A DNA stretch of 64,000 bases from an uncultured Actinomycetota bacterium (lineage in GTDB: Bacteria; Actinomycetota; Actinomycetes; Actinomycetales; Dermatophilaceae), in NCBI GenBank assembly GCA_963709785.1, contig CAVPXT010000007.1, positions 137,613-201,612 of the forward strand. The letters run 5' to 3'. Below are positions 1 through 64,000 of this stretch, one piece after another. The notes beneath the pieces were generated by a model. That model did no database searches, was not told the DNA's origin, and saw only the letters and a list, made by a program, of their open reading frames with translations. Made by a program: the position numbers and the translations under genes. The first letter of the stretch is position 1. The number at the start of each line of letters is the position of its first letter.

Positions 1-200
1 GCGTCGAGGACGAGCGCCGCCTCGGTGGGGGCGATCCCCCGGCCGGCCCGCTGGAAGAGGTCGAGCCCGGTCTCCCGCTGGAGGGCCGCCAGGTGCTGGC
101 TCACGGCCGACGAGGTGAGGCCGAGGTTGTCGGCGGCGGCCTGGACCGAGCCGCTCGCGACGACGGAGCGGAAGACGGAGAGACGGTGCGGGTCGAGCAT
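1..200 (-). CDS. LysR-family transcriptional regulator, N-terminal HTH portion only (C-terminal part lies left of the window)
   Basis: Reverse-strand translation from ATG at 200 gives MLDPHRLSVFRSVVASGSVQAAADNLGLTSSAVSQHLAALQRETGLDLFQRAGRGIAPTEAA, a canonical LysR winged-helix. Absent from the ORF track because no stop lies in the window. Confidence 0.8.
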   Translation of the reverse strand, partial: MLDPHRLSVFRSVVASGSVQAAADNLGLTSSAVSQHLAALQRETGLDLFQRAGRGIAPTEAALVLD

Positions 201-489
201 CTCCCAATGATAAGCCCTGCTTAACTACTCTTCAGTAGAGTCACGTTGTGCTGAACGGTTGAACGCAGGATCATCGTAGTCATGAACGCCGCATCGCTCT
301 CCATCCAGAAGGCTCGCGCCCTCGCCGCCAACCTCCGCATCTCCCGCACCTCCGGCCGTGGCTGGGACGGGCAGGTCGACCGTGACCTCGTCCGCGAGAC
401 CCACGACATCTACCTCCTCGCCCAGTCCGCCTCCCCCCGCGTCATCTGATCCCTCCCTCCGGGGGGACCAGCAGCACGCAGACCGACCC

Positions 490-1185
490 TCACGCCACCA
501 CGTGGCGGAGGGTCGTCGTCGTCTCCGGGGAGCGTGCCTCGAGCGCCGCGCGCTGCGCGAGGTAGAGCTCCGCGCAGGCCAGGGCGTCGGTGAGCGCCTC
601 GTGGGCCCGGTAGACCGGCAGCCCGTACCGTGCCCGCGCCGCCCACAGCCGCAGCGCCCCGGGGTCCGAGGCGGCGTCCCAGCCCCCGCCGAGCGCCCGG
701 CGCTCGAGCTCGAAGGTGTCGACGACCTCGACGGGCAGGCCGGCGCCCCAGAACTGCCCGCAGGCCGCGCCGAGGAACCCCGTCTCGATCCGGGCGAAGT
801 GCGCGAGCAGCACCCGCCCGCGCAGCGCCACGAGCAGCTCGCCGAGCACCTGCTCGAAGGCCGCGCCCCCGGCGAGCGCGTCGTCGGTGATGCCGTGGAT
901 CGTCGCGCTGTGACCGACGTCCCCGGCGTCCCCGATCCCGAGGTGGCCGGCACCGGAGAGGTCGACGCGTCCGCCGTCCACCGGCACCCAGCCGATCGAG
1001 AGCACCCGGTCGGTCCGGGCGTCGAGGCCGGTCGTCTCGATGTCGACCGCGAGGAGCCGGAGGTCCGCCAGCGGGGTGTCGCGGTCCGGCACGGGGGACT
1101 CGAGGAGCTCGCGCAGCGGGCCGGGCGCCGCCCGGCGCGCCTCGCGCTCGCGCCGCGCCGCGACCGAGCGCCGGAGGCCGATCAC
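490..1185 (-). CDS. DEDDh 3'-5' exonuclease (DnaQ / Pol III epsilon-like)
   Basis: C-terminal 232 codons of ORF 490..1788. Motifs LLAVDIETTGLD, HSATIHGITDD and YRAHEALTDA match exo I/II/III. GTG at 1185 overlaps the upstream stop as GTGA. Confidence 0.85.
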   Translation of the reverse strand: MIGLRRSVAARREREARRAAPGPLRELLESPVPDRDTPLADLRLLAVDIETTGLDARTDRVLSIGWVPVDGGRVDLSGAGHLGIGDAGDVGHSATIHGITDDALAGGAAFEQVLGELLVALRGRVLLAHFARIETGFLGAACGQFWGAGLPVEVVDTFELERRALGGGWDAASDPGALRLWAARARYGLPVYRAHEALTDALACAELYLAQRAALEARSPETTTTLRHVVA

Positions 1186-3068
1186 GAGACGAAGTGGGTC
1201 AGGTACCGCCGACCGAGGGCCTGCTGCGCGAACCGGACGATCGAGAACGCCTCCCGCAGGTGCCGCTTCTCGAAGCTCGACAGGGCGTCCGGGGAGACGA
1301 AGTTGTCGGTGGGCAGGCCCGCCCGCACCTGCTCCGACTGGTGCCGCAGCCGCACGTAGCCGATGAACTCGAACGCGTCGCGCAGGTCGCCGGCGAGCTC
1401 CTCGCTGATCGACCCGGCGACCCGCGCCGCCTCGATGCGTGCCCGGGTGTTCACCGCGGGCGACCCGACCGAGAGCGCGTGGACCCGCGCGAGCTCGACG
1501 ACGGCGAGGATGCCGCCGCGCTTGATGTCGAGGGTGTCGCGGTGCTCGCCGGCCTTCTCGAGGACGAAGCCGCGGAAGAAGCCCAGCGGCGGCTCGTGCG
1601 CCCCGGCCTGCTTCGCGAGGTGGGCGAGGAAGGTCGTGGCGCCGGGGGTCCCGCGCAGCACGTGCTCGCGGAGCCGGGTGTGGAGGGTCTCGTCGCCGTG
1701 GACGGGCCGCATGTCGAAGAAGATCGAGGAGTGGAGCACCGCCTCGGGCGTCGGCTCGGTGAGCCAGGAGGAGAACTCCCGGCGCCACGCGGCGAGCGGC
1801 TTGCGCCAGCGCGGGTTCGTCGCCATCACCTCTCCGCGGCAGCGCGGGTACCCGCAGCGCACCAGGCCGTCGGTGACCCGCTCGGCGAGCGCCTCGAACC
1901 AGGGCAGGTCCTCCTCGGCGACGGCGTCGTCGAGGAGGAGCGCGGTGTCCTGGTCGGCCGCGAGCGCCTGCTCGAGCCGGGCCCGCGACCCGAGCGCCAC
2001 CCAGCAGTACGGCGCGGGCGCGGGGCCGAGCTCGGCCTCGACGAGCGCGATGACCCGGCGCTCGACGGCATCCCCGACGGCGGTGACGACCCGCCCGATG
2101 TCGTCGGCGGAGGCGTCCTGGTCGACGAGCGCCTGGACCACCCGCGGCAGCCGCGACGCCACCCGGGCCACCCCCTCGACGTCCGGCTGCTTCGCGACGT
2201 CACCGGCGAGGTAGACCGGGTTGGCCTCCTCGAGGCGCAGCAGGTCGGTCGTCGTGACGATGCCGGCCGCACGCCCGGCGGCGTCGACCAGCGGGAGGTG
2301 GTGGATGCGCCGGCTCGTCATCTCCAGGAGCGCCTCGAAGGCCAGCGCCTCGACCGACGCGGTGACCGGGTCGGCGGTCATCACCTCGGTGACCGGGACG
2401 GACGGGTCGACCCCGGCGGCGACGACCCGGGTGCGCAGGTCGCGGTCGGTGAGGATGCCCGTGAGCCGCTCCCCGTCCATGACGAGCAGCGAGGACACCC
2501 CCTCGCGCGCCATGACACCGGCCGCCTCCCGCACCGTCGTGGAGGCAGCGACGGAGACCACGTCGCGGGCCAGGAGGTCGCGCACCCGCGTCTTGAGGAT
2601 GGCGCTGCCGGAGGCCGAGACCTGGAGCTCGGCGACCGCGCCCTGCATCCGGCTGCGCCGCTGTGCGTCGTAGAAGGCGTCGAACTCGGGGTGCTCGCGG
2701 CACAGCGCGTGGAAGTCGTCCTCGGGGAGCAGCAGGGCGAGTGAGTCCTCGATGGCGGTGACCGAGAAGGTGGACGGGTTGCCCTGCGTCAGCGTGATCG
2801 ACCCGAACGACGCCCCGGCACCCCCGCGGTCGACGAGGGTCCCCTGGGCGTCGTGGACGTCGCAGGCGCCCGAGCGGAGCACGTAGAGGTGGTGGTTCTC
2901 CTCGCCACGGCCGATCAGCTCGGTGCCGCGGCGGAAGTACTCGACCGCCATCCGGCCCGGCAGGCCCGTGAGGACGGCGGCCGGCAGGCCGGAGAACGGG
3001 TCGTGGCCGGCGAGGAAGTCGCGCACCTCGGCCAGCTCCACATCGAGGGCCATGCCCCATCGTGGCAC
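1182..3068 (-). CDS. cyclic-nucleotide-binding + CBS-pair + DUF294-type nucleotidyltransferase domain protein
   Basis: 628-aa ORF with an N-terminal cNMP-binding fold, tandem CBS region (VVSVAASTTVREAAGVMAREGVSSLLV ... HHLPLVD) and a C-terminal GlnD-like NTase/substrate-binding region. Start may be the ATG at 3053 (MALDVELAEV). Confidence 0.85.
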   Translation of the reverse strand: MPRWGMALDVELAEVRDFLAGHDPFSGLPAAVLTGLPGRMAVEYFRRGTELIGRGEENHHLYVLRSGACDVHDAQGTLVDRGGAGASFGSITLTQGNPSTFSVTAIEDSLALLLPEDDFHALCREHPEFDAFYDAQRRSRMQGAVAELQVSASGSAILKTRVRDLLARDVVSVAASTTVREAAGVMAREGVSSLLVMDGERLTGILTDRDLRTRVVAAGVDPSVPVTEVMTADPVTASVEALAFEALLEMTSRRIHHLPLVDAAGRAAGIVTTTDLLRLEEANPVYLAGDVAKQPDVEGVARVASRLPRVVQALVDQDASADDIGRVVTAVGDAVERRVIALVEAELGPAPAPYCWVALGSRARLEQALAADQDTALLLDDAVAEEDLPWFEALAERVTDGLVRCGYPRCRGEVMATNPRWRKPLAAWRREFSSWLTEPTPEAVLHSSIFFDMRPVHGDETLHTRLREHVLRGTPGATTFLAHLAKQAGAHEPPLGFFRGFVLEKAGEHRDTLDIKRGGILAVVELARVHALSVGSPAVNTRARIEAARVAGSISEELAGDLRDAFEFIGYVRLRHQSEQVRAGLPTDNFVSPDALSSFEKRHLREAFSIVRFAQQALGRRYLTHFVS

Positions 3069-3078
3069 CGCTCGGGCG

Positions 3079-4194
3079 TCAGGCCGAACCCCGGACGACG
3101 AGCCGGGTCGGCAGGACGGTCTCGACGGGCACCTCCCGGCCCGCGACCCGCGCGAGCAGCACCTCCGCCATGACCCGGCCCATCCGGCTGACCGGCTGAC
3201 GGACGGTGGTCAGCTCGGGGTCGGTGAGGCGGCACACCGGGGAGTCGTCGAAGCCGACGACGGCGACGTCGTCCGGCACGGTGAGCCCGGCGTCGCGCAG
3301 GGACCGCAGGGCGCCGACCGCCATGAGGTCGGAGGCGGCGAAGACGGCGTCGGGGGCGGGGCCCGCGGCGAGCAGCTCGTCCATCGCCCGACGTCCGCTC
3401 GCCTCCGAGTAGTCGCCGAAGGCCGTGCGGGGGCGGGGCGCCCCGGCAGCCTCCGCGGCGTCGAGGGCCCCGACGAGGCGGTCGCGCCCGGAGGACATGT
3501 CCTGGGGCCCGGCGATGACCGCGAGGTGCCGCCGGCCGGTGCCCACGAGGTGCTCGACGGCGGCCCGCGCCCCCGCGAGGTTGTCGGCGTCGACGACGTA
3601 CGGGGGGCGGCGGGCGGCGGGACGGCCCCCGCAGACGGTCGGCACCCCGCGGGACTCGAGGAGCTCGGGCAGGGGGTCCTCGGCATGGAGGGACAGGAGG
3701 AGGACACCGTCGACGTGCTGCTCGGTGAGGTAGGTGGCGGCGCGGTCGCGCTCGGGCTCGGTCCCGGCCATCACGAGGACGAGCTGACGCCCCTCCTCGC
3801 CGAGCCGTTCGCCGATCCCGCGGACGATCGCGGCGAAGTAGGGCTCGCCGAAGAGCCGCTCCCCGGGCTCGGAGACGACGAGGGCCACGGTGTCGGTGCG
3901 CCGTGTCACCAGCGAGCGGGCGGCCCGGTTCGGCACGTAGCCGAGCTCGGTGACCGCGTCGAGCACCGCGCGGCGGGCGCGGGGGCTGACCTGCGGCGAG
4001 TCGTTGAGGACCCGCGAGGCGGTCCCCCGGCCGACGCCGGCGTGGTCGGCGACGTCGGCGAGCGTGGGGGGCCGCCCGACTCCCGTGCCGGGGCCGGGTT
4101 CCCTGGGTACGACCCCGGCACGGGCGCCGGACGGGTGCGTCAGGAGCACCGGGGGGCCGGAGCCCGATCCCGTGGGAGCGCTCCCATCCGTCAC
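3079..4194 (-). CDS. LacI-family transcriptional regulator
   Basis: HTH TLADVADHAGVGRGTASRVLNDSPQVSPRARRAVLDAVTELGYVPNRAARSL followed by a periplasmic-binding-like fold. True start is uncertain (GTG at 4149 is possible). Confidence 0.85.
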   Translation of the reverse strand: MTDGSAPTGSGSGPPVLLTHPSGARAGVVPREPGPGTGVGRPPTLADVADHAGVGRGTASRVLNDSPQVSPRARRAVLDAVTELGYVPNRAARSLVTRRTDTVALVVSEPGERLFGEPYFAAIVRGIGERLGEEGRQLVLVMAGTEPERDRAATYLTEQHVDGVLLLSLHAEDPLPELLESRGVPTVCGGRPAARRPPYVVDADNLAGARAAVEHLVGTGRRHLAVIAGPQDMSSGRDRLVGALDAAEAAGAPRPRTAFGDYSEASGRRAMDELLAAGPAPDAVFAASDLMAVGALRSLRDAGLTVPDDVAVVGFDDSPVCRLTDPELTTVRQPVSRMGRVMAEVLLARVAGREVPVETVLPTRLVVRGSA

Positions 4195-4297
4195 CGCGCC
4201 AGTATCACCCGAGCCGACCGCGGCCCGTCAACGTGTCCACGGGATGTGTCCGAACCGTGACCGGTCGGACGGTCGGCGGCGGTGGGCGGCGCCGGGG

Positions 4298-4747
4298 TCA
4301 GCCCGTCACGACCTCGCCGCCGGCGCCCTTCCAGTCACCGATGCCGCCGCTGAGGTCGTACGCGCCGGTGAAGCCGACCGAGGTCATCGCGTCGAGGGCG
4401 GCGGCCGAGCGGCTGCCGGAACGGCAGTAGACGGCGTACGGCGCGGCGGGGTCGAGCCGGCCGATCTGCGCGCCGAAGTCCGGGCTCGAGATGTCGACGT
4501 TCACGGCGCCGGGCAGGTGACCCTCGGCGTACTCGGCAGGGGTGCGCACGTCGAGGACGGTGGTGCCGGGTCGCTTGAGCGCGGCGGCGAACTCGGCGGC
4601 GTCGAGGTGGGAGCCGCTCGCCGGCGCGGCGCTGGCCGCGGCACCGGAGGTGACGCTCACCGCGGGGTCGCCGGCGCCGCAGGCGCCGAGCAGGCCGGTG
4701 GCGGCGAGGGAGAGGGACAGGACCGCGACGAGACGGCGGACGGGCAT
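4298..4747 (-). CDS. rhodanese-domain lipoprotein (sulfurtransferase)
   Basis: Signal peptide with lipobox LLGAC, and a rhodanese core VLDVRTPAEYAEGHLPGAVNVD ... VYCRSGSRS with catalytic Cys. Confidence 0.85.
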   Translation of the reverse strand: MPVRRLVAVLSLSLAATGLLGACGAGDPAVSVTSGAAASAAPASGSHLDAAEFAAALKRPGTTVLDVRTPAEYAEGHLPGAVNVDISSPDFGAQIGRLDPAAPYAVYCRSGSRSAAALDAMTSVGFTGAYDLSGGIGDWKGAGGEVVTG

Positions 4748-4785
4748 CGGGAAGCTCCTGGGTCGGGCGGGACGTGGGGACGACT

Positions 4786-4801
4786 ATACCCCAGGGGGTA
4801 T
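4786..4801. promoter_or_regulatory. CsoR/CstR-type operator-like palindrome ATACCCCAGGGGGTAT (site 1 of 8)
   Basis: 16-bp inverted repeat fitting ATACCC-N4-GGGTAT. Lies 39 bp upstream of the rhodanese lipoprotein start, in the divergent region shared with bdhA. Confidence 0.6.
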
Positions 4802-4905
4802 GAGGTGGCGATGTGCTCCGACCAGACCGCGCCCACACCGTCCTCCGGGTTTTGTGGCGTCCGCACACATCAGGGGCCGGCGGCGTGCTCCCTAGGGTCC
4901 GAGCC

Positions 4906-5676
4906 ATGACGGAGCCCAACGCCGCACCCACCGCCGACCTCGACGGCCGGGTCGCCCTCGTCACCGGCGCCGCCAGCGGCATCGGCGCCGCGGTCGCCGA
5001 GGCCCTCGCCGCCGCGGGAGCCGTGGTCCACGCCGTCGACCGTGACGCCGACGCGCTGGGCCGCTTCGACACGGTCGAGCGGGTCGAGCCGCTCGTCGCC
5101 GACCTCGCCGACCTCGGCGGGCTCGCCGCCCTCCCGACCGCGGTCGACATCCTCGTGAACAACGCCGGGATCCAGCACGTCAGCCCGATCGAGGACTTCC
5201 CGGTCGAGCGCTTCGACCACATCCTCGACCTCATGCTCGTCGGGCCCTTCCGGCTCGTCCGCCAGTCCCTCCCCCACATGTACGCGCGCGGCTGGGGGCG
5301 CATCGTCAACGTCTCGAGCGTGCACGGGCTCCGGGCCAGCGCCTACAAGGCGGCGTACGTCACCGCCAAGCACGGGCTCGAGGGACTGTCCAAGGTCACC
5401 GCGCTCGAGGGTGGCCCGAAGGGCGTGACGTCGAACTGCGTCAACCCCGCGTACGTGCGGACCCCCCTCGTCGAGAAGCAGATCGCGGACCAGGCCCGCA
5501 CCCACGGCATCCCGGAGTCGGAGGTCGTCGAGTCGGTGATGCTCGAGCCCGTCGCCGTCAAGCGCCTCGTCGAGCCCGAGGAGGTCGCCGCGCTCGCACT
5601 CTTCCTCTGCGGACCGGCCTCGGCGTCGGTCAACGGGGCGTCGTTCGCGATGGACGGCGGGTGGAGCGCCCACTGA
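4906..5676 (+). CDS. bdhA: 3-hydroxybutyrate dehydrogenase (SDR)
   Basis: LDGRVALVTGAASGIG, NNAGIQHVSPIEDFP, YKAAYVTAKHGLEGL, VNPAYVRTPLVEKQI and a DGGWSAH tail resemble BdhA. ATG at 4906 (MTEPNAAP) is preferred over the ORF-track start at 4813. Confidence 0.75.
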   Translation: MTEPNAAPTADLDGRVALVTGAASGIGAAVAEALAAAGAVVHAVDRDADALGRFDTVERVEPLVADLADLGGLAALPTAVDILVNNAGIQHVSPIEDFPVERFDHILDLMLVGPFRLVRQSLPHMYARGWGRIVNVSSVHGLRASAYKAAYVTAKHGLEGLSKVTALEGGPKGVTSNCVNPAYVRTPLVEKQIADQARTHGIPESEVVESVMLEPVAVKRLVEPEEVAALALFLCGPASASVNGASFAMDGGWSAH

Positions 5677-7547
5677 GGGCCGCCGGGGGCATCCCGGTCC
5701 CTAGGATCGACGACGTGGCGAGCGCGGCGGAGGACCCGGATGCCGAGGGGGCCCTGCGCCTCCTCGAGCAGCTGGCCGCGGGCGCGACCGTGGCCGACCT
5801 CGCGTCGGCTCCTGCCGGTGCTCGTGCCCGCGAGCTCGCACTCCAGGTGGCCGCGGCGCGCGAGGTGCACCAGCGGCGGGAAGCCGGCCTCTCCGCGCTC
5901 CTCGACACCGCCCGCGCCCTCGCGAGCGAGAGCGACACGGGCCAGGTGCTCGACGCCATCGTCCGCCGGGCCCGCGCCCTCATCGGCACCGACCTCACCT
6001 ACCTCACGCTGCACGACCCGGACCGCGGCGACACCTACATGCGGGCGACGGACGGGTCGGTCTCGGCCGCGTTCCAGTCGGTGCGCCTCGACCTCGGTGC
6101 CGGGCTCGGTGGGCTCGTCGCGTCGACCCGCAAGCCGTACTGGACCGCCGACTACTGGAACGACGACCGCTTTCGGCACACGACCGACATCGACGGTGCG
6201 GTGTCCGAGGAGGGCATCGTCGCGATCTGCGGGACACCGCTGCTCGTCGAGAACGAGTTCGTGGGCGTGCTCTTCGCCGCCAACCGCTCGCCGCGCCCGT
6301 TCACGCGGGAGGAGGTCGGCCTGCTGGGCAACCTCGCGACGCTCGCCGCCGTCACGCTCGTCCAGACCCGCGCGCTCGTCGATGCCGAGTCGGCCCTCGC
6401 GGCGCTGTCCGAGGCGCACGAGACGGTGCAGCAGTACGCCGACGGCATCGAGAAGGCGGCGGCGGCCCACGACCGGTTCGCCTCGCTCGTCCTCGAGGGC
6501 GGGGGCGTCGACGACCTGACGCACGCCCTCGCCGACCTGCTCGGCGGGTGGGCCGCGCTCGTCGGCGAGGACGGCTCGGTGCGCAGCACCACGCCCGGGG
6601 CGGCCGTCCCCACGCACTTCCCCGACCTCGGCGCCGGGCGCCTCGTCACCTCCGGCGACGTCCACGGCCTCGCGGTCGCGACGGCCGAGGAGCACCTGGC
6701 GACCCTGTTCGTGGGCGGTGCCGGGGACCTCGCCGATGCCGACCGCCGCACGGTCGAGCGGGCGGGCGTCGTCACCGCCCTCGTGCTCCTCTTCGAACGG
6801 CAGGCCGCCGACGCCCGGCAGTCGGCGCGCAACCGGGTGCTCTCCGAGCTCGTCGCCGCGCGCGGGCCGGTGGAGGACCGGCTCCAGCTCGCCCGCTCGG
6901 CCGGCGTGGACCCCGACCGGCCGTACTGCCTCCTCGTCCTGCGCGGCGACCCCGGCGCGTCGACGCGGGCCCTCGCGCTGTCCGCGACGGCGGCCACCGG
7001 TGAGGGCGGGCTCGTCGGGGTGCACGACGGCGACGTCGTCGCCCTCGTGGCGGGCTCGGACCCCGACGAGCTCGCCCGCCGGGTGGCCGCGAGGGTCGGG
7101 CGCCGCGGCGAGGCCACGGTGGCGGGGGTGGGCCCGCTGACCGGGCTCGACGGCGTCCCGGCGGCGCACGACGAGGCGGTGCGCACCGTCGCGGCGCTCG
7201 TCGCGCTCGGGCACCGGGGGCGCGGGGCGGCGGCGACCCACCTGGGGTTCGCCGGGCTCATCGTCGGGTCGGACCCGGACGTCGCGTCCTACGTGGGCCG
7301 CGAGCTCGGCCCGCTGCTCGACTACGACGAGCGGCGCGGCACCGACCTCGTCGGGACGCTCGCGGCGTACTTCGACGCCGGACGCAGCCCCCGGCACGCC
7401 GCGACCCGGCTGCACGTGCACGTCAACACGGTGGCGCAGCGGCTCGAGCGGATCGGCGCCCTGCTCGGGGACGACTGGCAGGACCCCGACCACTCCCTCG
7501 AGCTCCAGCTGGCCCTGCGGATGCGTCGCCTGCTCGCCACCCCCTGA
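5661..7547 (+). CDS. PucR-family transcriptional regulator with N-terminal GAF domain
   Basis: GAF-like region (VLDAIVRRARALIGTDLTYLTLHD...) and a C-terminal PucR HTH (GTLAAYFDAGRSPRHAATRLHVHVNTVAQRLERI). Start is uncertain because it overlaps the bdhA end. Confidence 0.8.
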   Translation: MERPLRAAGGIPVPRIDDVASAAEDPDAEGALRLLEQLAAGATVADLASAPAGARARELALQVAAAREVHQRREAGLSALLDTARALASESDTGQVLDAIVRRARALIGTDLTYLTLHDPDRGDTYMRATDGSVSAAFQSVRLDLGAGLGGLVASTRKPYWTADYWNDDRFRHTTDIDGAVSEEGIVAICGTPLLVENEFVGVLFAANRSPRPFTREEVGLLGNLATLAAVTLVQTRALVDAESALAALSEAHETVQQYADGIEKAAAAHDRFASLVLEGGGVDDLTHALADLLGGWAALVGEDGSVRSTTPGAAVPTHFPDLGAGRLVTSGDVHGLAVATAEEHLATLFVGGAGDLADADRRTVERAGVVTALVLLFERQAADARQSARNRVLSELVAARGPVEDRLQLARSAGVDPDRPYCLLVLRGDPGASTRALALSATAATGEGGLVGVHDGDVVALVAGSDPDELARRVAARVGRRGEATVAGVGPLTGLDGVPAAHDEAVRTVAALVALGHRGRGAAATHLGFAGLIVGSDPDVASYVGRELGPLLDYDERRGTDLVGTLAAYFDAGRSPRHAATRLHVHVNTVAQRLERIGALLGDDWQDPDHSLELQLALRMRRLLATP

Positions 7548-7626
7548 CGCGCGGCCCGTCCCGGGCGAGGTCGCTCTCGCTAGACTCCGGGGGATTCGGC
7601 AGGCCCTGCGAAGCACCCGCTCGGCG

Positions 7627-8424
7627 TTGGCCGGCAGGTACCGGTGGGAGGTGGAGCTCGTGGGTCTGTTCGACCTGACCGGACGCACGGCCCTGGTCAC
7701 CGGGTCGAGCCGGGGGATCGGCATGGCGCTGGCCGAGGGCCTGCTCGACGCCGGGGCGCGGGTGGTCGTCCACGGCCGGGACCGCTCTCGCGCGGAGGCC
7801 ACCGCCTCGGCCCTCAGCCGCACGACCGGGGGCGAGACGGACGTCGCGACGTTCGACGTCACGGACGCCGACGCCGTCGACCGGGGCGTCACCGAGATCG
7901 AGCGGCTGTGGGGGGTGCCCGACATCCTCGTCAACAACGCCGGGATCCAGCGCCGCAGCCCCTTCGTGGAGTTCTCCACGGCGGACTGGGACGAGCTGGT
8001 CGCGACGAACCTGACCAGCGTGTTCCTCGTGGGGCAGCGCGTCGCTCGCGGGATGGCGGCGCGCGGCAGCGGGAAGATCGTCAACATCGGCTCGGTGCAG
8101 AGCCGGCTGGCGCGACCGGGCATCGCCCCGTACAGCGCGACGAAGGGCGGCCTCGTGATGCTCACCCGCGGCATGTGCGCCGACCTGGCGCCGTCGGGAG
8201 TCCAGGCGAACGCCCTCGCCCCGGGGTACGTCGAGACGGAGCTCACCGCCGCCCTGGTGGCCGACCCGGACTTCACCGAATGGGTCGCGGGCCGCACGCC
8301 GGCAGGTCGCTGGGGCCAGGTCCGGGACCTGGTCGGCGCGCTGGTCTTCCTGTCGTCGCCGGCCTCGGACTTCGTCAACGGCCAGGTGCTGTACGTCGAC
8401 GGGGGCATGACGGCGGTGGTGTGA
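7627..8424 (+). CDS. SDR-family oxidoreductase (gluconate-5-dehydrogenase-like)
   Basis: TALVTGSSRGIG, NNAGIQ and YSATKGG motifs. 265 aa. Confidence 0.85.
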   Translation: MAGRYRWEVELVGLFDLTGRTALVTGSSRGIGMALAEGLLDAGARVVVHGRDRSRAEATASALSRTTGGETDVATFDVTDADAVDRGVTEIERLWGVPDILVNNAGIQRRSPFVEFSTADWDELVATNLTSVFLVGQRVARGMAARGSGKIVNIGSVQSRLARPGIAPYSATKGGLVMLTRGMCADLAPSGVQANALAPGYVETELTAALVADPDFTEWVAGRTPAGRWGQVRDLVGALVFLSSPASDFVNGQVLYVDGGMTAVV

Positions 8425-8445
8425 GGCCACTCCCCCGGGGGAGGG

Positions 8446-9366
8446 TCAGTCGGCGTCGAGCATCCGCTCCACGGCATCGGCGACCGCGGTGACCCCGGCG
8501 TCCTCGAGGACGACCGAGTAGTGGTTGGCGTCGACGTCGGTGGTGCGCAGCGCCTCCGGCAGGCCGAGCGCCGCGAGCCGCGCCGGGTCGTAGAGGCCCT
8601 GCGGCTCGTCCATCAGCCCGCGGTGCGCCCACACCAGCTCCACCGGGACCCCCGCGCCGACCGCGGCCCGCGCCGCGGCGTGCGTCTCGGGGTCGGCGAG
8701 CACGTCGGCCCCGTCGGCACGCACCGCGTCGAGCACGCACGAGCTGCGCCACCCGTCGCCGTCCTCCACCAGGTCGTGGAGGACGTACCGCCGCGCCGCG
8801 TCGCCGGCGGGCCCGCGGAGCACCGGGCCGAGCGCGGGGTGCTCGTCCCAGAACGCGAGGTAGGCCTCCGTCGAGTCGAAGCGCATCGAGAGGCGCTGCA
8901 TCGCCGGCCCGATGACGGCCCGCAGCGCGGCGTCGACGTCGAGGTCCGGCGGCGCCGGGAAGGCCAGCCCGCCGTCGACGAGCACGACCCCGGAGAACCG
9001 CTCGGGATGGCGCGCCGCAGCGAGCGCGGCGACGAACCCGCCCATCGAGTGCCCGACGAGCACCGGTGCGGCCGCGAAGGCAGAGGCGATGCCTGCGAGG
9101 TCCTCCGCGTGCACCCCGAGCCCGAACGGAGCGGGCGCGGCCGCACTCGCCGCCCGCCCGCGCAGGTCCGGCGCCAGCACACGCACGCCACCCGCGCGCC
9201 GTCGGCCCAGCTCGTCGGCGACCCGCTGCCACGACAGCCCGTTGGCGGTGATGCCGTGGACGGCGAGGACGACGCGGGCGTCGTCGGCGACCGGCCCGGT
9301 CGTGAGGTCGTGGACGGCGAGGTGCCCCTCGGGCAGCTCGATGACGAAGGCGGGGTCGGTGCTCAC
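8446..9366 (-). CDS. alpha/beta hydrolase
   Basis: HGITANG, nucleophile elbow GHSMGG, 306 aa. Its start overlaps the stop of the upstream permease gene (9363-9366). Confidence 0.8.
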   Translation of the reverse strand: MSTDPAFVIELPEGHLAVHDLTTGPVADDARVVLAVHGITANGLSWQRVADELGRRRAGGVRVLAPDLRGRAASAAAPAPFGLGVHAEDLAGIASAFAAAPVLVGHSMGGFVAALAAARHPERFSGVVLVDGGLAFPAPPDLDVDAALRAVIGPAMQRLSMRFDSTEAYLAFWDEHPALGPVLRGPAGDAARRYVLHDLVEDGDGWRSSCVLDAVRADGADVLADPETHAAARAAVGAGVPVELVWAHRGLMDEPQGLYDPARLAALGLPEALRTTDVDANHYSVVLEDAGVTAVADAVERMLDAD

Positions 9367-10400
9367 GAACGCACAGCCTTCCGCACGAGGCGGCTCCCGA
9401 GGCCGGTGAGCCCGCTCGGGGCGAAGTAGACGACGAGCACGAAGAACGCGCCGAGGATGAACAGCGGCTGCGACAGCACCGACCGCAGCCCGTCGGGCAG
9501 TGCCTGCAGCAGCCCGGAGCCGCTCGCCTCGACGAGCCGGGCGTCGGCGTAGTGGTAGAGGAACCCGCCGAGCAGCGCGCCCCAGGTGCTCCCGGCGCCG
9601 CCGAGCACGACCATGACGAGGAGGGACAGGGTGAACTCGGAGGTCGTGAGGTGCGGGCTCGACCCGCCGAGGACGAGGGCGTGGACGATGCCGCCGAGCC
9701 CCCCGAGGAAGCTGCCGACGACGATCGCGAGCAGCTTGACCCGGTAGGTCGTGAGCCCGATGACGGCGGCGCGGGCCTCGTTCTCGCGCACCGCGGCCAT
9801 CGCGTGCCCGGCGCGCGAGCGCACGAGCAGCCGGACGAGGACGAACGCGACGACGACGAAGGCCAGGGCGAGCCAGTACCGGTACGGCGCGTTGTCGACC
9901 CCCACGAGGATCGACGGCACCGCGTCCCGGTTCAGCGACCTGCCCTCCTCACCCCCGGTCACGCCACCCGGGTCGCGCAGCACGACGATCGAGGCGGCCT
10001 GCGCGAAGGCGAGGGTGACCATCGCGAAGGCGATGCCACCGACCCGCAGCGCGATCCCCCCGACGACGAGCGCCAACAGCGTGGTGCCGGCGAGCGCGAC
10101 GAGGATCGCCACCGGCAACGGCAGCGACCACGTCGAGAGCGAGATGGTGAGCAGGTAGCTCCCCGCGGCGACGAACAGCGCGTGCCCGAAGCTGAGCAGC
10201 CCGGTGCGCCCGAAGAGCACGTCGTAGCTGAGGGCGAACCCCGCGAAGACGAGGCAGGTGGCGAGCAGCTGCATCGAGCCCGGCCCGTTGACCCGCCCGG
10301 GCAGCAGCCCGGGGACGTCGAGCGGCAGGTACGGCAGGTAGGCGAGGACGGCGAGGAGGACGAGCGGCGGCAGCACCCGCAGCACGGACGACCGGCTCAT
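9363..10400 (-). CDS. branched-chain amino acid-type ABC transporter permease (LivM-like)
   Basis: Only the C-terminal 345 aa of ORF 9363..11288 (MSRSSVLRVLPPLVLLAVLAYLP...) are hydrophobic and permease-like. ATG at 10400 overlaps the upstream stop as ATGA. Confidence 0.85.
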   Translation of the reverse strand: MSRSSVLRVLPPLVLLAVLAYLPYLPLDVPGLLPGRVNGPGSMQLLATCLVFAGFALSYDVLFGRTGLLSFGHALFVAAGSYLLTISLSTWSLPLPVAILVALAGTTLLALVVGGIALRVGGIAFAMVTLAFAQAASIVVLRDPGGVTGGEEGRSLNRDAVPSILVGVDNAPYRYWLALAFVVVAFVLVRLLVRSRAGHAMAAVRENEARAAVIGLTTYRVKLLAIVVGSFLGGLGGIVHALVLGGSSPHLTTSEFTLSLLVMVVLGGAGSTWGALLGGFLYHYADARLVEASGSGLLQALPDGLRSVLSQPLFILGAFFVLVVYFAPSGLTGLGSRLVRKAVRS

Positions 10401-11281
10401 GCGGTGGCCCCTTTCAGCGACGACGGGCGCAGCAGGAGGACGAGGGCGAGGAGGAGGACCACCGACAGGTCGCCGATCCCGCTCGCCGCGTAGTAGTTGG
10501 CGAGCTGCTGGACGAGCCCCACCGCGAACGCGGCGACGACGGTGCCGGTGAGCGAGCCCATCCCGCCGATGACGACGACGATGAACGCGAAGATGAGCAG
10601 CGAGCCACCCTGTCCCGGCGAGACCGACCCCGCGTACTGCGAGAAGAGCACCCCGGCGAGGGCGGCGACCGCGCCGCCGAGCCCGAAGACGATCGTGAAG
10701 GTGCGCCGCACGTCGATGCCCAGGGCCTCGACCATCGTCCGGTTCTCCACGCCCGCCCGGATGACGAGGCCCAGGCGGGTGTACCGGAGCAGCGCCACGA
10801 GGCCGCCGTAGAGCGCGAGCGCCACCGCGAGGTAGACGAAGCGGTCGACGGGGAGCCGGGCGCCGACGACCTCGACGGTGCCCGTCATGAACGCCGGCTT
10901 GGGCACGACGTGGGGGTCGGAACCCCAGATGCCCTGCACCGCAGCCACGCTGGCCAGCGAGAGGCCGACGGTGACGAGCACCTGCTGGATGTGGTGCTCG
11001 TAGAGCGGGCGGATGAGGACCACCTCGACGACGGCGCCGACGGCGGCGCCGACGACCACCGCCACGACGACCGCCACGAGCAGCCGCAGCCCGACGGCCG
11101 TCGACGAGGGCAGGGCGTCCATCGTCAGCCACGCCGCGTAGGCACCGGCGGTCATGAACGCGCCGTGCGCGAAGTTGAGGACCCCCATGAGCCCGTAGAT
11201 GAGGGACAGCCCGCTCGCGGCGAGGAAGTAGAGCGCCCCGAGGCCGAGCCCGGTGACGAGGATGAGGACGAGGTCGCTCAT
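10397..11281 (-). CDS. branched-chain amino acid-type ABC transporter permease (LivH-like)
   Basis: MSDLVLILVTGLGLGALYFLAASGLSLIYGLMGVLNFAHGAF is a typical LivH N-terminus. ATGA overlap at 11278-11281. Confidence 0.85.
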   Translation of the reverse strand: MSDLVLILVTGLGLGALYFLAASGLSLIYGLMGVLNFAHGAFMTAGAYAAWLTMDALPSSTAVGLRLLVAVVVAVVVGAAVGAVVEVVLIRPLYEHHIQQVLVTVGLSLASVAAVQGIWGSDPHVVPKPAFMTGTVEVVGARLPVDRFVYLAVALALYGGLVALLRYTRLGLVIRAGVENRTMVEALGIDVRRTFTIVFGLGGAVAALAGVLFSQYAGSVSPGQGGSLLIFAFIVVVIGGMGSLTGTVVAAFAVGLVQQLANYYAASGIGDLSVVLLLALVLLLRPSSLKGATA

Positions 11282-11991
11282 GCGGCACCCTCCCGTCGCA
11301 TCGAGACCCCGAGCAGCTGGGTCGTCAGGTCGGTGTCGTCGACGAGGGCGGCCGCGTCGCCGCGGTGGACGACCCGGCCGGCGTCGAGCACGACCACGGA
11401 GTCGGCGATGCGGCGCACGAGCGGGAGGTTCTGCTCGACGAGGAGCACGGGCGTCGTCTGGGCGACCCGCGCCAGCACGTCGGCCACCTCGGTGACGAGC
11501 TTGGGCGCGAGGCCCTTGGTCGGCTCGTCGACGAGGAGGAGGTCGTTGTCCCGCAACAGGACCCGTGCCAGCGCGACCATCTGCTGCTGGCCGCCGGAGA
11601 GCGTCCCGGCCCGCTGGGCACGCCGGTCGACGAGGTCGGGGAAGAGCTCGCGCACGATCGGCGCATCGACGCCGGAGTCGGGGTCGACGAGCCGGAGGTT
11701 CTCCTCGACGGTCAGCCCGCCGAAGACCTCCCGGTCCTCGGGGACGTACCCGATGCCGCTCGCGACGATCCGGTGGGTGCGGTCGGACTGGATGTCGCGC
11801 CCGCCGACGGTGATCCGTCCGGTGCGGGGCGCGAGGCCGATGATCGCCTTGAGGGTCGTCGTCTTGCCGACCCCGTTGCGCCCGAGGAGGGCGGTGACCC
11901 CTGAGGCGGGGACCTCGAACGAGACACCCTGCAGGACGTGCGAACCGCCGTAGCGGACGTGCACGTCGTCGAGGGTGAGGACGCTGCTCAC
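11278..11991 (-). CDS. ABC transporter ATP-binding protein (LivF-like)
   Basis: Walker A GRNGVGKTT, signature LSGGQQQ, Walker B LLLVDEP. Confidence 0.9.
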   Translation of the reverse strand: MSSVLTLDDVHVRYGGSHVLQGVSFEVPASGVTALLGRNGVGKTTTLKAIIGLAPRTGRITVGGRDIQSDRTHRIVASGIGYVPEDREVFGGLTVEENLRLVDPDSGVDAPIVRELFPDLVDRRAQRAGTLSGGQQQMVALARVLLRDNDLLLVDEPTKGLAPKLVTEVADVLARVAQTTPVLLVEQNLPLVRRIADSVVVLDAGRVVHRGDAAALVDDTDLTTQLLGVSMRREGAA

Positions 11992-12722
11992 AGTGCTTCT
12001 CCCAGGTAGGCCTGCTGGACGCGCTCGTCGGCGGTGACCTCGTCCGGCGCCCCGACGGCGAGGAGGCTGCCGTGGTGGAGGACGGCGACCCGGTCGGCGA
12101 GCCCGAGGACGACGTGCATGTGGTGCTCGACCATGGCGACGGCCACGCCGGCGTCACGGACCTCGCCGATGATCGTCGTCAACCCGTCGACGTCCTCGGC
12201 CGAGACGCCGGCCATGGGCTCGTCGAGGAGCAGGGCGCGCGGATCGCAGGCCAGGGCCATCGCGAGCTCGAGCTTGCGCCGCCCGCCGTGCGAGAGGTCG
12301 CGGGCGAGGGTGTCGGCCGTGCCGCCCATCCGGACCCGCTCGAGCAGCTCCTCGATCCGGGCCCGGGCGACCGAGCCGGCCCGGCGGAACGGGGACGCCG
12401 GTGCGGGGCCGGTGCCCTGCACCGCGAGCCGGACGTTCTCCCCGGCGGTGAGGCCGTCGAAGAGGGCCGAGGTCTGGAACGAGCGGGCGAGCCCCATCCG
12501 GGACCGCCGGGTGGCGGACCGTCGGCTCACGTCCTCCCCCCCGAGGGTGACCCGGCCCGTCGTGGGCCGGGTCACCCCGGAGAGGATGTTGACGAGGGAG
12601 GACTTGCCGGCGCCGTTGGGGCCGATGATTCCGAGGAGCTCACCGGACCCGACGGCCAGGCTCACGTCGTCGAGGATCTGGGCCCCGCCGACCCGCCAGC
12701 CGACGCCCTCCGCGCCGATCAC
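11988..12722 (-). CDS. ABC transporter ATP-binding protein (LivG-like)
   Basis: Walker A GPNGAGKSS, LSHGGRRKLE, LLLDEPMAG. Confidence 0.9.
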   Translation of the reverse strand: MIGAEGVGWRVGGAQILDDVSLAVGSGELLGIIGPNGAGKSSLVNILSGVTRPTTGRVTLGGEDVSRRSATRRSRMGLARSFQTSALFDGLTAGENVRLAVQGTGPAPASPFRRAGSVARARIEELLERVRMGGTADTLARDLSHGGRRKLELAMALACDPRALLLDEPMAGVSAEDVDGLTTIIGEVRDAGVAVAMVEHHMHVVLGLADRVAVLHHGSLLAVGAPDEVTADERVQQAYLGEAL

Positions 12723-13930
12723 TGGAAGGGGGTGACCGGCGGCGCGACCGCCTTCGGGTCGAGGGTCTCGCCGAGGACGGGGACGTAGCCGTCGCCCTGC
12801 TTCTCGAGGCTCGCGGTGAACATCGGCTGCAGCACCGCGTGGTCCTCGGCGCGGATCTCCATCGAGCCCTTGGGGCCCTCGAAGGTCCAGCCCTCGAGCG
12901 CGGCGACCATGGCGTCGACGTCGTCCGGGTTCGCCTCGAGGGCGTGGACGACCATCTGCGCGGCGACGAAGCCGTCGTTCGTGAAGAGGTCGACGCTGCC
13001 GCCCTGCTCCTTCATGCCCGCGTCGAGCGCCTTGTAGGCCTCGTTGTCGGCGGCGCCGTCGAAGAAGTGCGAGAGGAAGTCGATCTTCGTCGCCGACTCA
13101 CCGAACAGGGCGTGGGTCGGCTTGATGTCGAGCCCGGTGACGACCTTGGTCACGTCGAAGACACCCTGCTGGCTGAGCGTGGTCCACATCTGGGTGGCGT
13201 TGGTGCCGGCCCAGGCGACGAAGAGCAGGTCGGGCTTCTCGGCCTTGATCTTCGAGGCGAACGGCGTGAACTCGGTGGCCGCGGCGGGCACCTCGACCGA
13301 GGCGACGGTCGCGCCCTTGGCGCCGAGGATGTTCGTGACGGCGGCGATGTTCGCCTTGCCGAAGGCGCTGTCCTGCGCGAGGACGGTGACCTTCTTGCCC
13401 TGCACGTCGCCGATCATGGTGCCGGCGGTCGCGACGTCCTGGTAGGTCTGGCGGCCCGAGCGGAAGGTGTACTTGTTCGCGCCGGTCACGGCGTCGACGG
13501 CCGCGGGTCCGGAGATGAAGAGGACCTTGTTGTCCTTGGCGAGCGGCGCGACCTGGAGGGCGACACCCGAGGAGGTCGAGCCGGCGAGCACCTTGACGCC
13601 CTTGCCGATGAGGTCGGTCGCGGCGGCGACGGCCTTCGCGGGGTCGCCCGCGTCGTCCTGCTCGGTGATCTCGACCGGGCGGCCGTTCACCTCGTCCGTG
13701 CCCTTCGTCGCGAAGGACAGTCCGGCGGTGAAGCCCTGGCGGTACTGCTCCCCGTAGGTCGCGAGCGGGCCGGACTTGGAGTAGACCAGTCCCACCTGGA
13801 CCGGTGAGCCCGAGCTGGACTCCCCCGACCCGGAGGACGAGTCGGCGCCGGGCTCACCCGGGGAGCCGCAGGCCACCAGGCCCAGGGACAGGACGGCGCT
13901 CGCAGCGGCGAGACCAAGACGACGGGACAC
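12719..13930 (-). CDS. ABC transporter substrate-binding lipoprotein (LivJ/K, PBP type I)
   Basis: Lipobox LGLVACGS and a Ser/Gly linker. Typical Leu/Ile/Val-binding-protein-like sequence (VGLVYSKSGPLATYGEQY...). Confidence 0.9.
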   Translation of the reverse strand: MSRRLGLAAASAVLSLGLVACGSPGEPGADSSSGSGESSSGSPVQVGLVYSKSGPLATYGEQYRQGFTAGLSFATKGTDEVNGRPVEITEQDDAGDPAKAVAAATDLIGKGVKVLAGSTSSGVALQVAPLAKDNKVLFISGPAAVDAVTGANKYTFRSGRQTYQDVATAGTMIGDVQGKKVTVLAQDSAFGKANIAAVTNILGAKGATVASVEVPAAATEFTPFASKIKAEKPDLLFVAWAGTNATQMWTTLSQQGVFDVTKVVTGLDIKPTHALFGESATKIDFLSHFFDGAADNEAYKALDAGMKEQGGSVDLFTNDGFVAAQMVVHALEANPDDVDAMVAALEGWTFEGPKGSMEIRAEDHAVLQPMFTASLEKQGDGYVPVLGETLDPKAVAPPVTPFQ

Positions 13931-14130
13931 GGGTTCCTCCTTCGGGGGGCGCTCGCGCCATTGCCCACACGATGTCTGTGACGCCCCGACCGTTGCGGTG
14001 ACCGTAGTGCGGGAGTCGGGGGGCCAGCCGTGGACTGCCGCACCACATTGGACGCTGACGGATGTGGGGGCGCCCCACTGGCCGGGGTGCGGGAATGGCG
14101 GTGGAGGGGCTCTCGTTGCACAGGTGTCAG

Positions 14131-14146
14131 ATACCCCCTAGGGTAT
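14131..14146. promoter_or_regulatory. CsoR/CstR-type operator-like palindrome ATACCCCCTAGGGTAT (site 2 of 8)
   Basis: Fits ATACCC-N4-GGGTAT. Lies 59 bp upstream of the MBL-rhodanese gene start at 14205. Confidence 0.6.
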
Positions 14147-14204
14147 GTAACAGACACCCGGTCCGGTTGCCCGGACCACCCACGCCCCCGCCACGGAGGA
14201 CCCG

Positions 14205-15581
14205 ATGATCTTCACCCAGTACTACCTCGACTGCCTCTCCCAGGCCGCCTACCTCGTCGGTGACGAGACCTCCGGCCAGGCCGTCGTCGTCGACCCCCGC
14301 CGCGACGTCGCCGAGTACGTCGAGGACGCCCGCGCCCACGGCCTCACCATCGTCGGGGTCATCAACACCCACTTCCACGCCGACTTCGTCTCCGGCCACC
14401 TCGAGCTGGCGCGCGAGACCGGCGCCTGGATCGGCTACGGCGAGGCCGCGCAGACCGACTTCCCGGCGCGCCACCTCGCCGACGGCGAGCGGATCTCGCT
14501 CGGCGACGTGACCCTCGAGATCATGACGACCCCGGGGCACACGCCGGAGTCGATCTCGGTCCTCGTGTTCGAGCACGCGGACGACGACGTCGCCTACGGC
14601 GTCCTCACCGGCGACGCACTCTTCATCGGGGACGTCGGCCGCCCGGACCTCCTCGCGTCGATCGGGGTCACCGCGGACGAGCTCGGCCGGATGCTCTACG
14701 ACTCCGTACAGCACAAGCTCATGGGTCTCGACGACGCCGTCCGGGTCTTCCCGGCCCACGGCGCCGGCTCGGCCTGCGGCAAGAACCTCTCGACGGAGCG
14801 CCAGTCGACGATCGGCGAGCAGCGGGCGTTCAACTACGCGTGCCAGCCGATGACGGAGGACGCGTTCCTCGCCGTGGTCACCGCCGGGCAGCCGAGCGCC
14901 CCCGAGTACTTCGTGTACAACGCCGTCCTCAACCGGCAGCAGCGCGACATCCGCGACCTCGACGTCACGGTGCCTGCTCTGTCCCCCGACGAGGTCGACG
15001 CCGCCCTGGCCGCCGGTGCCGCCGTGCACGATGCCCGCGACCCGCAGGAGTTCGCCGCCGCGCACCTCGAGGGCGCGGTCAACGTGCCCGTCGACGGCCG
15101 GATGGCGGAGACGGTCGGCATGGTCTTCTCGCCCGAGCAGTCCATCGTCGTCATCGCCCCCGAGGGCCAGGAGCAGGAGGTCGCCACCCGGTTCGCCCGG
15201 ATCGGCTACGACCACGTGCTCGGCTACGTCGCCGACCCCGAGGCCTACTTCCTCGGCCACGCGGACAGCGTCCGGCACGCGAGCCGCCTCACGGTGGCGG
15301 ACGCCGCCGAGGCCTTCGCCGGTGGCGACGTCCAGGTGGTCGACATCCGCAACGCGGGTGAGGTCGAGACCGGCATGGTGCCGGGCGCCCGCCACGTCGC
15401 GCTCGCCGAGCTGGGTCGCCGTGTCGACGAGCTCGACGTGACCCGTCCCGTCGTCGTCTACTGCGCCGGTGGCTGGCGCAGCTCGGTCGCGGCGAGCCTG
15501 CTGCGGAGCAAGGGCTTCGCGGACGTCTCGGACGTGCTCGGCGGCTACGGCGCCTGGGAGCAGGCGCACGCCCGCGCCTGA
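14205..15581 (+). CDS. MBL-fold persulfide-dioxygenase-like domain fused to two rhodanese domains (CstB/Blh-type)
   Basis: Metallo-beta-lactamase motif INTHFHADFVSGH. C-terminal rhodanese with VVVYCAGGWRS active-site loop. GGAGGA RBS before the ATG. Confidence 0.85.
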   Translation: MIFTQYYLDCLSQAAYLVGDETSGQAVVVDPRRDVAEYVEDARAHGLTIVGVINTHFHADFVSGHLELARETGAWIGYGEAAQTDFPARHLADGERISLGDVTLEIMTTPGHTPESISVLVFEHADDDVAYGVLTGDALFIGDVGRPDLLASIGVTADELGRMLYDSVQHKLMGLDDAVRVFPAHGAGSACGKNLSTERQSTIGEQRAFNYACQPMTEDAFLAVVTAGQPSAPEYFVYNAVLNRQQRDIRDLDVTVPALSPDEVDAALAAGAAVHDARDPQEFAAAHLEGAVNVPVDGRMAETVGMVFSPEQSIVVIAPEGQEQEVATRFARIGYDHVLGYVADPEAYFLGHADSVRHASRLTVADAAEAFAGGDVQVVDIRNAGEVETGMVPGARHVALAELGRRVDELDVTRPVVVYCAGGWRSSVAASLLRSKGFADVSDVLGGYGAWEQAHARA

Positions 15582-15593
15582 CCGTCCCTCGTC

Positions 15594-15634
15594 GGACCCC
15601 GCGGCTGGACCCCAGAGGTCCGGCCGCGGGGTCC
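15594..15634. terminator. GC-rich hairpin between convergent genes (18-bp stem, one mismatch)
   Basis: GGACCCCGCGGCTGGACC / CCAGA / GGTCCGGCCGCGGGGTCC, 12 nt after the stop at 15581. Confidence 0.5.
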
Positions 15635-15661
15635 GTGCGTTCAGGGGCGTGGGCGAGGCCC

Positions 15662-16201
15662 TCAGCCGCGGAAGAGTGCCGACAGGTCCAGTGAGGGGAC
15701 GTGCCTCTTGACGGCCAGCGAGACGTAGGTGCGGCCGAGGACGTCCTTGCCGGCGCCCAGGACGGTGCTCAGCAGGCCGATCGCCTCCTCCAGGCGCTCC
15801 GGCTGCACGTCGGCGGCGACCCGGCGCCACATCTCGCGCTCCAGGGAGTTGAACGCCGTCTGGACCTCGACGATGTCGAAGCCCGCGGCGAACCGTTCTC
15901 GGGCCACCGACTCGGCGTAGGCCTCGATCGTCGTCAGGTCCCGGTCGCGGATCGCCGCGGCCACCAGGTCGTAGAGGTCAGCGAGGCGCTGGCGCGTCAG
16001 TGGCTCGCCGGCGGCTTCGTAGTGCGTCGAGTGGAAGGCCTCGAGCGACGCATAGGCACTCTCCAGCACCTCGGTGCGAGCTCGGACCAGCACATCGTCA
16101 ACGTCCACGGCGATCTCCTCGATCGCGTCGGCGGACAACCACTCCGGTGCTCGCACAGGTTTCCGTCCGACGAACCCGAGTTCACGGTAACAGGGTGGCA
16201 A
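15662..16201 (-). CDS. hypothetical protein, RsbRD-N / globin-coupled-sensor-like helical domain
   Basis: 179-aa ORF with coding-like composition and no strong motif. The start is probably internal, since the listed start overlaps the HNH pseudogene 3' end. Confidence 0.5.
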   Translation of the reverse strand: MPPCYRELGFVGRKPVRAPEWLSADAIEEIAVDVDDVLVRARTEVLESAYASLEAFHSTHYEAAGEPLTRQRLADLYDLVAAAIRDRDLTTIEAYAESVARERFAAGFDIVEVQTAFNSLEREMWRRVAADVQPERLEEAIGLLSTVLGAGKDVLGRTYVSLAVKRHVPSLDLSALFRG

Positions 16202-17664
16202 AGGGCTCGACGGCCGGCACCTGACGGTGTGCGGGCTCGGTGGTGCGGGCGCGGCCGGTGGTGGAGGTCCAGGTGATGGTGCCGTCGGGGTCGAGGCTGT
16301 AGCGCCAGCGGCCGGTCTGCTTGAGGCGGTGGTGTCGTCGGCAGAGGCCGGCGAGGTTGGCGGGGGAGGTGGGTCCGTCGGGCCAGGGGCGGGTGTGGTC
16401 GAGGTCGACGTGGTCGGCGCGTCTCGAACAGCCCCACATGCGGCAGGTGCCGTCCCTGGTGGTGACGAACTCCCGCATCGCCGCCGGTGGCCGGTACGCG
16501 CTGCTGGTGTGGGAGGTGAGGGTGCCGGTGTCGGCGTCCAGGACCGCCCTGGCGACGTCCAGCGGGAGGGCCTTCAGGAGCCCGGCGACGGTGGCCGCCT
16601 CGACCCAGCCCAGGCCCGGGCAGGTGGGTGCCGGAGACCGCGTACCCGGTGGTCACGGGCGAGACGACGGTGGCGACGTCGCCGTCGGGTTCGGGGCCCA
16701 TCTCGATCCAGGACAGCTCCTCCCGCGACTCCGCGCTGAGGTCACCGAAGCGGACGACCTCGCCGGTGTCGTGGTCGACGATGGTGTCGTCGTCGTCCCA
16801 GTCGTACCTGAACCGCACTGGTGCGGCAGCCAGGCGCCGGCTCCGGCACCCCCGTCACGACCGGTACTCCCGAGGGTGACCTTCGCGGTGACGTCCACGT
16901 TCCTCAGCAGCAGGTCACCGAACGCGTCCGCGCGGGACTCCGGCAGCGACAGCTCCGGGTCCACCGCCCGGTACTCCCCGGCGAGGCTCTCCACCGCCGA
17001 CCACGCGGCAGCACTCGTCGCCGTGGGCAGGGAGGCGAACCACTCGGTCAGCCCGTCGACGCCGGGCCGCACCTCGACGGTGCGGCACCTCCGGGTCTTG
17101 GCGGCGTGCGCGGCGACCTGGTCCGCCGCGACCCGCGCCGCCACCGTCCGGGCGGCACTGGTCACCCGGGCCGGGTCCATCGCCGCCAGCCGCGGTGCCA
17201 GGTCGGCATCCACCCGCAGGCACGCCTCCACGTCGAGACCGGCGCACGCCTCGACGACCTTGTGCGCCGAGGACACCGGCAGGTCACCCGAGAGCACCAG
17301 GTCCCGCATCGCCGGGAACCGCTCACCCAGCGCCGCGCCGAGCGCGGCCTTGCGACCCGCGAGGCCCTCCGTCACCCCGGTCGCCAAACTCATCTCCGCC
17401 GCCGCCATCGCATCCACGTACCCGACCGGGTGGACCCGCTCCCACGGACCCGACTCCCGCATCGTGGTCTCCACCCGGGCACCCCACGCCCCGAGCACCG
17501 ACACCAGCCCGTCCGCGCAGTTCGCGACCGCCTGCGCCTCCCCGGCCAGCTCGAACGCCTCCACCGGATCCAGCCCGTGCCCCTTCGGCAGCGACCTCAC
17601 GCGCCACCTCCGCGCACCCCTCACGCAGTGCCGCGATCCGCCCGCTGAGCCCGCCCCTGTCCAT
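16182..17664 (-). pseudogene. DUF222 / HNH endonuclease (13E12-repeat type) disrupted by about 3 frameshifts
   Basis: The protein is spread over alternating frames. N-terminus MDRGGLSGRIAALREG (ORF 17323..17664), DUF222 body (ORF 16653..17720), middle part (ORF 15997..16818) and the HNH motif CRMWGCSRRADHVDLDHTRPWPDGPTSPANLAGLCRRHHRLK (ORF 16182..16478). Confidence 0.7.
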
Positions 17665-17838
17665 GCCTCATCGTACCGAACACCTGTTCGAGGCACAAGA
17701 CCCGATCCACACCTGTTCACCTACAGCACAGCGCGTTTCGCCGTCCGTACACGAAGTGACACATTCGTCGAAAGTGGTACGCCCGCAGACGCTCCGGCAG
17801 CGGCGCAGAGGGCCTCCTACAGGTGGCAGGCTGGCCCC

Positions 17839-18894
17839 GTGCGAGCCCTCGTCTACGACGCCTTCCGGACCGACCCCTACGTCACCGACCTCCCGGACCC
17901 GACCCCTCCCCCGGGCGCCGCGGTGGTCCGGGTCGCCGCGTCCGGGCTCTGCCGCAGCGACTGGCACGGCTGGATGGGCCATGACGCCGACATCGCGACC
18001 TTCCCCCACGTGCCCGGCCACGAGCTCGCCGGCACGGTCGAGTCGGTCGGCGACGGTGTCGACCCGTCGTGGCTCGGGCGCTCGGTCACCGCGCCCTTCG
18101 TCTTCGCCTGCGGGCGGTGCCCCACCTGCGCCGCCGGCGACGGCCAGGTCTGCCCCAACCAGCGCCAGCCCGGGTTCACCGACCCCGGTTCCTTCGCGGA
18201 ACGAGTCGTCGTCCATGCCGCCGGCACCAACCTCGTCGCCCTCCCCGACGCCGTCCCGGCGCACCTCGCGGCGGGCCTCGGCTGCCGGGTCGCCACGGCC
18301 CACCGCGCCGTCGTCACCCGCGGCCGACTCGCCGCTGACGACACCGTCGTCGTGCTCGGTTGTGGCGGAGTCGGACTCGCAGCGGTACGGATCGCCACGT
18401 CCCACGGCGCCCGGGTCTGCGCCGTCGACGTCGACCCCGGCTCCCGCGACCTGGCGGCAGCGCTCGGCGCCGAGCTGACCCTCGACGGCACCCTCGCCGA
18501 GGACGCCCTCGCCGCAGCCGTCGCGGACTGGTCCACCGGCGGGGCCCACCTGTCGCTCGACGCGGTCGGCTCACCCACCACCGCGCGGTCCGGCATCCTC
18601 GCGCTGCGGCGCCGGGGGCGCCACGTCCAGGTCGGCCTCCTGCCCCCCGCCGCCGGACGCGTCGACATCCCGATGGAGCGCGTCATCGGGTGGGAGCTCG
18701 ACGTGCTCGGCAGCCACGGCATGGCCGCCGCCGACTACGTGGGACTCCTCGCCGAGGTCGCGTCCGGCACCCTCGAGCTCGACGCGCTCCTGGCGCCCGG
18801 CGAGCCGGTCGGTCTCGAGGAGGCGGGCCGCCTTCTCAGCCGGATGGGCGAGACGGCCTCCCGCGGAATGGTCCTCGTCGACCCGAGCCGCTAG
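17839..18894 (+). CDS. zinc-binding alcohol dehydrogenase family protein
   Basis: GTG at 17839 (VRALVYDAF...), GLCRSDWH, GHELAG, structural-zinc CGRCPTCAAGDGQVC, GCGGVG Rossmann. The upstream 500 codons of ORF 16321..18894 are antisense to the HNH pseudogene. Confidence 0.85.
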   Translation: MRALVYDAFRTDPYVTDLPDPTPPPGAAVVRVAASGLCRSDWHGWMGHDADIATFPHVPGHELAGTVESVGDGVDPSWLGRSVTAPFVFACGRCPTCAAGDGQVCPNQRQPGFTDPGSFAERVVVHAAGTNLVALPDAVPAHLAAGLGCRVATAHRAVVTRGRLAADDTVVVLGCGGVGLAAVRIATSHGARVCAVDVDPGSRDLAAALGAELTLDGTLAEDALAAAVADWSTGGAHLSLDAVGSPTTARSGILALRRRGRHVQVGLLPPAAGRVDIPMERVIGWELDVLGSHGMAAADYVGLLAEVASGTLELDALLAPGEPVGLEEAGRLLSRMGETASRGMVLVDPSR

Positions 18895-19538
18895 TCGGTC
18901 AGCGCGCCACTCGCCCGGTCCATCCTCGGCCCGTGGGCGGGGAGCAGCCCCAGGACGACTCCCAGAGCGCACGCGGCAGCGTGGTAGTTGCCCGCCACGG
19001 CGATCAGCGCGACCGCGGCGAACATCCCCAGGGCCGGCGCCAGGACCCACCGGCGCGCCATGGACAGAAGGGCGTTCGACGCCACCGCGCAGGTGAGCGC
19101 GAGGGTGGCCATCGAGTTCCCACCACCGTCCGGCTGCCACCTGAGGACGAGCAGGTTGGAGCCGACGACTGCCGCCCAGAAGGTCAGCCACGTCCGGCGT
19201 CCACCCCAGTAGGCGGACGCCGTGGTCACGGCGATCGCGAGGATCACGAGGTTCGAGACGGCACCGAAGAGGTCCCCGTCCTGCACCACGGCACTGGTCA
19301 CGAGCCGCCAGAGCTCGCCCTCGCGGATCCGGCCGACGTCGCGCGCGAGCGCGTCGTAGAGCCCGGGCACGGCGAGCTGGAGGAGCGAGGGCACCGCCAC
19401 GGCGAGCCACAACAGCCCGGCGGCAGCGGACGGCCGCGGAGGGCTGGGCTCCCGGCCACGGGCCGACGCCCGGAGGGCGACCAACGCACCGAGCACCACC
19501 ACGACGTAGAACGCCACTCCGACGACGGTCTGACCCAC
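18891..19538 (-). CDS. rhomboid-family membrane protein
   Basis: GELWRLVTSAVVQ motif, GGGNSMA (GxSG-like) and a later His in a TM helix. GTG at 19538 is preferred because the longer ORF would overlap the upstream gene. Confidence 0.6.
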   Translation of the reverse strand: MGQTVVGVAFYVVVVLGALVALRASARGREPSPPRPSAAAGLLWLAVAVPSLLQLAVPGLYDALARDVGRIREGELWRLVTSAVVQDGDLFGAVSNLVILAIAVTTASAYWGGRRTWLTFWAAVVGSNLLVLRWQPDGGGNSMATLALTCAVASNALLSMARRWVLAPALGMFAAVALIAVAGNYHAAACALGVVLGLLPAHGPRMDRASGALTD

Positions 19539-19552
19539 GGGGCCACTCTGCC

Positions 19553-20230
19553 TCAGACGAGGTCGCGGACGTACTCGACGTCGCCGAGGAGCTCCAGCCG
19601 GCGCCACAGGACGCTGCCCGGCACCGCCTGGGTGGCGTGACAGCGCACCGCGTCGAGCTGGCGCGTCCGGTCCACCGCCACGGCCGTGAGCGCCTCACGG
19701 GGGTGCCCGGCGAAGCCGCCACCGGTCTCCGCCCGCAGCGCCGTGGCGACGTCGTCGGGCAGGGCCCACCCGAGTACCGGGGCGCCCAGCCGCTCCCCGA
19801 CGGCGACCGCCGCGAGGGAGGCCACCTCGTGGTCGGCGTGCCCGGTGACGCCGGCCACCGGGTCGAAGACGAGCATCCCGTCGGGCGCGACGCGGCTCAC
19901 CTCCTCGGCCACCTCGTCCTGCAACCCCGCAGGGTCGAGCCCCGACAGGCCCCCGTCGGGGTGCCCGCACAGCGTCGTGTGCTGCACGCCCAGCGCCACG
20001 GCGGCGGAGTGCAGCTCGTCGGCCCGCACCGCCGCGAGGTCGCCCTCGACCTCACCGAGCGTCGAGGCCTCGCCCCGGGTGAGGCACAGGACGGACACCT
20101 CGGCGCCCTCGCGCACGAACCGGTCGAGCAGGGCCCCGAGGCCGAACGACTCGTCGTCGGGGTGGGCCACGACGACGAGCACCCGGCCCCACGGCGGCAG
20201 CCGACCACCCACCTCCCGAGCCGCGCTCAC
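19553..20230 (-). CDS. PIG-L (LmbE) family deacetylase
   Basis: VLVVVAHPDDESFGLG and HADH motifs. Confidence 0.8.
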   Translation of the reverse strand: MSAAREVGGRLPPWGRVLVVVAHPDDESFGLGALLDRFVREGAEVSVLCLTRGEASTLGEVEGDLAAVRADELHSAAVALGVQHTTLCGHPDGGLSGLDPAGLQDEVAEEVSRVAPDGMLVFDPVAGVTGHADHEVASLAAVAVGERLGAPVLGWALPDDVATALRAETGGGFAGHPREALTAVAVDRTRQLDAVRCHATQAVPGSVLWRRLELLGDVEYVRDLV

Positions 20231-21225
20231 TCCGGGACGCAGATCCGGCCGAGGGCGGCGGCGCGCAGGGTCAGCGCCGACACCGCGAGGACCAGCACCG
20301 TGGTGGCCGCGAGGAGCAGCCCCGCGACGACGTCGTAGGCCACCTGGGGCCGCGCCCCGGCCATCGCCACGGCGGCCGCGGAGGCCGCCGCCAGCGGGAA
20401 GGTGTAGGCCCAGTACGGCAGGGCGAACGGGATGCGGCGCAGGCGCCCCACCTGGGTGACGAGCACGGCGACGAACGCCATCGCGGCGGCATACAGCACG
20501 TGCTCGACCGCGTCACCGGTGGCGCCGGTCAGGGACTGCCACGACAGCATGGCCACGGCCGGGGGCGCGATGAAGATCGCGACGGTGGGCAGCAGCTTCT
20601 CCGGCAGGACCGAGGCGTCGAGGAGGACCCGCTGGAGCAGCAGCGGGAGCAGCCCGAGCCAGAAGACGACGCCGACCCCGAAGGCGAACCAGCCGAGCTC
20701 GACCGAGCCGATCTCGGGCGCCGCGAGCGGTGTGACGACGTTGCCGACCACCGGGATGAACCACGCCGGGGTCACGGTGCCGTGGACGATGTCGGTCCGG
20801 CCGAACCAGGCACTGACCACCGCCAGGGTCGCGACCAGGTGCCCCACGGCGCCCACCCACCACAGCACCGAGGCCACACCCGGCGCGACCGACTGGCCGG
20901 CCGTCGCGAGGACGAGGAGCGAGACGGTCACGGTCGGCGCGAAGGTCATCCGCACCGGGTGCCGCAGCTCGGCCCGTGCTGCGGCCGGGAAGCGGGCCCA
21001 CTTGACGAGGTACGCCCCGCCGACGACGAGGAAGGCCGCCACCGCGAGCGCGAGGAAGACCAGGGCCGGCCACTCCGGGACGTCCCACACCCGGCTCGCA
21101 CGCCGCCACGCGAGCGAGACGCCGCCGATCCCCATGACGGACGAGAAGAGGGTCACCGGCAGGTGCGCGAGCGAGCGCTCGACGGCGCCGGACCGGTCCG
21201 TCACCACCTCGGCCCGGGTGCTCAT
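20227..21225 (-). CDS. TehA/SLAC1/Mae1 (TDT) family anion channel, possible sulfite/tellurite exporter
   Basis: 10-TM-like sequence MSTRAEVV...HLPVTLFSSVMGIGGVSLAW. ATG at 21225 overlaps the peroxiredoxin stop (ATGA). The rest of ORF 20227..21825 is an artefact. Confidence 0.8.
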   Translation of the reverse strand: MSTRAEVVTDRSGAVERSLAHLPVTLFSSVMGIGGVSLAWRRASRVWDVPEWPALVFLALAVAAFLVVGGAYLVKWARFPAAARAELRHPVRMTFAPTVTVSLLVLATAGQSVAPGVASVLWWVGAVGHLVATLAVVSAWFGRTDIVHGTVTPAWFIPVVGNVVTPLAAPEIGSVELGWFAFGVGVVFWLGLLPLLLQRVLLDASVLPEKLLPTVAIFIAPPAVAMLSWQSLTGATGDAVEHVLYAAAMAFVAVLVTQVGRLRRIPFALPYWAYTFPLAAASAAAVAMAGARPQVAYDVVAGLLLAATTVLVLAVSALTLRAAALGRICVPE

Positions 21226-21968
21226 GACCCGGTGCGGATGGCTGCCTCGACGGAGTCGGCGGACAGCTCCTTGGTGCAGAAGAACCAGTCGACGCACTCC
21301 ACGCCCTCCTCCGGCTCCTCCATCCGGTCCTTCGCGGTGCCGCACGAGCCGGCCGGCGGCACGATGACCCGCTCGCCGGGGCGCCAGTCGGCCGGGGTCG
21401 CGACGTCGAACGCGTCCGCGGTCTGGAGCGCCTTGACCACCCGGAGCAGCTCGTCGAAGTTCCGGCCGAGGCTCAGCGGGTAGTAGATGATCGTCCGGAT
21501 GATGCCGGCGGGGTCGATGACGAAGACCGCGCGGACCGCCTTGGTGGTGTCCTCCCCGGGCATGATCATCCCGTACTTGCGCGCGACCTCCATCGAGACG
21601 TCGTCGATGAGCGGGAAGGTCACCTCGACGTCCTTCATGTCGCGGAAGACCATCGTGTCCTTGATCGTCCGCAGCCAGGCGATGTGGCTGTAGAGGCCGT
21701 CGATGGAGAGCCCGACGAGATCGGTGTTGTACGCGGCGAACTCGGACTGCATCGACGCGAAGGTCATGAACTCCGTCGTGCACACGGGCGTGAAGTCGGC
21801 GGGGTGCGAGAAGAGGATCACCCACCGACCGGCGTGGTCCCCGGGGAAGCTGATCGGCCCCTGGGTCGTCTGCGCGGTGAACTCCGGGGCGGGGTCGCCG
21901 ATGCGGGGCATCGTCGTGGGTGCCGCCGTGGGCGTGGTCTCGATGACGGTCATGCTGTTCTCCTCCAT
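21222..21968 (-). CDS. peroxiredoxin (Prx6-like 1-Cys type) with Cys-containing C-terminal extension
   Basis: FSHPADFTPVCTTE peroxidatic-Cys motif. C-terminal PPAGSCGTAKDRMEEPEEGVECVDWFFC. Alternative start at 21953. Confidence 0.9.
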   Translation of the reverse strand: MEENSMTVIETTPTAAPTTMPRIGDPAPEFTAQTTQGPISFPGDHAGRWVILFSHPADFTPVCTTEFMTFASMQSEFAAYNTDLVGLSIDGLYSHIAWLRTIKDTMVFRDMKDVEVTFPLIDDVSMEVARKYGMIMPGEDTTKAVRAVFVIDPAGIIRTIIYYPLSLGRNFDELLRVVKALQTADAFDVATPADWRPGERVIVPPAGSCGTAKDRMEEPEEGVECVDWFFCTKELSADSVEAAIRTGS

Positions 21969-21997
21969 GGTCGGGCTCTCGGTCTGGTCCTGATTCT

Positions 21998-22013
21998 ATA
22001 CCCCCCTGGGTAT
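21998..22013. promoter_or_regulatory. CsoR/CstR-type operator-like palindrome ATACCCCCCTGGGTAT (site 3 of 8)
   Basis: 30 bp upstream of the peroxiredoxin start. Extended form is TATACCCCCCTGGGTATA. Confidence 0.6.
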
Positions 22014-22017
22014 ACGC

Positions 22018-23358
22018 TCAGCGGCACCCGCACCGCTCCGGCACCGCCCGTCGCCCGGCGCCGCCCTCGTCGAGCACCCCGACCCAGTGGGCCCGGGACC
22101 ACACGACGACGGGGGCCCTGCCCCGCACCGAGGCGCAGACCCACGCGGCCGTCATCACCCCGACGTCGCCGACGTGGCCGATGCGGAACAGCGACGTGGT
22201 CTCGGTGACCGCCGCGCCCTCCCCCGCGCGCAGGACGGTCCGCACCTCCGGCGCGACGGCCAGGGCGTTGATGGCGACGGCGACGTTGTCGAGGTCCTCC
22301 GAGCCCATGGCAGCGACGGCCGTCGCCCGCTCGACACCGACCCGGATGAGGACCGAGCGAGCGCTGGCGTCGCCGATGACGACGGGGAGCCGGCTCTCCC
22401 GGGCCGCCGCGAGGTTCGGCGCGTGCTCGGCCCGTTCGACGACGACGACCGGGACCCGGAGGGCGCGCAGCAGCTGGGCGACGCGCAGCCCCACCTGGCC
22501 GAGGCCGGCGACCACGACGTGGTCCCGACGCGGCACGCGTCGGGGCCCGACGAGCGCGGCCGTGCGGGCCCCGACGATCCAGTCGACGAGGCCCGCGACG
22601 AGGGCGCCGGTGAAGGCGATGCCGACGAGCATCAGCACCCCCGAGACCCCGAGGTACCAGCCGGGGGCGCCGTGCACCTCCGCCTCCCCGGGACCGACCG
22701 TCGCGACGAGTCGCGCCGAGGTGTAGAAGCCCTCGACGAGCCCCTCGTGGAGGACGACCGCGGCGAGGACCCACTCGATGCCGATGGTCGCGAGGAGCCC
22801 GCCGAGCCCGAGCAGGAGGATCCCCTCGGAGCCACCGTGCCGGCGGGGCAGCCAGCGGCCGACCCGTCGGCCCCATCCGTCCGGGTCAGGGGCCGAGGCC
22901 CGCAGCGCGACCCCCTCGTCGGTCTCGACGAGCTCGCGGACGCCCTCGGCCCCGGCGAGCACCGCGAGCACCTCGGGCCGCACGCACGCGGCGACGATGG
23001 CCGGGGCCGCCACATCGGCCGGTGAGGTCACCGTGCACCGGGGGAGCACCTCGGCGAGGTGCCGGCCGAGGGTGCGGTCGAAGATCGTCACGACGATCGG
23101 GACGCCGGGCTGGAGGTGCTCGACGAGGAGCGCGAAGCGCAGGGCCGGGAGGTCACCCCGGACCACGACGGCCACTCCGGCGACCGGGCGCTCGAGCGCC
23201 GCACGCAGGGCGGCCTCCTCCGGCTCGAGGAGGTGGACGACGTCGACCCCCTCGTCGCGCAGGAGGGCGCAGACGAGACGGGTGGCCTCGAGGTCGCCGA
23301 TGACGAGGGTGCGGGACGGGGCCACGAGCACCTCCGGGGCGACGGGCGTATCCGCCAC
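22018..23358 (-). CDS. potassium-channel-like protein: 2-TM pore region flanked by TrkA-N/RCK NAD-binding domains
   Basis: GLGQVGLRVAQLL Rossmann motif, central TM pair with pore-loop-like ATVGPGE, and a second RCK-like N-terminal domain. GTG at 23358 is chosen so the CDS does not run through the operators (alternative GTG at 23400). Confidence 0.65.
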   Translation of the reverse strand: MADTPVAPEVLVAPSRTLVIGDLEATRLVCALLRDEGVDVVHLLEPEEAALRAALERPVAGVAVVVRGDLPALRFALLVEHLQPGVPIVVTIFDRTLGRHLAEVLPRCTVTSPADVAAPAIVAACVRPEVLAVLAGAEGVRELVETDEGVALRASAPDPDGWGRRVGRWLPRRHGGSEGILLLGLGGLLATIGIEWVLAAVVLHEGLVEGFYTSARLVATVGPGEAEVHGAPGWYLGVSGVLMLVGIAFTGALVAGLVDWIVGARTAALVGPRRVPRRDHVVVAGLGQVGLRVAQLLRALRVPVVVVERAEHAPNLAAARESRLPVVIGDASARSVLIRVGVERATAVAAMGSEDLDNVAVAINALAVAPEVRTVLRAGEGAAVTETTSLFRIGHVGDVGVMTAAWVCASVRGRAPVVVWSRAHWVGVLDEGGAGRRAVPERCGCR

Positions 23359-23442
23359 GGGGAGAACGGCTCCCGCCGGGCACGGCGCCGGGCAGACCAC
23401 CCGGCCCGACGCCGTGGGTCCGGCCGGACACGGTCCGAGCCT

Positions 23443-23458
23443 ATACCCCCAGAGGTAT
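23443..23458. promoter_or_regulatory. operator-like palindrome ATACCCCCAGAGGTAT (site 4 of 8, 1 mismatch)
   Basis: In the divergent region between the channel-like gene and SQR. Confidence 0.5.
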
Positions 23459-23489
23459 TTCGGGATATGACCTCCGCCACGTCGACAGG

Positions 23490-23505
23490 ACACCCCCCCG
23501 GGTAT
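23490..23505. promoter_or_regulatory. operator-like palindrome ACACCCCCCCGGGTAT (site 5 of 8, 1 mismatch)
   Basis: 42 bp upstream of the SQR start and 47 bp from site 4. Confidence 0.45.
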
Positions 23506-23546
23506 ACGGTGAGAAGTACCACCCACTCGTCGAAGGAGACGTCCCC

Positions 23547-25004
23547 ATGGCCGATGTCGTCGTTCTGGGCGCCGGCGTGGCCGGGCACACTGCCGCGCTG
23601 CACCTCAGTCGCCTGCTGCCCAAGGGCCACACGGTGACGGTGGTGTCGCCGAACTCCCACTGGAACTGGATCCCGAGCAACATCTGGGTGGGGGTCGGGA
23701 AGATGGGGAAGAAGGACGTCGTCTTCCCGCTCGAGCCGGTGTACCGGCGCAAGGGGATCCGTTTCGTCCAGGCGAAGGCCGTCGCGATCCGTCCCGACGG
23801 GGACGCGGACGACGAGCGCGGCGCCGTCGACGTCGTCCACACGAGCCCCGACCGCGACGGCGAGGAGCAGCGGCTCCGCTACGACTACCTGGTCAACGCC
23901 ACCGGGCCGCAGCTGCGGTTCGGGATGACGGAGGGACTCGGCCCGGACGAGGGCCACACCGTCTCCGTGTGCACCGCCGACCATGCCGTCCACGCCGCCG
24001 ACGCGCTCCGCGCGAGCATCGACCGGATGCGCGCCGGCGAGCGCCAGACCCTCGTCGTCGGGATGGGTCACGGGACCTGCACCTGCGAGGGCGCCGCGTT
24101 CGAGTACGTCTTCAACGTCGACCACGAGCTGCGCGAGGCCGGGGTGCGCGACCTGGCCCGGCTCGTCTACCTCACGAACGAGGCCGCCCTCGGCGACTTC
24201 GGCGTCGACGGGATGACCTTCGCCGAGCGGGGGTTCGAGACGACCTCCGAGCTCTGGACCGGCAGCCTCTTCCGCGAGCGCGGCGTGGAGGCGGTCCTCG
24301 GCGCGCACGTCCACCGCGTGGAGCCCGGGGTCGTCCACTACGAGACCCTCGACGGCGAGATGCACGAGCTCGCGTTCGACTTCGGGATGCTCCTGCCGCC
24401 TTTCGGCGGCGTCCCGCTCGCGGCGTACGACCGCGACGGCGAGGACGTCACGGATCGTCTCTTCGCCCCCAGCGGGTTCATGCGGGTGGACGCGGACTAC
24501 ACCGCCAAGCCCTACGAGGACTGGCGTGGTGACGACTGGCCACGCACCTACCTCGCCCCCGGCTACGAGAACATCTTCGCCGTCGGCATCGCCTTCGCTC
24601 CCCCGCACCAGATCTCCCGACCGCGCAAGAGCCCCAACGGCACGGTCATCGCTCCGTCCCCACCCCGGACGGGGATGCCGTCCGGCGTCATGGGCAAGAC
24701 GGCCGCCATGACCATCAACGACCGGATCCGCACGGGAGCCGCCGCCCCGGCCCACGAGGCGTCGATGGCCCGGATGGGCGCGGCGTGCGTCGCCTCCGCG
24801 GGAAGCGGGATGCGCCGCGGCTCGGCCGCCGCGATGACGATGATGCCCGTCGTCCCCGACTACTCCCGCTACCCGACCGGACGCGACCTCGAGGACACCC
24901 GCGGCGAGATCGGGCTCTCCGGCCACTGGGTCAAGCTCATGCTCCACCACCTCTTCATCCACAAGGCCAAGGGCCGCCTCGGCTGGCAGCTGATCCCGGA
25001 ATGA
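23547..25004 (+). CDS. sulfide:quinone oxidoreductase-like FAD-dependent pyridine nucleotide-disulfide oxidoreductase
   Basis: VVVLGAGVAGHTAA FAD fold, NSHWNWIPSNIWVG, conserved Cys regions GTCTCEGAAFEY and GAACVASAG. AAGGAG RBS. Confidence 0.8.
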   Translation: MADVVVLGAGVAGHTAALHLSRLLPKGHTVTVVSPNSHWNWIPSNIWVGVGKMGKKDVVFPLEPVYRRKGIRFVQAKAVAIRPDGDADDERGAVDVVHTSPDRDGEEQRLRYDYLVNATGPQLRFGMTEGLGPDEGHTVSVCTADHAVHAADALRASIDRMRAGERQTLVVGMGHGTCTCEGAAFEYVFNVDHELREAGVRDLARLVYLTNEAALGDFGVDGMTFAERGFETTSELWTGSLFRERGVEAVLGAHVHRVEPGVVHYETLDGEMHELAFDFGMLLPPFGGVPLAAYDRDGEDVTDRLFAPSGFMRVDADYTAKPYEDWRGDDWPRTYLAPGYENIFAVGIAFAPPHQISRPRKSPNGTVIAPSPPRTGMPSGVMGKTAAMTINDRIRTGAAAPAHEASMARMGAACVASAGSGMRRGSAAAMTMMPVVPDYSRYPTGRDLEDTRGEIGLSGHWVKLMLHHLFIHKAKGRLGWQLIPE

Positions 25005-25165
25005 GCACCATGGACGAGAACCCCCAGCCGGTCGCCGACCTCTCGCGCGCCCCGCTGCCCACCGAGGGCACCCTGCGGAAGCGCCGCAGCCTCCCGCTGC
25101 AGGCCGTGCGCTTCGCGGCCTTCAACCTCCGGATCATGCGGATGGTCCTCAAGGGCCACCACTGA
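25001..25165 (+). CDS. small hypothetical protein (54 aa) translationally coupled to SQR
   Basis: ATGA overlap with the SQR stop. MSTMDENPQPVADLSRAPLPTEGTLRKRRSLPLQAVRFAAFNLRIMRMVLKGHH has an amphipathic basic C-terminus. No recognisable family. Confidence 0.45.
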   Translation: MSTMDENPQPVADLSRAPLPTEGTLRKRRSLPLQAVRFAAFNLRIMRMVLKGHH

Positions 25166-25202
25166 CGGCCGGCACACCGGACCCGTCGGCCACACTGGGG
25201 CC

Positions 25203-25835
25203 ATGGGACCTGGCCGCTGGTGGGATGAACGCGCCCTCCCCCGGCTCACGCAGCGGAGCTGCCAGGGGCCGGACGCCGAGCGCTGGCGCCGCCCCCTGTG
25301 CGCCGGGGCGCAGGGTGTCGTGCTCGACATCGGCTTCGGGTCCGGCCCGAACCTCCCGTTCTACCCGGAGGCCGTGACCCGCGTGCTCGCCGCCGAGCCC
25401 TCCGACCTCGCGTGGGAGCTCGCCGCGGACCGGGTCGCCGCCTTCGGCCGCCCGGTGGAGCGGGTCTCCCTCGACGCCGCCGACCTCTCGTCCCTGGCCG
25501 ACGACTCGGTCGACACCGCCGTCACCGCCTGGGTGCTCTGCACCGTGCCCGACCTGGAGGGCGCCCTGGCCGAGGCACGCCGCGTCCTACGCCCGGGCGG
25601 CGAGCTGCGCTTCGTCGAGCACTCCCTCGCCCCGGACGCCGGGACCGCCCGCTGGCAGCGCCGCGTCCAGCCGCTCTGGGGACGCGTCGCGGGCGGGTGC
25701 CACGTGGACCGCGACCTCCCCCGCCTCGTCGAGACCGCGGGGTTCGACATCGAGCTCGGGCAGAGCCGCTACGTCGCGGCCGGCCCGTTCCGGGTCTGGG
25801 GCTGGTTCGTCGCCGGCACGGCCCGTCCGGCCTGA
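25203..25835 (+). CDS. class I SAM-dependent methyltransferase
   Basis: Motif I VLDIGFGSGPN and post-I/II RVLRPGGELRFVEH. Confidence 0.8.
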   Translation: MGPGRWWDERALPRLTQRSCQGPDAERWRRPLCAGAQGVVLDIGFGSGPNLPFYPEAVTRVLAAEPSDLAWELAADRVAAFGRPVERVSLDAADLSSLADDSVDTAVTAWVLCTVPDLEGALAEARRVLRPGGELRFVEHSLAPDAGTARWQRRVQPLWGRVAGGCHVDRDLPRLVETAGFDIELGQSRYVAAGPFRVWGWFVAGTARPA

Positions 25836-26099
25836 GAGCGCTCGCCGTTTCGACGTGGTCCGCGATCTGGGCGTCGCGCTGTCGGCCGCCGTCGACACCG
25901 GGCAACGGCGTTGCGCCGGGGTGCCCCAGACCGCCCAGAGAGGGCTACCCCGCCTGCACCCCGTCGAGTGAACAGAACACGCCGCCTGGGGGCCCCCGCA
26001 GACGGCGTGTCCTACTCACTCGACTCGACGGGCCGAGGCACTCCGCCGCAAATAGGGTCGGCACGGTGCGACATTCGAGGCCGTGCCTACGCTGTCGAG

Positions 26100-26462
26100 G
26101 TGTCCAGAGTCCACAGGACCGTTGACTGCATCGAGCGTCTGTACGTCACTGGACACGGTGACGTGCTCGAGAATGTCGAGGCCCTCTTCTGCGAGGACGT
26201 CGAGTACCACGCGGCCGGGGACACGCTGACGCGTGACGACCTCGTGGCGATGGGCTGGGCTGTGCGTGAGAGTCCTCGAGGGGGTCGCACGGTGGAGGCG
26301 TCCCGGTTTCGTGAGGAGTGGGACGCCGTGTCCGGGCATCTGTCGGCGGTGCTGCCCGGGTGGGGTGAGGGTGGCGCCGAGGTCACCCAGGAGGGCGATC
26401 TCGTTGCGCGGATCGCGAAGGACGGCAGAAGTCGCGAGGTGTGGTCGTCGGGCTCTGGGTGA
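26100..26462 (+). CDS. hypothetical protein (possibly NTF2/SnoaL-like)
   Basis: Only the distal part of ORF 25911..26462 looks coding. Lies in a locally lower-GC stretch. Weak call. Confidence 0.3.
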   Translation: MSRVHRTVDCIERLYVTGHGDVLENVEALFCEDVEYHAAGDTLTRDDLVAMGWAVRESPRGGRTVEASRFREEWDAVSGHLSAVLPGWGEGGAEVTQEGDLVARIAKDGRSREVWSSGSG

Positions 26463-26543
26463 CGACCCGCGGCAGGCCGGCAGAGGGGTCCACCCCGGCC
26501 CTTGCATCCGGGGGCTGCTCGGGCCGGACAACTCGGCGGTAAC

Positions 26544-27095
26544 GTGCGGCGGGTGCGGATCGTCGTCTCCGGGACCCACGCGAGCGGCAAGAGCACTGTC
26601 GTGTCCGACTTCGCCCTGGCACACCGGCGCTTTCAGGTACTGCCCGACCCGTTCGACCTCGTTGACGCGCTCGACCCCGGTTCTGCGGCCTCGTTCCACG
26701 AGCAGCTCATCCTGTCCGCGGAACGGTTGACGGTCCTGCCACGAGGGGCCGAGGTGATCGCCGAACGCGGTCCGCTGGACTTCCTTGCCTATCTTGAAGC
26801 CCTCGAGGCGCTGGGACGTGCGAGCGTGTCCGGGCCGGCCCTCCACGATCTGCGGGCGACCACCGCCGACGCGTTGGGGAGCGTGGACGTCCTGGCGGTT
26901 CTGCCGCTCTCCGGGCTGGAGGGGGTCTGGGTGCCCGAGGACGAGGATCCGCAGCTGCGCAGCACGATGGACGAACGCCTCCTCGACCTGTGCGACGACG
27001 CCGAGCTGGTGGGGCGGATCGGCCGCATCGTGGAGCTCACGGGGACCCCCGAGGAGCGGCTCACCTGCTTGACCACACAGGTGGACGGGGACTGA
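26544..27095 (+). CDS. P-loop ATPase (AAA_28/NadR-like small kinase fold)
   Basis: GTG at 26544: VRRVRIVVSGTHASGKSTVV Walker A, then a later hydrophobic strand + acidic (VLAVLPL...VPEDED). Confidence 0.65.
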   Translation: MRRVRIVVSGTHASGKSTVVSDFALAHRRFQVLPDPFDLVDALDPGSAASFHEQLILSAERLTVLPRGAEVIAERGPLDFLAYLEALEALGRASVSGPALHDLRATTADALGSVDVLAVLPLSGLEGVWVPEDEDPQLRSTMDERLLDLCDDAELVGRIGRIVELTGTPEERLTCLTTQVDGD

Positions 27096-27164
27096 CGAAC
27101 CGCCCGGCCGGCCGGTGACCGGGCGGCCCGGGACACACCGCTGGAGGATGCGGTCCAGGGTCCG

Positions 27165-28076
27165 TCACTGGAACACGCCGCTGGAGAGGTACCGGTCGCC
27201 GCGGTCGCAGACCACGAAGACGATCGTGGCCCCCTCGACCTCCTGGGCCACCTGCAGGGCGGTCCAGCAGGCGCCGGCCGCGGAGGGACCACCGAAGATG
27301 CCCTCCTCCCGGGCCAGCCGGCGTGCCATCTCCTCGGCGTCGGCCTGGGTGACCTCCACGGTCCGGTCCACCGCCGACGGGTCGAAGATCCTCGGCACGT
27401 ACTCCGGTGGCCAGGCGCGGATCCCGGGGATCTTCGAGCCCGCCGCGGGCTGTGCCCCGACGACCTGGACGCCGGGGTTGCGCGACTTCAGGAACCGCGA
27501 GACCCCCGTGATCGTGCCGGTGGTGCCCATCGCGGACACGAAGTGCGTGATCCGCCCGTCGGTCTGGCGCCACAGCTCCGGTCCGGTCCCGTCCTCGTGG
27601 GCACGGGGGTTGTCCGGGTTGCCGAACTGGTCCAGGACCCGGCCGCGCCCCTCCCGCTCCATCCGCGTCACGACGTCGCGGGCCTCTTCCATGCCGCCAC
27701 CCGCCGGGGTGAGAACGAGTTCGGCTCCGTACGCCTTCATCGTCCGGATCCGCTCGGTGGAGGCGTCCTCGGGCATCACGAGGACCAACCGGTAGCCGCT
27801 GATCGCCGCCGCCATCGCCAAGCCGATCCCGGTGTTGCCCGACGTGGCTTCCAGCAGGGTGTCGCCGGGTGAGATCTCGCCTCGCGCCTCCGCGCCACGG
27901 ATCATGCTGATCGCCGGCCGGTCCTTGACCGAGCCCGCCGGGTTGTTCCCCTCGAGCTTGGCGAGCAGCACGTTGCCGCGGCGTTCGTTCTCAGGCCCGG
28001 GCAGGCGCTGCAGACGCACCAGCGGGGTGTCACCGATGACGTCCTCCATCGTGGGGTACGCCGGAGGGTGGCTCAC
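27165..28076 (-). CDS. cysM: cysteine synthase B-type PLP enzyme
   Basis: LEGNNPAGSVKDRPAISMI (PLP-Lys), TSGNTGIGLAMAA, GTTGTITG. Confidence 0.85.
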   Translation of the reverse strand: MSHPPAYPTMEDVIGDTPLVRLQRLPGPENERRGNVLLAKLEGNNPAGSVKDRPAISMIRGAEARGEISPGDTLLEATSGNTGIGLAMAAAISGYRLVLVMPEDASTERIRTMKAYGAELVLTPAGGGMEEARDVVTRMEREGRGRVLDQFGNPDNPRAHEDGTGPELWRQTDGRITHFVSAMGTTGTITGVSRFLKSRNPGVQVVGAQPAAGSKIPGIRAWPPEYVPRIFDPSAVDRTVEVTQADAEEMARRLAREEGIFGGPSAAGACWTALQVAQEVEGATIVFVVCDRGDRYLSSGVFQ

Positions 28077-28132
28077 ACGCCGGAGTGTACGGCGGTGCTC
28101 GGGCGGGACCCCCTGGCCCTCGCTGACCTCGG

Positions 28133-28840
28133 TCAGGACCGGATGAGGCGGACCCCGGTCACGAGCAGCCAGACGAGCCAGAGGGCGAACCCGAGGAGGC
28201 CGACGAAGAGCAGCGGGGAGCCGCCGGCCACCGCGAGGCTGCCGACACCCGCGGCCAGCATCAGACCGCCACCGACCAGGCCGAGCAGGCGCTGCCAGGG
28301 CGGGGTGAGCCCGCTGGCGTGCGCGGCGAGAGCCATGGCGACCGTGGTGGCGCCGAGCATCGGCAGCACGAGCGCGAAGGCGGCGGCATGGACGTGCCAG
28401 ACGAGCTCGAACTCCGGCGCCGCCCCGGTGAGCCCGCCGGCAGACAGGGCCAGCCCCATCTGCAGGACGTTGACGAGCACGAAGACGGCCGACACCGCCG
28501 CTCCGGCGGCCACGGCGAGACGCGACCAGAGGGCGCCCGCTCCGCCCCGCCGCTCGACGAGGTCCTGCAGGCCCGTCACGAGCACGAGCAGCAGCGGCAG
28601 GTACACGGCCACCACCCCCGACGCGATCGCGACCGCACGGTGGTGGCCCGCGTAGTAGGTCAGGACCTCGTCGACCGGCGCGTCGTAGCCCGGTGCGCCC
28701 GTCGCCGCCAGCACCACGTTCTCCGTGAGCACCGCCACCGCCACGGCGATCGCCGCGGCACCGACCAGCCGGCCACGGTCGGACCGGCTGGAGGAGCGTG
28801 TGGGCGCCTGCGTGGGGGTGGTGCTCCGGGGTGGTGTCAT
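28133..28840 (-). CDS. hypothetical integral membrane protein
   Basis: ATG at 28840 (MTPPRSTT...). 5-6 hydrophobic helices. The upstream part of ORF 28133..29374 is Arg/Pro-rich artefact. Confidence 0.6.
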   Translation of the reverse strand: MTPPRSTTPTQAPTRSSSRSDRGRLVGAAAIAVAVAVLTENVVLAATGAPGYDAPVDEVLTYYAGHHRAVAIASGVVAVYLPLLLVLVTGLQDLVERRGGAGALWSRLAVAAGAAVSAVFVLVNVLQMGLALSAGGLTGAAPEFELVWHVHAAAFALVLPMLGATTVAMALAAHASGLTPPWQRLLGLVGGGLMLAAGVGSLAVAGGSPLLFVGLLGFALWLVWLLVTGVRLIRS

Positions 28841-28883
28841 GGTCGGACTCCTTCGAGGCTGAGCGGGGTGTCGACGAGCGCGG

Positions 28884-29732
28884 TCAGCCGCCGAGGGACG
28901 CGACGAGGGCAGGGGCGGGGTGGACCCACGTGCTCGCGTTGGCGAGGGCGAGCAGGAGGAAGAGGCCCCCGGCGGCGCCGTACAGGCCGCTCCGCAGGAG
29001 CCACGTCGGCTGCGACGCCCCACCCTGTCCACGGGCCCGCCACCGGCGCCACCCCGCACGGACGGCCAGGGCCGTGAGCACCCCGCCGGTGACTGCCGCG
29101 AGCACCGCGAACACGGCGTGGTAGCGGGTGAAGTCGCCGAGGAGCGCACCGGCGACGCCGCCGACGGACGAGGGCGAGCCGGCGTCCACCGCGCTCCGCA
29201 GGTCCTCCAGCACGCCCCCCAGCTCGCCGGACCCGCCAGGGGGCAGGAAGGAGGCCACGGACGCGAAGGGGGCGGCCGCTCCCTGCAGGTTGGCGAGCAG
29301 GAGGGTGAGCGCACCGAGGAGCCACACGACCGCCCCGGCGTGGGCCGACCGCAGCAGCCACCGACGCCGGCCACGACCGGTGGCCTCCGCCCGCCGGCGC
29401 ACCGACGACACGACGCCGACGAGGACGACGACGAGGACGCCGGCGACCACCGCCTTGACGAGGTGGAACTCCCGCCACACGGCGGTCAGCTCGGCCAGTG
29501 CCGCCGAGTCGGCGACGGGGGCCGAGAGGTCGGCACCGACGAAGGCCGACTCGGACGCAGACCTCACGGCAGCCTCGCTGCTGAGGCCGCGCAGGGCTAC
29601 GAGACCCGCCGGGACGAGGAAGACCGCGGCCGTCAGGAGGACCGCCGACCCTCCCAGGAGGCGGTGGCGCCTCGCCACGGTGACGGGCGGGGCAGCGGAT
29701 GGCGGCACGGCGGTCACTCGAGGTCCTCTCAC
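28884..29732 (-). CDS. hypothetical integral membrane protein
   Basis: 282-aa ORF with 4-5 TM segments, divergent from the TetR gene. Confidence 0.6.
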   Translation of the reverse strand: MRGPRVTAVPPSAAPPVTVARRHRLLGGSAVLLTAAVFLVPAGLVALRGLSSEAAVRSASESAFVGADLSAPVADSAALAELTAVWREFHLVKAVVAGVLVVVLVGVVSSVRRRAEATGRGRRRWLLRSAHAGAVVWLLGALTLLLANLQGAAAPFASVASFLPPGGSGELGGVLEDLRSAVDAGSPSSVGGVAGALLGDFTRYHAVFAVLAAVTGGVLTALAVRAGWRRWRARGQGGASQPTWLLRSGLYGAAGGLFLLLALANASTWVHPAPALVASLGG

Positions 29733-29739
29733 GGCATTC

Positions 29740-29772
29740 TTACGGTGTAAAGCACGTTATCTTACGGCGTAA
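29740..29772. promoter_or_regulatory. two TTAC-N3-GTAA palindromes (TTACGGTGTAA, TTACGGCGTAA), putative TetR operator
   Basis: AT-richer island in the 72-bp divergent region. Repeats start 22 bp apart. Confidence 0.5.
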
Positions 29773-29804
29773 AGGAGAGCACGCGCCAGCACCGGGAGTC
29801 AGGG

Positions 29805-30446
29805 ATGAACCAGGGAGGACCCGCAGCCCGCGGTTCCCTGACGGTCCAGCGGATCCTCGAGGAGGCCATCACGCTCGCCGACGGCCACGGGCTCGCGGGA
29901 CTGTCCATGCGAGCCCTGGGCAGACGCCTCGGCGTCGAGGCCATGGCGGTCTACCACCACGTCGCGAACAAGGAGGCCCTGCTCGACGCCCTCGTCGACG
30001 AGGTCTTCCGCGAGATCGCGCTGCCCGAGGGCGAGGACTGGCGGGTCGGGCTGCGCACGAGGTCGGTGTCGGAGCGCCTCGTCCTGCGTCGGCACCCCTG
30101 GGCCATCGGCCTCGTCGAGTCCCGCACCGCGCCGGGCCCGATCACCCTCTCCCACCAGGACCACGTCATCGGCTACCTGCGCGCCGGCGGCTTCGGCGTC
30201 CGGGCGGCGGCCCAGGCACTCGCCTTCCTCGATGCCTACGTCTACGGCTTCGTCCTCCAGGAGCTGGCCCTGCCCTCGGACCCCACCCCGGTCGTCGAGA
30301 CGGTGCGCCACCACGCGGGCCCGAGCCCCTACCCCAACCTCGAGGCCGTCATCACCGAGGTCGTCGAGGCCGGGTACGACTTCGCCGAGGAGTTCGACGT
30401 CGGGCTCGAGCTGCTCCTCGACGGCATCGGGGCACTCCGCGGCTGA
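29805..30446 (+). CDS. TetR-family transcriptional regulator
   Basis: HTH LAGLSMRALGRRLGVEAMAVYHHVANKEALLDAL and a TetR_C-type C-terminus. Confidence 0.9.
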   Translation: MNQGGPAARGSLTVQRILEEAITLADGHGLAGLSMRALGRRLGVEAMAVYHHVANKEALLDALVDEVFREIALPEGEDWRVGLRTRSVSERLVLRRHPWAIGLVESRTAPGPITLSHQDHVIGYLRAGGFGVRAAAQALAFLDAYVYGFVLQELALPSDPTPVVETVRHHAGPSPYPNLEAVITEVVEAGYDFAEEFDVGLELLLDGIGALRG

Positions 30447-30507
30447 GCCCGCCGGACACGACGACGCCGCGCCACCCGGGGGTGGCGCGGCGTCGAGGCC
30501 GGTCGCG

Positions 30508-30669
30508 TCAGCGGCCGAAGAGCTTGGAGAAGAAGCCGGTGCTCGGCTCGCCCTCGTGGCCGGCGCAGCGGTTCGCCGACGGGACGCCGCGCATCACCTG
30601 GTCGACGTGCTGGCCGCATCCGGCCCAGGTCGTCTTGCCGCACTTGCGGCAGTTCACGGCTCGGCACAT
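30508..30669 (-). CDS. small Cys-rich protein (53 aa), not in ORF track
   Basis: My reverse translation gives MCRAVNCRKCGKTTWAGCGQHVDQVMRGVPSANRCAGHEGEPSTGFFSKLFGR with no internal stop. Five Cys arranged CxxxxCxxC...C...C, and a perfect operator 45 bp upstream. Confidence 0.6.
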   Translation of the reverse strand: MCRAVNCRKCGKTTWAGCGQHVDQVMRGVPSANRCAGHEGEPSTGFFSKLFGR

Positions 30670-30713
30670 GGGTGGGTACTCCTCGGGAAACGGGAACTGG
30701 GTCGCGGAGAAGC

Positions 30714-30729
30714 ATACCCCATGGGGTAT
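30714..30729. promoter_or_regulatory. CsoR/CstR-type operator palindrome ATACCCCATGGGGTAT (site 6 of 8, perfect)
   Basis: Perfect 16-bp palindrome abutting the stop of the methyltransferase gene, upstream of the small Cys-rich gene. Confidence 0.65.
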
Positions 30730-31353
30730 CTAGTCGGCGAGTCGCCGGAGGACGACGACGGTGTCGAGCGCCGGGCGGTCCGCACCCTCGACGGCCCGCT
30801 CGCGCAGCTCGGCGGAGAGGACCTCGACCGGCAGACCGGCCGCCGAGGCGACGACGGCGTCGGGGTCGTGGAGCACGGCGGGGTCCTGCGGGCCGCCCAC
30901 GCCCTCGGCGAGGTTGCGCTCGGCGTGGCAGACGACGAGCACCGTGCCACCGGGCGCCGCGGCGGCGACACCGCGGGAGAGGGCGGTGGACCAGTCGGCG
31001 TACGGGAGCTGGAGGTAGGCGAAGAGGACGAGGTCGTAGCCGGCGGCGCCCTCGGGGGGCACGGCGGGCTCCAGCGCGTTCGCGACGACCGCGCGGAAGG
31101 GGCCGGAGCCGTCACCGAGCCGGGTGGCCGCGATCTCGCGGGCCCGCCCCACGGCGACCGGGGAGAAGTCGGCCGAGGTGGCGTCCCAGCCGCGCTCGGC
31201 GAGCCAGAGGGCGTTGCGCCCCTCGCCCGCGGCGACGTCCAGGGCCCGGCCGGGGGCCAACGGGCCCGCCACCTCCGCGACGAAGACGTTCGGGGTGCTC
31301 GACCACACGAGGTCGGCGCCGGAGTAGCGCTCGTCCCAGGCGGAGGAGTCCAT
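30730..31353 (-). CDS. class I SAM-dependent methyltransferase (TehB-like)
   Basis: MDSSAWDERYSG...ALDVAAGEGRNALWLAERGWDATSADFS. ATG at 31353 shares 1 nt with the repressor stop. Confidence 0.8.
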   Translation of the reverse strand: MDSSAWDERYSGADLVWSSTPNVFVAEVAGPLAPGRALDVAAGEGRNALWLAERGWDATSADFSPVAVGRAREIAATRLGDGSGPFRAVVANALEPAVPPEGAAGYDLVLFAYLQLPYADWSTALSRGVAAAAPGGTVLVVCHAERNLAEGVGGPQDPAVLHDPDAVVASAAGLPVEVLSAELRERAVEGADRPALDTVVVLRRLAD

Positions 31354-31697
31354 CAGGCGAGGGAGAGGAAGAGCTTCTCCATCGACTCGACGTCCATGGA
31401 GCCGGCCTCGGGGTTGGTGATGCACTGGCGCAGGCCGAGTGCGATGACCGCGAACCCGGCCCGGTCGAGGGCCTTGGAGACCGCCGCCAGCTGGGTGACG
31501 ATGTCCTGGCACTCGCGGCCGTCCTCGATCATCTTGAGGATCCCGCCGATCTGCCCCTGGGCCCGCTTGAGCCGCTTGACCACGGCCTGCATCTCGGTGG
31601 GGTCGAGCTCCATCGCGGGGCCTCCTGGGAGAACGGTCGGGGACGCGACGATGGTACCCGTGGCGGTATCGGTCGGAGTGCTGCTGGTGCTGCTCAC
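31353..31697 (-). CDS. CsoR/RcnR/FrmR (DUF156) family repressor, CstR-like Cys-x-Cys fingerprint
   Basis: VVKRLKRAQGQIGGILKMIEDGRECQDIVTQLAAVSKALDRAGFAVIALGLRQCI. Has the two family Cys, but Gly at the position 4 residues before the second Cys, where Cu-sensing CsoR has His. May start at the internal ATG (MELDPTEM). Confidence 0.85.
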   Translation of the reverse strand: MSSTSSTPTDTATGTIVASPTVLPGGPAMELDPTEMQAVVKRLKRAQGQIGGILKMIEDGRECQDIVTQLAAVSKALDRAGFAVIALGLRQCITNPEAGSMDVESMEKLFLSLA

Positions 31698-31708
31698 GGC
31701 ATGTCCTC

Positions 31709-32029
31709 TCAGGCGGCGTGGGGGCCCGCGACGACCGCGTGCCCGGCGGTGAGCCAGGCGGCGGTCCCGCCCTCGACGTTGAGCGCCTCGTAGCCGAGGC
31801 CGCTCAACAGGTCGGTGACGGCGCGGCTGCGGTTGCCGCTCTGGCAGATGACGTGGACGGGACGGCCCTTCGGCAGGTCGCCGAGCACCGTGGTGACGCG
31901 GGAGAGCGGCGCGAGCACGGCCCCGGGCACGTGGCCCCGGACGTACTCGGCCGGCTCACGGACGTCGAGGACGAAGGCGCCGTCGGCGTGGCGTGCGGCG
32001 AGGGTGGTGATGTCGATCGTGCGAGTCAT
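31709..32029 (-). CDS. single-domain rhodanese sulfurtransferase
   Basis: VLDVREPAEYVRGHVPGAV ... VICQSGNRS active-site loop. 106 aa. Confidence 0.9.
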   Translation of the reverse strand: MTRTIDITTLAARHADGAFVLDVREPAEYVRGHVPGAVLAPLSRVTTVLGDLPKGRPVHVICQSGNRSRAVTDLLSGLGYEALNVEGGTAAWLTAGHAVVAGPHAA

Positions 32030-32038
32030 GACGGCACC

Positions 32039-32054
32039 ATACCCCGGGGGGTAT
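32039..32054. promoter_or_regulatory. CsoR/CstR-type operator-like palindrome ATACCCCGGGGGGTAT (site 7 of 8)
   Basis: Only 9 nt upstream of the rhodanese start. Embedded in the longer near-palindrome GGCACCATACCCCGGGGGGTATGGTGCC. Confidence 0.6.
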
Positions 32055-32077
32055 GGTGCCGTCCACGCAGCAACCGG

Positions 32078-32440
32078 TCAGCCGGCCTGCGTGGCGACCT
32101 GGGCACGGACCTCGTCCATGTCGAGGGCCTTGATGCCGTCGACGACCTGCTCGAGCGCCGCGGGCGGCAGCGCGCCGGCCTGGCGGAAGACGAGGATGCC
32201 GTCGCGGAAGCCCATGAGCGTGGGGATCGAGGTGATCTGGGCGGCACCGGCGAGCGCCTGCTCGGCCTCGGTGTCGACCTTGCCGTGCACGACGTCGTCG
32301 TGCTTCTCGCTCGACTTCTCGTACGTGGGCGCGAACTGGCGACACGGACCGCACCAGGAGGCCCACCAGTCGACGAGCACGATGCCCTCGCCGGTGATGG
32401 TGTTCTCGAAGGTCTCGGCCGTGAGGTCCACGGTGGCCAT
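32078..32440 (-). CDS. thioredoxin
   Basis: ATG at 32440 with GAGGAG RBS. VLVDWWASWCGPCRQFAP active site. Confidence 0.9.
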   Translation of the reverse strand: MATVDLTAETFENTITGEGIVLVDWWASWCGPCRQFAPTYEKSSEKHDDVVHGKVDTEAEQALAGAAQITSIPTLMGFRDGILVFRQAGALPPAALEQVVDGIKALDMDEVRAQVATQAG

Positions 32441-32489
32441 GGTCAGCTCCTCAGATGTTCTCGGGTACTCGTTCGCGGATGACAACACG

Positions 32490-32505
32490 ATACCCCTATG
32501 GGTAT
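32490..32505. promoter_or_regulatory. CsoR/CstR-type operator-like palindrome ATACCCCTATGGGTAT (site 8 of 8)
   Basis: In the 103-bp divergent region between thioredoxin (start 32440) and the second MBL-rhodanese gene (start 32544). Confidence 0.6.
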
Positions 32506-32543
32506 ATTCCGGTCACCACCCGATCATGAGGAGAACACCCACG

Positions 32544-33887
32544 ATGGTCGAGATCATCCCCATCGACACCCCGTCCCTGGGCGACCGGAGCTACCTGGCC
32601 CACGACGGCGAGGTCGCCCTCGTCGTCGACCCGCAGCGCGACATCGACCGCATCGTCGCCCTCGCCGCCCGGGAGGAGGTCCGGATCACGCACGTCTTCG
32701 AGACGCACATCCACAACGACTACGTCACCGGTGGCCTCGCCCTGGCGCACCAGGTCGGCGCGGTCTACCACGTCAACGCCGAGGACCCCGTGAGCTACGA
32801 GCGGACCCCGACCCGCGACGGCGACGTCGTGCACGTCTCGCCGTCCATGAGCATGCGGGCCATCGCCACGCCCGGGCACACCTTCACCCACCTGTCCTAC
32901 GCGCTGTCCTGCTGCGAGGAGGAGGTCGGCGTGTTCACCGGCGGCTCCCTGCTCTTCGGCTCCACCGGCCGCCCGGACCTGCTCGGGCCGGACCACACCG
33001 ACGAGCTCGTCCACGCGCAGTACGCCTCCGCCCACCGGCTCGCCGACGCCCTCCCCGACGCCACCGCCGTCCTGCCGACCCACGGGTTCGGCAGCTTCTG
33101 CTCGGCCACCCAGTCCGACGCGACGGAGTCGACGATCGGCCGGGAGCGAGAGTCCAACCCCGCCCTGACCCAGGCCGAGGAGGAGTGGGTCCGTGACCTG
33201 CTCGACGGCCTCGACGACTACCCCGCCTACTACGCCCACATGGGTCCGGCCAACCTCGCCGGCCCGGAGGCGCCCGACCTCGGCGCGCCCGAGCCGGCCG
33301 ACACGGCCGAGATCCGCCGGCGCATCGAGGCCGGGGAGTGGGTCGTCGACCTCCGCAACCGCACGGCGTTCTCCGCCGGCCACGTCCCCGGGACCTACAA
33401 CCTCGGCATCGACGGCCAGTTCTCGACGTACGTCGGCTGGCTCATGCCGTGGGGCGCCGACCTCACCCTGCTCGGCGACACCCCGGACCAGGTCGCCGAG
33501 GCCCGCCGCGAGCTCGTCCGCATCGGGATCGACGAGGTCGCCGGTGCCGCGTCGGGCAGCCCGCTGGACTGGACCGACGAGCGGCTCGCGACCCTGCCCC
33601 GCGCCAGCTTCGCCGAGCTCGCCGACGTCCTGCACCACCGGAGCGTGCAGATCCTCGACGTGCGCCGGGAGTCCGAGCACGCCGCCGGCCACATCGACGG
33701 CGCGCTGAACATCCCCATCCACGAGGTCCTCCGCCGTCTCGACGAGGTGCCGCAGGGCGAGGTCTGGGTGCACTGCGCCGGGGGCTACCGCGCCTCGGTC
33801 GTCGCGAGCATCCTCGCCGCGCACGGGCGCCGCGCCGTCGCCGTCGACGACGAGTTCGAGAAGGCGAGCGGCGTCGGCCTCACCTGA
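32544..33887 (+). CDS. MBL-fold persulfide-dioxygenase-like domain fused to rhodanese domains (second paralog)
   Basis: ATG at 32544 with GAGGAG RBS. FETHIHNDYVTGG MBL motif. C-terminal VWVHCAGGYRAS rhodanese loop. The upstream 243 codons of ORF 31815..33887 are antisense to trx/rhodanese. Confidence 0.85.
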   Translation: MVEIIPIDTPSLGDRSYLAHDGEVALVVDPQRDIDRIVALAAREEVRITHVFETHIHNDYVTGGLALAHQVGAVYHVNAEDPVSYERTPTRDGDVVHVSPSMSMRAIATPGHTFTHLSYALSCCEEEVGVFTGGSLLFGSTGRPDLLGPDHTDELVHAQYASAHRLADALPDATAVLPTHGFGSFCSATQSDATESTIGRERESNPALTQAEEEWVRDLLDGLDDYPAYYAHMGPANLAGPEAPDLGAPEPADTAEIRRRIEAGEWVVDLRNRTAFSAGHVPGTYNLGIDGQFSTYVGWLMPWGADLTLLGDTPDQVAEARRELVRIGIDEVAGAASGSPLDWTDERLATLPRASFAELADVLHHRSVQILDVRRESEHAAGHIDGALNIPIHEVLRRLDEVPQGEVWVHCAGGYRASVVASILAAHGRRAVAVDDEFEKASGVGLT

Positions 33888-33896
33888 GGTCCGCCT

Positions 33897-33938
33897 GCTT
33901 CACGAAGGCTTCACGAACGCCCCGCCCGTCGCTTCACG
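33897..33938. repeat. direct repeats GCTTCACGAAG / GCTTCACGAAC (tandem, 11-bp period) plus a third GCTTCACG 23 bp on
   Basis: Seen directly at 33897, 33908 and 33931, 56-97 bp upstream of the DUF2202 gene start. Confidence 0.4.
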
Positions 33939-33950
33939 GGCGGGGCGTTT
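33916..33950 (+). terminator. intrinsic terminator-like hairpin
   Basis: AACGCCCCGCCCG / 8-nt loop / CGGGCGGGGCGTT followed by T. Lies 29 nt after the stop at 33887. Confidence 0.6.
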
Positions 33951-33993
33951 GCTCTGTCACAGGAAGACATCCGAACCGACAGAGGTGAGCACC

Positions 33994-34713
33994 ATGACCA
34001 ACACACTCCGCACCACGATCGCCACGCTCGGCGTGGGAGCCCTGCTCGCGGGCGGCCTCGCCGCCTCCCAGGCGATGGGCGCCACCCCCGCGGACGCCCC
34101 CAGCCCGACGCCGACCACCGGCTCGACGGCGGGCACCGACCTCGCCCCGACGCTCGTCTTCGCGAGCGACGAGGAGCGGATGGCCCGCGACCTCTACGCC
34201 GCCATCGCCGGCCTCTACGACGGGGCCCGGCCGTTCAGCACGATCACGACCAGCGAGCAGCGCCACCTCGACGCCGTCGGGGCCCTGCTCGACCGCTACG
34301 GCGTGACCGACCCCGCCGACTCGCTGCCGGCCGGCGAGTACGCCGACCCCACGATCCAGGCCCTCTACGACGGCTGGCTCGCCCGGGCCCGGACCTCGCT
34401 CGACGAGGCCTACACCGTCGGCGTCGAGCTCGAGCAGCGCGACATCGCGGACCTGCAGGACTCGATCGCCGGGGACCTCCCGGCCGACGTCGACGCCACC
34501 CTGGCACGCCTGCTCGACGGGTCGCAGATGCACCTGCGGGCCTTCACCGCCGCGGCCGACGGGCAGGTCGCCGGCCCGAACCCCTCCGCCGGCACCCGCG
34601 GGTACGGGATGGCGGGCAACGGCCAGGGTCTCGGGCGGGGAGGCGCCGGCATGATGCGCGGCACCGTCGCCCAGGACGGCACCGGTCAGGACTGCCCGAT
34701 GGCCGAGGACTGA
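33994..34713 (+). CDS. secreted ferritin-like DUF2202 protein
   Basis: ATG at 33994. Signal peptide TIATLGVGALLAGGLAASQAMGA. EERMARDLY ... SEQRHLDAV ... VELEQRDIADL ... GSQMHLRAF four-helix di-iron-like pattern. Gly/Met-rich tail. Confidence 0.75.
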   Translation: MTNTLRTTIATLGVGALLAGGLAASQAMGATPADAPSPTPTTGSTAGTDLAPTLVFASDEERMARDLYAAIAGLYDGARPFSTITTSEQRHLDAVGALLDRYGVTDPADSLPAGEYADPTIQALYDGWLARARTSLDEAYTVGVELEQRDIADLQDSIAGDLPADVDATLARLLDGSQMHLRAFTAAADGQVAGPNPSAGTRGYGMAGNGQGLGRGGAGMMRGTVAQDGTGQDCPMAED

Positions 34714-35813
34714 CCCGCCACCGACGGGACCCGGACGGTGAACGTCGCCCCCCGGCCGGGCCCGTCGGACCGCGCCACGAGGTCGCCCCCGTGGGCACGG
34801 ACGATCCCCCGGGCGATCGTCAGCCCGATGCCCGAGCCGCCGTCGCCACCGTCGCGACGGCGGCTCGGCACGCGGTAGAAGCGCTCGAAGACCCGCTCGA
34901 GGTCCTGCGCCGCGAGCCCCTCGCCGGTGTCTGCCACCTCGAGGACGGCCCAGCCGCCGTGCCGGGCGACGCCCACCCGGATCGACCCGCCCGCCGGCGT
35001 CGCCCGCAGGGCGTTGCCGACGAGGTTGGTCACGACCTGCGCGAGGCGCTCGGGGTCGACGCGCGTGGGCACCGGAGCCGGGGCCTGGACCGCGAGCGTG
35101 ACCCCGGCGTCGTCGGCCTGGGGGCGCAGCCGGTCGACCGCCGTGCCGACGACCGAGGCCAGGTCGACATCGCGGGGCACGAGGGCGAGCCGGCCCTCCT
35201 CGGCGCGGGAGAGCGCGGAGAGGTCGTCCGAGAGCCGCCGCAGCCGGCGCACCTCGTCGCTGACCTTCCCGAGCTCGGCGGCGGTCGTGGGCAGCACCCC
35301 GTCGATCATCCCCTCGACGTAGCCGTCGACCACCGTGAGCGGGGTGCGCATCTCGTGCGCGACCTCGCCGAGCAGCCGGGTGCGCCGCGCCTCGGTCTCG
35401 CCGAGGGCGCGGCCCAGGGTGTTGACGTCGTCGGCGAGGGCCGCGAGCTCGGTCTCCCGGGGGCGGTCGACGTGCACGTCGTAGCGTCCGGCGGCGATCT
35501 GGCGGGTGGTCTCGCCCACCCGTCGCAGCGGCCGGACGAGGCGGGCCGCCGCGAGGGCCCCGAAGAGCCCCGCGGCGACGACCCCGACGACGAGCCCGAT
35601 CGCCACGGCCTGGGTCACCGCGTCCGCGACCTCGGTGCGCAGCGCACCCTGGGACCCCTGCCCCCGGCCCATCATCGACCCGTTCGCGGCCATCCCCATG
35701 GCCCGGTCGAAGATCACCGGGGTGAGGGCCCGCACGACGACGACGGTCGCGAGGCCGCCGAGCAGGGCGACGAGCAGGTGCGACACGACGAGGCGGGTGG
35801 CGAGGCGGTTCAT
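34686..35813 (-). CDS. sensor histidine kinase (HAMP-HisKA-HATPase)
   Basis: ATG at 35813 (MNRLATRLVV...). H-box VAHEMRTPLT, N/G boxes VGNALRAT and DTGEGL..GSGIGL. ATGA overlap with the response regulator stop. Confidence 0.9.
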   Translation of the reverse strand: MNRLATRLVVSHLLVALLGGLATVVVVRALTPVIFDRAMGMAANGSMMGRGQGSQGALRTEVADAVTQAVAIGLVVGVVAAGLFGALAAARLVRPLRRVGETTRQIAAGRYDVHVDRPRETELAALADDVNTLGRALGETEARRTRLLGEVAHEMRTPLTVVDGYVEGMIDGVLPTTAAELGKVSDEVRRLRRLSDDLSALSRAEEGRLALVPRDVDLASVVGTAVDRLRPQADDAGVTLAVQAPAPVPTRVDPERLAQVVTNLVGNALRATPAGGSIRVGVARHGGWAVLEVADTGEGLAAQDLERVFERFYRVPSRRRDGGDGGSGIGLTIARGIVRAHGGDLVARSDGPGRGATFTVRVPSVAGQSSAIGQS

Positions 35814-36529
35814 CCGGTGGCCTCCTGCGGGCTGAGCAGGAACTTGTAGCCCACGCCGCGGACCGTGCCGATGACGCGCGGTGCGGCCGCGTCGTCGCCG
35901 AGGGCGCGGCGCATGCTCCGGACGTGGACGTCGACGACCCGCTCGTCGCCGTAGAAGTCGTAGCCCCAGACCTCCTCGAGCAGCTGGGCGCGGCTGAACA
36001 CCCGCCCCGGGGAGGCCGCGAGGGAGCGCAGCAGGTCGAACTCGAGGGCGGAGAGGACGACCTCCCGCCCGTCGACGGAGAGCTCGCGGCGGCGCGGGTC
36101 GAGGGTGAGGCCCGGGAAGCGCAGGACGTCGTCCGGCGGCTCGGTGACGGCGGCGTCGCGGGTCCGGCGGAGCACCGTGCGAACCCGTGCGACGACCTCC
36201 CGCGGGCTGAACGGCTTGGCGACGTAGTCGTCGGCGCCGGTGGAGAGCCCGATGAGGGTGTCGGCCTCGTCGGCGCGGGCGGTGACCAGGATGACGTAGA
36301 CGTCGGAGTCGCGACGCAGGGTCCGCAGGACGTCGAGCCCGTCGAGGTCGGGGAGGCCGATGTCGAGGAGCACGAGGTCCGGGGCGCTGCCGTCGGTGGC
36401 CAGGGCGGCGCGCAGCGCGTCCGCGCCCGTCGCCGCCTCGGTGACCACGTGGCCCTCGGCCTCGAGGTACGCGCGCAGCACCGTGCGGATCTCGCGCTCG
36501 TCGTCGACGACGAGGACCCGGCGAGCCAT
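35810..36529 (-). CDS. OmpR-family response regulator
   Basis: MARRVLVVDDE, receiver Asp in LLDIGLPDLDG, C-terminal winged helix TVRGVGYKF. Confidence 0.9.
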   Translation of the reverse strand: MARRVLVVDDEREIRTVLRAYLEAEGHVVTEAATGADALRAALATDGSAPDLVLLDIGLPDLDGLDVLRTLRRDSDVYVILVTARADEADTLIGLSTGADDYVAKPFSPREVVARVRTVLRRTRDAAVTEPPDDVLRFPGLTLDPRRRELSVDGREVVLSALEFDLLRSLAASPGRVFSRAQLLEEVWGYDFYGDERVVDVHVRSMRRALGDDAAAPRVIGTVRGVGYKFLLSPQEATG

Positions 36530-36578
36530 GGCGACCTCCTCGGTCCGTCCCGGACCCCCAGCGTAGGAGGATGGCGCC

Positions 36579-37583
36579 GTGTCCGTTCCGCTGACCCGCG
36601 CACTCGAGGCCGTCCTGGGCGGCAGCGACGCCGAGGCGCTGCGCCGGTCGACGGCCCGGCTCATCGACGTGTACCGCTCGGGGGCACCCCCGACCGCGCA
36701 GGTGCTGCACGACCCGAGCACCGCCGCCGCCTACGCGGCGTACCGGATGCCCGCGACCCACGCGGCCGTGTCGCGGGTGCTGCGGCACGTGCTGGAGGTG
36801 GTCCCCGACCTGGCCCCGGGGTCGCTCGTCGACGTCGGGGGCGGGACGGGGGCGGCGGCCTGGGCCGTGGCGGAGGCGTTCCCGGGGCTCGGGTCGGTCG
36901 AGGTGCTCGACGGGTCGGCCGACGCGCTGGCACTCGGGCGGCGCATCGCGTCGCACGGTCCGGGGACGGTGGCCGGGGCGCGCTGGACCCGCCGCGAGCT
37001 CGCCGAGGGTGCGCCGCTGCCCCCGGCCGACCTCGCGACGGTCAGCTACGTCCTCGGCGAGCTGCCGCCTGGGCTCCCCGGGGCGGTGGTCGACGCCGCG
37101 GCCGCGGCGGCACGGGTGCTCGTCGTCGTGGAGCCGGGCACCCCACGCGGTTTCGCGGCGGTGCTCGCGGCCCGCGACCGGCTGATCGCCGCCGGCTGGC
37201 ACGTCGTCGCGCCCTGCCCGCACGAGGCGGGATGCCCGCTCGCGGCGGTCGGCGACTGGTGCCACCTCGCGGTCCGGCTCGACCGCACGGCCCTGCACCG
37301 GCGGCTCAAGGGGGCCGCGCTCGGGCACGAGGACGAGAAGGTCTCGTACGTCGTCGTGTCGCGCGACCCGGTGGCGCCGGCGCCCGGGCGGGTGCTGCGG
37401 CACCCGGTCAAGCGCAAGGGCCTCGTCCAGCTCGAGGTCTGCCGGGCCGACGGGACCGCCGGCCGGGAGCTCGTCACCAAGCGCGACCCGGCCCGGTACC
37501 GGGAGGCCCGCGACGTCGTCTGGGGCGACCCCTGGGGGGCCGCGCCGGGGGGCGCCGGGGCAGGCTCCCCCACGTCCGCCTGA
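36579..37583 (+). CDS. Rsm22-like SAM-dependent methyltransferase
   Basis: AAYAAYRMPATHAA, VDVGGGTGAA, and a Cys cluster APCPHEAGCP...WCH typical of the Rsm22 family. AGGAGG RBS 8 nt before GTG. Confidence 0.75.
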   Translation: MSVPLTRALEAVLGGSDAEALRRSTARLIDVYRSGAPPTAQVLHDPSTAAAYAAYRMPATHAAVSRVLRHVLEVVPDLAPGSLVDVGGGTGAAAWAVAEAFPGLGSVEVLDGSADALALGRRIASHGPGTVAGARWTRRELAEGAPLPPADLATVSYVLGELPPGLPGAVVDAAAAAARVLVVVEPGTPRGFAAVLAARDRLIAAGWHVVAPCPHEAGCPLAAVGDWCHLAVRLDRTALHRRLKGAALGHEDEKVSYVVVSRDPVAPAPGRVLRHPVKRKGLVQLEVCRADGTAGRELVTKRDPARYREARDVVWGDPWGAAPGGAGAGSPTSA

Positions 37584-37692
37584 GAGCTTCCCGCCGCGCC
37601 GCGCCGGGGCCTGGTACGGCGCAGGGCCGCGGACTTGCTAGGTTCAGGAGGAAGGACTTCAGCACCAGACAGCTACGAAGGAGTGCACCACC

Positions 37693-37968
37693 ATGACCAA
37701 GAAGGATCTCGCCCAGGCCGTCGCCGGCAAGACCGACCTGTCGGCCAGCGCCGCCGAGGACGCCCTGAACATCGCGTTCGAGGCCATCGCGGCCGAGCTC
37801 GCCAAGGGCGAGGACGTCAAGATCGCGGGCTTCGGCAACTTCGAGACCCGCGACCGCGCCGCCCGCACCGGCCGCAACCCGCAGACCGGCGAGGAGATCC
37901 AGATCGCCGCGTCGACCTCGGTCGGCTTCAAGGCCGCGGCGCAGCTCAAGCGCGCCGTCAACGGCTGA
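37693..37968 (+). CDS. hup: nucleoid-associated DNA-binding protein HU
   Basis: MTKKDLAQAVA...GFGNFETRDRAARTGRNPQTGEEIQIAAS, a canonical HU/IHF fold sequence. Confidence 0.95.
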   Translation: MTKKDLAQAVAGKTDLSASAAEDALNIAFEAIAAELAKGEDVKIAGFGNFETRDRAARTGRNPQTGEEIQIAASTSVGFKAAAQLKRAVNG

Positions 37969-37985
37969 CGCACCCAGCACGCGCC

Positions 37986-38023
37986 GACGGGGCGCCGACC
38001 TCCACGGAGGTCGGCGCCCCGTC
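37986..38023 (+). terminator. GC-rich hairpin after hup
   Basis: GACGGGGCGCCGACCTCC...GGAGGTCGGCGCCCCGTC, a near-perfect inverted repeat 18 nt after the stop. Confidence 0.6.
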
Positions 38024-38193
38024 CGCATGTCCCCTCCTGCCCGTCCCCTTCCACCCCTGCGTCCCCCTCCCACCCCGCCCCTGGATGAACGGTGAGGTCA
38101 GGGCCGGCAGCGGGGCGTGACGACGGATTCCGAAGTTCGATCACGCCGCTGCTGCACTTTCCGACAGCCGGGGCGCGCCGTATGCTCGCGACC

Positions 38194-39672
38194 ATGCACC
38201 AGTACATCGGCGGCGCACGCCGGGACGCGACCACCGGGGAGACGTTCGACGTCCTCGACCCCAGCACCGACGAGGTGGTCGAGACGGTGAGCCTGGCCGG
38301 GCCGGACGACGTCGACGCCGCCGTCGCCTCGGCGAAGGCGGCGTACGAGGAGTGGTCGCGCGCCACCCCGGTCGAGCGGGCCACCGTCCTCGCGAAGGCC
38401 GCCGTCCTCCTCGACGAGCGCGCCGAGGAGCTCGCGGAGCTGGAGTCCCGGCAGGCGGGCAAGCCGATCCGCCTCGCGCGCGAGTTCGACGTCCCCGGCA
38501 CCGTCGACAACACCGCGTTCTTCGGCGCCGCGGCCCGCCGCCTCGACGGGATGGCGAGCGCCGAGTACTCGGGCGACCACACCTCCTCGATCCGCCGCGA
38601 GCCGCTCGGCGTCGTCGGCTCGATCGCGCCGTGGAACTACCCGCTCCAGATGGCCGCCTGGAAGGTGCTGCCCGCCATCGCGGCCGGCAACACCATCGTC
38701 CTCAAGCCCGCCGAGATCACCCCACTCACCTCGCTGCTCTTCGCGGAGGCCTTCACCGAGGCCGGGGCGCCCCCCGGCGTCGTCAACGTGGTGACGGGCA
38801 CCGGCCGGGTCGCGGGCCAGCACCTCGTCGGCCACCCCGACGTGGCGATGACCTCGTTCACCGGCTCGACGGCCGTCGGGCGGCAGGTCATGGCGACGGC
38901 GTCGGCCACCGCGAAGCGGGTCCACCTCGAGCTCGGCGGCAAGGCACCCTTCGTCGTGTTCGACGACGCCGACCTCGAGGCCGCGGTCCACGGCGCGGTC
39001 GCGGCATCGCTCATCAACACCGGCCAGGACTGCACGGCCGCCACCCGCGCCGTCGTGCACCGCTCGGTGCTCGAGGAGTTCGTCCGCGGCGTCGCCGACC
39101 TGTTCGCCGCCGTCCGGATGGGCCCGACCTCCGACCCCGCCACCGACCTCGGCCCGCTCTCCTCGCGCCCGCACCTCGAGAAGGTCGCCGGCATGGTCGA
39201 GCGCGCCCGGGGCTACGCGAAGGTCGTCACGGGCGGGGCCATGCCCACCGGCGAGCTCGCCCGCGGCTGCTACTACGAGCCCACCCTCGTCACCGACGTG
39301 CCGCTGGACTCCGAGCTGTGGACCGACGAGGTGTTCGGACCGGTGCTCGTCGTCGTGCCGTTCGACGACGACGACGAGGCGATCCGGCTCGCCAACGACA
39401 CCGAGTACGGCCTCGCCGCCTCCGCGTGGACCCGCGACACCTACCGCGCCGGGCGGGCCTCCCGCGAGATCCGGGCGGGGTGCGTCTGGGTCAACGACCA
39501 CATCCCGATCATCAGCGAGATGCCCCATGGTGGGTACAAGCACTCCGGCTTCGGGAAGGACATGTCGGCGTACTCGTTCGACGAGTACACCCAGGTCAAG
39601 CACGTCATGCACGACATCACCCGCGAGGCCCACAAGGCCTGGCACCGCACGATCTTCACCCTGCCGGGCTGA
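38194..39672 (+). CDS. NAD-dependent aldehyde dehydrogenase (aminobutyraldehyde/betaine-aldehyde DH-like)
   Basis: MHQYIGG start (alternative ATG at 38182). FTGSTAVG, ELGGKAP, catalytic Cys in GQDCTAATR, PHGGYKHSGFG. Confidence 0.9.
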   Translation: MHQYIGGARRDATTGETFDVLDPSTDEVVETVSLAGPDDVDAAVASAKAAYEEWSRATPVERATVLAKAAVLLDERAEELAELESRQAGKPIRLAREFDVPGTVDNTAFFGAAARRLDGMASAEYSGDHTSSIRREPLGVVGSIAPWNYPLQMAAWKVLPAIAAGNTIVLKPAEITPLTSLLFAEAFTEAGAPPGVVNVVTGTGRVAGQHLVGHPDVAMTSFTGSTAVGRQVMATASATAKRVHLELGGKAPFVVFDDADLEAAVHGAVAASLINTGQDCTAATRAVVHRSVLEEFVRGVADLFAAVRMGPTSDPATDLGPLSSRPHLEKVAGMVERARGYAKVVTGGAMPTGELARGCYYEPTLVTDVPLDSELWTDEVFGPVLVVVPFDDDDEAIRLANDTEYGLAASAWTRDTYRAGRASREIRAGCVWVNDHIPIISEMPHGGYKHSGFGKDMSAYSFDEYTQVKHVMHDITREAHKAWHRTIFTLPG

Positions 39673-39700
39673 CCCGGACCGACCCTCGAAAGGCCCCGCG

Positions 39701-41075
39701 ATGAGCGAGTTCGCCTCCCCTGCAGTGCAGCCCGACCCCGAGAAGGGCACTCGGGTCGCTGCCGACGACCGTGCGCACGTGTTCCATTCGTGGTCGGCGC
39801 AGGCACAGATCAGCCCGTTGCCGATCGCGGGTGCGTCGGGGAGCCACTTCTGGGACTTCGAGGGGAGGAGGTACCTGGACTTCTCGTCCCAGCTGGTGAA
39901 CGTGAACATCGGCTACCAGCACCCGAAGCTGGTCGCGGCCATCCAGGAGGCCGCGGCGCGGCAGTGCACGATCGCGCCGAGCTTCGCCGACGAGTCGCGT
40001 TCGGAGGCGGCCCGGATGATCGCCGAGCGCGCGCCGGGGTCGCTGGACAAGGTGTTCTTCACCAACGGCGGCGCCGAGGCGACCGAGAACGCGATGCGGA
40101 TGGCGAAGCTGCACACCGGCCGGCACAAGGTGCTGACGACCTACCGCAGCTACCACGGCGCGACCGCGGGTGCGATCGTCGCGACGGGTGACCCGCGGCG
40201 CTGGGCGAACGAGCCGGGGATGACCGGCATCGTCCACTTCTGGGGCCCGTACCCGTACCGGTCGCAGTTCCACGCCGCCGACGCGGCCCAGGAGTGCGAG
40301 CGGGCGCTGCAGCACCTGCGCGACGTCATCATGGTCGAGGGCCCGCAGACCATCGCGGCGATCATGCTCGAGACGGTCGTGGGCACCAACGGCATCCTCG
40401 TCCCGCCGCAGGGCTACCTCGCCGGGGTCCGCGAGATCTGCGACGAGCACGGCATCGTCTGGATCGCCGACGAGGTGATGGCCGGGTTCGGGCGCTGCGG
40501 GGAGTGGTTCGCCGTGGACCACTGGGGCGTCACCCCCGACCTGATCTGCTTCGCCAAGGGCGTCAACTCCGGGTACGTCCCGCTGGGCGGTGTCGTCATC
40601 TCCGCGCAGATCGCCGCGACGTTCGATGACCGCCCGTTCCCCGGCGGCCTCACCTACTCCGGGCACCCGCTGGCGTGCGCCTCGGCCGTGGCCTCGATGC
40701 AGATCTTCGAGGAGGAGGCCATCCTGGAGAACGTCCGCAAGGTCTCCGAGACCGTCATCGCGCCCCGGCTCGCCGAGATCGCCGAGAAGCACCCCAGCGT
40801 CGGGGAGGTCCGCGGCCTCGGCTACTTCTGGGCCCTGGAGCTGGTCCGCGACCCCGAGACCCGCGAACCGCTCGTGCCCTACAACGCCTCCGGGTCCGGC
40901 AGCCGCGCCGATGAACGAGTTCGCCGCCGCCTGCAAGGCCGAGGGCCTGTGGCCGTTCACCCACTTCAACCGCACCCACGTCGTCCCGCCCTGCACCACC
41001 ACCGCCGAGGAGATGACCGAGGGCCTCGACATCCTCGACCACGCCCTCGACGTCGCCGACCGCCACACCGCCTGA
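39701..41075 (+). pseudogene. class III (omega) aminotransferase with one frame break near 40890-40900
   Basis: Frame 1 carries the N-terminal 397 aa (…ADEVMAGFGRCGEWFA…LVPYNASGS). The conserved C-terminus AAAPMNEFAAACKAEGLWPFTHFNRTHVVPPCTTTAEE continues in the +1 frame (ORF 40590..41075). Confidence 0.75.
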
Positions 41076-41095
41076 CCCGGTCGACGGGACCGTCG

Positions 41096-42325
41096 GTGCG
41101 AACGGCCCGGCGGCAGCTGGGGCTCATCGCCGGCGTCCAGGTCCTCGCCCTCGCCACCTGGTTCGCGGCCTCGGCCGTGGCGCCCGCGCTGCGCGAGGAG
41201 TGGGACATCACGACGCTCCAGTCGGCCCTCCTCACGGTCGCCGTGCAGCTGGGGTTCGTCACCGGGGCGGTGGCCTCGGCGGCCGTCAACCTCGCGGACC
41301 GCTTCCCCGCCCACCGCGTCGCGGGGTACTCGGCCCTGCTCGCGGCGGCGTCGACCGCGGCGATCGCGGCGTTCGTCGACGGGCTCGGGGCGGCGGTGAC
41401 GCTGCGGTTCGTCACGGGGATGGCCCTCGCCGGCGTCTACCCCGTCGGGATGAAGCTCATGACGTCGTGGTTCGACCGTGGCCGGGGGTTCGCGCTCGGG
41501 GTGCTCGTCGGCGCGCTCACCCTGGGCAGCGCACTCCCCCAGCTCGTGACGAGCGTCGCGTCGCTGCCGTGGCGCGGCGTGCTCACCGTGTCCGCGGTCT
41601 CCGCCGCGATCGGGGCCGTCCTCGCCCTGGCCCTCGTCCGGCCGGGGCCGTACGCACGCCCGGCACCCCCGCTCGCTCCCGCGTTCGTGCTCACCCTCTT
41701 CCGGGAGCGCGGCCCGCTCCTGGCGAACCTCGGCTACTTCGGCCACACGTGGGAGCTCTACGCGATGTGGACCTGGGTGCCGGCGTTCCTCTCGGCGTCC
41801 GTCGCGGAGCGGACGGGCGTCGAGCCGGGCCGGGCGTTCGTGGGCCCCGTCGCCTTCACCGTCATCGGGGTCGCCGGCGCGGCGGGCTGCCTCGTCGCGG
41901 GCCGCCTCGGGGACCGGCTCGGCCGGGCGCGCGTCGCCGGCTGGGCCATGCGCGGCTCGGCCACCTGCTGCGTCCTCGCCGCCCTCGTCTTCGGGGCCTC
42001 GCTGTGGCTCGTGCTCCCGGTCCTGCTGGCCTGGGGTGTCACGGTCATCGCGGACTCCGGGCTGTTCTCGAGCTGCGTCGCCGACGTCGTCGACCCCCGG
42101 TACGTCGGCACGGCGCTGACCACCCAGACGGCACTGGGGTTCCTGCTCACCGTCGTGACGATCAACGCCGTCCCGGTCGTCGTCGACCTCGCCGGCTGGC
42201 GGCCGGCCGTGGCGTTGCTGGCGGTCGGCCCGGTCGCCGGTGCCGTCGCGATGGCGCGGCTCGACACGTTGCTGCGCGGCCCCGGTGTCAGGACGCCGTC
42301 GCCGCAGGCTTCGCCGGGAGGGTGA
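41096..42325 (+). CDS. MFS transporter
   Basis: GTG at 41096. 12-TM-like sequence beginning VRTARRQLGLIAGVQVLALATWF. Confidence 0.85.
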   Translation: MRTARRQLGLIAGVQVLALATWFAASAVAPALREEWDITTLQSALLTVAVQLGFVTGAVASAAVNLADRFPAHRVAGYSALLAAASTAAIAAFVDGLGAAVTLRFVTGMALAGVYPVGMKLMTSWFDRGRGFALGVLVGALTLGSALPQLVTSVASLPWRGVLTVSAVSAAIGAVLALALVRPGPYARPAPPLAPAFVLTLFRERGPLLANLGYFGHTWELYAMWTWVPAFLSASVAERTGVEPGRAFVGPVAFTVIGVAGAAGCLVAGRLGDRLGRARVAGWAMRGSATCCVLAALVFGASLWLVLPVLLAWGVTVIADSGLFSSCVADVVDPRYVGTALTTQTALGFLLTVVTINAVPVVVDLAGWRPAVALLAVGPVAGAVAMARLDTLLRGPGVRTPSPQASPGG

Positions 42326-42800
42326 CGCCGCAGGTCTCCGCGGCGGCCCGCAGGTCGGTCCGCACCTGCCGGCGCTGCTCCGCGGTCAGGGGGCCCCACG
42401 GGCGGGTGACGTCGGCGTCCTCGAGGCACTGCTGCTGGGTGTCGGTGAGGCCGTCCCAGAAGGCGCGGGCCCTGGGAAAGGGCAGCTCGACGCCACAGGC
42501 CGTGGTGGCCTCGGTGACCTGGCCGCGCAGGGTCGCCCGCTCGGCGTCGTCGAGCCGCCCGACCGGACGGGTGATCTTCGCGTCCGACAGGCACTGCCGC
42601 TGGGTGTCGGTGAGGTCCTTCCACCAGCGGCGGGCGCCCTGACGGGCGACGCCGTCGGTACCGTCCGGGGCGTCGGACGACACCGCCGTGACCGCCGCGA
42701 CGGGCGTGGGGGCGGCGATGGCGCTCGTGGCGGCGACCCCGGTCAGGACGACGGCCCCGCCGGCGGCGAGGGTGATGAGGGAGGTACGGAGGACGGGCAT
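42288..42800 (-). CDS. secreted hypothetical protein with two ~50-aa Cys-pair repeats
   Basis: ATG at 42800 (MPVLRTSLITLAAGGAVVLTGVAATSAIAAP signal). Repeats are WWKDLTDTQRQCLSDAKITRPVGRL...ACGVELP and FWDGLTDTQQQCLEDADVTRPWGPL...TCGVTLP. Confidence 0.6.
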   Translation of the reverse strand: MPVLRTSLITLAAGGAVVLTGVAATSAIAAPTPVAAVTAVSSDAPDGTDGVARQGARRWWKDLTDTQRQCLSDAKITRPVGRLDDAERATLRGQVTEATTACGVELPFPRARAFWDGLTDTQQQCLEDADVTRPWGPLTAEQRRQVRTDLRAAAETCGVTLPAKPAATAS

Positions 42801-42944
42801 CGGGTGCTCCTCGGGTCGGTGCGGTTCGGTGACGGGACCGACCATCCCGGCCGACCCTCGCGGTGACCGTGGCCGCACCTCGCGGGTTGCTGGAGACCCA
42901 GGGCTGCGGGTCGCCGACGCGTCCGGCCTTCAGGAAGTCCCGAG

Positions 42945-43682
42945 GTGTCCTCCAGACAGCCGCCCGCCCCGCGTGGGAGCGTCGTCCCCGTGGCCGACCC
43001 AGCACCCCCGAGCGTCCTCGTCGTCGACGACGAGGAGAACATCGCCTACCTCGTCTCCTCCGCGCTGCGCCTCGCCGGGATGGAGGTGAGGACCGCGGGC
43101 ACCGGGCAGGACGCCCTGGCCGCCGCCACCCGCACGCGCCCCGACGCGATCGTCCTCGACGTCATGCTCCCCGACCTCGACGGGTTCGAGGTGCTGCGGC
43201 GGTTGCGCACCACGGGCTCGACCGCGCCGGTCCTCTTCCTCACCGCGCGCACCGAGACCGCCGACCGGGTGCGCGGGCTCACCTCCGGCGGCGACGACTA
43301 CATCACCAAGCCGTTCGCGCTCGAGGAGCTCGTGGCGCGGGTGCACGTCGCCCTGCGCCGCGGCGGTGCCCCCGCGGCCCCGAGCGCCCGCCACCAGGTG
43401 CACGACCTCGTCCTCGACGAGGACCAGCACCGGGTCTGGCGCGGCGACACCGAGGTGCACCTCACCGCCACCGAGTTCAGCCTGCTGCGGCTGCTCCTCG
43501 TCAACGCCGGGCGGGTCGTCACGCGCGCCCAGATCCTCGACCACGTGTGGCAGTACGACTTCGCCGGCGAGAGCGCCATCATCGAGTCCTTCGTCTCGAC
43601 GCTCCGCAAGAAGGTCGACGCGACGCCGCCGAAGCTCGTCCACACGGTCCGCGGCGTCGGCTACACCGTCCGGGAGCCCTGA
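42945..43682 (+). CDS. OmpR-family response regulator
   Basis: VLVVDDEENIAYL, VLDVMLPDLDG, TVRGVGYTV. Alternative GTG start at 42990. Confidence 0.9.
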   Translation: MSSRQPPAPRGSVVPVADPAPPSVLVVDDEENIAYLVSSALRLAGMEVRTAGTGQDALAAATRTRPDAIVLDVMLPDLDGFEVLRRLRTTGSTAPVLFLTARTETADRVRGLTSGGDDYITKPFALEELVARVHVALRRGGAPAAPSARHQVHDLVLDEDQHRVWRGDTEVHLTATEFSLLRLLLVNAGRVVTRAQILDHVWQYDFAGESAIIESFVSTLRKKVDATPPKLVHTVRGVGYTVREP

Positions 43683-45037
43683 TGACGCTGCGCCGCCGGC
43701 TCGTCGTCGCGGTGGGCGTCCTCGTGGTGCTGGCCGTCCTCGCCGGGGCCTCGGTGGTGCTCGTCCAGCGCGCCTTCCTCGTCGAGCGCCTGGACGCCGA
43801 GATCACGGCCCTGGCCCGGAACCCGCGAGCCGTCCTCCTTGCCTCGCAACGAGCCGACGGCGCGGTCGCGGATGCCGTGCTCAGCGACGTCTACGTGGGA
43901 CGGATGGGCGCTGACGGGCGCCTCGACACGGTGTTGGCGCCCCAGGACGACCCCACGCTCGTCCCCGACCTCGCCCCCGGCGAGCAGGTGCCGACCCCCG
44001 AGGGCCGGACGACGTCCGCGGGCCAGGCCCGCCGGGTGCGGGTGGTGACGGTGGCCCTGCCGAACGGCCGCGCGCAGGCCGTCATCGCCGTCCCGACGAC
44101 CTCGGCCGACGCCGCGACCCGCCGCCTGTCGCTGACCCTGCTGCTCACCGGGCTGGCCCTCGCGGGCTTCGTCGGGCTGCTGCTGTGGTGGGTGGACCGC
44201 CTCGGGCTGCGACCGATCGCCGCGATGACCGAGGCGGCGGGTGCCATCACGGCGGGCGACACCTCGCGCCGCGTCCCACCCGGCCCGCCGGGCACCGAGG
44301 CGGCCCGGCTCGGCGAGGCGCTCAACACGATGATCGACACGACCTCTGCGACGAACGAGCGGATGCGGCGCTTCGTCGCCGACGCCTCGCACGAGCTGCG
44401 GACCCCGCTGACGACCCTCGGGGGCTACGCAGCCCTCCACGGGTCGCGGCCGCCGGGGTCGCTCGACGCCGAGGGGCGGGCCGCGGTCGACGACGCGATG
44501 CGCCGGATCGGCGACGAGGCGGCCCGGATGCGCCGCCTCGTCGACGGGCTGCTCGACCTCACCGGCCTGGAGTCGCCCGAGGCCCTGCGCCGCGAACCCG
44601 TCGACCTCTCCGAGGTGCTGCGTGACGTCGTGTCCGACCTGCGCGTCGTGGCCCCGGACCGGCCGGTGACGCTCGAGGCCCCGGACCGGCTCGTCGTGAG
44701 CGCCGACCGCGACCGCGTCACGCAGGCGCTCGTCGGCCTCACCTCGAACGCCGTGCGGCACACCCCGAGCGGCACCCCGGTCTCGCTGCGGGTGGTCCGT
44801 CACGACGGCCGGGTGCGGGTCGAGGTGGCCGATGCCGGGCCGGGCATCCCCGTCGAGCACCTGCCCCACCTCTTCGAGCGCTTCTACCGGGTGGACCGCT
44901 CGCGGTCCTCGGGCAGCGGCGGTTCGGGCCTCGGGCTCGCCGTCGTCGACGCCGTCGCGCGTGCCCACGGGGGGTCGGTCGCGGTGGCCTCGGAGCCGGG
45001 CCGGGGCACGGTGTTCGCGTTCGACCTCCCCGCCTGA
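43682..45037 (+). CDS. sensor histidine kinase
   Basis: ATG at 43682 overlaps the RR stop by 1 nt. Two TM segments, HAMP, H-box ADASHELRTPLT, GSGLGLAVV G-box. Confidence 0.9.
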   Translation: MTLRRRLVVAVGVLVVLAVLAGASVVLVQRAFLVERLDAEITALARNPRAVLLASQRADGAVADAVLSDVYVGRMGADGRLDTVLAPQDDPTLVPDLAPGEQVPTPEGRTTSAGQARRVRVVTVALPNGRAQAVIAVPTTSADAATRRLSLTLLLTGLALAGFVGLLLWWVDRLGLRPIAAMTEAAGAITAGDTSRRVPPGPPGTEAARLGEALNTMIDTTSATNERMRRFVADASHELRTPLTTLGGYAALHGSRPPGSLDAEGRAAVDDAMRRIGDEAARMRRLVDGLLDLTGLESPEALRREPVDLSEVLRDVVSDLRVVAPDRPVTLEAPDRLVVSADRDRVTQALVGLTSNAVRHTPSGTPVSLRVVRHDGRVRVEVADAGPGIPVEHLPHLFERFYRVDRSRSSGSGGSGLGLAVVDAVARAHGGSVAVASEPGRGTVFAFDLPA

Positions 45038-45077
45038 GCGCGCCCGAGCGCGCCGACGAGGACCTGCACGGCGGCCA

Positions 45078-45821
45078 TCAGCGGCGACCCGCCCGGAGGA
45101 CCAGCCAGCCGGCGAGCCAGACCTCACCGACGAGGCCGGAGACGGCGACGACCGCCGTCGACACGGTGCCCGCGACGCCGGCGTGCACCGCGAGGAGGCG
45201 GAGCAGCGCGTCGAGGACGTAGGCACCGCCGGCGAGCGCGACGACGGCCCCGAGGGCCCGCGGCGCCGACCCGCGCCACAGGAGCACGCCGACGAGCGCG
45301 AGGTGGACGCCGAAGACCGCGAGCGCGAGCTGCCACGCGTCGCCGAAGGCGTGGACGGCCACCCACGCGGCCTGCGCGTCGGTGGCGTCCGTCGCGTCGC
45401 CCGAGGTGGCGGTGCGGACCGCCGACGCGAGGTGCCCGATGGCGGCGACGAACATCCCGGCGTACGCGACGCGCAGCCACCCGGCGAGCGTCGCCAGGCC
45501 CTCCCCGGCCGGTCGCAGCACGGTCGCGAGCGCCCAGGCGACGACCACGTCGAGGACGGCCGCGGCGAGCAGGGCGAGGACCGCGAACCGGGCCGCGCCG
45601 GCGTGGCCGGCGAGCCAGTCGGTGGCCGCGGACGCGCCGTCGGCGCCCAGGGCCTGCTGCACGGCGAGGTTCGCCGGGACCGCGAGGGCGGCCATCGCGA
45701 CCAGCGAGACACCGCCGACGACCGCGGCGGACCGGACGGCGGAGGCGGTGCGGGTGGGGATGGCGGCGGTCGCGGCGGTCGCGGCCGCCTGCGGTGCGGG
45801 CTGACGGGTGGTAGTAGTCAT
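45078..45821 (-). CDS. DUF4386-like integral membrane protein
   Basis: Only the last 247 aa of the 1598-aa ORF look real (MTTTTRQPAP...LDVVVAWALATVLRP...). Divergent from the TetR gene. Confidence 0.65.
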   Translation of the reverse strand: MTTTTRQPAPQAAATAATAAIPTRTASAVRSAAVVGGVSLVAMAALAVPANLAVQQALGADGASAATDWLAGHAGAARFAVLALLAAAVLDVVVAWALATVLRPAGEGLATLAGWLRVAYAGMFVAAIGHLASAVRTATSGDATDATDAQAAWVAVHAFGDAWQLALAVFGVHLALVGVLLWRGSAPRALGAVVALAGGAYVLDALLRLLAVHAGVAGTVSTAVVAVSGLVGEVWLAGWLVLRAGRR

Positions 45822-45837
45822 CTCGGCTCCTTCGTGT

Positions 45838-45867
45838 TTACTGTGTAAACACTTGTTTACCGCGTAA
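45838..45867. promoter_or_regulatory. two TTAC-N3-GTAA palindromes (GTTTACTGTGTAAAC, GTTTACCGCGTAAAC), putative TetR operator
   Basis: AT-rich island in the divergent region. Repeats start 19 bp apart. Same half-sites as at 29740..29772. Confidence 0.55.
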
Positions 45868-45926
45868 ACTACCGTGAGCGCAACCCCCGGCCCGGACCCG
45901 GCGTCGAGGTAGCGTGCGCACCGGAG

Positions 45927-46631
45927 GTGGAGATGGTTCGGACGGTCCGGCGCGAGCCGCTGACCCGCGACCGCGTGCTCGGCGCGGCCCTCGCGCTCGC
46001 GGACGAGCACGGGGTCGAGGCCGTGACCATGCGCGCGGTCGGCGAGCGCCTCGGGGTCGAGGGCATGGCCCTCTACCGGCACGTGAGCGGCAAGGAGGCC
46101 CTGCTCGACGGGCTCGTCGAGGTCGTCCTGGCCGAGGTCACCGCCTCCTGCGACGACCTGCCCCCGGACGACTCCGTCGGTGACTGGCGCGAGGCGCTCC
46201 GACGCCGCGTGCTGCGCGCCCGCTCGACGGTGCTGCGCCACCCCTGGGCGCCGGCCCTCATCACCGCCCGCGGGACGGCGGGGGGCTCGACCCTCGGCTG
46301 GTTCGAGGCGGTCTGCGCGACCCTCTTCCGGGGCGGCTTCTCCGCCGACCTGGTCCACCACGCGCTGCACGCCCTCGGCAGCCGCGTCCTCGGCTTCACC
46401 CAGGAGCTCTTCGCCGTCGACGCCCCGGCAGCACTCGACCCCGACGCCGCGCTCGCCGAGGTCCGCGAGCTGTCCCGCACGATGCCCCACGTCGGCCGGG
46501 TCGTCGCGTCGATGGCGCACGACGCCTCCAGCACCCTCGGCTGGTGCGACGACCAGGCGGAGTTCGAGTTCGGCCTCGACGTCCTCCTCGACGGGCTCGA
46601 GGCCCGGCGGCTGCGCGACCTGCCCGCCTGA
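45927..46631 (+). CDS. TetR-family transcriptional regulator (paralog of 29805..30446)
   Basis: HTH VEAVTMRAVGERLGVEGMALYRHVSGKEALLDGL. ATG at 45933 is a likely alternative start. Confidence 0.9.
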   Translation: MEMVRTVRREPLTRDRVLGAALALADEHGVEAVTMRAVGERLGVEGMALYRHVSGKEALLDGLVEVVLAEVTASCDDLPPDDSVGDWREALRRRVLRARSTVLRHPWAPALITARGTAGGSTLGWFEAVCATLFRGGFSADLVHHALHALGSRVLGFTQELFAVDAPAALDPDAALAEVRELSRTMPHVGRVVASMAHDASSTLGWCDDQAEFEFGLDVLLDGLEARRLRDLPA

Positions 46632-46751
46632 CCCCGTCGGACGCCGTCCGGACCTGTGGACGGGTCGTCGGATGTCGCCGTGGCGACGTACGGTGGGGTG
46701 TTCAGGGTCCGTCCGTGCAGGGACGCCCGTGTGCGTTCGAGGAGGGTGCCC

Positions 46752-49700
46752 GTGGCCCGGGTCGTCACCGCCGGACGGCTCTCCGAGCTGACCAACCGTG
46801 AGCTCGGCGACGTCTGCGGCACCGTCACCGTCGCGCGCGGCCTCGCGTACGCCCGCGCGGGCCGCGTCGTCGACGTCGAGGTCTCCGCCGACGGCGCGAA
46901 CGCCACCGGCTGGGTCGGCGGCAGCTCCGGCCAGACCTACACCACGCTCGTGGCGCTCCGGCCGCACGAGGAGACCGGTCGCCGGGCGCTGCGCCGCTGG
47001 TACAGCCAGTGCTCGTGCCCGGTGGCGTCCGACTGCAAGCACGCCGTCGCGGTCGCGGCCCGGGTCCGCGACCTCGCCCCGGCGCCCAGCGCCCCCGACG
47101 ACCCCCCGGCACCGACCTGGGAGCGTGCGCTCGGCGGGCTCCTCGACGACGAGGCTCCGCGCGACTTCACCCCCGTGGGACTGCTCCTGGAGTCCGCCTC
47201 GGCGGGCACCGGCCGGGTGCGCGTCACCGAGGACACCGGCCGCAGCCAGCTGCGGATGCGACCGGTCGTGCCGGGGGTCCGCGACGCGTGGATCCGCACC
47301 GGCGTCTCGTGGGAGAGCTTCGCCGGCGGCTACTACGGCTACGGCCGGGTCACCTTCTCCGACGACCACATCGACGCCCTGACCGCCATCGCGGACGCAC
47401 ACCGTCGCTCGGTCCGCGCGTACGGCTACGGCCGGATGCCCGATGCCATCCTCCTCGACCACCTCGGCCCCGGCTGGGTGTCGCTGCTGCGGGCCGCCGA
47501 CCGCGCCGGGGTGCGGCTGCTCACCGACCTCACGGGACGCGGCGAGGTGGCCTTCGCCCTCGACCCCGCCGAGCTCGTCGTCGACATCGAGAGCACCCCC
47601 GACGGCGCCGCCCTCCATCCCCGCCTCGACCTCCCGGGGGCAGCGGGCACCGACACCCACCTCGTCGGCTCTCCCGCCACCGGCTTCTGGCTCCGCGACG
47701 ACGACACCCTCGTCCTCGGCGCGCTCGCCGAGCCCCTCGACGCGACGCGCCAGCGGCTCCTCGACCTCGGCACCGTCGAGGTGCCGCGCGCCGACTGGAC
47801 CCGCTTCACCGTCACCCACCTGCCCGGCCTGCGCCGGAAGGCGCGGGTGCGCAGCCTCGCCCCCGAGCTCGAGCTGCCCGAGGCCGTCCCGCCGCGGCTC
47901 CACCTGGCCGTCACCGTCGAGCCGGGGCACCGCACCCACCTGGCCTGGGGGTTCCGGTACGGCGGGGCCGACGGTGTGCACGTGGCGCTGGGGTCCGAGG
48001 AGCCCGACCCGATGCGCGACCGCGCGGCCGAGCGCGGGCTCGTCGAGCAGCTGCGGGGCGTGCCCGACGTCGCCGACTTCGACGCGCTGTGGCAGGTCGT
48101 GGCGCGCCAGCCCCACCTCGTGCCCGAGGTGCGCTTCCACGGCTTCACGACGGTCGGCTTCAGCCAGCTGCTCCCGGTCCTCGACGAGCTGCCGTTCCTC
48201 GACGTCGAGGTCCACGGCGAGGTCGCCGACTACACGGAGGTCGACGAGGCGCCGCTCATCCAGGTGTCCACGAGCGACGCCGGCGGCGGGTCCGGTTCGG
48301 CCACCGACTGGTTCGACCTCGGCATCTCGGTCACCGTCGCCGGCGAGGACGTGCCCCTGGCACCGCTCATCGAGGCGGTGGCCCGCGGGCACGAGCACCT
48401 CATCCTCGACTCCGGCACGTGGTTCGCGCTCGACCGCCCCGAGCTCGAGACGCTGAGGCGGCTCGTCGAGGAGGCGCGCTCGCTGCAGGACAAGCCGTCC
48501 GACCCGCTGCGCATCTCCGCCGTGCACGTCGGGCTCTGGGAGGAGCTCGCGGCGCTCGGGGTCGTCGAGGAGCAGAGCGCGCGCTGGCAGCGCACCGTCG
48601 GTCGGCTCGTCGACGGCGGGGACCTGCCGCCGGCCGAGGTGCCGGTCGGGCTCGACGCCACGCTGCGCCCGTACCAGGTCGAGGGCTTCCGCTGGCTGTC
48701 CCTGCTGTGGGACTGCGGGCTCGGCGGGGTGCTCGCCGACGACATGGGCCTCGGCAAGACCGTGCAGATGCTCGCGATGGTGCTGCGCGCCCACGAGCGC
48801 GGCGAGCTCGACCACCCGGTGCTCGTCATCGCCCCCACGTCCGTGCTGTCCACGTGGGCCGGCGAGGCGGCGCACTTCGCCCCCGCGCTGCGCACCGCCG
48901 TCATCGACCGCACGCGCGGCAAGGACCGCCGCAGCCTGGCCGCCGCGATCGAGGGGGCCCAGGTCGTCATCACCTCGTACACCGTCGCCCGCATCGACGA
49001 GGCCGAGTGGCGCTCGCGCGAGTGGGGCGCGGTGGTCCTCGACGAGGCGCAGTTCGTCAAGAACCACCAGGCCAAGACCTACCAGGCGGTGCGGCGGCTC
49101 TCGGCACGGGCGAAGTTCGCCATCACCGGCACCCCGCTCGAGAACTCCCTGATGGACCTCTGGTCCCTGCTCTCGATCGTCGCGCCGGGGCTGCACCCGA
49201 AGCCCGGCGCGTTCAAGGAGCAGTGGGCCACTCCCATCGAGCGCGACGGCGACGCCGACCGGCTCGCCACGCTGCGCCGGCGGATCCGGCCGCTGATGCT
49301 GCGGCGCACGAAGGAGGCGGTCGCCACCGAGCTGCCGCCGAAGCAGGAGCAGGTGCTCACCGTCGACCTCCACCCCCGGCACCGTGCGGTGTACGACCGG
49401 CACCTGCAGCGCGAGCGGCAGCGGCTGCTCGGCCTCATCGACGACCTCGACGGCAACCGGATGGCGGTCCTGCGGGCGCTCACGGCGCTGCGGCAGATGT
49501 CGCTCGACCCGTCGCTCGTCGACGAGCAGTACGCCGGGCTCGCGGCGTCGGCGAAGGTCGACGCGCTCGTCGAGCACGTCACCGAGCTCGCCGGCGAGGG
49601 CCACCGGGCGCTCGTGTTCTCGCAGTTCACCGGGTTCCTCGGCATCGTCCGCGAGCGCTTCGCCGCCGAGGGCATCGCCTACGAGTACCTCGACGGGCGC

Positions 49701-50054
49701 ACCCGCGACCGCGCCGAGCGGATCGCGGCCTTCCGCGACGGCGACGCCCCGGTGTTCCTCATCTCGCTCAAGGCCGGTGGCTTCGGCCTCACGCTCACCG
49801 AGGCCGACTACGTCTTCGTGCTCGACCCGTGGTGGAACCCGGCCGCCGAGGCCCAGGCCATCGACCGGGCGCACCGCATCGGGCAGACCAAGCCGGTCAA
49901 CGTCTACCGGATGGTGTCGCGGAACACGGTCGAGGAGAAGGTCATCGCCCTCCAGGAACGCAAGCGCGACCTCTTCACGCGCGTCGTCGACGAGGGGGCC
50001 GCGATGAGCCGGGCCCTGAGCGCCGACGACCTGCGCGACCTGCTCTCCGGCTGA
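46752..50054 (+). CDS. SNF2-family helicase with N-terminal SWIM zinc finger
   Basis: AGGAGG RBS 6 nt before GTG at 46752. SWIM CSCPVASDCKHAVAV. SNF2_N LADDMGLGKT and DEAQFVKN. Helicase-C FLISLKAGGFGLTLTEADYVFVLDPWWNPAAEAQAIDRAHRIGQ. Confidence 0.9.
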   Translation: MARVVTAGRLSELTNRELGDVCGTVTVARGLAYARAGRVVDVEVSADGANATGWVGGSSGQTYTTLVALRPHEETGRRALRRWYSQCSCPVASDCKHAVAVAARVRDLAPAPSAPDDPPAPTWERALGGLLDDEAPRDFTPVGLLLESASAGTGRVRVTEDTGRSQLRMRPVVPGVRDAWIRTGVSWESFAGGYYGYGRVTFSDDHIDALTAIADAHRRSVRAYGYGRMPDAILLDHLGPGWVSLLRAADRAGVRLLTDLTGRGEVAFALDPAELVVDIESTPDGAALHPRLDLPGAAGTDTHLVGSPATGFWLRDDDTLVLGALAEPLDATRQRLLDLGTVEVPRADWTRFTVTHLPGLRRKARVRSLAPELELPEAVPPRLHLAVTVEPGHRTHLAWGFRYGGADGVHVALGSEEPDPMRDRAAERGLVEQLRGVPDVADFDALWQVVARQPHLVPEVRFHGFTTVGFSQLLPVLDELPFLDVEVHGEVADYTEVDEAPLIQVSTSDAGGGSGSATDWFDLGISVTVAGEDVPLAPLIEAVARGHEHLILDSGTWFALDRPELETLRRLVEEARSLQDKPSDPLRISAVHVGLWEELAALGVVEEQSARWQRTVGRLVDGGDLPPAEVPVGLDATLRPYQVEGFRWLSLLWDCGLGGVLADDMGLGKTVQMLAMVLRAHERGELDHPVLVIAPTSVLSTWAGEAAHFAPALRTAVIDRTRGKDRRSLAAAIEGAQVVITSYTVARIDEAEWRSREWGAVVLDEAQFVKNHQAKTYQAVRRLSARAKFAITGTPLENSLMDLWSLLSIVAPGLHPKPGAFKEQWATPIERDGDADRLATLRRRIRPLMLRRTKEAVATELPPKQEQVLTVDLHPRHRAVYDRHLQRERQRLLGLIDDLDGNRMAVLRALTALRQMSLDPSLVDEQYAGLAASAKVDALVEHVTELAGEGHRALVFSQFTGFLGIVRERFAAEGIAYEYLDGRTRDRAERIAAFRDGDAPVFLISLKAGGFGLTLTEADYVFVLDPWWNPAAEAQAIDRAHRIGQTKPVNVYRMVSRNTVEEKVIALQERKRDLFTRVVDEGAAMSRALSADDLRDLLSG

Positions 50055-50073
50055 CCGCGCGGTCGGACATCCT

Positions 50074-50125
50074 CCGAACGTGTGTGAACACGCCGGGGAT
50101 CTCCGGCGTGTTCACACACGTTCGG
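50074..50125. terminator. perfect 23-bp inverted repeat (6-nt loop) between convergent genes
   Basis: CCGAACGTGTGTGAACACGCCGG GGATCT CCGGCGTGTTCACACACGTTCGG. Lies between the SNF2 stop (50054) and the fumC stop (50149). Confidence 0.6.
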
Positions 50126-50148
50126 GGAATGGTGCGGTGGATGAGGGG

Positions 50149-51570
50149 TCAGTCGGGGCGGGTCATCGCCTCGGGGTCGACCCAGCGGTCGTAGTCGTCC
50201 TCGGAGACGGCACCGGATGCCACCGCCGCCTCGCGCAGCGTCGAGCCGTCGCGGTGCGCCTGCTTCGCGATGGCCGCCGCCGTGTCGTAGCCGATGTGCG
50301 GGGCCAGTGCGGTGACGAGCATGAGGTCGGCCTCGAGGTGCTCGGCGATCCGCTCGCGGTCGGCCTCCAGCCCGACGACGCAGTGCTCGGTGAACGAGTG
50401 GCACGCGTCGGAGACGAGCCGGATCGACTCCAGCACCGCGTGCGCCATGACCGGCGTGAAGACGTTGAGCTGGAAGTTGCCCTGCGTGCCGGCGAACCCG
50501 ACCGTGGCGTCGTTGCCGAAGACGCGGGTGACGACCATCGTCATCGCCTCGGACTGGGTCGGGTTCACCTTGCCCGGCATGATCGACGATCCCGGCTCGT
50601 TCTCGGGGATGCGCAGCTCGCCGATGCCCGTCCGCGGCCCGGAGGCGAGCCACCGCACGTCGTTCGCGAGCTTCATGAGGCCGCCCGCCAGCGTGCGCAG
50701 GGACGACGACACGGCGACGAGGCCGTCGTGCGCGGCGAGCTGGACGAAGAGGTTGTCGGCCTGGTGGAACGCGAGCCCCGTCTCGGCGGCGAGGTGCTCG
50801 GCCACCTTCGGCCCGAACTCGGCCGGGGCGTTGAGCCCGGTGCCCACGGCCGTCCCGCCGATCGCCAGGGCGAGCACCCGCTGGCCGGCGTACCGCACGT
50901 CGGCCTGGGCCTCGCGCAGCTGACCGGCCCACGCGCCGATCTCCTGCCCGAGCGTCACCGGCGTCGCGTCCTGGAGGTGGGTGCGCCCGACCTTGACGAC
51001 GTCGGCCAGCTCCGCGGCCTTGGCGTCGAGGGCCTCGCAGAGTGCGTCGACCGCGGGGTGCAGCCGTTCGGCCAGCTCGAGGGCCACCGAGACGTGGACC
51101 GCGGTGGGGAAGGTGTCGTTGCTCGACTGGCTCCGGTTGACGTGGTCGTTGGGGTGCACCGGGTCCTTGGACCCCAGCTCGCCCCCGAGGATCTCGATCG
51201 CCCGGTTCGCGACGACCTCGTTGGTGTTCATGTTGCTCTGCGTCCCGGAGCCGGTCTGGAAGACGACGAGCGGGAAGTGGTCGTCGAGGTCGCCCCGGGC
51301 CACCTCGTCCGCGGCGGCGATGACGGCCGGGGCCACCTCCTCGGGGAGCAGGCCGAGCTCGGCGTTGGCCAGCGCCGCCGACTTCTTGAGCAGGCCGAGG
51401 CCGCGGATGACCGCACGCCCCCACACGAAGGTGTCCCGGCCGATGTCGAAGTGCTCGAGGCTGCGCTGGGTCTGCGCCCCCCAGTACCGGTCGGCCGGCA
51501 CCTCCACGGCGCCCATCGTGTCGCTCTCGGTGCGGCTCGCCGCGTCGTCCTGGTCGTGCTGGGTCGTCAT
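50149..51570 (-). CDS. fumC: class II fumarate hydratase
   Basis: ATG at 51570. [30 protein letters not shown] signature. Confidence 0.95.
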
Positions 51571-51723
51571 CCCCCCACGGTATGCCCGGGTCACGACCTC
51601 GACACAGTCGCGTCGCACCCCTCCTCAAGCGAGCACCCTTCTGCGACAATCACCGCCTGCCCATCGCAGCGTCGCGGCCCGGCAGTCGGCTCGCGACGGA
51701 CCGTCCGAGGGAGGATCGAACCG

Positions 51724-52512
51724 TTGCCCGGCACCGAGCGTCCCGACGAGCACCCGGTCGCCCCGACGCTCTGGATGGCCCGGCGCGAGTGGCGCGTCGG
51801 CCTCGAGCTCGCCGCGTCCGCCGTCCGCACCCGCGACCTGCACCAGTGGCCCGTCGGCGACGGCCACCCGGTCATCGTGCTGCCGGGGTTCCTCGCCGGC
51901 CCGGAGTCCACGCTGTTCCTGCGCCAGCACCTGCGCCGGCTCGGGTACCGGACCCACGACTGGCGCCAGGGCCGCAACCTCGGCGCGAGCCCGGAGCTCG
52001 CCGCCCGCCTCGAGGACCTCCTGCTCGAGATCCACGACCGCTACGGCCGACGGGTCAGCCTCATCGGCTGGAGCGCCGGGGGGATCTACGCGCGCGAGAT
52101 GGCGCGGGCCCTGCCCGACTACACCCGCTCGGTCATCACCCTGGGCAGCCCGTTCCGCGGCCACCCCGCCTCGACCCGGGCCTGGGCGATGTACCGCCTC
52201 ATGAACCGGCGGAACCTCGACCTCATGTTCACCGAGGAGGCGCTCGCGATGCGCGCCACCCCCCTGCCGGTGCCCACGACGAGCATCTACTCGCGGTCCG
52301 ACGGCATCGTGGCGTGGCAGTGCTGCGTCTCGGAGCCGGCGCCGCACACCGAGAACGTCGAGGTCAGCGCCACCCACCTCGGGTACGGCCACCACCTCGA
52401 GACGCTGCGGGTCGTCGCCGACCGGCTCGCCCAGCCCGAGGGCTCCTGGACACCCTGGGTGGACGCCGACCCCGGCGCGGACCCGCCGGCCGCCCACGAC
52501 CGGGCGGTCTGA
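51724..52512 (+). CDS. alpha/beta hydrolase (lipase/esterase-like)
   Basis: GWSAGG nucleophile elbow. A TTG at 51724 follows GAGGGAGGA (alternative ATG at 51775). The upstream 548 codons of ORF 50080..52512 are antisense to fumC. Confidence 0.7.
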   Translation: MPGTERPDEHPVAPTLWMARREWRVGLELAASAVRTRDLHQWPVGDGHPVIVLPGFLAGPESTLFLRQHLRRLGYRTHDWRQGRNLGASPELAARLEDLLLEIHDRYGRRVSLIGWSAGGIYAREMARALPDYTRSVITLGSPFRGHPASTRAWAMYRLMNRRNLDLMFTEEALAMRATPLPVPTTSIYSRSDGIVAWQCCVSEPAPHTENVEVSATHLGYGHHLETLRVVADRLAQPEGSWTPWVDADPGADPPAAHDRAV

Positions 52513-52515
52513 CGC

Positions 52516-53916
52516 GTGGCGCGGACCCGCTGGGCCAGCCCGCTCGACTCGATCTTCCTCATGGGGGAGTCCCCCGAGACCCTGATGCACGTGGGCTCGC
52601 TGCTGCACTTCCGCTACCCCGAGGGCGAGGACGAAGGGTTCCTGCGCGACCTCGTGGCCGACGTGCGGTCCGCCCCGGTCGAGCTGCCGTGGACGCTGCG
52701 ACTGCAGACCCGGCGCGCCATGCGTCAGCCCGTGCACCGCTGGGTCGAGGACGACCGCTTCGACGTCGACTACCACGTCCGGCACTCCGCCCTGCCCGCG
52801 CAGGGCGGCGAGCGCGAGCTCGGCATCCTCGTCTCGCGGCTGCACTCGAACCAGATCGACTTCCGGCGACCCCCGTGGGAGGTGCACTTCATCGAGGGGG
52901 TCGGGCCCGGCCAGTTCGCCGTCTACACGAAGATCCACCACAGCCTCGTCGACGGCTACACGGGCACCCGCATCCTGCAGCGCGGCCTCTCCGAGGACCC
53001 CGACGACCGCACGCACCCGCACTTCTACAGCCTCACCAAGCCGCCGCGGGCCGAGGGCGTGCCGCGCGAGCCGGTGGGCGACGTCGCGTCCATCCTCCGG
53101 AGCGTCTCGGCCTCGGTCACGGCGATGCCGGCGGTGGCGCGCTCCATCCTCGGCACCCAGCTGCGGCGCGGCGAGACCACGACGCGCGCGGTGACCTCGT
53201 ACCAGGCGCCGGTCTCGGTGCTCAACGGGCAGACCGGCCGCTCGCGCCGGTTCGCCACCCAGCAGTACGACCTCGAGCGGCTGCGCGCCGTGGCCCGCGC
53301 GAAGAACGCCACCCTCAACGACGTCCTCATGGCGATCTGCGCCGCCGGGCTCCGCCGTTTCCTCGGCGACCTCGACGAGCTGCCGGACCGCCCGCTCATC
53401 GCCTTCGTCCCGGTCAACGTCCGAGCCGCCGACAGCGAGGGGGGCGGCAACTACGTCGGTGCGACGCTCGTCTCGCTCGCGACCGACATCGCCGACCCGG
53501 TCGCCCGCCTGGCCGCCATCGCCTCGTCGTCGCGCGCCGCCAAGGCCCGGATGCGCGGGATGACCGGCGACGGCGTCATCGCGTACAGCGCGATGCTCCT
53601 GGCGCCCGCCGGGCTCCAGGTCGCCCGGGCGATGACCGGGCTGCCGCTGCCCGGCCCGCTCACCCTCAACGTGTGCATCTCGAACGTGCCCGGGCCGACC
53701 AAGCCCCTGTACTGGCGAGGCGCCCGGCTCGAGGCGACGTACCCGGTGTCGATCCCCGGGCACTCCATGGCACTCAACATCACGGCGCAGTCGTACGCGG
53801 GCACGCTGAACCTCGGCTTCATCGGGGACCGTGAGGCGGTGCCACACCTCCAGCGCCTCGCGGTGCACACCGGGGAGGCCCTCGAGGAGCTCGAGGCCGC
53901 CGTCGGCACCGGCTGA
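52516..53916 (+). CDS. wax ester synthase / diacylglycerol acyltransferase (WS/DGAT)
   Basis: Catalytic HHSLVDG motif. 466 aa with the typical WS/DGAT N- and C-terminal domains. Confidence 0.9.
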   Translation: MARTRWASPLDSIFLMGESPETLMHVGSLLHFRYPEGEDEGFLRDLVADVRSAPVELPWTLRLQTRRAMRQPVHRWVEDDRFDVDYHVRHSALPAQGGERELGILVSRLHSNQIDFRRPPWEVHFIEGVGPGQFAVYTKIHHSLVDGYTGTRILQRGLSEDPDDRTHPHFYSLTKPPRAEGVPREPVGDVASILRSVSASVTAMPAVARSILGTQLRRGETTTRAVTSYQAPVSVLNGQTGRSRRFATQQYDLERLRAVARAKNATLNDVLMAICAAGLRRFLGDLDELPDRPLIAFVPVNVRAADSEGGGNYVGATLVSLATDIADPVARLAAIASSSRAAKARMRGMTGDGVIAYSAMLLAPAGLQVARAMTGLPLPGPLTLNVCISNVPGPTKPLYWRGARLEATYPVSIPGHSMALNITAQSYAGTLNLGFIGDREAVPHLQRLAVHTGEALEELEAAVGTG

Positions 53917-53920
53917 CGGC

Positions 53921-54343
53921 TCAGCCCTGCGGTGGCTCCCCGCTGCCGAGGTTGACCATCCACGAGATGCCGTACCGGTCGACGAGCTGCCCGTACTCGT
54001 CGCCCCACATCTGCTTCTCGAAGGGCATCGTCACGGTGGCGCCGTCGGCCAGCCCCTCCCAGTAGCGGCGGAGCGCCTCGTCGTCGCCGCTCAGCGAGAC
54101 GTGGACGTTGCTCGGAGCACCCGACCCGCCCTCCATCCCGGGCGGGAGGTCCGAGGCCATGAGGACGAAGCCGTCGTCGGTCTCGAGGTAGGCGTGCATC
54201 ACGCCGTCGGCGCCGGGCCCCTCGGCCCCGTACTGGCCGAAGGTCATGACGTCGAGCCGGCCGCCGAGGACCTGCTGGTAGAAGGTCATCGCCTCGCGGG
54301 CGGCGCCGTCGAAGTTGAGGTACGGGTTGAGTCTGCTCGCCAT
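53921..54343 (-). CDS. VOC/glyoxalase-fold protein (PhnB/YjdN-like)
   Basis: ATG at 54343: MASRLNPYLNFDGAAREAMTFYQQVLGG...QMWGDEYGQLVDRYGISWMVN. Confidence 0.8.
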   Translation of the reverse strand: MASRLNPYLNFDGAAREAMTFYQQVLGGRLDVMTFGQYGAEGPGADGVMHAYLETDDGFVLMASDLPPGMEGGSGAPSNVHVSLSGDDEALRRYWEGLADGATVTMPFEKQMWGDEYGQLVDRYGISWMVNLGSGEPPQG

Positions 54344-54408
54344 GATGGGCTCCCTGTTGCCGGTGTCGTCGTCGACCTCGACGACGCTACGCCGCACCAC
54401 CGACACTG

Positions 54409-55218
54409 TCACCGGGGCCGACGCGTCCCTCGGGAGTCCGCGTGCGGGGCCGCGCCCCGCACCGAGTGCCTGCGCCCCGTCCCGGGCCCGGCGACCACCG
54501 CGGCGACCAGGGCGGTGACCTCGGGAGCCGGCGCGACCTCGAGCTCGGACCACAGGACGTCGCGGTAGTGCTCGTAGCGACGGAGCGCCTCGTAGGCGTT
54601 GCCCTCCTCGAGGAGCGCCCGCACCAGGGCGCACAGGGCCGACTGGCGCAGCGGTTCGGCGGTGACCGCAGCCAGCCCGGCCCGGGTGGCGAGACCGAAC
54701 TGGCGGAGCCGGGTCGCACTGCGACACAGCTCCTCCAAGGCCTGGATCCGGGTGAGGTGGAAGGCGTCCTGCTCACCGAGGAGCCATTCCTCGTACCAGC
54801 CGGGGAGGAGGTCCCGCGTGAGCAGGTCCAGCTGGCTGGCGTCCAGGGGAGCGGCGTCGAGCGCGAGGCCCGCGATCCGCCGCGCGTCCACCACGTCCAC
54901 GTCGGCCTCCAGGCGCACCTCCCACGAGCTCGCGGTGACCCACCCCGGCGGGGTCTGCCAGATGGCGCGTCGGAGGTTGGCCCGGGCGCGGGTCTCCAGG
55001 ACCGTCGGCCAGAGCTCCATGCTCATGAGCGAGCGCTGCACCACCGGCCCCCTGACGGCCAGGTAGGCGATCGCACGGCGCGCGGAGGCCGACAGGGGGT
55101 CCTCCGGGACGACCGAGAGCCGCCCGAGGACACACACCTGACGGTGCGAACGCGTACCGGTCACCGGCGGCCCCTCTCGCCGGCCCGTGGTGGGGACGGC
55201 GTCGACGTGGCAAACCAT
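54409..55218 (-). CDS. SARP-family (AfsR/DnrI/RedD-like) transcriptional activator: OmpR-type wHTH + BTAD
   Basis: VCVLGRLSV..., ARRAIAYLAVRG, LLPGWYEEWLLGEQDAFHLTRIQALEELC, ALVRALLEEGNAYEALRRYEHYRDVLWSELEVAP (BTAD). Start is the ATG at 55218 or the GTG at 55164. Confidence 0.75.
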   Translation of the reverse strand: MVCHVDAVPTTGRREGPPVTGTRSHRQVCVLGRLSVVPEDPLSASARRAIAYLAVRGPVVQRSLMSMELWPTVLETRARANLRRAIWQTPPGWVTASSWEVRLEADVDVVDARRIAGLALDAAPLDASQLDLLTRDLLPGWYEEWLLGEQDAFHLTRIQALEELCRSATRLRQFGLATRAGLAAVTAEPLRQSALCALVRALLEEGNAYEALRRYEHYRDVLWSELEVAPAPEVTALVAAVVAGPGTGRRHSVRGAAPHADSRGTRRPR

Positions 55219-55463
55219 TCGGGGACGTCCGGGAAGTATCCCGGACCTCCGGGGGCCCTGCAAACGCGTTGTCCCGGCGGGGACGCCCGGGGGTACACCG
55301 CGACGACGCCGAGGGGACGCGACGGTGCCCGCCCGGGGACCCACGCGGCCACCCGGGACGACGCCCAGGAGGGGCCGCCGAGCACGGGTGCTGCCACGGG
55401 TGCGGCTACGGGGGCCGCGGACGATGGTCGGTGTTCTGCTCACCACGGACCCCGGAGGGACCC

Positions 55464-57962
55464 ATGCCGGACATCCAGTCGACGGCCCTGCTCACCGCCA
55501 TGCCGGAGACGCCCTTCGCCGACCACGACGTGCACGACGCCCACGCCGAGGGCGGCCCGGAGACCATCGGGCTGCTTCCCTGGACGGAGGCGCCCTCACC
55601 GTTCGCCGGCGGGGTCGCCGGGCTCGAGCTCGAGGACGAGCAGACCGAGCTGTTCCTCGAGGCCTTCGAGGAGCTGCGCGACGAGGCCTTCGACGACTCC
55701 CTCGCCGAGCTCGTCGCCGAGACCTCCGAGGCCGCCGGGATCCAGGTGCACGGGGAGCAGCCGGACGCCTTCGGGGCCCAGCGCCAGCGACTGGCCGAGG
55801 CGCACCTCGAACCGGTCGTCACCGAGGCGGAGCGCTGCGTGCAGCGGCTCATCGAGCACGTCGGCCACGTCGACCCCTCGTCGATCTCGGAGGACGAGCT
55901 CGAGAGCCTGCTCGAGCGCTTCGACCCCGGGCAGGCGACGGTGTCCCCGGCGGGCGAGCAGTTCCTCGGCGGCCTGATCAAGAAGGTCAAGGGCGTCGTC
56001 AAGAAGGTCGTCAAGGTCGCGAAGAAGGTCGTCAGCAAGATCCCGTTCCTCGGCGCGATCCTCAAGAAGATCAAGTCCCTCATCAAGCCCTTGCTCAAGC
56101 GCGTCCTCGGGATGGCGATCGGACGCCTCCCCGCCGCCCTGCAGCAGCCGGCGCGCGACCTCGCCAGGAAGATCGGCATCGGCGAGCTCGAGGACGAGTC
56201 CTTCGACGAGCTCGAGGACGAGGCCGAGGAGGAGACCCTCGCCGAGGACTTCGCCGGGTCGCCCGTCCAGGTCCTGGACCCGGAGACCCTCGGGGAGTCC
56301 TTCGACGCCGCGCTCGCGGGTGCCCTGGTCTCCCCCGAGTCGCTCGAGGAGGGCGAGGCCTTCGGCCACGACGAGGGACCGGACCTGCCGATGGGGACCG
56401 AGCTCGAGCAGCTGGCCGCCGCCCGCGGGCGCTTCATGAACCGGGTCCGCGACGCCGGCGACGGGGACGACCTCGGCCCGGCGATGGAGCAGTTCATCCC
56501 GGCGATCCTCCCCGCGCTGCGTCTGGGGCTGCGGCTCATCGGCCGCACCAAGGTCGTCAACTTCCTCGCGAAGTACCTCGCGAAGCTCATCGGCAAGTGG
56601 GTCGGACCCCAGCTCTCGGTCCCGCTGTCTCGGGCCGTGGTCGACGTCGGCCTGCGGGTCATCGGGCTGGAGCACGACGGGACCGGCGAGCTCGAGGCCG
56701 AGGCCGTCCCGGCGATGCTCGCGACGACCGTGGAGGACACCGTCCGGCGGCTCGCTGAACAGCCCGACCACGTCCTCGAGGACGAGGGGCTGCTCCAGGT
56801 CGCCGTGGCCGAGGCCTTCGAGCAGTCCGTGGCTGCGAACTTCCCCGCGACCCTCGTCCGCCCCGACCTGCGGCTGGCGCCCTCCCTCGGCGGGACGTTC
56901 GTCACCCGGCACGCGCGGACGCCGCACGCGTACAAGAAGTTCTCCCGCACCCCCGAGATCGACCTCTCACCGGCGCAGGCCGCCGCCATCCGCACCTTCG
57001 GGGGCGTGACGCTCGACGCCGCGCTCCGCGCCCACGGCATCACCCTCCCCGGACGGTTCCGGGTCCAGGTCTTCGAGGCGGGGTCCGGGACCACGCTGCC
57101 GACCCTCGCCCGCCTCGAGGGCATCGTCGGGCCGAGCGGGACGCACGGTGCCTACAGCCACCTCCACCCCCTGACCCGCGCCAACGCGACCGCCCTGCTG
57201 CGCGAGCCCCGGCTCGGGGTCGACGTGCCCTCCCGCTTCCTCCAGTCCCGGCACAGGATCTCGGTGGGCGAGCGGTTCTTCCACCTCCAGCCCGTCGGGC
57301 AGCGCCCGGCACCCCGACCGGCCCCGACGCGGGAGTCCCCGTCGTGCGACCCCGGGACGCCGAGCGACCGGCGGATGCGCATCGACCTGCGCCGCGGCGA
57401 GGCGCGGATCGCGCTCTACTTCTCGGAGCCGGACGCCCAGAAGGTGGCGGCATCGGTCGGCTCCGACCCGACGAACCCGGCCCTGCTCAAGGCGCTCATG
57501 GAGGCGCTGCGAGCCGCCGGCCGCTCGGTCGGGCGCAGCGACGGGGCGGTGCAGATCCCCGCGGGAGCGCCGGCGGACAGTGCCGCGTCCCCCGGCGGCA
57601 CCGCCGCTCCGCCCACGGGCGGCGACGGCCAGTCCGAGTGGGAGGCCGAGTGGGAGGCCCAGTGGGAGGCGGAGTGGGAGCGCCGCTCCCGGACCCGCCG
57701 GCGGGCACACCACCGCCGCAGCCACCGGGTCTCCCCCGGCCAGCGGGCGAAGCTCCGGCGACGGATCAAGGCGGCGGCCGCCACGGCGCTCTCCGCGTGG
57801 GCACGCACCGGCGGCCAGGAGTTCGTCCGCGCGGCCCAGGACGCCCAGTGCGGGGTCACGGTCCGGATCCGGGTCACGGGCCTCGGCGGCCGGGGCTCGG
57901 GGGGCACCGGGCCCGGTGGCGCGGCCGCCGTCAGCGTGGCTCCGGGCCGGAGCCGGCCGTGA
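55464..57962 (+). CDS. large hypothetical protein (832 aa): acidic N-region, Lys-rich amphipathic core, acidic region, globular C-part, EWEA repeats, Arg-rich tail
   Basis: ATG at 55464 preceded by GGAGGGA. Coding-like codon bias throughout. No family recognised. Confidence 0.7.
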   Translation: MPDIQSTALLTAMPETPFADHDVHDAHAEGGPETIGLLPWTEAPSPFAGGVAGLELEDEQTELFLEAFEELRDEAFDDSLAELVAETSEAAGIQVHGEQPDAFGAQRQRLAEAHLEPVVTEAERCVQRLIEHVGHVDPSSISEDELESLLERFDPGQATVSPAGEQFLGGLIKKVKGVVKKVVKVAKKVVSKIPFLGAILKKIKSLIKPLLKRVLGMAIGRLPAALQQPARDLARKIGIGELEDESFDELEDEAEEETLAEDFAGSPVQVLDPETLGESFDAALAGALVSPESLEEGEAFGHDEGPDLPMGTELEQLAAARGRFMNRVRDAGDGDDLGPAMEQFIPAILPALRLGLRLIGRTKVVNFLAKYLAKLIGKWVGPQLSVPLSRAVVDVGLRVIGLEHDGTGELEAEAVPAMLATTVEDTVRRLAEQPDHVLEDEGLLQVAVAEAFEQSVAANFPATLVRPDLRLAPSLGGTFVTRHARTPHAYKKFSRTPEIDLSPAQAAAIRTFGGVTLDAALRAHGITLPGRFRVQVFEAGSGTTLPTLARLEGIVGPSGTHGAYSHLHPLTRANATALLREPRLGVDVPSRFLQSRHRISVGERFFHLQPVGQRPAPRPAPTRESPSCDPGTPSDRRMRIDLRRGEARIALYFSEPDAQKVAASVGSDPTNPALLKALMEALRAAGRSVGRSDGAVQIPAGAPADSAASPGGTAAPPTGGDGQSEWEAEWEAQWEAEWERRSRTRRRAHHRRSHRVSPGQRAKLRRRIKAAAATALSAWARTGGQEFVRAAQDAQCGVTVRIRVTGLGGRGSGGTGPGGAAAVSVAPGRSRP
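57636..57683 (+). repeat. 4 x 12-bp in-frame tandem repeat GAGTGGGAGGCC (EWEA EWEA QWEA EWER)
   Basis: Read directly from the sequence, inside CDS 55464..57962. Confidence 0.9.
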
Positions 57963-59200
57963 GCACCGCGCTCGTCGACGACCTCGAGCGCCAGGTCCAG
58001 CACTGGCTGGGCTCGGCCCGCGGGTGCCTCGACGCCGAGTCGTTCGCGTCCAAGCCGGCGTGGGAGTCGGTCGAGCACGCCGTCGGGCTCCCGGTGCGGA
58101 CCCAGCTGGCCCGCACCGTCGACGAGCTGATCCGGGTGGGCAGGTCGGCCGAGTCCGCGGTGCGCGCCGCGCGCACGCAGCCGGGCGCGGTCCCGGGGGC
58201 GCAGGCCGCGGTCGAGCGCTTCCGGCGCCGCTACCTCCAGGTCGAGACGACACTCGACTTCTTCGGCCAGGCGGTCAACTCCCGGACGAGCCGGCGGCTC
58301 AGCTCGACGATGACGACCCTGGACCGGCTCGCGCACCAGAGCATCGACGCGTCGCTCGGTCAGGTCGGCATCGTCGTGCCACCGGTGCTCACGTACATCG
58401 GGGAGGGGCTCGGTGCGAGCATCATCCGCGTCGGGATCCGCCTGTGGGCGCCGGGCACGGTCAATCCCGTGGCCGCCATCAAGGTGGTGCGGCACAACCT
58501 GTTCCGTCCGACCTCCCTCTTCCACGAGACCGGGCACCAGGTGGCCCACCTCACCGGGTGGAACGAGGCGCTGCGCGAGACGCTCGGGCGCGAGCTGGCC
58601 GACGACCCCGCGCTGCGCGCGATGTGGCAGCCGTGGAGCAGCGAGATCGCCGCCGACGTCTACGCGTTCGTGCTCACGGGCTACGCCTCGGTGGCGGCCC
58701 TGCACGACGTCGTCGCGGACTCGCGCACCATCCTGCGCTGGCCGCTCGGGGACCCCCACCCCGTCGGCTGGCTGCGCGTCCTGCTCGGGGTCGCGATGTG
58801 CCGGGCGAGCTTCGGCCCCGGCCCCTGGGACCGGCTGGAGGAGGCCGTCGTCGCCGCGAACCCGTTGAGCCGGGCCGAGGAGTCGACCGCGCCGCTGCTG
58901 CGTCGCTCGCACGACCGGATGGACCGGGTCGCCCGGGCCTGCCTCGCCTCGCCCGTCCCCGGTTTCGGGGGGCGCCCGGTGCCCTCGGTCCTGGACCCGC
59001 AGCGGGTCTCACCCCGGGCTCTCGGCGAGCTCGAACGCAGCGCCGGTGCGGCCCTGTGGACCTCGCCGCACTGGCGACAGGCGGAAGGCATCCGCATCGT
59101 CGCCCTCGCCGGCCTCCGTGAGGCCGAGCACCCCGATCGCGCCGGCCAGTGGGTCGAGCGTGCCGAGTCCTGGTTCACCGACACCGCACGCGCGGCGTGA
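57959..59200 (+). CDS. hypothetical protein with HExxH zinc-metallopeptidase-like motif
   Basis: GTG at 57959 overlaps the upstream stop (GTGA). LFHETGHQVAHLTGW at 58523..58537, with downstream SSEIAADVYAF. Confidence 0.7.
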   Translation: MSTALVDDLERQVQHWLGSARGCLDAESFASKPAWESVEHAVGLPVRTQLARTVDELIRVGRSAESAVRAARTQPGAVPGAQAAVERFRRRYLQVETTLDFFGQAVNSRTSRRLSSTMTTLDRLAHQSIDASLGQVGIVVPPVLTYIGEGLGASIIRVGIRLWAPGTVNPVAAIKVVRHNLFRPTSLFHETGHQVAHLTGWNEALRETLGRELADDPALRAMWQPWSSEIAADVYAFVLTGYASVAALHDVVADSRTILRWPLGDPHPVGWLRVLLGVAMCRASFGPGPWDRLEEAVVAANPLSRAEESTAPLLRRSHDRMDRVARACLASPVPGFGGRPVPSVLDPQRVSPRALGELERSAGAALWTSPHWRQAEGIRIVALAGLREAEHPDRAGQWVERAESWFTDTARAA

Positions 59201-59217
59201 CCCGAGAGGAGAGTCCC

Positions 59218-59649
59218 GTGGCCAACGAGAGACCGACCGTCAGCAGCCTGGACCAGCGGATGGGCGGGGTGGAACAGCAGCTGGGCGGACTCGCCGAGTC
59301 CATCGGCCGCGTCCAGGAGTCCCTCCACGTCCTCAGCGAGGGCAGCACCGCCCAGTCCGACCGGCTGTGGAGTGCCCTCGGCAGCCTCGGAGGGCTCGAC
59401 GGCATCGCCGGCGGTCTGGCCGAGATCGCCGAGGTGCTCGCCCCGATGCGCCAGTTCGCGCCGCCGTCGACGGCGCTGCCCCTCGAGCCGGGAGTCGCCC
59501 GCGCGGTCGGGCGGATCCGCCGATCGCTCGGAGGTGACCGACGCGAGCTGAACTTCCAGAAGCTCGTCACCCGGTGGGACGGGCCGGTGCCCGTCATCGG
59601 ACAGGCCCGACCCCGCCGCCACCGCCACGACACCGACGGAGAGGGATGA
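59218..59649 (+). CDS. hypothetical protein (143 aa), helical/coiled-coil-like
   Basis: GTG at 59218 after GAGAGGAGAG. Sequence begins SLDQRMGGVEQQLGGLAESIGRVQESLHVL. Confidence 0.55.
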   Translation: MANERPTVSSLDQRMGGVEQQLGGLAESIGRVQESLHVLSEGSTAQSDRLWSALGSLGGLDGIAGGLAEIAEVLAPMRQFAPPSTALPLEPGVARAVGRIRRSLGGDRRELNFQKLVTRWDGPVPVIGQARPRRHRHDTDGEG

Positions 59650-59653
59650 GGAC

Positions 59654-60844
59654 ATGATTCCCCAGCTCGTGCAGCAGATCGCCGACCAGATCGGCAGCGG
59701 CGACCCGCTCGCGGACCTCCAGGTCGCCCAGGCCGAGATCCTGACGTCCGACCCGCTCGACCTCGTCCTGCGGGCGGAGCAGGTGTGGAACGACGCCGAC
59801 GTCTGGGACCAGGGCCAGCCGCCGGCCGGTCCCGCGCGGACGGCCCTCATCGACACCAACGCCTTCGCGACCGGTGAGTGGACCACCCCGCCGAACCCGC
59901 CGCTGCCCATCCCGACCGGCCCGCAACCCGCCTGGGACCACCTGGTCTACGCGTACGCCATCGAGAACACCCGCGCACCGCAGATCCTCGCCCGCGTCGT
60001 GCGCGCCTTCCGCAGCGGCGAGGGGCTCGGGGTCCCCTCGGTCGCGACACAGCGCTGGCTCGACGCGACCGAGGCGCTGCTCTTCGGTGCCACGAACCCG
60101 TTCGCGGCGTGGCTCTCGACGAGCGGCGTGCGCCCGGACGCCGAGGCGGTCCGCCGCAACGCGTACTTCCGCCTCTTCGGGATGGACCTCGCGCACGGGA
60201 CCGACGGCAACGCGCCCTACCCCTACGACAAGGCCGAGGCGTCCAACCGTGGGTTCGTCAAGGTCTTCGAGGAGCTCCTCTTCGAGCTGTGGCGGGCGAT
60301 CGAGAACGTGCGGAACCTCGTCGCGGGCAACACGACCGACGACGACCGCATCTACCGCCTCGCCGAGCAGCTGGGCTTCATGCTGCGGTCCCGCCGCCTC
60401 CAGGCGATCCTCGGTCGCGAGGAGCTCGCCGCGACGACGGCGATGGGGTGGGTGGAGCTCACCGTCAGCTCCAACACGTCCGTCGTGACGGACCTGCGCG
60501 CCGAGGCCACGAGCGCGGCTGACCGGCTGCGGGTCATCGGTGAACGCGTCCGGCTGATGCCGCACTCACGGGCCGGGTCGTTCTTCTCCATGGCGACCGA
60601 GCTGTCCCTCCTGCTGCGGGCCCTCGAGGCCGGCTGGGTGACGGGGAACGGCCAGGCGTGGCTGCTGTACCAGACGACCGCCCCGGGCGGAACGCCTCCG
60701 CTGCCGCCCGGCCAGCGCCCGCTGGGCGCCGAGGTGCGGCGCATCATCACCGAGTGGGCCGCCGCCTCGGGCCGTGACCTCAAGCAGCGGGCCGTGCCCA
60801 TCACGGTCGTCCCCGGCGCGCTGGCCGCCCCGGCCACGCGGTGA
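59654..60844 (+). CDS. hypothetical protein (396 aa)
   Basis: ATG 4 nt after the preceding stop. Coding-like composition. No recognised domain. Confidence 0.7.
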   Translation: MIPQLVQQIADQIGSGDPLADLQVAQAEILTSDPLDLVLRAEQVWNDADVWDQGQPPAGPARTALIDTNAFATGEWTTPPNPPLPIPTGPQPAWDHLVYAYAIENTRAPQILARVVRAFRSGEGLGVPSVATQRWLDATEALLFGATNPFAAWLSTSGVRPDAEAVRRNAYFRLFGMDLAHGTDGNAPYPYDKAEASNRGFVKVFEELLFELWRAIENVRNLVAGNTTDDDRIYRLAEQLGFMLRSRRLQAILGREELAATTAMGWVELTVSSNTSVVTDLRAEATSAADRLRVIGERVRLMPHSRAGSFFSMATELSLLLRALEAGWVTGNGQAWLLYQTTAPGGTPPLPPGQRPLGAEVRRIITEWAAASGRDLKQRAVPITVVPGALAAPATR

Positions 60845-60856
60845 GCGGGGTGCGCG

Positions 60857-61801
60857 ATGACGGACCTCGAGACGCCGTGGGCCACCCCTGACGGGGTCCC
60901 GGGCGAGGCGGAGTGGATCGGTGAGGACCCGTTCACGCAGGGCGGGGCGGGCTTCACCGAGGAGTCGTGGGCCGACGCGCCGACAGTGGAGCGGCCCGCC
61001 GGAGAGCGGTGGCAGGAGTCCCCCTTCGAGACCCCCGTGGAGGGGTTCCTCGAGGAAGGCACCGGGCAGTGGGAGTCGTTCGCGGACAACGCCGTCGGGG
61101 TCACGACCGAGGCCGAGAGCGTCCCCGGCTGTGGGGGACCCGTCAGCGGAGCCCCGCCGCTCATCTACCGCACCTCGTGGGCGGCCCGGTCCCGCACCCC
61201 GTGGGTCGGGCGGGCCCAGACGTTGCTCAACGTCTTCCTCGCCCAGCAGCGGGCCGGCACCGAGAGCTGCACCGACCAGAGCGCCGCGACACGGGCCTAC
61301 ATCGCCTCGCTGCGCGCCCGGCTGGCGCCGCTCGGGCAGGATCCCCTCGGTGTCGACTGCATCTTCGGGGAGGGCACCGAAGTGGCCACCCTGATGTTCC
61401 AGGCCTGCCGCGGCCTGCTGCGCGACGGCAAGATCGGCGAGAAGACCTGGCCCCCGCTGCTCGCCCTCGGCACGACGCCGGTCCCCACGCCCGCCCCGAC
61501 CCCCACGCCCCGACCCCGGCCCCGTCCGGTGTCCGGGTGCGCGAGGACGTCTGGACGCTCAGTGCCGCGAACCCCTGGCACCCGACGATCCTCTGGTACG
61601 CGCGGGGCGTCGCAGCGCTCCAGGCACGAGATGGCCGGAACGCCGCCGACCCGCGGTCCTGGCGGCACCTGGCAGACACGCACGGCACATCGAAACGTCG
61701 CAACACCTGGCCCTCTGGTGCCCTGTGGAACCAGTGCGAGCACGAGAGCTGGCACTTCCTCCCGTGGCACCGCGGCTACCTGCACCACTTCGAGAAGCTG
61801 A
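60857..61801 (+). CDS. acidic N-region + peptidoglycan-binding (PG_binding_1) domain + Pro/Thr linker. The reading frame probably should continue into the tyrosinase (frame break near 61510)
   Basis: LGVDCIFGEGTEVATLMFQACRGLLRDGKIGEKTWPPL matches the PGBD repeat pattern. After TPVPTPAPTPTP the frame degenerates to an Arg/Ser/Gly-rich tail overlapping the tyrosinase frame. Confidence 0.6.
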   Translation: MTDLETPWATPDGVPGEAEWIGEDPFTQGGAGFTEESWADAPTVERPAGERWQESPFETPVEGFLEEGTGQWESFADNAVGVTTEAESVPGCGGPVSGAPPLIYRTSWAARSRTPWVGRAQTLLNVFLAQQRAGTESCTDQSAATRAYIASLRARLAPLGQDPLGVDCIFGEGTEVATLMFQACRGLLRDGKIGEKTWPPLLALGTTPVPTPAPTPTPRPRPRPVSGCARTSGRSVPRTPGTRRSSGTRGASQRSRHEMAGTPPTRGPGGTWQTRTAHRNVATPGPLVPCGTSASTRAGTSSRGTAATCTTSRS

Positions 61802-62991
61802 TCCGGGCCGAGATCACCCGCCTCGGCGGACCGGGGGACTGGGCGCTGCCCTTCTGGAACTACAGCGACACCAGCCGGCCCGACGTCCTGACCATCCCCC
61901 CGGCCTTCCGCCAGCGACGAACGCCCGACGGGCAGCCCAACCCCCTGCACGTGGCGCGGCGGGCCCGAGGCATCAACGATGGTGCGCCGATGTCCACCCT
62001 CGCCGTCCGGACCAGCACGATGTTCGGCGAACCGGCCTTCACCCCTCCGGCCGGTCTCGGCGGTGGGTTCGGTGGGGTCCGCGCACCGCTCGGCACGCAC
62101 GGGAACGGCCGTGGTGCCGACCGTGGCAGCCTCGAGAACGCCCCCCACGGCCTGGTCCACGGTCAGGTGGGCGGGTCGGGAGTCACACCGGGACTGATGT
62201 CGAGGTTCGAGACCGCGGCCCAGGACCCGATCTTCTGGCTCCACCACGCCAATGTCGACCGCCTGTGGGAGGCGTGGCTGCGCACCGCGAGTCACCGGAA
62301 CCCCACCGAGACGGGGTGGCTGGACGGGCACTGGACGTTCGGTTCGGGGCCCGCGGTCACGACCACGACGGTCTCGACACGCCAGATGATCGACCCCCGG
62401 CAGCAGCCGCTGGGGTATCGCTACTCGGACATGGCGTCCACACCGACTCCCGAAGCCGAGTGGTTCGCGGAGGTCGATGCGGGAGCACCGCATCTCGAAC
62501 AGCTCCCACCCGAGCTCGTCGGGACGTCGGAGGGCGAGATCTCCCTCGGGCCGCGCGTGATCACGACCCGGGTCGCGCTCCGTCGTCCGGTAGGGCCGGT
62601 CGCGCATCGGCTCGACGAGTCGACCGGGGTCCCGACGGGCTCCACGGTCTTCCTCCGCCTCGAGAACGTCACCGCGACGGTGGTCCACAGCAGTGGTGTC
62701 GTGGTCTACCTCAACATCCCTCGCGGTGGTCGCCCGGCGGACTTCCCGGACCGCGAGGCCGGTGTCCTCAGCCTCTTCGGGGTCATCGAGGCCTCGCAGC
62801 GCACCGACCAGCACGACGGGACCGGCAGCACGATGACCATGAACGTCACCCGCGTGGCGCGGGCACTGGCCGCCTCGGGGCAGTGGGACCCGACCACGGT
62901 CGATGTCACCTTCGTGCCCATCCCGGATGCCGCAGGCGTGGTCGAGCAGGGCGACGTGAAGGTCGGCCGGGTCAGCGTGTTCTACGCATGA
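61537..62991 (+). CDS. tyrosinase / polyphenol oxidase (type-3 copper) with C-terminal beta-rich domain
   Basis: CuA HESWHFLPWHRGYLHHFE. CuB HGLVHGQVGG...DPIFWLHHANVDRLW. GTG at 61537 is the first in-frame start. The same frame upstream reads PTPAPSG, continuing the linker of 60857. Confidence 0.8.
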   Translation: MREDVWTLSAANPWHPTILWYARGVAALQARDGRNAADPRSWRHLADTHGTSKRRNTWPSGALWNQCEHESWHFLPWHRGYLHHFEKLIRAEITRLGGPGDWALPFWNYSDTSRPDVLTIPPAFRQRRTPDGQPNPLHVARRARGINDGAPMSTLAVRTSTMFGEPAFTPPAGLGGGFGGVRAPLGTHGNGRGADRGSLENAPHGLVHGQVGGSGVTPGLMSRFETAAQDPIFWLHHANVDRLWEAWLRTASHRNPTETGWLDGHWTFGSGPAVTTTTVSTRQMIDPRQQPLGYRYSDMASTPTPEAEWFAEVDAGAPHLEQLPPELVGTSEGEISLGPRVITTRVALRRPVGPVAHRLDESTGVPTGSTVFLRLENVTATVVHSSGVVVYLNIPRGGRPADFPDREAGVLSLFGVIEASQRTDQHDGTGSTMTMNVTRVARALAASGQWDPTTVDVTFVPIPDAAGVVEQGDVKVGRVSVFYA

Positions 62992-63755
62992 CCCTCGCCC
63001 CGACGACCACAGCGCCCGCATCGCTGGTCCGGGTGCACTGGCACCACCCCGAGTGGGTGGTGGTGGCGGTGGCAGCGGGCGCGTGGCTCGGGCTCCTCGC
63101 CCCGGTCGCGGCGGACCCCACCGTGCTCCTGCGGGGGTCGCACCACCTCGGGATCGGCGGCGCGCTCGGGCCTGCCGCCGTGATGGCCGCCGCGATGATG
63201 GCACCGCTCGTGCTCGCCCCGGCCCACGAGCTCGCGGTGTCCAGCCTGTGGCAGCGCCGCTACCTGGCGGTGGTCGTCCACCTCACCGGGTACCTCGCCG
63301 TCTGGACCCTCGTCGGCCTGGTGATGATGACCGGGCTGCACCTCGCACGGGGATGGGTCGGGACCCTTCCCACCGTCGCGGCCGCGGGCGCGGCGGCCGT
63401 CGTGGTGGCGGGGACGGAGGACCACCGGCGCCGGCTCCGGCGCTGCGGCGCGTCGCGTCCGCTGTCCCTCACCGGGTGGCGGGCCGACCGGGACTGCCTC
63501 GACGCTGGGGTACGGCTGGCTGGGCGGTGCGTGGCGACGACGTGGGCGCTGATGCTCGCGCTGATGGCGCAGGGCGGTCTCGTCGTGCTCGCCAGCGGCA
63601 CGGTGCTGATGGTCGCCGAGCGCCGCGGCCTCGTCCCCGACCGACGGCTCGTCCGCTGGACCGTGGCGCTCACCGTGCTCGCCCTCCTCGTGACCGCCGG
63701 CAGCGTCGGCTCGGGGTCGCTCGACGGAGCACCCGTGGACCCCCACGCCCACTGA
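62988..63755 (+). CDS. DUF2182-type predicted metal-binding integral membrane protein
   Basis: ATGA overlap with the tyrosinase stop. Multi-TM with conserved His/Cys/Met (HWHHPEW, MMAP, RRCG, DCL). Confidence 0.7.
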   Translation: MTLAPTTTAPASLVRVHWHHPEWVVVAVAAGAWLGLLAPVAADPTVLLRGSHHLGIGGALGPAAVMAAAMMAPLVLAPAHELAVSSLWQRRYLAVVVHLTGYLAVWTLVGLVMMTGLHLARGWVGTLPTVAAAGAAAVVVAGTEDHRRRLRRCGASRPLSLTGWRADRDCLDAGVRLAGRCVATTWALMLALMAQGGLVVLASGTVLMVAERRGLVPDRRLVRWTVALTVLALLVTAGSVGSGSLDGAPVDPHAH

Positions 63756-63803
63756 CTCGGGCGGGGCGTTGCCACGGGGCGCCGGGCGGTGGACGATCGT
63801 CAC

Positions 63804-64000
63804 GTGAGGACCCCGTACGAGGCCGCCGGTGGCGCCGAGGGCATGCTCGCCCTCTCCCGCGCGTGGTTGGCCCGCTGCCTCGCCGACCCGGTCGCCGCCC
63901 ACCCCTTCGAGCACCACGGGCACCCGCAGCACAGCGAGCGGCTCGCCGCGTACTGGGGGGAGGCCCTCGGCGGGCCGTCGACGTACACCGACACCATGGG
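63804..64000 (+). CDS. truncated-hemoglobin-like (group II globin) protein, N-terminal part only
   Basis: VRTPYEAAGGAEGMLALSRAWLARCLADPVAAHPFEHHGHPQHSERLAAYWGEALGGPSTY. Runs off the window. Alternative GTG at 63789. Confidence 0.55.
   Translation, partial: MRTPYEAAGGAEGMLALSRAWLARCLADPVAAHPFEHHGHPQHSERLAAYWGEALGGPSTYTDTM

Follow-up and report, generated by a model that had tools for sequence, protein, structure and literature searches.

A 64-kb stretch of DNA (the window) from a Phycicoccus-like actinobacterium carries a dispersed set of ATACCC-N4-GGGTAT palindromes, which are very probably the operators of a persulfide-released, CstR-type repressor that is encoded among them (31353–31613) and would control about nine transcription units. 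Within the CsoR family, CstR-type repressors are the branch that senses persulfide, and the system described here is a larger-than-usual case of a published kind. An earlier note on the same DNA had read the palindromes as marking a regulon of sulfur genes, and our evidence, all of it computational, supports that interpretation.

A palindrome of fixed spacing lies upstream of sulfur and redox genes

An exact pattern search of the window for ATACCC-N4-GGGTAT (ATACCCNNNNGGGTAT) returned six copies, starting at 4786, 14131, 21998, 30714, 32039 and 32490, and a search allowing one mismatch added those at 23443 and 23490, giving the eight sites of the earlier note; dinucleotide-preserving shuffles of the window gave no match. 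All eight sites are intergenic and no copy falls in coding DNA within the 64 kb. Since intergenic DNA accounts for ~6% of the sequence, as computed from gene calls on a near-identical contig, such a placement is expected by chance with a probability of ~1e-10; beyond the 64 kb, the coding versus intergenic frequency of the motif was inferred from related loci. The claim that the window holds no other copy is correct at up to one mismatch, where we found nothing beyond the eight, but a search at two mismatches adds a ninth site (31654–31669), which differs at one position from the less strict operator consensus in the literature, ATACC-N6-GGTAT. For all but one of the eight sites the distance to a start codon is 9–58 bp, in agreement with the proposed range of 9–60 bp; the exception is the site at 23443, with sqr 88 bp away on one side and the divergent channel-like gene 117 bp away on the other. 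Arms and spacing are constant while the central 4 bp are free to vary, and only the site at 30714 is perfect, as had been said of it, with 8/8 inner pairs matched. The predicted operators are as follows.

4786..4801: operator 1, ATACCCCAGGGGGTAT; 38 bp upstream of rhdL (rhodanese lipoprotein gene, minus strand)
14131..14146: operator 2, ATACCCCCTAGGGTAT; 58 bp upstream of pdo1
21998..22013: operator 3, ATACCCCCCTGGGTAT; 44 bp upstream of prx
23443..23458: operator 4, ATACCCCCAGAGGTAT, one mismatch; 117 bp from the minus-strand channel-like gene, facing it
23490..23505: operator 5, ACACCCCCCCGGGTAT, one mismatch; 41 bp upstream of sqr
30714..30729: operator 6, ATACCCCATGGGGTAT, perfect palindrome; 44 bp upstream of s53
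31654..31669: ninth, weaker predicted operator, GTACCCGTGGCGGTAT (plus) or ATACCGCCACGGGTAC (minus); 40 bp upstream of cstR
32039..32054: operator 7, ATACCCCGGGGGGTAT; 9 bp upstream of the rhd ATG
32490..32505: operator 8, ATACCCCTATGGGTAT; within the 103 bp between the divergent genes trx (49 bp away) and pdo2 (38 bp away)

Sites 3, 6 and 7 each follow an upstream gene on the same strand. Operator 3 lies in the 64-bp gap that follows the channel-like gene's stop codon, and operator 6 directly adjoins the mt1 stop codon.

Predicted target genes and transcription units

Pfam, NCBIfam or PDB searches confirmed the identities of all the neighbouring genes named in the earlier note. The sulfide and persulfide genes in the target set are SQR, two CstB-like PDO-rhodanese fusions, two rhodaneses, thioredoxin and peroxiredoxin-TehA.

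4298..4747, minus: rhdL, rhodanese with a lipoprotein-type signal peptide (…LGAC…)
14205..15581, plus: pdo1, CstB-like MBL domain with two rhodanese stretches (persulfide dioxygenase-sulfurtransferase)
18891..19538, minus: 215-aa membrane protein, 14 bp past the PIG-L gene
19553..20230, minus: pigL, PIG-L family deacetylase (BshB/Mca/MshB-like); start overlaps the tehA stop
20227..21225, minus: tehA, TehA/SLAC1-family anion transporter, ATGA-coupled to prx
21222..21953, minus: prx, 1-Cys-type peroxiredoxin (NF009668, 333 bits), first gene of its unit
22018..23325, minus: K-channel-like protein with two TM helices, a TVGPGE loop and a TrkA_N domain
23547..25004, plus: sqr, sulfide:quinone oxidoreductase homologue (Pyr_redox_2)
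25001..25165, plus: s54, 54-aa ORF with an ATGA overlap with sqr
25203..25835, plus: mt2, SAM methyltransferase downstream of sqr-s54
30508..30669, minus: s53, conserved 53-aa Cys/His-rich protein with its own predicted operator
30730..31353, minus: mt1, TehB-like SAM methyltransferase
31353..31613, minus: cstR, 86-aa CsoR-family repressor with the x-C-x-C fingerprint (C34, C63)
31709..32029, minus: rhd, single-domain rhodanese, first gene of rhd-cstR-mt1
32078..32440, minus: trx, thioredoxin (120 aa, WCGPC)
32544..33887, plus: pdo2, MBL-fold persulfide-dioxygenase-like domain fused to rhodanese
33949..34713, plus: DUF2202 secreted protein, possible second gene of the pdo2 unit

PDO1 matches 3TP9 (E 3e-83), 3R2U, BpPRF and ETHE1 in the PDB and is 31% identical to PDO2. 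The best PDB matches of SQR are the enzymes of A. ferrooxidans (E 1e-38) and Aquifex (3e-34), with equivalents of C128 and C160 aligned to the PDB SQRs. The small s54 gene, for which family searches gave no match, lies 3' of SQR in eight related loci. The mt1 start and the cstR stop codon overlap by 1 nt. From the gene overlaps, pigL is predicted to belong to the prx-tehA operon, and the 215-aa membrane protein may be its last gene. The DUF2202 gene, possibly a member of the pdo2 unit, also occurs beside trx and the motif in other loci (L004, L007, L010, L017). The channel-like gene is a probable regulon member through operator 4, a single mismatched site 117 bp away, with support in the close relatives L001 and L012 only. 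The presence of Prx and Trx in the regulon is also compatible with a broader thiol-oxidant signal.

The regulator belongs to the CstR type

A CsoR/CstR family member had been placed at 31353–31697. The family assignment is borne out by a PF02583 match (81 bits), but the protein is 86 rather than 114 aa long: homologues and gene calls agree on the start MELDPTEM, which lies behind a conserved GGAGG. With cstR beginning at 31613, the ninth site is consequently intergenic, 40 bp upstream, and is predicted to be autoregulatory; its position and its overlap with a TAnnnT hexamer are kept in L017, L023, L005, L008, L009, L018, L021, L026 and L034. The best PDB match of CstR is the S. pneumoniae protein (SpCstR, 7MQ1), whose C30 and C59 align with C34 and C63. 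Gly59 takes the position of the Cu-CsoR ligand His, and the RLKR motif is present. Judged by these residues, the protein is of the CstR type, with the x-C-x-C persulfide-sensor fingerprint, and not of the Cu-CsoR type. It is probably an orthologue-class relative of ScCsoR from S. coelicolor.

Gene and motif are paired across genera

We used 79 non-redundant related actinobacterial loci as a spacing control. The exact motif with an N4 spacer occurs at 111 sites in these loci, as against 0, 0, 1, 0 and 0 for N2, N3, N5, N6 and N7. Loci fetched by cstR homology contain 180 motif sites in 1.43 Mb, and 164 of the 180 lie ≤250 bp upstream of homologues of the window targets. A site precedes SQR homologues in 8/8 loci (in seven of them at 33–40 bp), PDO1 homologues in 6/7, Prx in 4/5, Trx in 37/44, Rhd in 25/33 and s53 in 23/39; cstR orthologues are also among the genes so preceded, and mt2 homologues have a site of their own in 7/13 loci. 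A pair of sites also precedes sqr in L012, L016, L018 and L023. Thus, both the pairing of gene and motif and the positions of sites relative to start codons are kept across genera. In a metagenome sample collected by motif first, the same gene families were found on 63 of 120 contigs, and the contigs outside those 63 are enriched in Pyr_redox_2 and rhodanese. Both comparisons uphold the reading of the window as a sulfur-gene regulon.

The predicted operators overlap promoter-like sequences

Only two sigma70-like matches were found in 21 kb, and both overlap operators: TCGCCA-17-TATAGT (4811–4783, minus strand) at operator 1 and ATGACA-18-TATATT (32479–32508, plus strand) at operator 8. A TANNNT hexamer starts at -3, -1 or -8 from the operator end in 10/10 assigned target directions and in 0/3 non-target directions. 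At operator 1, there is no -10-like hexamer in the direction of the plus-strand SDR gene. TAGAAT adjoins operator 3 on the minus strand, TAGGCT is found on the minus-strand side only of operator 4, and TATCGT at operator 8 faces trx; the one candidate at operator 2, TAGGGT, is poor and lies within the operator itself. At operator 7, TATGGT occupies -12 to -7 from the A of the rhd ATG, implying a leaderless transcript, and this geometry is repeated in L004, L007, L012, L017 and L023. Across loci, T is found at +3 in 52% of gene-facing sites versus 28% of those facing away. That the 3' arm forms or adjoins a -10-like TANNNT toward the targets points to repression by promoter occlusion.

Proposed mechanism

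In our model, reduced tetrameric CstR would bind each ATACCC-N4-GGGTAT site, with two tetramers per operator as in other family members. The site would lie in the promoter spacer with its 3' arm forming or adjoining the -10 (TATnnT or TAnnnT), and its position on this hexamer would exclude RNA polymerase. Sulfane sulfur (persulfides or polysulfides), arising from SQR oxidation of H2S or from cysteine catabolism, would modify Cys34 and Cys63 and cause CstR to leave the DNA, turning on together some nine units: rhdL; pdo1; prx-tehA-pigL-(membrane protein); the channel-like gene; sqr-s54-mt2; s53; rhd-cstR-mt1; trx; and pdo2-(DUF2202). The weaker cstR operator inside rhd-cstR-mt1 would provide feedback. 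The analysis shows the sites with their non-random occurrence and fixed spacing, the way they precede orthologous genes in other loci and overlap promoter-like sequence, and the fingerprint of the regulator; we infer binding, stoichiometry, persulfide chemistry and operon extents past the overlapping genes from the family.

Alternative explanations

The sites could be CsoR-family operators that answer a broader inducer (peroxide, disulfide stress, nitroxyl, sulfite or tellurite/selenite), the regulon then being a general thiol-stress or chalcogen-detoxification set. Peroxiredoxin, thioredoxin, TehA, the TehB-like methyltransferase and PIG-L (Mca/BshB-like) are not persulfide-specific, and dithiol CsoR-family sensors have been reported to react with several oxidants. 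However, the best-conserved targets, namely SQR, the PDO-rhodanese fusions and the rhodaneses, are the enzymes by which sulfide and persulfide oxidation is defined. Moreover, the homologue that has been characterised in an actinomycete responds to HSnH (PMC7533328), and we consider a broader inducer unlikely. It is less likely still that another regulator, such as a second CsoR/CstR paralogue, binds the palindromes and the local cstR is merely a target. Our view of the genome spans 64 kb, some related loci have two CsoR-family genes (L017, L036, L041, L054), operators of different CsoR-family branches look alike (PMC3902906), and paralogous CsoR-family proteins elsewhere in the genome may share or compete for the sites. 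Yet cstR sits in the densest cluster, with four sites in 1.8 kb, the loci retrieved by its homology are highly motif-enriched, and the homologous ScCsoR binds the same consensus.

A copper-CsoR regulon responding to Cu(I) is already disfavoured and very improbable, even though the label "metal-sensitive transcriptional regulator" is attached to the family in Pfam and in database annotations and Cu-CsoR operators likewise have G/C tracts flanked by TAC/GTA dyads: the protein has Gly in place of the Cu-ligand His, neither copZ nor copA is found among the window genes examined, the S. lividans sites are TAC-N9-GTA as opposed to the strict TAC-N8-GTA here, and Cu-ATPase/HMA proteins account for only 2 of 106 unassigned flanking ORFs in the metagenome sample. 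A dispersed structural repeat (REP/MITE-like, or an RNA hairpin or terminator), likewise disfavoured, is the least credible of these readings. The palindromes are GC-rich, three of them (3, 6 and 7) lie behind a same-strand gene, and site 7 is embedded in a 34-bp perfect palindrome just past the trx stop codon. Against this, only site 7 pairs beyond 16 bp and the flanks are unrelated; its extension is absent from 5/6 other loci compared and, in the one that has it (L006), differs in sequence. No terminator-like signal was found at any site, and the fixed arms and spacing around a variable center, like the conserved distances to start codons, also speak against such a repeat.

Comparison with known systems

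The closest characterised relative is ScCsoR (SCO0620) of Streptomyces coelicolor, from the same phylum, whose EMSA-defined operator ATACC-N6-GGTAT (Lu et al. 2020, PMC7533328) is the motif of the window, in line with the suggested resemblance to CsoR/CstR operators. ScCsoR binds the promoters of pdo and csoR/rhod, and HSnH releases it (PMC7533328); among candidate RSSH sensors, the x-C-x-C proteins of actinomycetes make up SSN cluster 3 (PMC8643695). Both regulators have two Cys 29 residues apart and lack the ligand His; the 16-bp operators are identical in form (TAC-N8-GTA), lie near the -10 and transcription start site and occur twice at one promoter; and a PDO-rhodanese fusion, a single-domain rhodanese and the regulator itself are common targets. 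The S. coelicolor circuit, however, is a single compact four-gene cluster (csoR, pdo, tauE, rhod) without SQR, whereas the window has nine operators over 28 kb and about nine transcription units, adding SQR, a second PDO, the lipoprotein rhodanese, Trx, Prx-TehA-PIG-L, two methyltransferases, s53, s54 and the channel-like gene. TauE is absent from the window set, where TehA may take its anion-export role.

Firmicute CstR systems (S. aureus cst, E. faecalis, S. mitis, S. pneumoniae; Luebke 2014; Fakhoury 2021, PMC8643695) likewise have an x-C-x-C CsoR-family repressor, ATACCC…GGGTAT operator arms and rhodaneses, PDO-rhodanese (CstB) and SQR as targets, and SpCstR is the best solved structural relative of the window CstR. 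They differ in falling into SSN clusters 4 and 10, in an extra central base in the S. mitis operator (ATACCC-N5-GGGTAT) and in having single divergent operons as regulons; in both size and scatter the window set exceeds the S. aureus cst operon, as proposed, and also the S. coelicolor circuit. The Cu(I)-CsoR proteins of Streptomyces lividans and M. tuberculosis share the fold, the dyad style of operator and a two-tetramer binding model (PMC3902906) but have C-H-C ligands, N9 spacing and copZ and copA as targets. Larger sulfur-oxidation sets under CsoR-family control are described for YrkD/CstR of Bacillus licheniformis (an 11-gene cluster, PMC9918477) and TTHA1953 of Thermus thermophilus (PMC10318464); in these organisms, which belong to other phyla, the genes are clustered contiguously. 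For actinomycetes, the literature already contains the operator, the class of regulator and the mechanism; the novelty here lies in how many operators there are, how scattered they are, and part of the gene content.

Palindromic sites in the window

An exact search of the 64-kb window with ATACCCNNNNGGGTAT located six sites, at 4786, 14131, 21998, 30714, 32039 and 32490, and a pattern search allowing one mismatch added two more, at 23443 and 23490 (sites 1–8 in order of position); dinucleotide-preserving shuffles of the window yielded no match, exact or with one mismatch. A palindrome with A/T tips is unlikely to arise from composition alone, because the window has a G+C content of ~74%. The earlier note, which took these palindromes for operators of a dispersed persulfide-stress regulon, saw no further copy in the window. 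This holds up to one mismatch, but two mismatches give an extra site at 31654–31669, which matches the published consensus ATACC-N6-GGTAT with one mismatch. All nine sites fit that consensus with at most one mismatch.

Independent gene calls came from a metagenome contig (ENA ERZ25039549 contig_38599) that shares the gene order of the window and encodes several identical proteins. Exact-sequence look-ups of the rhodanese and of PDO1 yielded gene calls, and those of a 114-aa regulator ORF and of SQR gave no match. By the contig_38599 calls, the eight sites are all intergenic, as had been claimed, though intergenic DNA makes up ~6% of the sequence. The proposed distance of 9–60 bp from a start codon applies to every site except site 4, which lies 88 bp from sqr and faces the channel-like gene (22018–23325, minus strand) at 117 bp.

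Genes of the predicted regulon, with site-to-start distances
4298–4747, minus strand: rhdL, rhodanese with a lipoprotein signal peptide; site 1 at 38 bp
14205–15581, plus strand: pdo1, fusion of an MBL-fold domain and rhodanese (Pfam Lactamase_B and Rhodanese); site 2 at 58 bp
20227–21225, minus strand: tehA, TehA/SLAC1 transporter, ATGA-coupled to prx
21222–21953, minus strand: prx, 1-Cys-type peroxiredoxin; site 3 at 44 bp
22018–23325, minus strand: K-channel-like protein; two TM helices, pore-like loop, TrkA_N domain
23547–25004, plus strand: sqr, Pyr_redox_2 protein (best PDB hits: A. ferrooxidans SQR, E 1e-38; Aquifex SQR, E 3e-34); site 5 at 41 bp
25001–25165, plus strand: s54, 54-aa ORF (MSTMDENPQ…LKGHH); its start overlaps the stop of sqr (ATGA)
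30508–30669, minus strand: s53, 53-aa protein with invariant C2, C7, C10, C18, H21, C35 and H38; site 6 at 44 bp
30730–31353, minus strand: mt1, TehB-like methyltransferase, translationally coupled to cstR
31353–31613, minus strand: cstR, PF02583 protein
31709–32029, minus strand: rhd, rhodanese; site 7 at 9 bp
32078–32440, minus strand: trx, thioredoxin; site 8 at 49 bp
32544–33887, plus strand: pdo2, fusion of the same domains as pdo1; site 8 at 38 bp

Genes and layout of the predicted regulon

Searches of Pfam, NCBIfam and the PDB agreed with the gene labels proposed earlier. In the contig_38599 calls the regulator has 86 aa and the thioredoxin 120 aa, and a 54-aa ORF overlaps the stop codon of sqr. 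PDO1 and PDO2 both have the CstB-like layout, in which an MBL-fold (ETHE1-like) domain at the N terminus precedes the rhodanese domain(s), and by this layout they are predicted to be CstB-like persulfide dioxygenase-rhodanese fusions; against the PDB, PDO1 matched 3TP9 over its full length (E 3e-83) as well as BpPRF and ETHE1. In the SQR homologue, the equivalents of C128 and C160 align with solved SQRs, a third Cys lies beyond the aligned region in a GAACVAS context, and NCBIfam SQR models score under their cutoffs. The K-channel-like protein begins with a Rossmann-like region; its two TM helices flank a TVGPGE loop that is a degenerate TVGYG filter, and it also has a TrkA_N/RCK domain.

The single-gene units of the predicted regulon are rhdL, pdo1, the channel-like gene, s53 and trx. 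The longer units are prx-tehA-pigL followed by a gene for a 215-aa membrane protein (start and stop codons overlap at prx/tehA and at tehA/pigL, and 14 bp separate pigL from the last gene), sqr-s54-mt2, rhd-cstR-mt1, and pdo2, possibly with a DUF2202 gene. The methyltransferase gene mt2 (25203–25835, plus strand) lies downstream of sqr; that mt1 and mt2 methylate sulfide, persulfide or other chalcogens is speculation. The close packing of prx, tehA, a PIG-L family (Mca/BshB/MshB-like) gene and the 215-aa membrane protein gene at 18891–21953 (minus strand) suggests one operon joining peroxiredoxin, anion export and low-molecular-weight-thiol chemistry. The DUF2202 gene (33949–34713, plus strand), which follows pdo2, encodes a secreted (ferritin-like) protein; in relatives without pdo2 (L004, L007, L010 and L017) it is still found next to trx and the motif.

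Between the units lie genes for a GAF/PucR regulator, SDRs, a hydrolase, a Liv-type ABC transporter, DUF222, alcohol dehydrogenase, a TetR regulator and a PALP enzyme. Since these genes are unrelated to sulfur, "dispersed" is an accurate description of the layout. The DUF222 gene (HNH-associated, 13E12-repeat type; 16650–17700, minus strand, by the gene calls of L084) lies between pdo1 and the prx unit and is possibly a trace of a mobile element.

The products of s53 and s54 are small proteins for which family searches returned no match (Pfam and NCBIfam in the case of s53). There are ~1,600 s53 homologues across Actinomycetota, including Phycicoccus, Nocardioides, Microbacterium, Rhodococcus and Arthrobacter, and all named ones are annotated "hypothetical". 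An AlphaFold model of s53 (pLDDT 78) displays a β-hairpin and a short helix and matched no PDB fold. In 8 related loci, s54 comes after the SQR homologue.

The regulator and the ninth site

The regulator gene had been placed at 31353..31697; the contig_38599 calls instead start it at 31613, giving a protein of 86 aa. This protein carries the PF02583 (CsoR/RcnR, DUF156) domain (Trns_repr_metal, 81 bits against a cutoff of 22.8), and its best solved relative is S. pneumoniae CstR (7MQ1, E 4e-12), with whose sensing residues Cys30 and Cys59 its Cys34 and Cys63 align. In an alignment to Geobacillus CsoR, Gly59, four residues before the second Cys, takes the position of the Cu(I)-ligand His. The RLxR DNA-contact motif reads RLKR. 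The W-X-Y-Z fingerprint is thus x-C-x-C, with two conserved Cys and no His at Y. This fingerprint is assigned to persulfide sensors, among them a large actinomycete cluster, for the most part uncharacterised, to which the S. coelicolor "CsoR (CstR)" belongs (Fakhoury et al., PMC8643695). Phylum, fingerprint and operator agree and are consistent with membership in SSN cluster 3, the actinomycete candidate RSSH sensors (Fakhoury 2021). Close homologues (78–98% identity) are found in Phycicoccus, Nostocoides/Tetrasphaera, Oryzobacter and further Dermatophilaceae, and the window is accordingly assigned to this group.

The ninth site, GTACCCGTGGCGGTAT at 31654, falls between rhd and cstR, 40 bp upstream of the cstR start; it is intergenic because cstR in fact begins at 31613. 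Aligned cstR upstream regions contain an element of the form (A/G)TACC-N6-GGTA(T/C) at the same position in nine other loci, and in all nine a TAnnnT hexamer overlaps its 3′ end. We read site 31654 as a putative lower-affinity autoregulatory operator. It would front an internal cstR-mt1 promoter, with read-through from rhd as a further source of transcription.

Conservation of the sites in related loci

We compared the window with 83 loci (1.43 Mb), comprising 80 genome loci around cstR homologues and three near-identical metagenome loci. These contain 180 motif sites with at most one mismatch, none inside the mapped genes and 164 within 250 bp upstream of a homologue of a window target gene. 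A site stands directly upstream of the homologues of SQR in 8 of 8 cases (7 of them at 33–40 bp), Trx in 37 of 44, Rhd in 25 of 33, PDO1 in 6 of 7, Prx in 4 of 5, MT2 in 7 of 13 and rhdL in 2 of 2. For s53 the count is 23 of 39 loci, spanning many genera, in which it has its own predicted CstR-type operator. No site was found upstream of mt1 (0/26) or s54 (0/8) homologues, as expected of predicted internal operon genes. Arm spacing, used as a control, is strict: the 79 non-redundant loci contain 111 exact copies of ATACCC-Nn-GGGTAT with n = 4, against 0, 0, 1, 0 and 0 with n = 2, 3, 5, 6 and 7. Several Nostocoides-like MAG loci (L012, L017 and L023) carry 7–8 sites in 20 kb, and the expanded layout is therefore typical of this bacterial family.

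A motif-first sample, chosen independently of cstR, consisted of 120 metagenome contigs with ATACCCC-NN-GGGGTAT. Homologues of regulon genes are encoded on 63 of the 120, mostly directly downstream of the motif. Among 106 motif-flanking ORFs on unassigned contigs, the commonest Pfam families are Pyr_redox_2 (8) and Rhodanese (6), and Cu-ATPase/HMA proteins account for only two. On contigs without homologues of window genes (among L085–L204), downstream genes encode, among others, Pyr_redox_2 proteins with a dimerisation domain (CoA-persulfide-reductase-like), DUF302 proteins and membrane rhodaneses of the YgaP-like type; one codes for a cytochrome bd oxidase subunit I.

Two near-identical metagenome contigs, L001 and L002, differ by an insertion in L002 (15568–18900) between the mt2 gene and its neighbour, carrying a phage-integrase fragment and RHH/DUF6290 toxin-antitoxin-like genes; operator 7 is also absent from L002 at the strict threshold. 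These differences point to strain-level variation in the region.

Promoter geometry

A consensus scan of ~21 kb returned only two σ70-like promoters, each overlapping an operator:
4811–4783, minus strand: TCGCCA-17-TATAGT, which would drive rhdL
32479–32508, plus strand: ATGACA-18-TATATT, which would drive pdo2

With each site oriented to its assigned gene and positions counted from the first base after the operator, TANNNT hexamers start at −3 (TATAGT, TATGCT, TACCAT, TATGGT, TATCGT and TATATT), at −1 (TAGAAT, TAGGCT and TACGGT) or, for pdo1, at −8 (TAGGGT). No such hexamer was found in the three non-target orientations, namely site 1 toward the SDR gene, site 4 toward sqr and site 5 toward the channel-like gene. 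The SDR gene (4906–5676) is probably not a target of operator 1: besides lacking a facing −10-like hexamer it is 104 bp away, and a site precedes 1 of 6 homologues. In related loci, a T lies three bases past the operator in 52% of gene-facing versus 28% of other orientations. For rhd, TATGGT spans −12 to −7, counted from the first base of the ATG, and a leaderless mRNA is therefore predicted; five other loci share this geometry.

Steric repression is the simplest reading of the operator/promoter overlap. The repressor would cover the −10 element together with the promoter spacer. Modification of its Cys pair by sulfane sulfur would release it from DNA, a chemistry taken from the family.

Alternative explanations

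A Cu(I)-sensing CsoR fails on ligand fingerprint, gene content and dyad spacing. The C-H-C ligand set is broken by Gly59 at the His position, and no HMA or P-type ATPase was found among the site-flanking genes or the other window genes examined, which were part of the window ORFs. As to spacing, TACC-N6-GGTA (N8) occurs at 8 sites in the window and the N9 form at none, with 148 versus 3 in related loci; TAC-N9-GTA, a type 2 operator, is found at S. lividans Cu-CsoR sites (PMC3902906) and is also the published form of the S. mitis cst operator. That the palindromes are structural repeats or terminators does not fit their flanks, which are unrelated, and no terminator-like signal was found at any site. 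Palindromy continues beyond 16 bp at site 7 only, where the operator is central in a 34-bp perfect palindrome, GACGGCACC-ATACCCCGGGGGGTAT-GGTGCCGTC (32030–32063), in the interval that separates the rhd ATG from the stop codon of trx. This extension is missing from five of six other loci compared, and a Phycicoccus locus (L006) has an 8-bp extension of different sequence. The palindrome at operator 7 might have a second role as an RNA hairpin at the trx 3′ end.

The regulon content, including sulfurtransferases, persulfide dioxygenase-like fusions and the SQR homologue, is conserved across loci. We consider it quite improbable that the inducer is instead a broader thiol stress, and more improbable still that a paralogous regulator encoded elsewhere in the genome binds the sites. 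The finding is real, and the computational evidence, the only kind used here, supports the reading of the palindromes as CstR operators.

Relation to the known circuit

Such systems are already known in actinomycetes. The operator of S. coelicolor ScCsoR (SCO0620), mapped by EMSA, is a 16-bp ATACC-N6-GGTAT (Lu et al. 2020, PMC7533328); the pdo promoter has two copies of it, at −48 and −9 with respect to the transcription start site, and it is also present between csoR and rhod. Polysulfide freed ScCsoR from DNA, and release required both Cys residues (PMC7533328). The resemblance to CsoR/CstR-family operators pointed out earlier is correct: the window motif is the ScCsoR operator, with one more conserved C/G per arm. 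The S. coelicolor circuit is compact, with four genes (csoR, pdo-rhd, tauE and rhod) and without SQR (PMC7533328), and the window is a larger instance of this known kind, not a new system. Our literature search found no paper on an expanded CstR regulon in non-Streptomyces actinobacteria, although its incomplete coverage makes this weak evidence of absence. Three aspects are modestly new: how large and scattered the regulon is in Dermatophilaceae, its extra conserved members, chiefly the 53-aa Cys/His protein, and the N8 versus N9 contrast with Cu-CsoR operators.

Our understanding of how CstR-type repressors work is unchanged by these findings. They provide two simple rules by which actinobacterial genomes can be searched for CstR regulons: the arms are spaced strictly by N4, and the operator arm supplies the −10 hexamer. 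They also provide a predicted map, drawn from sequence alone, of the persulfide-stress regulon of Phycicoccus and its Nostocoides/Tetrasphaera-type relatives, which are activated-sludge organisms. The map extends the four-gene Streptomyces circuit to ~17–18 genes and nominates new candidate members, namely s53, the SQR-linked s54, the two methyltransferases, Prx-TehA-PIG-L and the channel-like protein. The one-base difference in dyad spacing (N8 CstR-type versus N9 Cu-CsoR) may insulate paralogous regulons within an actinomycete cell. We tentatively suggest that this multi-operator regulon could reveal unrecognised core components of actinobacterial persulfide homeostasis, among which s53 would be the strongest candidate and mt1, mt2 and s54 the others.

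Follow-up and report, generated by a model that had tools for sequence, protein, structure and literature searches.

A gene cassette of four conserved proteins outside known families, with a BTAD regulator and interchangeable wall-directed cargo, in an uncultured Actinomycetota bacterium

The window, a 64,000-nucleotide stretch of contig CAVPXT010000007.1 from an uncultured member of the Dermatophilaceae, ends in a gene for a SARP-like regulator (R) facing a tightly spaced operon (A to F) and a globin gene (G). The genes were supported by GC3 frame analysis. This anatomy, the sizes of A, C and D and the HExxH of B agreed with the preliminary description, as did all junctions: a GTGA overlap of A and B at 57959, gaps of 17 nt (B-C), 4 nt (C-D) and 12 nt (D-E), and an ATGA overlap of E and F at 62988, with the globin gene starting 33 or 48 nt downstream of F. 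The features are as follows.

54409..55218, minus strand: R, SARP-like regulator of 269 aa (Pfam BTAD)
55219..55463: divergent promoter region with GGAC boxes
55464..57962, plus strand: A, mosaic protein of 832 aa outside known families
55944-56168: cationic amphipathic segment 1 of A (residues 161-235)
56484-56663: cationic amphipathic segment 2 of A (residues 341-400)
57959..59200, plus strand: B, predicted zinc metallopeptidase of 413 aa outside known families (HExxH)
59218..59649, plus strand: C, small helical protein of 143 aa
59654..60844, plus strand: D, all-alpha protein of 396 aa outside known families
60857..62991, plus strand: E, cargo gene with Pfam domains, frame-broken in the window
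60923-60934 and 61016-61027: E23-D-P-F and E54-S-P-F in the acidic N-terminal leader of E
61301-61450: PG_binding_1 domain of E (Pfam)
~61474-61530: (TP)n linker of E
~61537-62300: type-3 copper tyrosinase domain of E (Pfam)
62509-62985: C-terminal DUF7868 domain of E (Pfam, E 2.8e-32)
62988..63755, plus strand: F, PpoB2-family membrane copper chaperone of 255 aa (Pfam PpoB2)
63804..64000, plus strand: G, truncated-haemoglobin gene, 5' part (Pfam Bac_globin)

Besides BTAD and DUF7868, Pfam matched PG_binding_1, Tyrosinase, PpoB2 (formerly DUF2182) and Bac_globin in the window. A, B, C and D found no match in Pfam, NCBIfam, PADLOC or PHROGs and no PDB entry, so that the four products for which the preliminary description gave no family belong to no described one. 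The reported absence of a PKS, NRPS, terpene or RiPP core was likewise confirmed. A 19-residue hydropathy scan detected no hydrophobic (signal or transmembrane-like) segment in R or A to E, in line with the claim of signal-less soluble products, and the cassette contained no ATPase or known secretion component.

The genes proved to be a conserved unit, not neighbours by chance. About 55 loci, spread over at least five phyla (Actinomycetota, Proteobacteria, Myxococcota, Chloroflexota and Desulfobacterota), kept the A-B-C-D order, and R, A, B and D lay in the same order in the loci L001-L053 by tblastn. For Bradyrhizobium, Phycicoccus, Leifsonia and a strain labelled 'Bacillus sp. NP157', independent gene calls recovered the same six genes, and in these four loci the genes flanking the cassette were not conserved. 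Divergent A-B-C-D cores occurred in Streptomyces, Desulfonatronum, Nocardia and metagenomes. Hosts were both monoderm and diderm and included the lytic or predatory genera Lysobacter and Labilithrix. A-B-C-D is the invariant core of an undescribed, apparently horizontally spread cassette, of which no published description was found, and the clade of the window adds R, an interchangeable wall-directed cargo E, and F to this core. The proposed order continuing into tyrosinase and DUF2182 held across phyla for A-B-C-D, but its tyrosinase and PpoB2 part was confined to the window's clade.

The identification of R as a SARP/BTAD activator stood as to the BTAD domain (residues 143-241, E 1.1e-13), but the winged helix-turn-helix (wHTH) was not picked up by Pfam, which found no Trans_reg_C match. 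The N-terminal ~100 aa nevertheless carry a SARP-type wHTH sequence pattern (LGRL..., RRxLAYLA, LWP, RANLRRAxW), and this pattern was kept in all R homologues beside A. A BTAD gene accompanies most A-B-C-D loci, and an R homologue adjoins A in 48 of the 53 entries L001-L053, which include one duplicate (L002 and L046 both denote the Phycicoccus HDW14 site). Divergence of the regulator from the operon, taken earlier as its arrangement, is true of the window but clade-specific: about 30 loci have the BTAD gene in first place, co-directional with the others, and in divergent clades R is replaced by GerE or the regulator is absent. The divergent promoter region contains repeated (C/G)GGAC boxes, with GGAC at 55221, 55279, 55313 and 55335, and a conserved element GGAC(G/C)ATGGTCGGTG lies ~45 nt 5' of the A start codon. 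Across the window and seven relatives, 66 close GGAC pairs were observed against 6.3 in shuffles, with dominant spacings of 11 nt (12 pairs), 22 nt (7 pairs) and 33 nt. We infer from this sequence pattern that R may bind the GGAC repeats.

Homologues of A (n = 371, about 800 aa) are all annotated as hypothetical. Conservation runs over the whole length, including a block at residues ~420-690, and is highest in the two cationic amphipathic segments, which are flanked by acidic blocks. The cationic helices have a hydrophobic moment of 0.63-0.71, a value equalled by 26 to 45 of 1000 shuffles, and a net charge of +7/+8 per 18 residues. Judged from this composition, A may be membrane-active. Its N-terminus bears the motifs E15-T-P-F-A-D (55506-55523) and W40...S-P-F47 (55581-55604).

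B contains H189-E-T-G-H193 (58523-58537) and E229 (58643-58645), and among its 1931 homologues a set of 43 showed RPTSLFHExGHQ and SEIxAD to be invariant and gave no Pfam match in any member. Its AF2 model (pLDDT 89.6, pTM 0.91) runs from an N-terminal helical bundle through three strands to the HExxH helix and then the E229 helix. Motif and topology together predict a zinc metallopeptidase. The C slot held an ORF of 76-203 aa in nearly all loci, usually with a 4-nt overlap with the D start and a weak common motif (NGFxE...LxPLRxLxPP). D is the cassette's most diagnostic gene. It is 47-62% identical to homologues in Proteobacteria, Labilithrix and Chloroflexia, has 63 invariant columns across 55 sequences, mostly of charged residues, and yielded 567 clusters at 50% identity in a profile search. 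The fold search proposed for the orphan products returned no structural neighbour for either confident model: B had no Foldseek or PDB match, and D (pLDDT 87.1, pTM 0.87) reached at best E 0.77 in PDB and E 0.55 in BFVD.

D is followed by a large, interchangeable gene. In 45 related loci its product, usually a multi-domain murein hydrolase, carried PG_binding_1/2/3, VanY, Peptidase_M15, glucosaminidase, DUF2272, Aspzincin or OmpA domains. Counts were 23 for PG_binding_1, 17 for VanY, 12 for PG_binding_3, 10 for Glucosaminidase, nine each for Tyrosinase with DUF7868 and for Peptidase_M15_3, eight for DUF2272 and seven for Aspzincin_M35. Tyrosinase with PpoB2 was confined to the window's clade (L002-L012 and L048), comprising Phycicoccus-like genomes, Pedococcus, Mumia, Gordonia and MAGs; elsewhere the core precedes murein hydrolases or nothing. 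An additional NlpC/P60 gene, or a second E with the motif, is present in some loci. The suggestion of an envelope-directed oxidative cross-linking or melanising module therefore stands in its envelope-directed part, borne by the E-slot domains of the 45 loci; the tyrosinase does not define the module, which was thus not built for cross-linking or melanisation.

An E-x-P-F(A) motif with acidic sequence after it is common to the N-termini of A and E. It stands near the start of 43 of 45 E proteins and of 30 of 35 A proteins, against a background elsewhere of about 0.4 (E) and 0 (A) per 1000 residues. In the A homologues it takes the form [ED]xP[FY] at residues 14-26 and occurs nowhere else in 25,497 residues. 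In an alignment with 12% identity elsewhere, its P and F reach a conservation of at least 90%.

Contrary to the single ORF described earlier, E in the window is split: the frame of the peptidoglycan-binding domain (PGBD), running from 60857, and that of the tyrosinase, ending at 62991, lie one base apart, with the break inside the (TP)n linker. The break is an extra CG at 61506-61507, which an ENA contig 99.875% identical lacks, giving an intact 710-aa gene; E is likewise a single ORF of 688-719 aa in the relatives L003-L012. No ribosome-binding site accompanies the internal GTG at 61537. The Phycicoccus HDW14 copy is also frame-broken, at another site. The PGBD region of E has four Cys, and its tyrosinase retains CuA (WHFLPWHRGYLHHFE) and CuB (HGLVH..., DPIFWLHHANVDRLW) motifs. 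The DUF2182 membrane protein was correctly recognised, and its family is now named PpoB2 in Pfam, a tyrosinase copper chaperone; F scores 55.2 bits against a cut-off of 28.7 and has about six hydrophobic segments by hydropathy. A PpoB2 gene is present in every tyrosinase-type locus and beside no other E type, and F belongs to this cassette because its cargo is a tyrosinase. The globin was rightly placed after F as a Bac_globin gene, but it lies outside the conserved unit: G, cut only by the window edge (a near-identical contig has the complete 146-aa gene), recurs solely as a damaged copy in Phycicoccus HDW14 and is a local neighbour.

Our preferred reading, held tentatively and a little short of an even chance, is a module, switched by its regulator and licensed by a protease, for handling or releasing an enzyme directed to the wall. 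R would activate the A-F operon through the 11-nt-phased GGAC repeats, and A and E would be made as cytoplasmic clients tagged by their common motif. Together with its partners C and D, the metallopeptidase B would recognise the acidic N-terminal regions of A and E, its putative cleavage targets, and probably trim them. Trimming would unmask the cationic helices of A, the membrane would be breached from inside, and the signal-less cargo would get to the wall and dock by its PG-binding domain. Here the docked cargo would be a PpoB2-loaded tyrosinase oxidising phenolic or tyrosyl substrates at the wall, and in most other loci a set of murein hydrolases. The module could serve autolysis or release, antagonism, or defence. 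Counted against this reading were the failure of B to match any peptidase by profile or fold, the shuffles that equal the hydrophobic moment of A, the tyrosinase, an odd cargo for a lysis-type model, a D-like gene standing alone amid glycosidase genes, and the broken E of the window and of Phycicoccus HDW14. Since the core lacks adjacent cargo in some loci, cargo delivery may not be its primary job.

Among the alternatives, A-D could form or gate a non-lytic translocation device for the E-x-P-F signal, secreting bacteriolytic or oxidative effectors against competitors in the manner of a polymorphic toxin system. The conserved N-terminal signal with variable C-terminal warheads, the extra E copies, the lytic or predatory hosts, and the four Cys of the PGBD region, which hint at an extracytoplasmic destination, would suit such a route. 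It is nonetheless unlikely, as the cassette lacks a transmembrane protein, ATPase and known secretion component, no immunity gene consistently follows E, and occurrence in both monoderm and diderm hosts is hard to reconcile with an envelope-spanning machine. Slightly less probable is an antiphage abortive-infection or programmed-death module in which B senses infection and unleashes A and E to kill the infected cell. In gasdermin-protease systems a protease is paired with a membrane-active protein, a logic that B beside a putatively membrane-active A may recall by analogy; the distribution is sporadic across phyla and suggestive of horizontal transfer, one locus adjoins Cas6 and IS21, and another has an upstream caspase-like Peptidase_C14 gene. 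Yet no PADLOC model matched, D was not found in phage and plasmid collections, the Phycicoccus locus is syntenic and chromosomal with metabolic neighbours, and a dedicated transcription activator would be unusual for fast-acting defence effectors.

The survey of cargo largely refuted a dedicated operon whose six genes make, activate and place a tyrosinase on the wall under SARP control. Tyrosinase, PpoB2 and a PG-binding domain are indeed present and translationally coupled, and as many tyrosinases are zymogens opened by proteolysis, B could have a role; but only nine of 45 loci carry a tyrosinase, and the same core (D 47-62%, B about 60% identical) elsewhere precedes murein hydrolases or no cargo, leaving this reading very improbable. 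Least probable of all is a cryptic RiPP-like or protein-modifying cluster in which D acts on A and E by modifying their E-x-P-F region, with B as the leader peptidase and R as the pathway regulator. SARPs typically control secondary-metabolite clusters, the more than 60 invariant, mostly charged residues of D are enzyme-like, and the motif resembles a leader recognition sequence. Against it, the 'precursors' would be 700-2100 aa long and contain folded enzymatic domains, the cassette lacks any known maturase, transporter or immunity gene, and divergent clades swap the regulator for GerE or lack it.

Compared with SARP-regulated actinomycete secondary-metabolite clusters, the cassette likewise has a small BTAD regulator adjoining its putative target operon and upstream direct repeats phased at 11 nt, but it has no biosynthetic core genes, its wHTH escapes Pfam, and the regulator's homologues in Proteobacteria are first operon genes. 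B resembles ImmA/IrrE (M78) and other minimal gluzincins in carrying HExxH on a helix after a small sheet and an invariant Glu, which in B lies in SEIxADxxAF on the next helix, and one UniRef record labels a homologue 'IrrE N-terminal-like domain-containing'. It differs in having a helical bundle of 135 residues at the N-terminus and a long helical domain at the C-terminus, and neither a Pfam or NCBIfam peptidase model nor a solved zincin structure fits it.

Polymorphic toxin systems, a concept reportedly set out by Zhang, Aravind and colleagues in 2012, share with the cassette a short conserved N-terminal region before interchangeable C-terminal enzymatic modules, extra cargo copies in some loci, and horizontal transfer across phyla. 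Here, in contrast, the N-terminus cannot be matched to any known trafficking domain, there is no evident immunity gene, the warheads, instead of nucleases or deaminases, are for the most part murein hydrolases or a tyrosinase, and four conserved proteins outside known families accompany the cargo. In holin-endolysin cassettes and holin/endolysin-dependent ('type 10') secretion, signal-less PG hydrolases cross the membrane through a lesion. The cassette's signal-less peptidoglycan hydrolases with PG-binding domains must also cross the cytoplasmic membrane, and a membrane lesion would therefore be needed; but R and A-E include no holin, spanin or, by hydropathy scan, transmembrane protein, the cassette is not phage-borne, its cargo reaches 2100 aa with several catalytic domains, and the unit includes a transcription activator and a metallopeptidase.

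A close parallel to the cargo genes of the window is the ppoB1-ppoB2 operon of Marinomonas mediterranea, in which a signal-less tyrosinase gene directly precedes that for a PpoB2/COG5486 copper-loading membrane protein and PpoB2 passes copper to the tyrosinase PpoB1 (PMC2855505). The tyrosinase of the cassette differs in having an acidic leader, PG-binding domain and (TP)n linker ahead of it and DUF7868 at the C-terminus, and it occupies the cargo slot of a larger cassette.

The end of the window carries a conserved mobile cassette with a wall-directed polymorphic cargo, a common client motif and a zincin-like component. Genes in this DNA, which is ~73% GC, were called from third-position GC and are listed below in window coordinates.

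Genes of the cassette region
54409-55218, minus strand: R, SARP-like regulator of 269 aa, Pfam BTAD (E 1.1e-13)
55464-57962, plus strand: A, orphan core protein of 832 aa
57959-59200, plus strand: B, orphan core protein of 413 aa
59218-59649, plus strand: C, orphan core protein of 143 aa
59654-60844, plus strand: D, orphan core protein of 396 aa
60857-62991, plus strand: E, cargo gene with PG_binding_1, then Tyrosinase (E 3e-32) and DUF7868 (E 2.8e-32)
62988-63755, plus strand: F, 255 aa, Pfam PpoB2 (formerly DUF2182)
from 63804, plus strand: G, beginning of a Bac_globin gene

The junctions quoted in the preliminary description were all right: A and B overlap at GTGA (57959), the next three gaps measure 17, 4 and 12 nt, E and F overlap at ATGA (62988), and the globin starts 33 or 48 nt past F. 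Its statement that the soluble products lack a signal segment also held, as hydrophobic stretches were absent from R and from A-E; F has about six hydrophobic segments. Good ribosome-binding sites were present for A, C and D. A scan for promoter and terminator consensus sequences, which is uninformative in 73% GC DNA, found nothing.

Homology searches detected 457 homologues of D, every one annotated as "hypothetical", as well as 1931 of B and 371 of A. The D homologues in Bradyrhizobium, Rhizobium, Sphingomonas, Methylobacterium, Lysobacter, Luteibacter, Cupriavidus, Pararobbsia, Labilithrix and a Chloroflexia MAG were 47-62% identical to the window protein. R, A and B were found upstream of D in the same order in 52 genome loci recovered with D by tblastn, and the C slot was occupied by an ORF of 76-203 aa that mostly overlapped the D start by 4 nt. 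The neighbourhood comparison suggested in the preliminary description was thereby run, and the A-B-C-D order proved to be kept across genomes. Independent gene calls repeated the layout in Bradyrhizobium, Phycicoccus, Leifsonia and one further strain, between which the genes flanking the cassette differed; in Phycicoccus and in the near-identical ENA contig described below, the flanks consist of metabolic genes. R is divergent only in the wider actinobacterial group of the window and is the co-directional first gene in ~30 loci. Furthermore, an exhaustive profile search with D yielded 567 clusters at 50% identity, and divergent D members were again located in A-B-C-D arrays.

Regulators and downstream genes of divergent A-B-C-D arrays
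L057, Streptomyces: no regulator; after D, a 618-aa protein of no known family
L058, Desulfonatronum: no regulator; after D, no large cargo
L059, Nocardia: no regulator, a caspase-like gene upstream; after D, a P450, probably unrelated
L060, metagenome: GerE regulator; after D, a VanY cargo
L061, metagenome: no regulator; after D, no cargo
L064, metagenome: GerE regulator; after D, a VanY + YkuD_2 cargo

Since these arrays keep A-B-C-D with regulator and cargo varying or absent, the invariant core is A-B-C-D, and the regulator and cargo are add-ons. A tblastn search with D gave no match in a plasmid collection or in a phage collection of 50,697 records. The caspase-like gene of Nocardia niwae (L059 3377-5542) encodes a 721-aa Peptidase_C14 protein immediately upstream of A-B-C-D. 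A stand-alone D-like gene (L063 9001-10149, profile E 5e-96) was also encountered, without A, B or C, among GH20, GH2, beta-lactamase-family, peptidase S15 and PAP2 genes.

Almost all loci have a large ORF, 600-2100 aa in length, that begins 10-40 nt after D. Pfam searches over 45 such E proteins identified PG_binding_1 in 23, VanY in 17, PG_binding_3 in 12, Glucosaminidase in 10, Tyrosinase with DUF7868 in 9, Peptidase_M15_3 in 9, DUF2272 in 8, Aspzincin_M35 in 7 and Peptidase_M15_4 in 5, besides OmpA, PG_binding_2 and others. One E protein combined Aspzincin, VanY, two PG-binding domains and a glucosaminidase. Because of this cargo survey, the dedicated melanisation function envisaged in the preliminary description is largely excluded. 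To our knowledge, the tyrosinase variant would be the earliest example of a tyrosinase serving as modular cargo in such a system. Some loci carry an extra NlpC/P60 gene or a second E-like gene, and an unsystematic look at the genes after E showed them to be heterogeneous (PpoB2, NlpC/P60, opposite-strand genes or none), with no shared small gene seen. The NlpC/P60 gene, of ~300 aa, follows the cargo in L032, L033, L037, L038 and L051 (Lysobacter, Cupriavidus, Pararobbsia). At L037, it (14643-15554) is accompanied by a second motif-bearing cargo (15582-19028) with DUF7800 and PhoD-like domains.

The E proteins were 12% identical overall, with a Pro-Phe pair near the N-terminus that was at least 90% conserved. 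Its consensus is [FLY]Dx[LWF]G[LF]ExPFA, after which acidic repeats and a further ESPF or ESPYAEA motif often occur, and the motif is present twice in roughly half of the E proteins. [ED]xP[FY] occurred within the first 80 residues of 43 of the 45 E proteins, compared with 19 matches in the 45,646 residues elsewhere. Of 35 homologues of A, 30 had the same motif at residues 14-26, with no further occurrence in 25,497 residues. In the window itself, the motifs of A read ETPFAD and SPF, and those of E read EDPF and ESPF. Trp-acidic repeats, EWEAEWEAQWEAEWE, were observed at residues 724-739 of A (window 57633-57680); cargo leaders also carry such repeats, for example five copies of TEWGE in L012 and PWTE in L018.

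The preliminary description had taken the peptidoglycan-binding domain (PGBD) and tyrosinase as one ORF. This was not borne out for the window, in which the two domains lie in different frames with the switch inside the (TP)n linker, and the full PGBD-tyrosinase reading frame is not intact. Over its final 12 kb, the window shares 99.875% identity with ENA contig ERZ25039549:contig_38599, which lacks the dinucleotide CG found at window 61506-61507 in the (TP)n-coding repeat; this dinucleotide breaks the E frame, and E is one intact 710-aa gene in the ENA contig. In L003-L012, E is likewise a single ORF of 688-719 aa. The tyrosinase central domain (PF00264, E 3e-32) is present in the window, and its CuA and CuB histidine motifs are intact in translation (WHFLPWHRGYLHHFE; HGLVH...DPIFWLHHANVDRLW). 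Given the single ORF in the near-identical contig and relatives and the intact copper-site motifs, the window copy reflects either a frameshift that arose very recently or a mistake in the assembly. The idea that the tyrosinase is translated on its own from GTG 61537 was rejected, as this codon has no ribosome-binding site and the relatives have one ORF. The copy of E in Phycicoccus sp. HDW14 is broken elsewhere, inside the tyrosinase domain.

The polytopic protein F, encoded directly after the tyrosinase gene with its start overlapping E at ATGA, matched the PpoB2/COG5486 profile (PF09948, 55.2 bits; cut-off 28.7). Among the loci surveyed by tblastn, PpoB2 accompanied every tyrosinase-type E and no other E type, and the tyrosinase and PpoB2 pair was confined to the window's own clade. 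In Marinomonas, PpoB2 was shown to hand copper to the tyrosinase PpoB1 (PMC2855505).

The preliminary description could assign no family to the four core proteins, and the Pfam/HMMER check that it had recommended left them as orphans: A-D gave no match beyond noise in Pfam, NCBIfam, PADLOC or PHROGs. Matches at noise level were to HemX (E 0.005), ZorG (E 0.0024) and a tape-measure protein (E 0.024); the ZorG match, on the N-terminal helices of B, was the only one, and a faint one, among the PADLOC v2 defence models. B contains an invariant RPTSLFHExGHQ motif and, 36 residues past H193, an invariant SEIxAD, so that all 43 sequences share H189, E190, H193 and E229. Its predicted structure (pLDDT 89.6) comprises an N-terminal helical bundle, then three strands (143-177), the HExxH helix (185-199) and the E229 helix (217-240). 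This order in the model is as expected of a gluzincin, and B is a predicted metallopeptidase. No Pfam match to a peptidase family was obtained for B and its 42 homologues at E 5, nor any NCBIfam match for B. Profile searches with B against the PDB, including one with a profile of its catalytic core, were empty. A Foldseek search of the B model against the PDB gave a best E of 0.23, with BepA at E 2.0 and TM 0.18.

D, which has 63 invariant columns, was modelled with confidence (pLDDT 87) as an all-alpha protein, for which Foldseek found no neighbour in the PDB or BFVD; the best E values for D (PDB, BFVD) and B (PDB) were 0.2-0.8, with TM <0.2. Sequence and profile searches of the PDB with the D, B and A profiles returned chance matches only. 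The DDD motif of D was considered as terpene-synthase-like and this was rejected, prenyl synthase folds matching at E >1 and TM ~0.1. A is conserved from end to end, most of all in the cationic segments 161-235 and 341-400, which have a high helical hydrophobic moment and a net charge of +7/+8 per 18 residues, with acidic blocks alongside. A role of A as the precursor of variable antimicrobial peptides was dismissed, as the cationic segments are its most conserved parts, not its most variable.

The BTAD domain of R (PF03704, E 1.1e-13, 52.2 bits; cut-off 22.1) was recovered alike in four homologues. Trans_reg_C, the Pfam winged helix, was unreported in these five proteins even at E 10, and R alone had no match among PDB sequences. 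The N-terminal ~100 aa show a pattern conserved in all homologues, which we take to be SARP-like. In the region preceding A, the window and seven relatives had GGAC boxes at ~10 times the frequency of shuffled sequences, with a preference for spacings of 11, 22 and 33 nt. This phasing is as expected for SARP sites, and the repeats are candidate binding sites. Two further elements are conserved between window 55219-55463 and L002-L008: GGAC(G/C)ATGGTCGGTG, ~45 nt before the A start codon, and AGTATC(C/G)CGGAC, near the start of R.

The globin was rejected as part of the unit for lack of conservation: it is a complete 146-aa gene in the near-identical contig (L062 15844-16284) and otherwise occurs only as a damaged copy in HDW14. 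On the other side, a VOC/PhnB-like gene (53921-54343, minus strand; 3-dmu-9_3-mt and Glyoxalase matches) lies 65 nt downstream of R on the same strand. It was called in the near-identical contig as 163 aa with a 4-nt overlap with the R stop, and it is kept only in the closest relatives, L002 and L004. The upstream neighbours (window 46632-53916) bear no relation to the cassette and show synteny with Phycicoccus HDW14; they are a SNF2-family helicase, a fumarase (minus strand), an alpha/beta-hydrolase-like ORF and a WS/DGAT acyltransferase.

The conservation, the swappable wall-directed enzyme and the common N-terminal motif point to a real molecular machine that has so far been undescribed. 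Tentatively, and with some doubt on our part, A-B-C-D may be a protein-release or lysis machine independent of envelope architecture, in which A and E are clients marked by E-x-P-F(A), a zincin licenses a cationic membrane breacher, and signal-less wall enzymes are delivered in monoderms and diderms. R would switch the operon on; B, with C and D, would recognise or trim the acidic N-termini of A and E; after this, the cationic helices of A would open the membrane, and cargo without a signal would reach the wall. Such release would explain why the cassette has no secretion component and why it occurs in both monoderm and diderm hosts. The tyrosinase cargo fits it less well, and D is left without a role. 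Under rival explanations, the cassette would serve non-lytic export for antagonism, abortive infection or protein modification.

If the release machine is real, it would stand beside the numbered secretion systems and holin-endolysin as a new class that spans five or more phyla and over 500 sequence clusters. Release or activation of signal-less murein hydrolases would be a new bacterial way to deliver proteins to the wall or to lyse; the cassette would be a possible source of large multi-domain lytic enzymes, and the short motif a portable targeting tag. The four families have hundreds to thousands of members without annotation, Pfam model or structural neighbour, and between Actinomycetota and Proteobacteria they share 50-60% identity and a fixed gene order. 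For annotation, the orphans become a recognisable cassette.

No description of the A-B-C-D core was found among families, structures, defence-system models or full-text literature. The cassette resembles polymorphic toxin systems in the conserved N-terminal region and variable C-terminal enzymatic domains of E, but differs from them in that E has neither a Pfam trafficking domain nor a hydrophobic N-terminal segment. Unlike a phage holin-endolysin cassette, it shows no transmembrane segment among R and A-E and no phage or prophage context. The cassette as a whole appears to be new, with a cargo and a PpoB2 of known kinds.

What the first reader, a model, noticed from the sequence alone, without database searches (positions are those of the whole stretch)
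55962..56123. Lys-rich amphipathic segment (13 K + 1 R, no acidic residue in ~46 aa) buried between strongly acidic regions of the 832-aa protein
Residues ~167-220 read FLGGLIKKVKGVVKKVVKVAKKVVSKIPFLGAILKKIKSLIKPLLKRVLGMAIG. The flanks are Asp/Glu-rich (ELEDEQTELFLEAFEELRDEAFDD upstream, GELEDESFDELEDEAEEETLAEDF downstream). An i/i+3/i+4 spacing of K against V/I/L is what a membrane-active amphipathic helix looks like. Anionic pro-regions neutralising a cationic peptide are the layout of many antimicrobial-peptide precursors, and the next gene encodes a HExxH protein that could be a processing protease. Alternatively this is simply a membrane-anchoring helix.
Basis: partly seen in the sequence, partly recalled or inferred. 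Interest (0 to 1): 0.7.

Follow-up and report, generated by a model that had tools for sequence, protein, structure and literature searches.

The report
Basic helix pair in unknown cell-wall-attack operon
The lysine-rich stretch is real, but it is a conserved pair of positively charged helices inside a large uncharacterised protein, the first gene of a widely transferred five-gene operon that ends in a variable cell-wall-degrading enzyme, and not a cut-out antimicrobial peptide.

Summary
Residues 173-212 of the 832-aa ORF (55464-57962, +) hold 14 of the protein's 25 Lys. Residues 166-231 contain no Asp or Glu, and the hydrophobic moment there is the highest in the protein.

The antimicrobial-peptide-precursor reading is not supported:
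- The segment is present in all 96 aligned homologs, down to 28% identity, from many bacterial phyla and Methanosarcina. The charge pattern is conserved (segment about +17, flanks about -20 and -12), as are several uncharged positions.
- AlphaFold2 (pTM 0.82) places it as two confident helices in an all-helical domain with no PDB or viral fold match.
- The protein has no signal peptide or transmembrane segment.

The gene (A) heads a conserved operon. A SARP-type regulator sits beside A, followed by B (invariant HExxH + ExxxD), a small gene C, D, and E. E is polymorphic and usually carries murein-binding or murein-hydrolysing domains. Here it is PG_binding + tyrosinase.

A and E share an N-terminal acidic [DE][STA]P[FY] tag. 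None of A-D matches Pfam, NCBIfam, PADLOC or PDB.

Best guess, by inference only: the helices are a charge-masked membrane-binding or membrane-permeabilising element that helps signal-less E reach murein, possibly unmasked by B.

The parts
55464..57962 (+). Gene A: 832-aa protein that contains the finding. It is the first gene of the conserved operon and has a GGAGG ribosome-binding site 6 nt upstream of the ATG.
   Evidence: Full-length homologs of about 800 aa. No Pfam, NCBIfam, PADLOC or PHROGs match. AF2 pTM 0.82 with no Foldseek match.
55464..55622 (+). Acidic, disordered N-terminal tag of A. It carries the motifs ETPF (55506-55517) and SPF (55596-55604).
   Evidence: pLDDT below 50. The motif [DE][STA]P[FY] occurs in the first 110 aa of 79 of 96 A proteins and nowhere else in them.
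55623..55943 (+). Acidic helices of the N-terminal domain (residues 54-160, net charge -23).
   Evidence: Net charge is -12 to -28 in all 96 homologs.
55947..56027 (+). Basic amphipathic helix 1 (residues 162-188).
   Evidence: AF2 helix with pLDDT 87-94. Hydrophobic moment 0.65. Family mean 0.61.
56046..56120 (+). Basic amphipathic helix 2 (residues 195-219).
   Evidence: AF2 helix with pLDDT 81-93. Hydrophobic moment 0.70. P209, V214 and A218 are nearly invariant.
56133..56171 (+). Short basic helix 3 (residues 224-236), predicted with low confidence. It follows the invariant P223.
56172..56363 (+). Acidic region after the basic segment (residues 237-300, net charge -22). Residues 240-269 are disordered.
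56547..56603 (+). A further Lys-bearing amphipathic helix (residues 362-380, TKVVNFLAKYLAKLIGKWV) in a conserved hydrophobic and basic block.
   Evidence: Hydrophobic moment 0.65. Block conservation. pLDDT 87-89.
57959..59200 (+). Gene B: 413-aa zincin-like protein. Its GTG start overlaps the A stop codon (GTGA). Motifs: HETGH 58523-58537, EIAAD 58643-58657, DPHP 58751-58762.
   Evidence: AF2 pTM 0.87. No Foldseek or PDB sequence match.
59218..59649 (+). Gene C: small (about 143 aa), poorly conserved, probably coiled-coil protein. Its shared core is G[LF]..[IL]...L.PLR.L.P.
59654..60844 (+). Gene D: 396-aa conserved protein of unknown family.
60857..62991 (+). Gene E: polymorphic effector. Here it consists of an acidic tag, PG_binding_1, tyrosinase and DUF7868. 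In this window a frameshift inside the (Thr-Pro)n linker near 61490-61530 splits it.
54409..55218 (-). SARP-type (BTAD) transcriptional regulator next to the operon. The start codon is uncertain, and ATG 55218 fits the length of homologs.

Best explanation
The Lys-rich stretch is the hallmark basic helix pair of a new family of about 800-aa proteins (gene A).

Shown or predicted: the two long amphipathic helices are part of a confidently modelled all-helical N-terminal domain, and the other helices of that domain are strongly acidic. The segment is conserved in every homolog examined. A always travels with a zincin-like protein B, a small protein C, a protein D and a polymorphic enzyme E. E is usually a murein hydrolase or murein binder and has no export signal.

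Inferred: in the resting protein the Lys faces are neutralised by the acidic helices and the acidic linker. The helix pair is a latent membrane-binding or membrane-permeabilising element. When it is unmasked it engages anionic membrane, so that signal-less E can reach murein. The unmasking could come from B acting on the acidic part or tag of A, or from contact with the membrane itself. The membrane could be the producer's own, from the cytoplasmic side, or that of a target bacterium.

The shared N-terminal [DE][STA]P[FY] tag marks A and E as clients of the same partner, probably B, C or D.
For: - Charge and amphipathy are conserved family-wide. In 96 of 96 homologs the segment has net charge +10 to +31, the upstream flank -12 to -28 and the downstream flank -6 to -22. 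Lys makes up 0.66 of K+R in the segment against 0.27 elsewhere. The mean hydrophobic moment is 0.61 and 0.60 for the two helices, and the protein-wide maximum lies in the segment in 62 of 96 sequences.
- The AF2 model has pTM 0.82, with helices 162-188 and 195-219 at pLDDT 81-94.
- Operon synteny holds across Actinomycetota, Alpha-, Beta- and Gammaproteobacteria, Myxococcota, Cyanobacteria, Bacteroidota, Acidobacteriota, Gemmatimonadota and Methanosarcina.
- E is polymorphic and dominated by murein domains. Among 27 loci: VanY in 11, PG_binding_1 in 9, DUF2272 in 6, Peptidase_M15_3 in 6, PG_binding_3 in 5, Glucosaminidase in 4, SLT in 1.
- None of A-E has a signal peptide or transmembrane segment.
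- The tag is shared by A (79 of 96) and E (18 of 27), and is absent or nearly so from B and D (0 of 66 and 1 of 63).
- B has invariant HExxH, ExxxD and DPHP motifs.
- A murein-less Methanosarcina carries the operon with E = DUF2272 + PG_binding_1 + SLT, inside an island of foreign GC content. This argues that E works on other cells' walls. PMC12352652 makes the same argument for archaeal murein hydrolases, and reports that only 32% of archaeal homologs carry a known signal peptide.
- A variant cassette on Ensifer and Rhizobium megaplasmids pairs a B homolog (hhalign probability 99.7%) with a 225-aa protein. That protein has the SPF tag, an 'EQFLGDFIKKA' helix and a glycine-zipper-like G-x3-G stretch read by eye from the translation, which would fit a membrane-inserting protein.
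Against: - No experiment or computation here shows membrane binding.
- The AF2 model places the helices inside a folded domain, so they may never be released.
- The tool gave no coordinates, so the proposed packing against the acidic helices is not verified.
- A has no hydrophobic transmembrane stretch (Kyte-Doolittle 19-aa maximum 1.37).
- B gave no Foldseek or Pfam match to any peptidase, and no cleavage site is known.
- Some homologs use Arg instead of Lys, for example 1 K against 14 R, so Lys itself is not essential.
- No consistent immunity gene was seen after E, but this was not surveyed systematically.
Confidence: 0.4

Rival explanations
1. Purely structural electrostatic zipper. The basic helix pair and the acidic helices form a permanently salt-bridged helical bundle whose only role is to hold the N-terminal domain together. 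The function of A lies elsewhere, for example in the conserved C-terminal alpha/beta region.
For: pLDDT and pTM are high for this region. Uncharged positions of the helices are conserved. Opposite charges are conserved on adjacent helices in 96 of 96 homologs. The C-terminal half has many invariant residues, such as H568-P-L-T and R596/R598/R604.
Against: A net charge of +17 over about 72 residues, with Lys kept in 74%-GC genomes whose other proteins hold under 1% Lys, is more than a bundle needs. The Val/Ile/Leu-rich hydrophobic face and the hydrophobic moment of 0.6-0.7 resemble membrane-active helices. The mini-A variant keeps this helix while lacking the rest of A.
Confidence: 0.22
2. Static peripheral membrane anchor. 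The helices tether a cytoplasmic A-B-C-D complex to the inner leaflet of the producer's membrane, without permeabilising it.
For: A has no export signal, so the helices first meet the anionic inner leaflet. Cationic amphipathic helices are the usual peripheral membrane-targeting device, as in MinD and FtsA (established knowledge).
Against: Known targeting helices are 10-15 aa, whereas this is two helices of about 25 aa. AF2 packs them into the fold rather than leaving them as a free terminal helix. This model does not explain how E crosses the membrane.
Confidence: 0.15
3. Polyanion-binding surface. The Lys face binds teichoic acids, lipopolysaccharide, nucleic acid, or the acidic N-terminal tags of A and E.
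For: The positive charge is extreme and conserved, and Lys and Arg are interchangeable in some homologs. The acidic tags on A and E would be natural ligands.
Against: The conserved hydrophobic face is not needed for polyanion binding. The protein as a whole is strongly acidic, with net charge -21. No nucleic-acid-binding or wall-binding domain was detected.
Confidence: 0.13
4. Classical antimicrobial-peptide or bacteriocin precursor. B excises a cationic peptide of about 50-70 aa from between anionic pro-regions, and the peptide is released to kill competitors.
For: The cationic amphipathic core lies between acidic flanks next to a conserved HExxH protein. A profile of the family has a weak, non-significant match to the leaderless bacteriocin aureocin A53 (E = 0.52).
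Against: A has no export signal and the operon has no transporter. The precursor is a constant 800 aa, with 600 further conserved residues. The segment is structurally integrated and conserved rather than diversifying. No free-standing homologs were found.
Confidence: 0.06

Closest known systems
Phage holin-endolysin cassettes and holin/endolysin-dependent (type 10) secretion
   Same: A murein hydrolase without a signal peptide is encoded next to a protein with membrane-active features, under its own regulator. The logic that the hydrolase needs the partner to reach murein is the same.
   Different: A has no transmembrane segment and is 800 aa, whereas holins are small proteins with 1-4 transmembrane segments. 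The operon has three further conserved genes (B, C, D). It is absent from the phage and IMG/VR collections searched. It also occurs in a murein-less archaeon.
Bacterial gasdermin-protease operons (a protease-activated, auto-inhibited pore former)
   Same: A putative protease gene lies adjacent to a protein with a masked membrane-active element. The proposed activation is by removal of an inhibitory part.
   Different: Foldseek found no gasdermin fold. The inhibitory part would be an acidic domain rather than a short C-terminal peptide. The operon adds a polymorphic murein hydrolase. No cleavage has been shown.
Polymorphic toxin systems and colicin- or pyocin-type modular toxins
   Same: E has a conserved N-terminal tag followed by shuffled C-terminal enzyme domains. 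The system is spread sporadically by horizontal transfer. The disordered N-terminus carries short linear motifs.
   Different: No known trafficking domain or secretion system (T5, T6, T7, Rhs, contractile injection system) is present. The accessory genes A-D match no known family. No immunity gene has been identified.
Leaderless cationic bacteriocins (aureocin A53, lacticin Q)
   Same: They are Lys-rich amphipathic helical sequences of about 50 aa without acidic residues. There is a weak profile match (E = 0.52).
   Different: Those are free-standing 47-53-aa genes with dedicated transporters. Here the segment is an internal, conserved part of an 832-aa protein, and the match is not significant.
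Eukaryotic antimicrobial-peptide precursors with anionic propieces (defensins, dermaseptins)
   Same: An acidic region stands next to a cationic amphipathic region, with charge neutralisation as the idea.
   Different: Those precursors have a signal peptide, are short, and carry hypervariable mature peptides with defined processing sites. None of these features holds here.

Membership tests
Antimicrobial-peptide or bacteriocin precursor | Cationic amphipathic mature region | tested here: met
   14 K and no D/E in residues 166-231. Hydrophobic moment 0.65-0.70.
Antimicrobial-peptide or bacteriocin precursor | Export signal, leader peptide or dedicated transporter | tested here: not met
   The N-terminus is acidic and disordered. 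There is no hydrophobic segment (Kyte-Doolittle 19-aa maximum 1.37). The operon has no transporter gene.
Antimicrobial-peptide or bacteriocin precursor | Short precursor whose mature part varies or exists as a separate gene | tested here: not met
   The family keeps a constant length of about 800 aa. The segment is conserved at uncharged positions. The profile search found only fragments of the family.
Antimicrobial-peptide or bacteriocin precursor | Proteolytic release of the peptide | not testable with these tools
   This needs co-expression with B and mass spectrometry.
Holin | One or more transmembrane helices in a small protein | tested here: not met
   No 19-aa window reaches Kyte-Doolittle 1.6, and the protein is 832 aa.
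Gasdermin-like pore former | Gasdermin fold | tested here: not met
   Foldseek of the AF2 model against the PDB gave a best E of 0.25 and TM about 0.1, with no gasdermin among the hits.
Gluzincin metallopeptidase (for neighbour B) | HExxH with a downstream Glu ligand (ExxxD) | tested here: met
   HETGH 189-193 and EIAAD 229-233 are conserved in at least 95% of 66 sequences from many phyla. They are also kept in the distant Ensifer homolog.
Gluzincin metallopeptidase (for neighbour B) | Zincin fold, or a match to a peptidase family model | tested here: inconclusive
   The AF2 model (pTM 0.87) has two strands before the HExxH helix and a later helix carrying ExxxD, which fits a minimal zincin core. 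However, there is no Foldseek hit (best E 0.2) and no Pfam or PDB sequence hit. One UniRef entry is named 'IrrE N-terminal-like'.
Polymorphic toxin system (for the operon) | Conserved N-terminal part with varied C-terminal toxin or enzyme domains | tested here: met
   E proteins from 27 loci share the acidic SPF-type tag and carry different domain sets.
Polymorphic toxin system (for the operon) | Known trafficking or secretion module | tested here: not met
   Neither A-D nor the flanking genes carry a T5, T6, T7, Rhs or contractile-injection-system domain.
Polymorphic toxin system (for the operon) | Cognate immunity gene directly after the toxin | not tested
   The genes after E differ among the few loci inspected: PpoB2, Gamma_PGA_hydro, transposases. 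No systematic survey was made.

The most novel reading that the evidence does not exclude
Genes A-D are the core of a previously unrecognised protein delivery or regulated-release system for polymorphic cell-wall-attacking effectors. Clients (A itself and E) are recognised through a shared N-terminal acidic [DE][STA]P[FY] tag. The charge-masked Lys-rich helix pair of A is the membrane-breaching element. The whole cassette moves by horizontal transfer among at least nine phyla and into Methanosarcina, where it can only serve to attack bacteria.
Probability: 0.3. Interest if true: 0.9.

Novelty: categorically new. Interest (0 to 1): 0.72.

Why it matters
If the inference holds, this is a new way for bacteria, and some archaea, to bring signal-less cell-wall-degrading enzymes to their substrate. 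It would be built from four protein families with no known relatives or folds, and it is found in at least 671 clusters at 50% identity across many phyla.

It would add a new class of antibacterial weaponry or programmed lysis. It would also provide a new latent membrane-active protein module and a short targeting tag that might be used to load other cargo. It offers a possible delivery route for some of the many archaeal murein hydrolases that lack a signal peptide.

Even if the membrane role is wrong, the operon is a large, conserved piece of unannotated biology with clear handles for experiment: the SARP regulator, the HExxH motif, the tag and the Lys face.

Tried and rejected
- Family libraries. 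Pfam (including E up to 10), NCBIfam, PADLOC and PHROGs gave nothing significant for A, B, C or D. The weak hits are noise or composition effects: HemX, ZorG, and tape-measure protein at E 0.002-0.02.
- PDB sequence profiles for A, B and D gave nothing. The aureocin A53 hit at E 0.52 is taken as compositional.
- Foldseek of the A model against PDB and BFVD, and of the B model against PDB, gave no match better than E 0.19. The top hits are long helical membrane transporters with TM about 0.1.
- Phage origin was rejected. B has no tblastn hit in 50,697 phage records, and A has no relative in IMG/VR contigs.
- A profile of the segment alone, searched against 5.8 billion proteins, returned only nine short fragments of this family whose tails look out of frame. 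This gave no evidence for free-standing peptides. The word filter may have missed others.
- A home-made mean-field coevolution analysis (305 sequences, effective number about 210) was meant to reveal which helices touch the basic pair. The top pairs were indel-edge artefacts, so it was discarded.
- Literature searches for DUF7868, and for SARP, tyrosinase, peptidoglycan-hydrolase and operon terms, found no description of this cassette.
- A functional link to the wax-ester synthase gene upstream (lipid droplets) was considered and dropped. That gene is not part of the conserved neighbourhood in other genomes.
Full report
**1. The observation**

The window has about 74% G+C. The ORF at 55464-57962 (+) encodes 832 aa. 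It has a GGAGG 6 nt upstream of the ATG, and homolog alignments start at this Met.

Residues 173-212 hold 14 of the protein's 25 Lys, against 70 Arg in the whole protein. Residues 166-231 contain no Asp or Glu. The five neighbouring genes contain only 0.4-0.8% Lys. The clustering is far beyond chance: hypergeometric P = 9e-14 for a 40-aa window, and a maximum of 9 Lys in any window over 20,000 shuffles.

The helical hydrophobic moment (18 aa) is 0.65 at residues 167-184 and 0.70 at 195-212. These are the top values in the protein, and the beta-type moment is low. A third Lys-bearing amphipathic helix lies at residues 362-380. The flanks are acidic, with net charge -23 over residues 54-160 and -22 over residues 237-300.

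**2. The segment is a family hallmark, not a variable peptide**

The protein has full-length homologs of about 800 aa, all annotated 'hypothetical'. There are 371 hits in the 90% clusters among the 8,000 candidates scored, and 671 clusters at 50% identity with E ≤ 0.001.

I aligned 96 members, down to 28% identity. Every one has the segment, with the consensus SP.FE.FLG.L.KKAK..VK..V..AKKG...(loop)...L.KLK.LVRPLL.RVL.FAI.KLP..LRP.A..LA. Uncharged positions (F167, P209, V214, A218, P223, A230) are 90-100% conserved.

The charge layout holds in 96 of 96 sequences:
- segment: net +10 to +31 (mean +17);
- upstream helices: net -12 to -28;
- downstream region: net -6 to -22.

Lys makes up 0.66 of K+R inside the segment and 0.27 outside. 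A few members use Arg almost exclusively. Amphipathy is conserved, with mean maximum hydrophobic moments of 0.61 and 0.60 for the two helices. A profile of the segment alone recovered only nine fragments of this family and no free-standing peptide genes.

**3. Predicted structure**

AlphaFold2 with the 96-sequence alignment gave pTM 0.82 and mean pLDDT 79.
- Residues 1-53 are disordered.
- Residues 54-236 are all helical. The segment forms helices 162-188 and 195-219 (pLDDT 81-94) and a weaker helix at 224-236.
- Residues 240-269 form a disordered acidic linker.
- A further helical region follows, and then an alpha/beta C-terminal half.

The basic helices are therefore modelled as part of a folded domain, not as a floppy peptide. 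The tool gives no coordinates, so I could not check which helices they touch. My own coevolution attempt failed.

Foldseek found no similar structure in the PDB or BFVD (best E 0.19-0.25, TM about 0.1). Sequence profiles found nothing in the PDB. Pfam, NCBIfam, PADLOC and PHROGs gave nothing meaningful.

**4. Genomic context: a conserved operon**

In 66 genomes, plus metagenome contigs, the same gene order recurs: a SARP/BTAD regulator in either orientation, then A, B (about 415-450 aa), C (about 90-240 aa, poorly conserved), D (about 360-400 aa) and E (large and variable).

Hosts include Actinomycetota, Alpha-, Beta- and Gammaproteobacteria (Bradyrhizobium, Rhizobium, Cupriavidus, Lysobacter and others), Labilithrix, a cyanobacterium, Aquimarina, Acidobacteriota, Gemmatimonadota and Methanosarcina. 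Flanking genes differ among genomes, so the cassette is a mobile unit. It is absent from the phage records and IMG/VR contigs searched.

In the window, the B start codon overlaps the A stop (GTGA), and the other intergenic gaps are 4-17 nt. None of A-E has a signal peptide or a transmembrane segment.

**5. The neighbours**

*B.* This is the most conserved gene, at 41-63% identity across phyla. HExxH (189-193), ExxxD (229-233, the gluzincin-type third-ligand motif) and DPHP are conserved in at least 95% of 66 sequences.

Its AF2 model (pTM 0.87) has two strands just before the HExxH helix and a later helix carrying ExxxD. This is compatible with a minimal zincin core. However, there is no Foldseek, Pfam or PDB match. 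One UniRef entry calls a homolog 'IrrE N-terminal-like'. B is therefore probably a metal-dependent hydrolase, but its substrate is unknown.

*E.* This gene is polymorphic. Among 27 loci the domains were VanY (11), PG_binding_1 (9), DUF2272 (6), Peptidase_M15_3 (6), PG_binding_3 (5), Glucosaminidase (4), Aspzincin_M35 (4), and single cases of SLT, hemopexin plus beta-lactamase-like, and PhoD-like.

In the window's clade, E is PG_binding_1 + tyrosinase + DUF7868, and a PpoB2 copper chaperone gene follows it.

**6. A shared tag**

The N-termini of A and E are acidic and disordered in all phyla. They carry one to three copies of [DE][STA]P[FY], as in ESPFAE, ETPFLE and DAPFAE.

The motif occurs in the first 110 aa of 79 of 96 A proteins and 18 of 27 E proteins. 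It occurs nowhere else in about 68,000 residues of A, and is absent or nearly so from B (0 of 66) and D (1 of 63). This marks A and E as clients of a common partner, which has not been identified.

**7. Direction of action**

Methanosarcina sp. MSH10X1 has no murein. It carries the cassette on a 253-kb contig, in an island of 47-54% G+C between flanks of about 40% G+C. Its E consists of DUF2272 + PG_binding_1 + SLT lytic transglycosylase.

A murein hydrolase in such a host can only act on bacteria. PMC12352652 uses this reasoning for archaeal peptidoglycan hydrolases. It reports that only 32% of archaeal homologs have a known signal peptide, and leaves the delivery route of the rest open. This favours an antibacterial role for the operon over pure self-lysis. 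Release by lysis of some producer cells is not excluded.

**8. A variant cassette**

On Ensifer adhaerens and Rhizobium megaplasmids, a clear B homolog (hhalign probability 99.7%, E 3e-26, with HETGHQ, SEI.AD and DPHP kept) follows a 225-aa protein. That protein has an 'EASPF' tag, acidic repeats, the helix 'EQFLGDFIKKAVSVV' and a glycine-zipper-like G-x3-G stretch, read by eye from the translation. The row ends with a PG_binding_1 + GIY-YIG protein.

The local match of the mini-protein to the start of the Lys-rich segment is short (23 columns, E 7e-4, probability 26%). It is a lead, not proof. If it is real, the basic helix and the B-type enzyme form the conserved functional pair. A glycine zipper would point to membrane insertion.

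**9. Interpretation**

*Shown:* the segment is real, conserved, amphipathic, cationic and flanked by conserved acidic regions. It belongs to a novel protein in a novel, widely transferred operon whose last gene attacks cell walls and has no export signal.

*Inferred:* the helices are a charge-masked membrane-binding or membrane-permeabilising element that lets E reach murein, possibly unmasked by B. I put this at about 0.4.

*Rivals:*
- a purely structural salt-bridged bundle (0.22);
- a static membrane anchor (0.15);
- a polyanion- or tag-binding surface (0.13);
- a classical excised antimicrobial peptide (0.06).

**10. Novelty**

No library, structure database or paper searched describes A, B, C, D or the operon. 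The operon works somewhat like holin-endolysin or type 10 secretion cassettes, gasdermin-protease pairs and polymorphic toxin systems. It fails the defining tests of the first two, and it lacks the trafficking module of the third. I therefore rate it as categorically new, with the mechanism still unproven.

Noticed in passing
window 60857-62991 (frame switch near 61490-61530): Gene E is one ORF of about 700 aa in close relatives (L003, L005, L006, L008, L010). In the window it is split between two reading frames inside the (Thr-Pro)n linker, which is a repetitive ACGCC/CCGAC tract. The Phycicoccus sp. HDW14 genome (L004) also shows two ORFs here. This could be a sequencing error, a pseudogene or slippage-based switching.
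   Followed up: partly
window 55506-55517, 55596-55604 (A) and 60857-61060 (E); also all related loci: A and E share an acidic, disordered N-terminus with one to three [DE][STA]P[FY] motifs (ETPF and SPF in A; ETPW, EDPF and ESPF in E). The motif is conserved across phyla and is absent or nearly so from B and D. It is a candidate targeting or recognition tag.
   Followed up: partly
L065 9833-18274 (Methanosarcina sp. MSH10X1): The full A-B-C-D-E row is present in a murein-less archaeon, on an island of higher G+C (47-54% against about 40%). E carries DUF2272 + PG_binding_1 + SLT. No BTAD regulator was detected next to it.
   Followed up: partly
L072 6663-13076 (Ensifer adhaerens plasmid NZ_CP118611; similar in Rhizobium sp. 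CCGE531/532): A variant cassette. It has a 225-aa 'mini-A' (SPF tag, FLGDFIKKA helix, glycine-zipper-like stretch) and a paralog of it, then a B homolog, 724-aa and 405-aa proteins with no Pfam match, and finally a PG_binding_1 + GIY-YIG nuclease protein.
   Followed up: partly
window 62994-63755: The gene after the tyrosinase-type E encodes a PpoB2-family membrane copper chaperone (Pfam E 1e-14). This suggests that the tyrosinase is, or was, loaded with copper and functional.
   Followed up: no
window 55383-55430: Tandem 12-nt repeats with a (C/T)ACGG core (CACGGGTGCTGC CACGGGTGCGGC TACGGGGGCCGC) lie 35-80 nt upstream of the A start. They are followed by GGACGATGGTCGG, which is partly conserved in close relatives. 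This is a candidate SARP binding site and promoter.
   Followed up: partly
window 57630-57734 (A residues 723-757): A clade-specific insertion reads SEWEAEWEAQWEAEWERR followed by RSRTRRRAHHRRSHR. It forms a second block of acidic then basic charge, is predicted disordered, and is present only in the closest relatives.
   Followed up: no
window 57959-57962: The GTG start of B overlaps the TGA stop of A (GTGA), which suggests translational coupling of A and B.
   Followed up: no
window 52516-54727: The upstream genes (wax-ester synthase/DGAT at 52516-53916, and a glyoxalase-like gene on the minus strand) are not part of the conserved neighbourhood in other genomes.
   Followed up: partly
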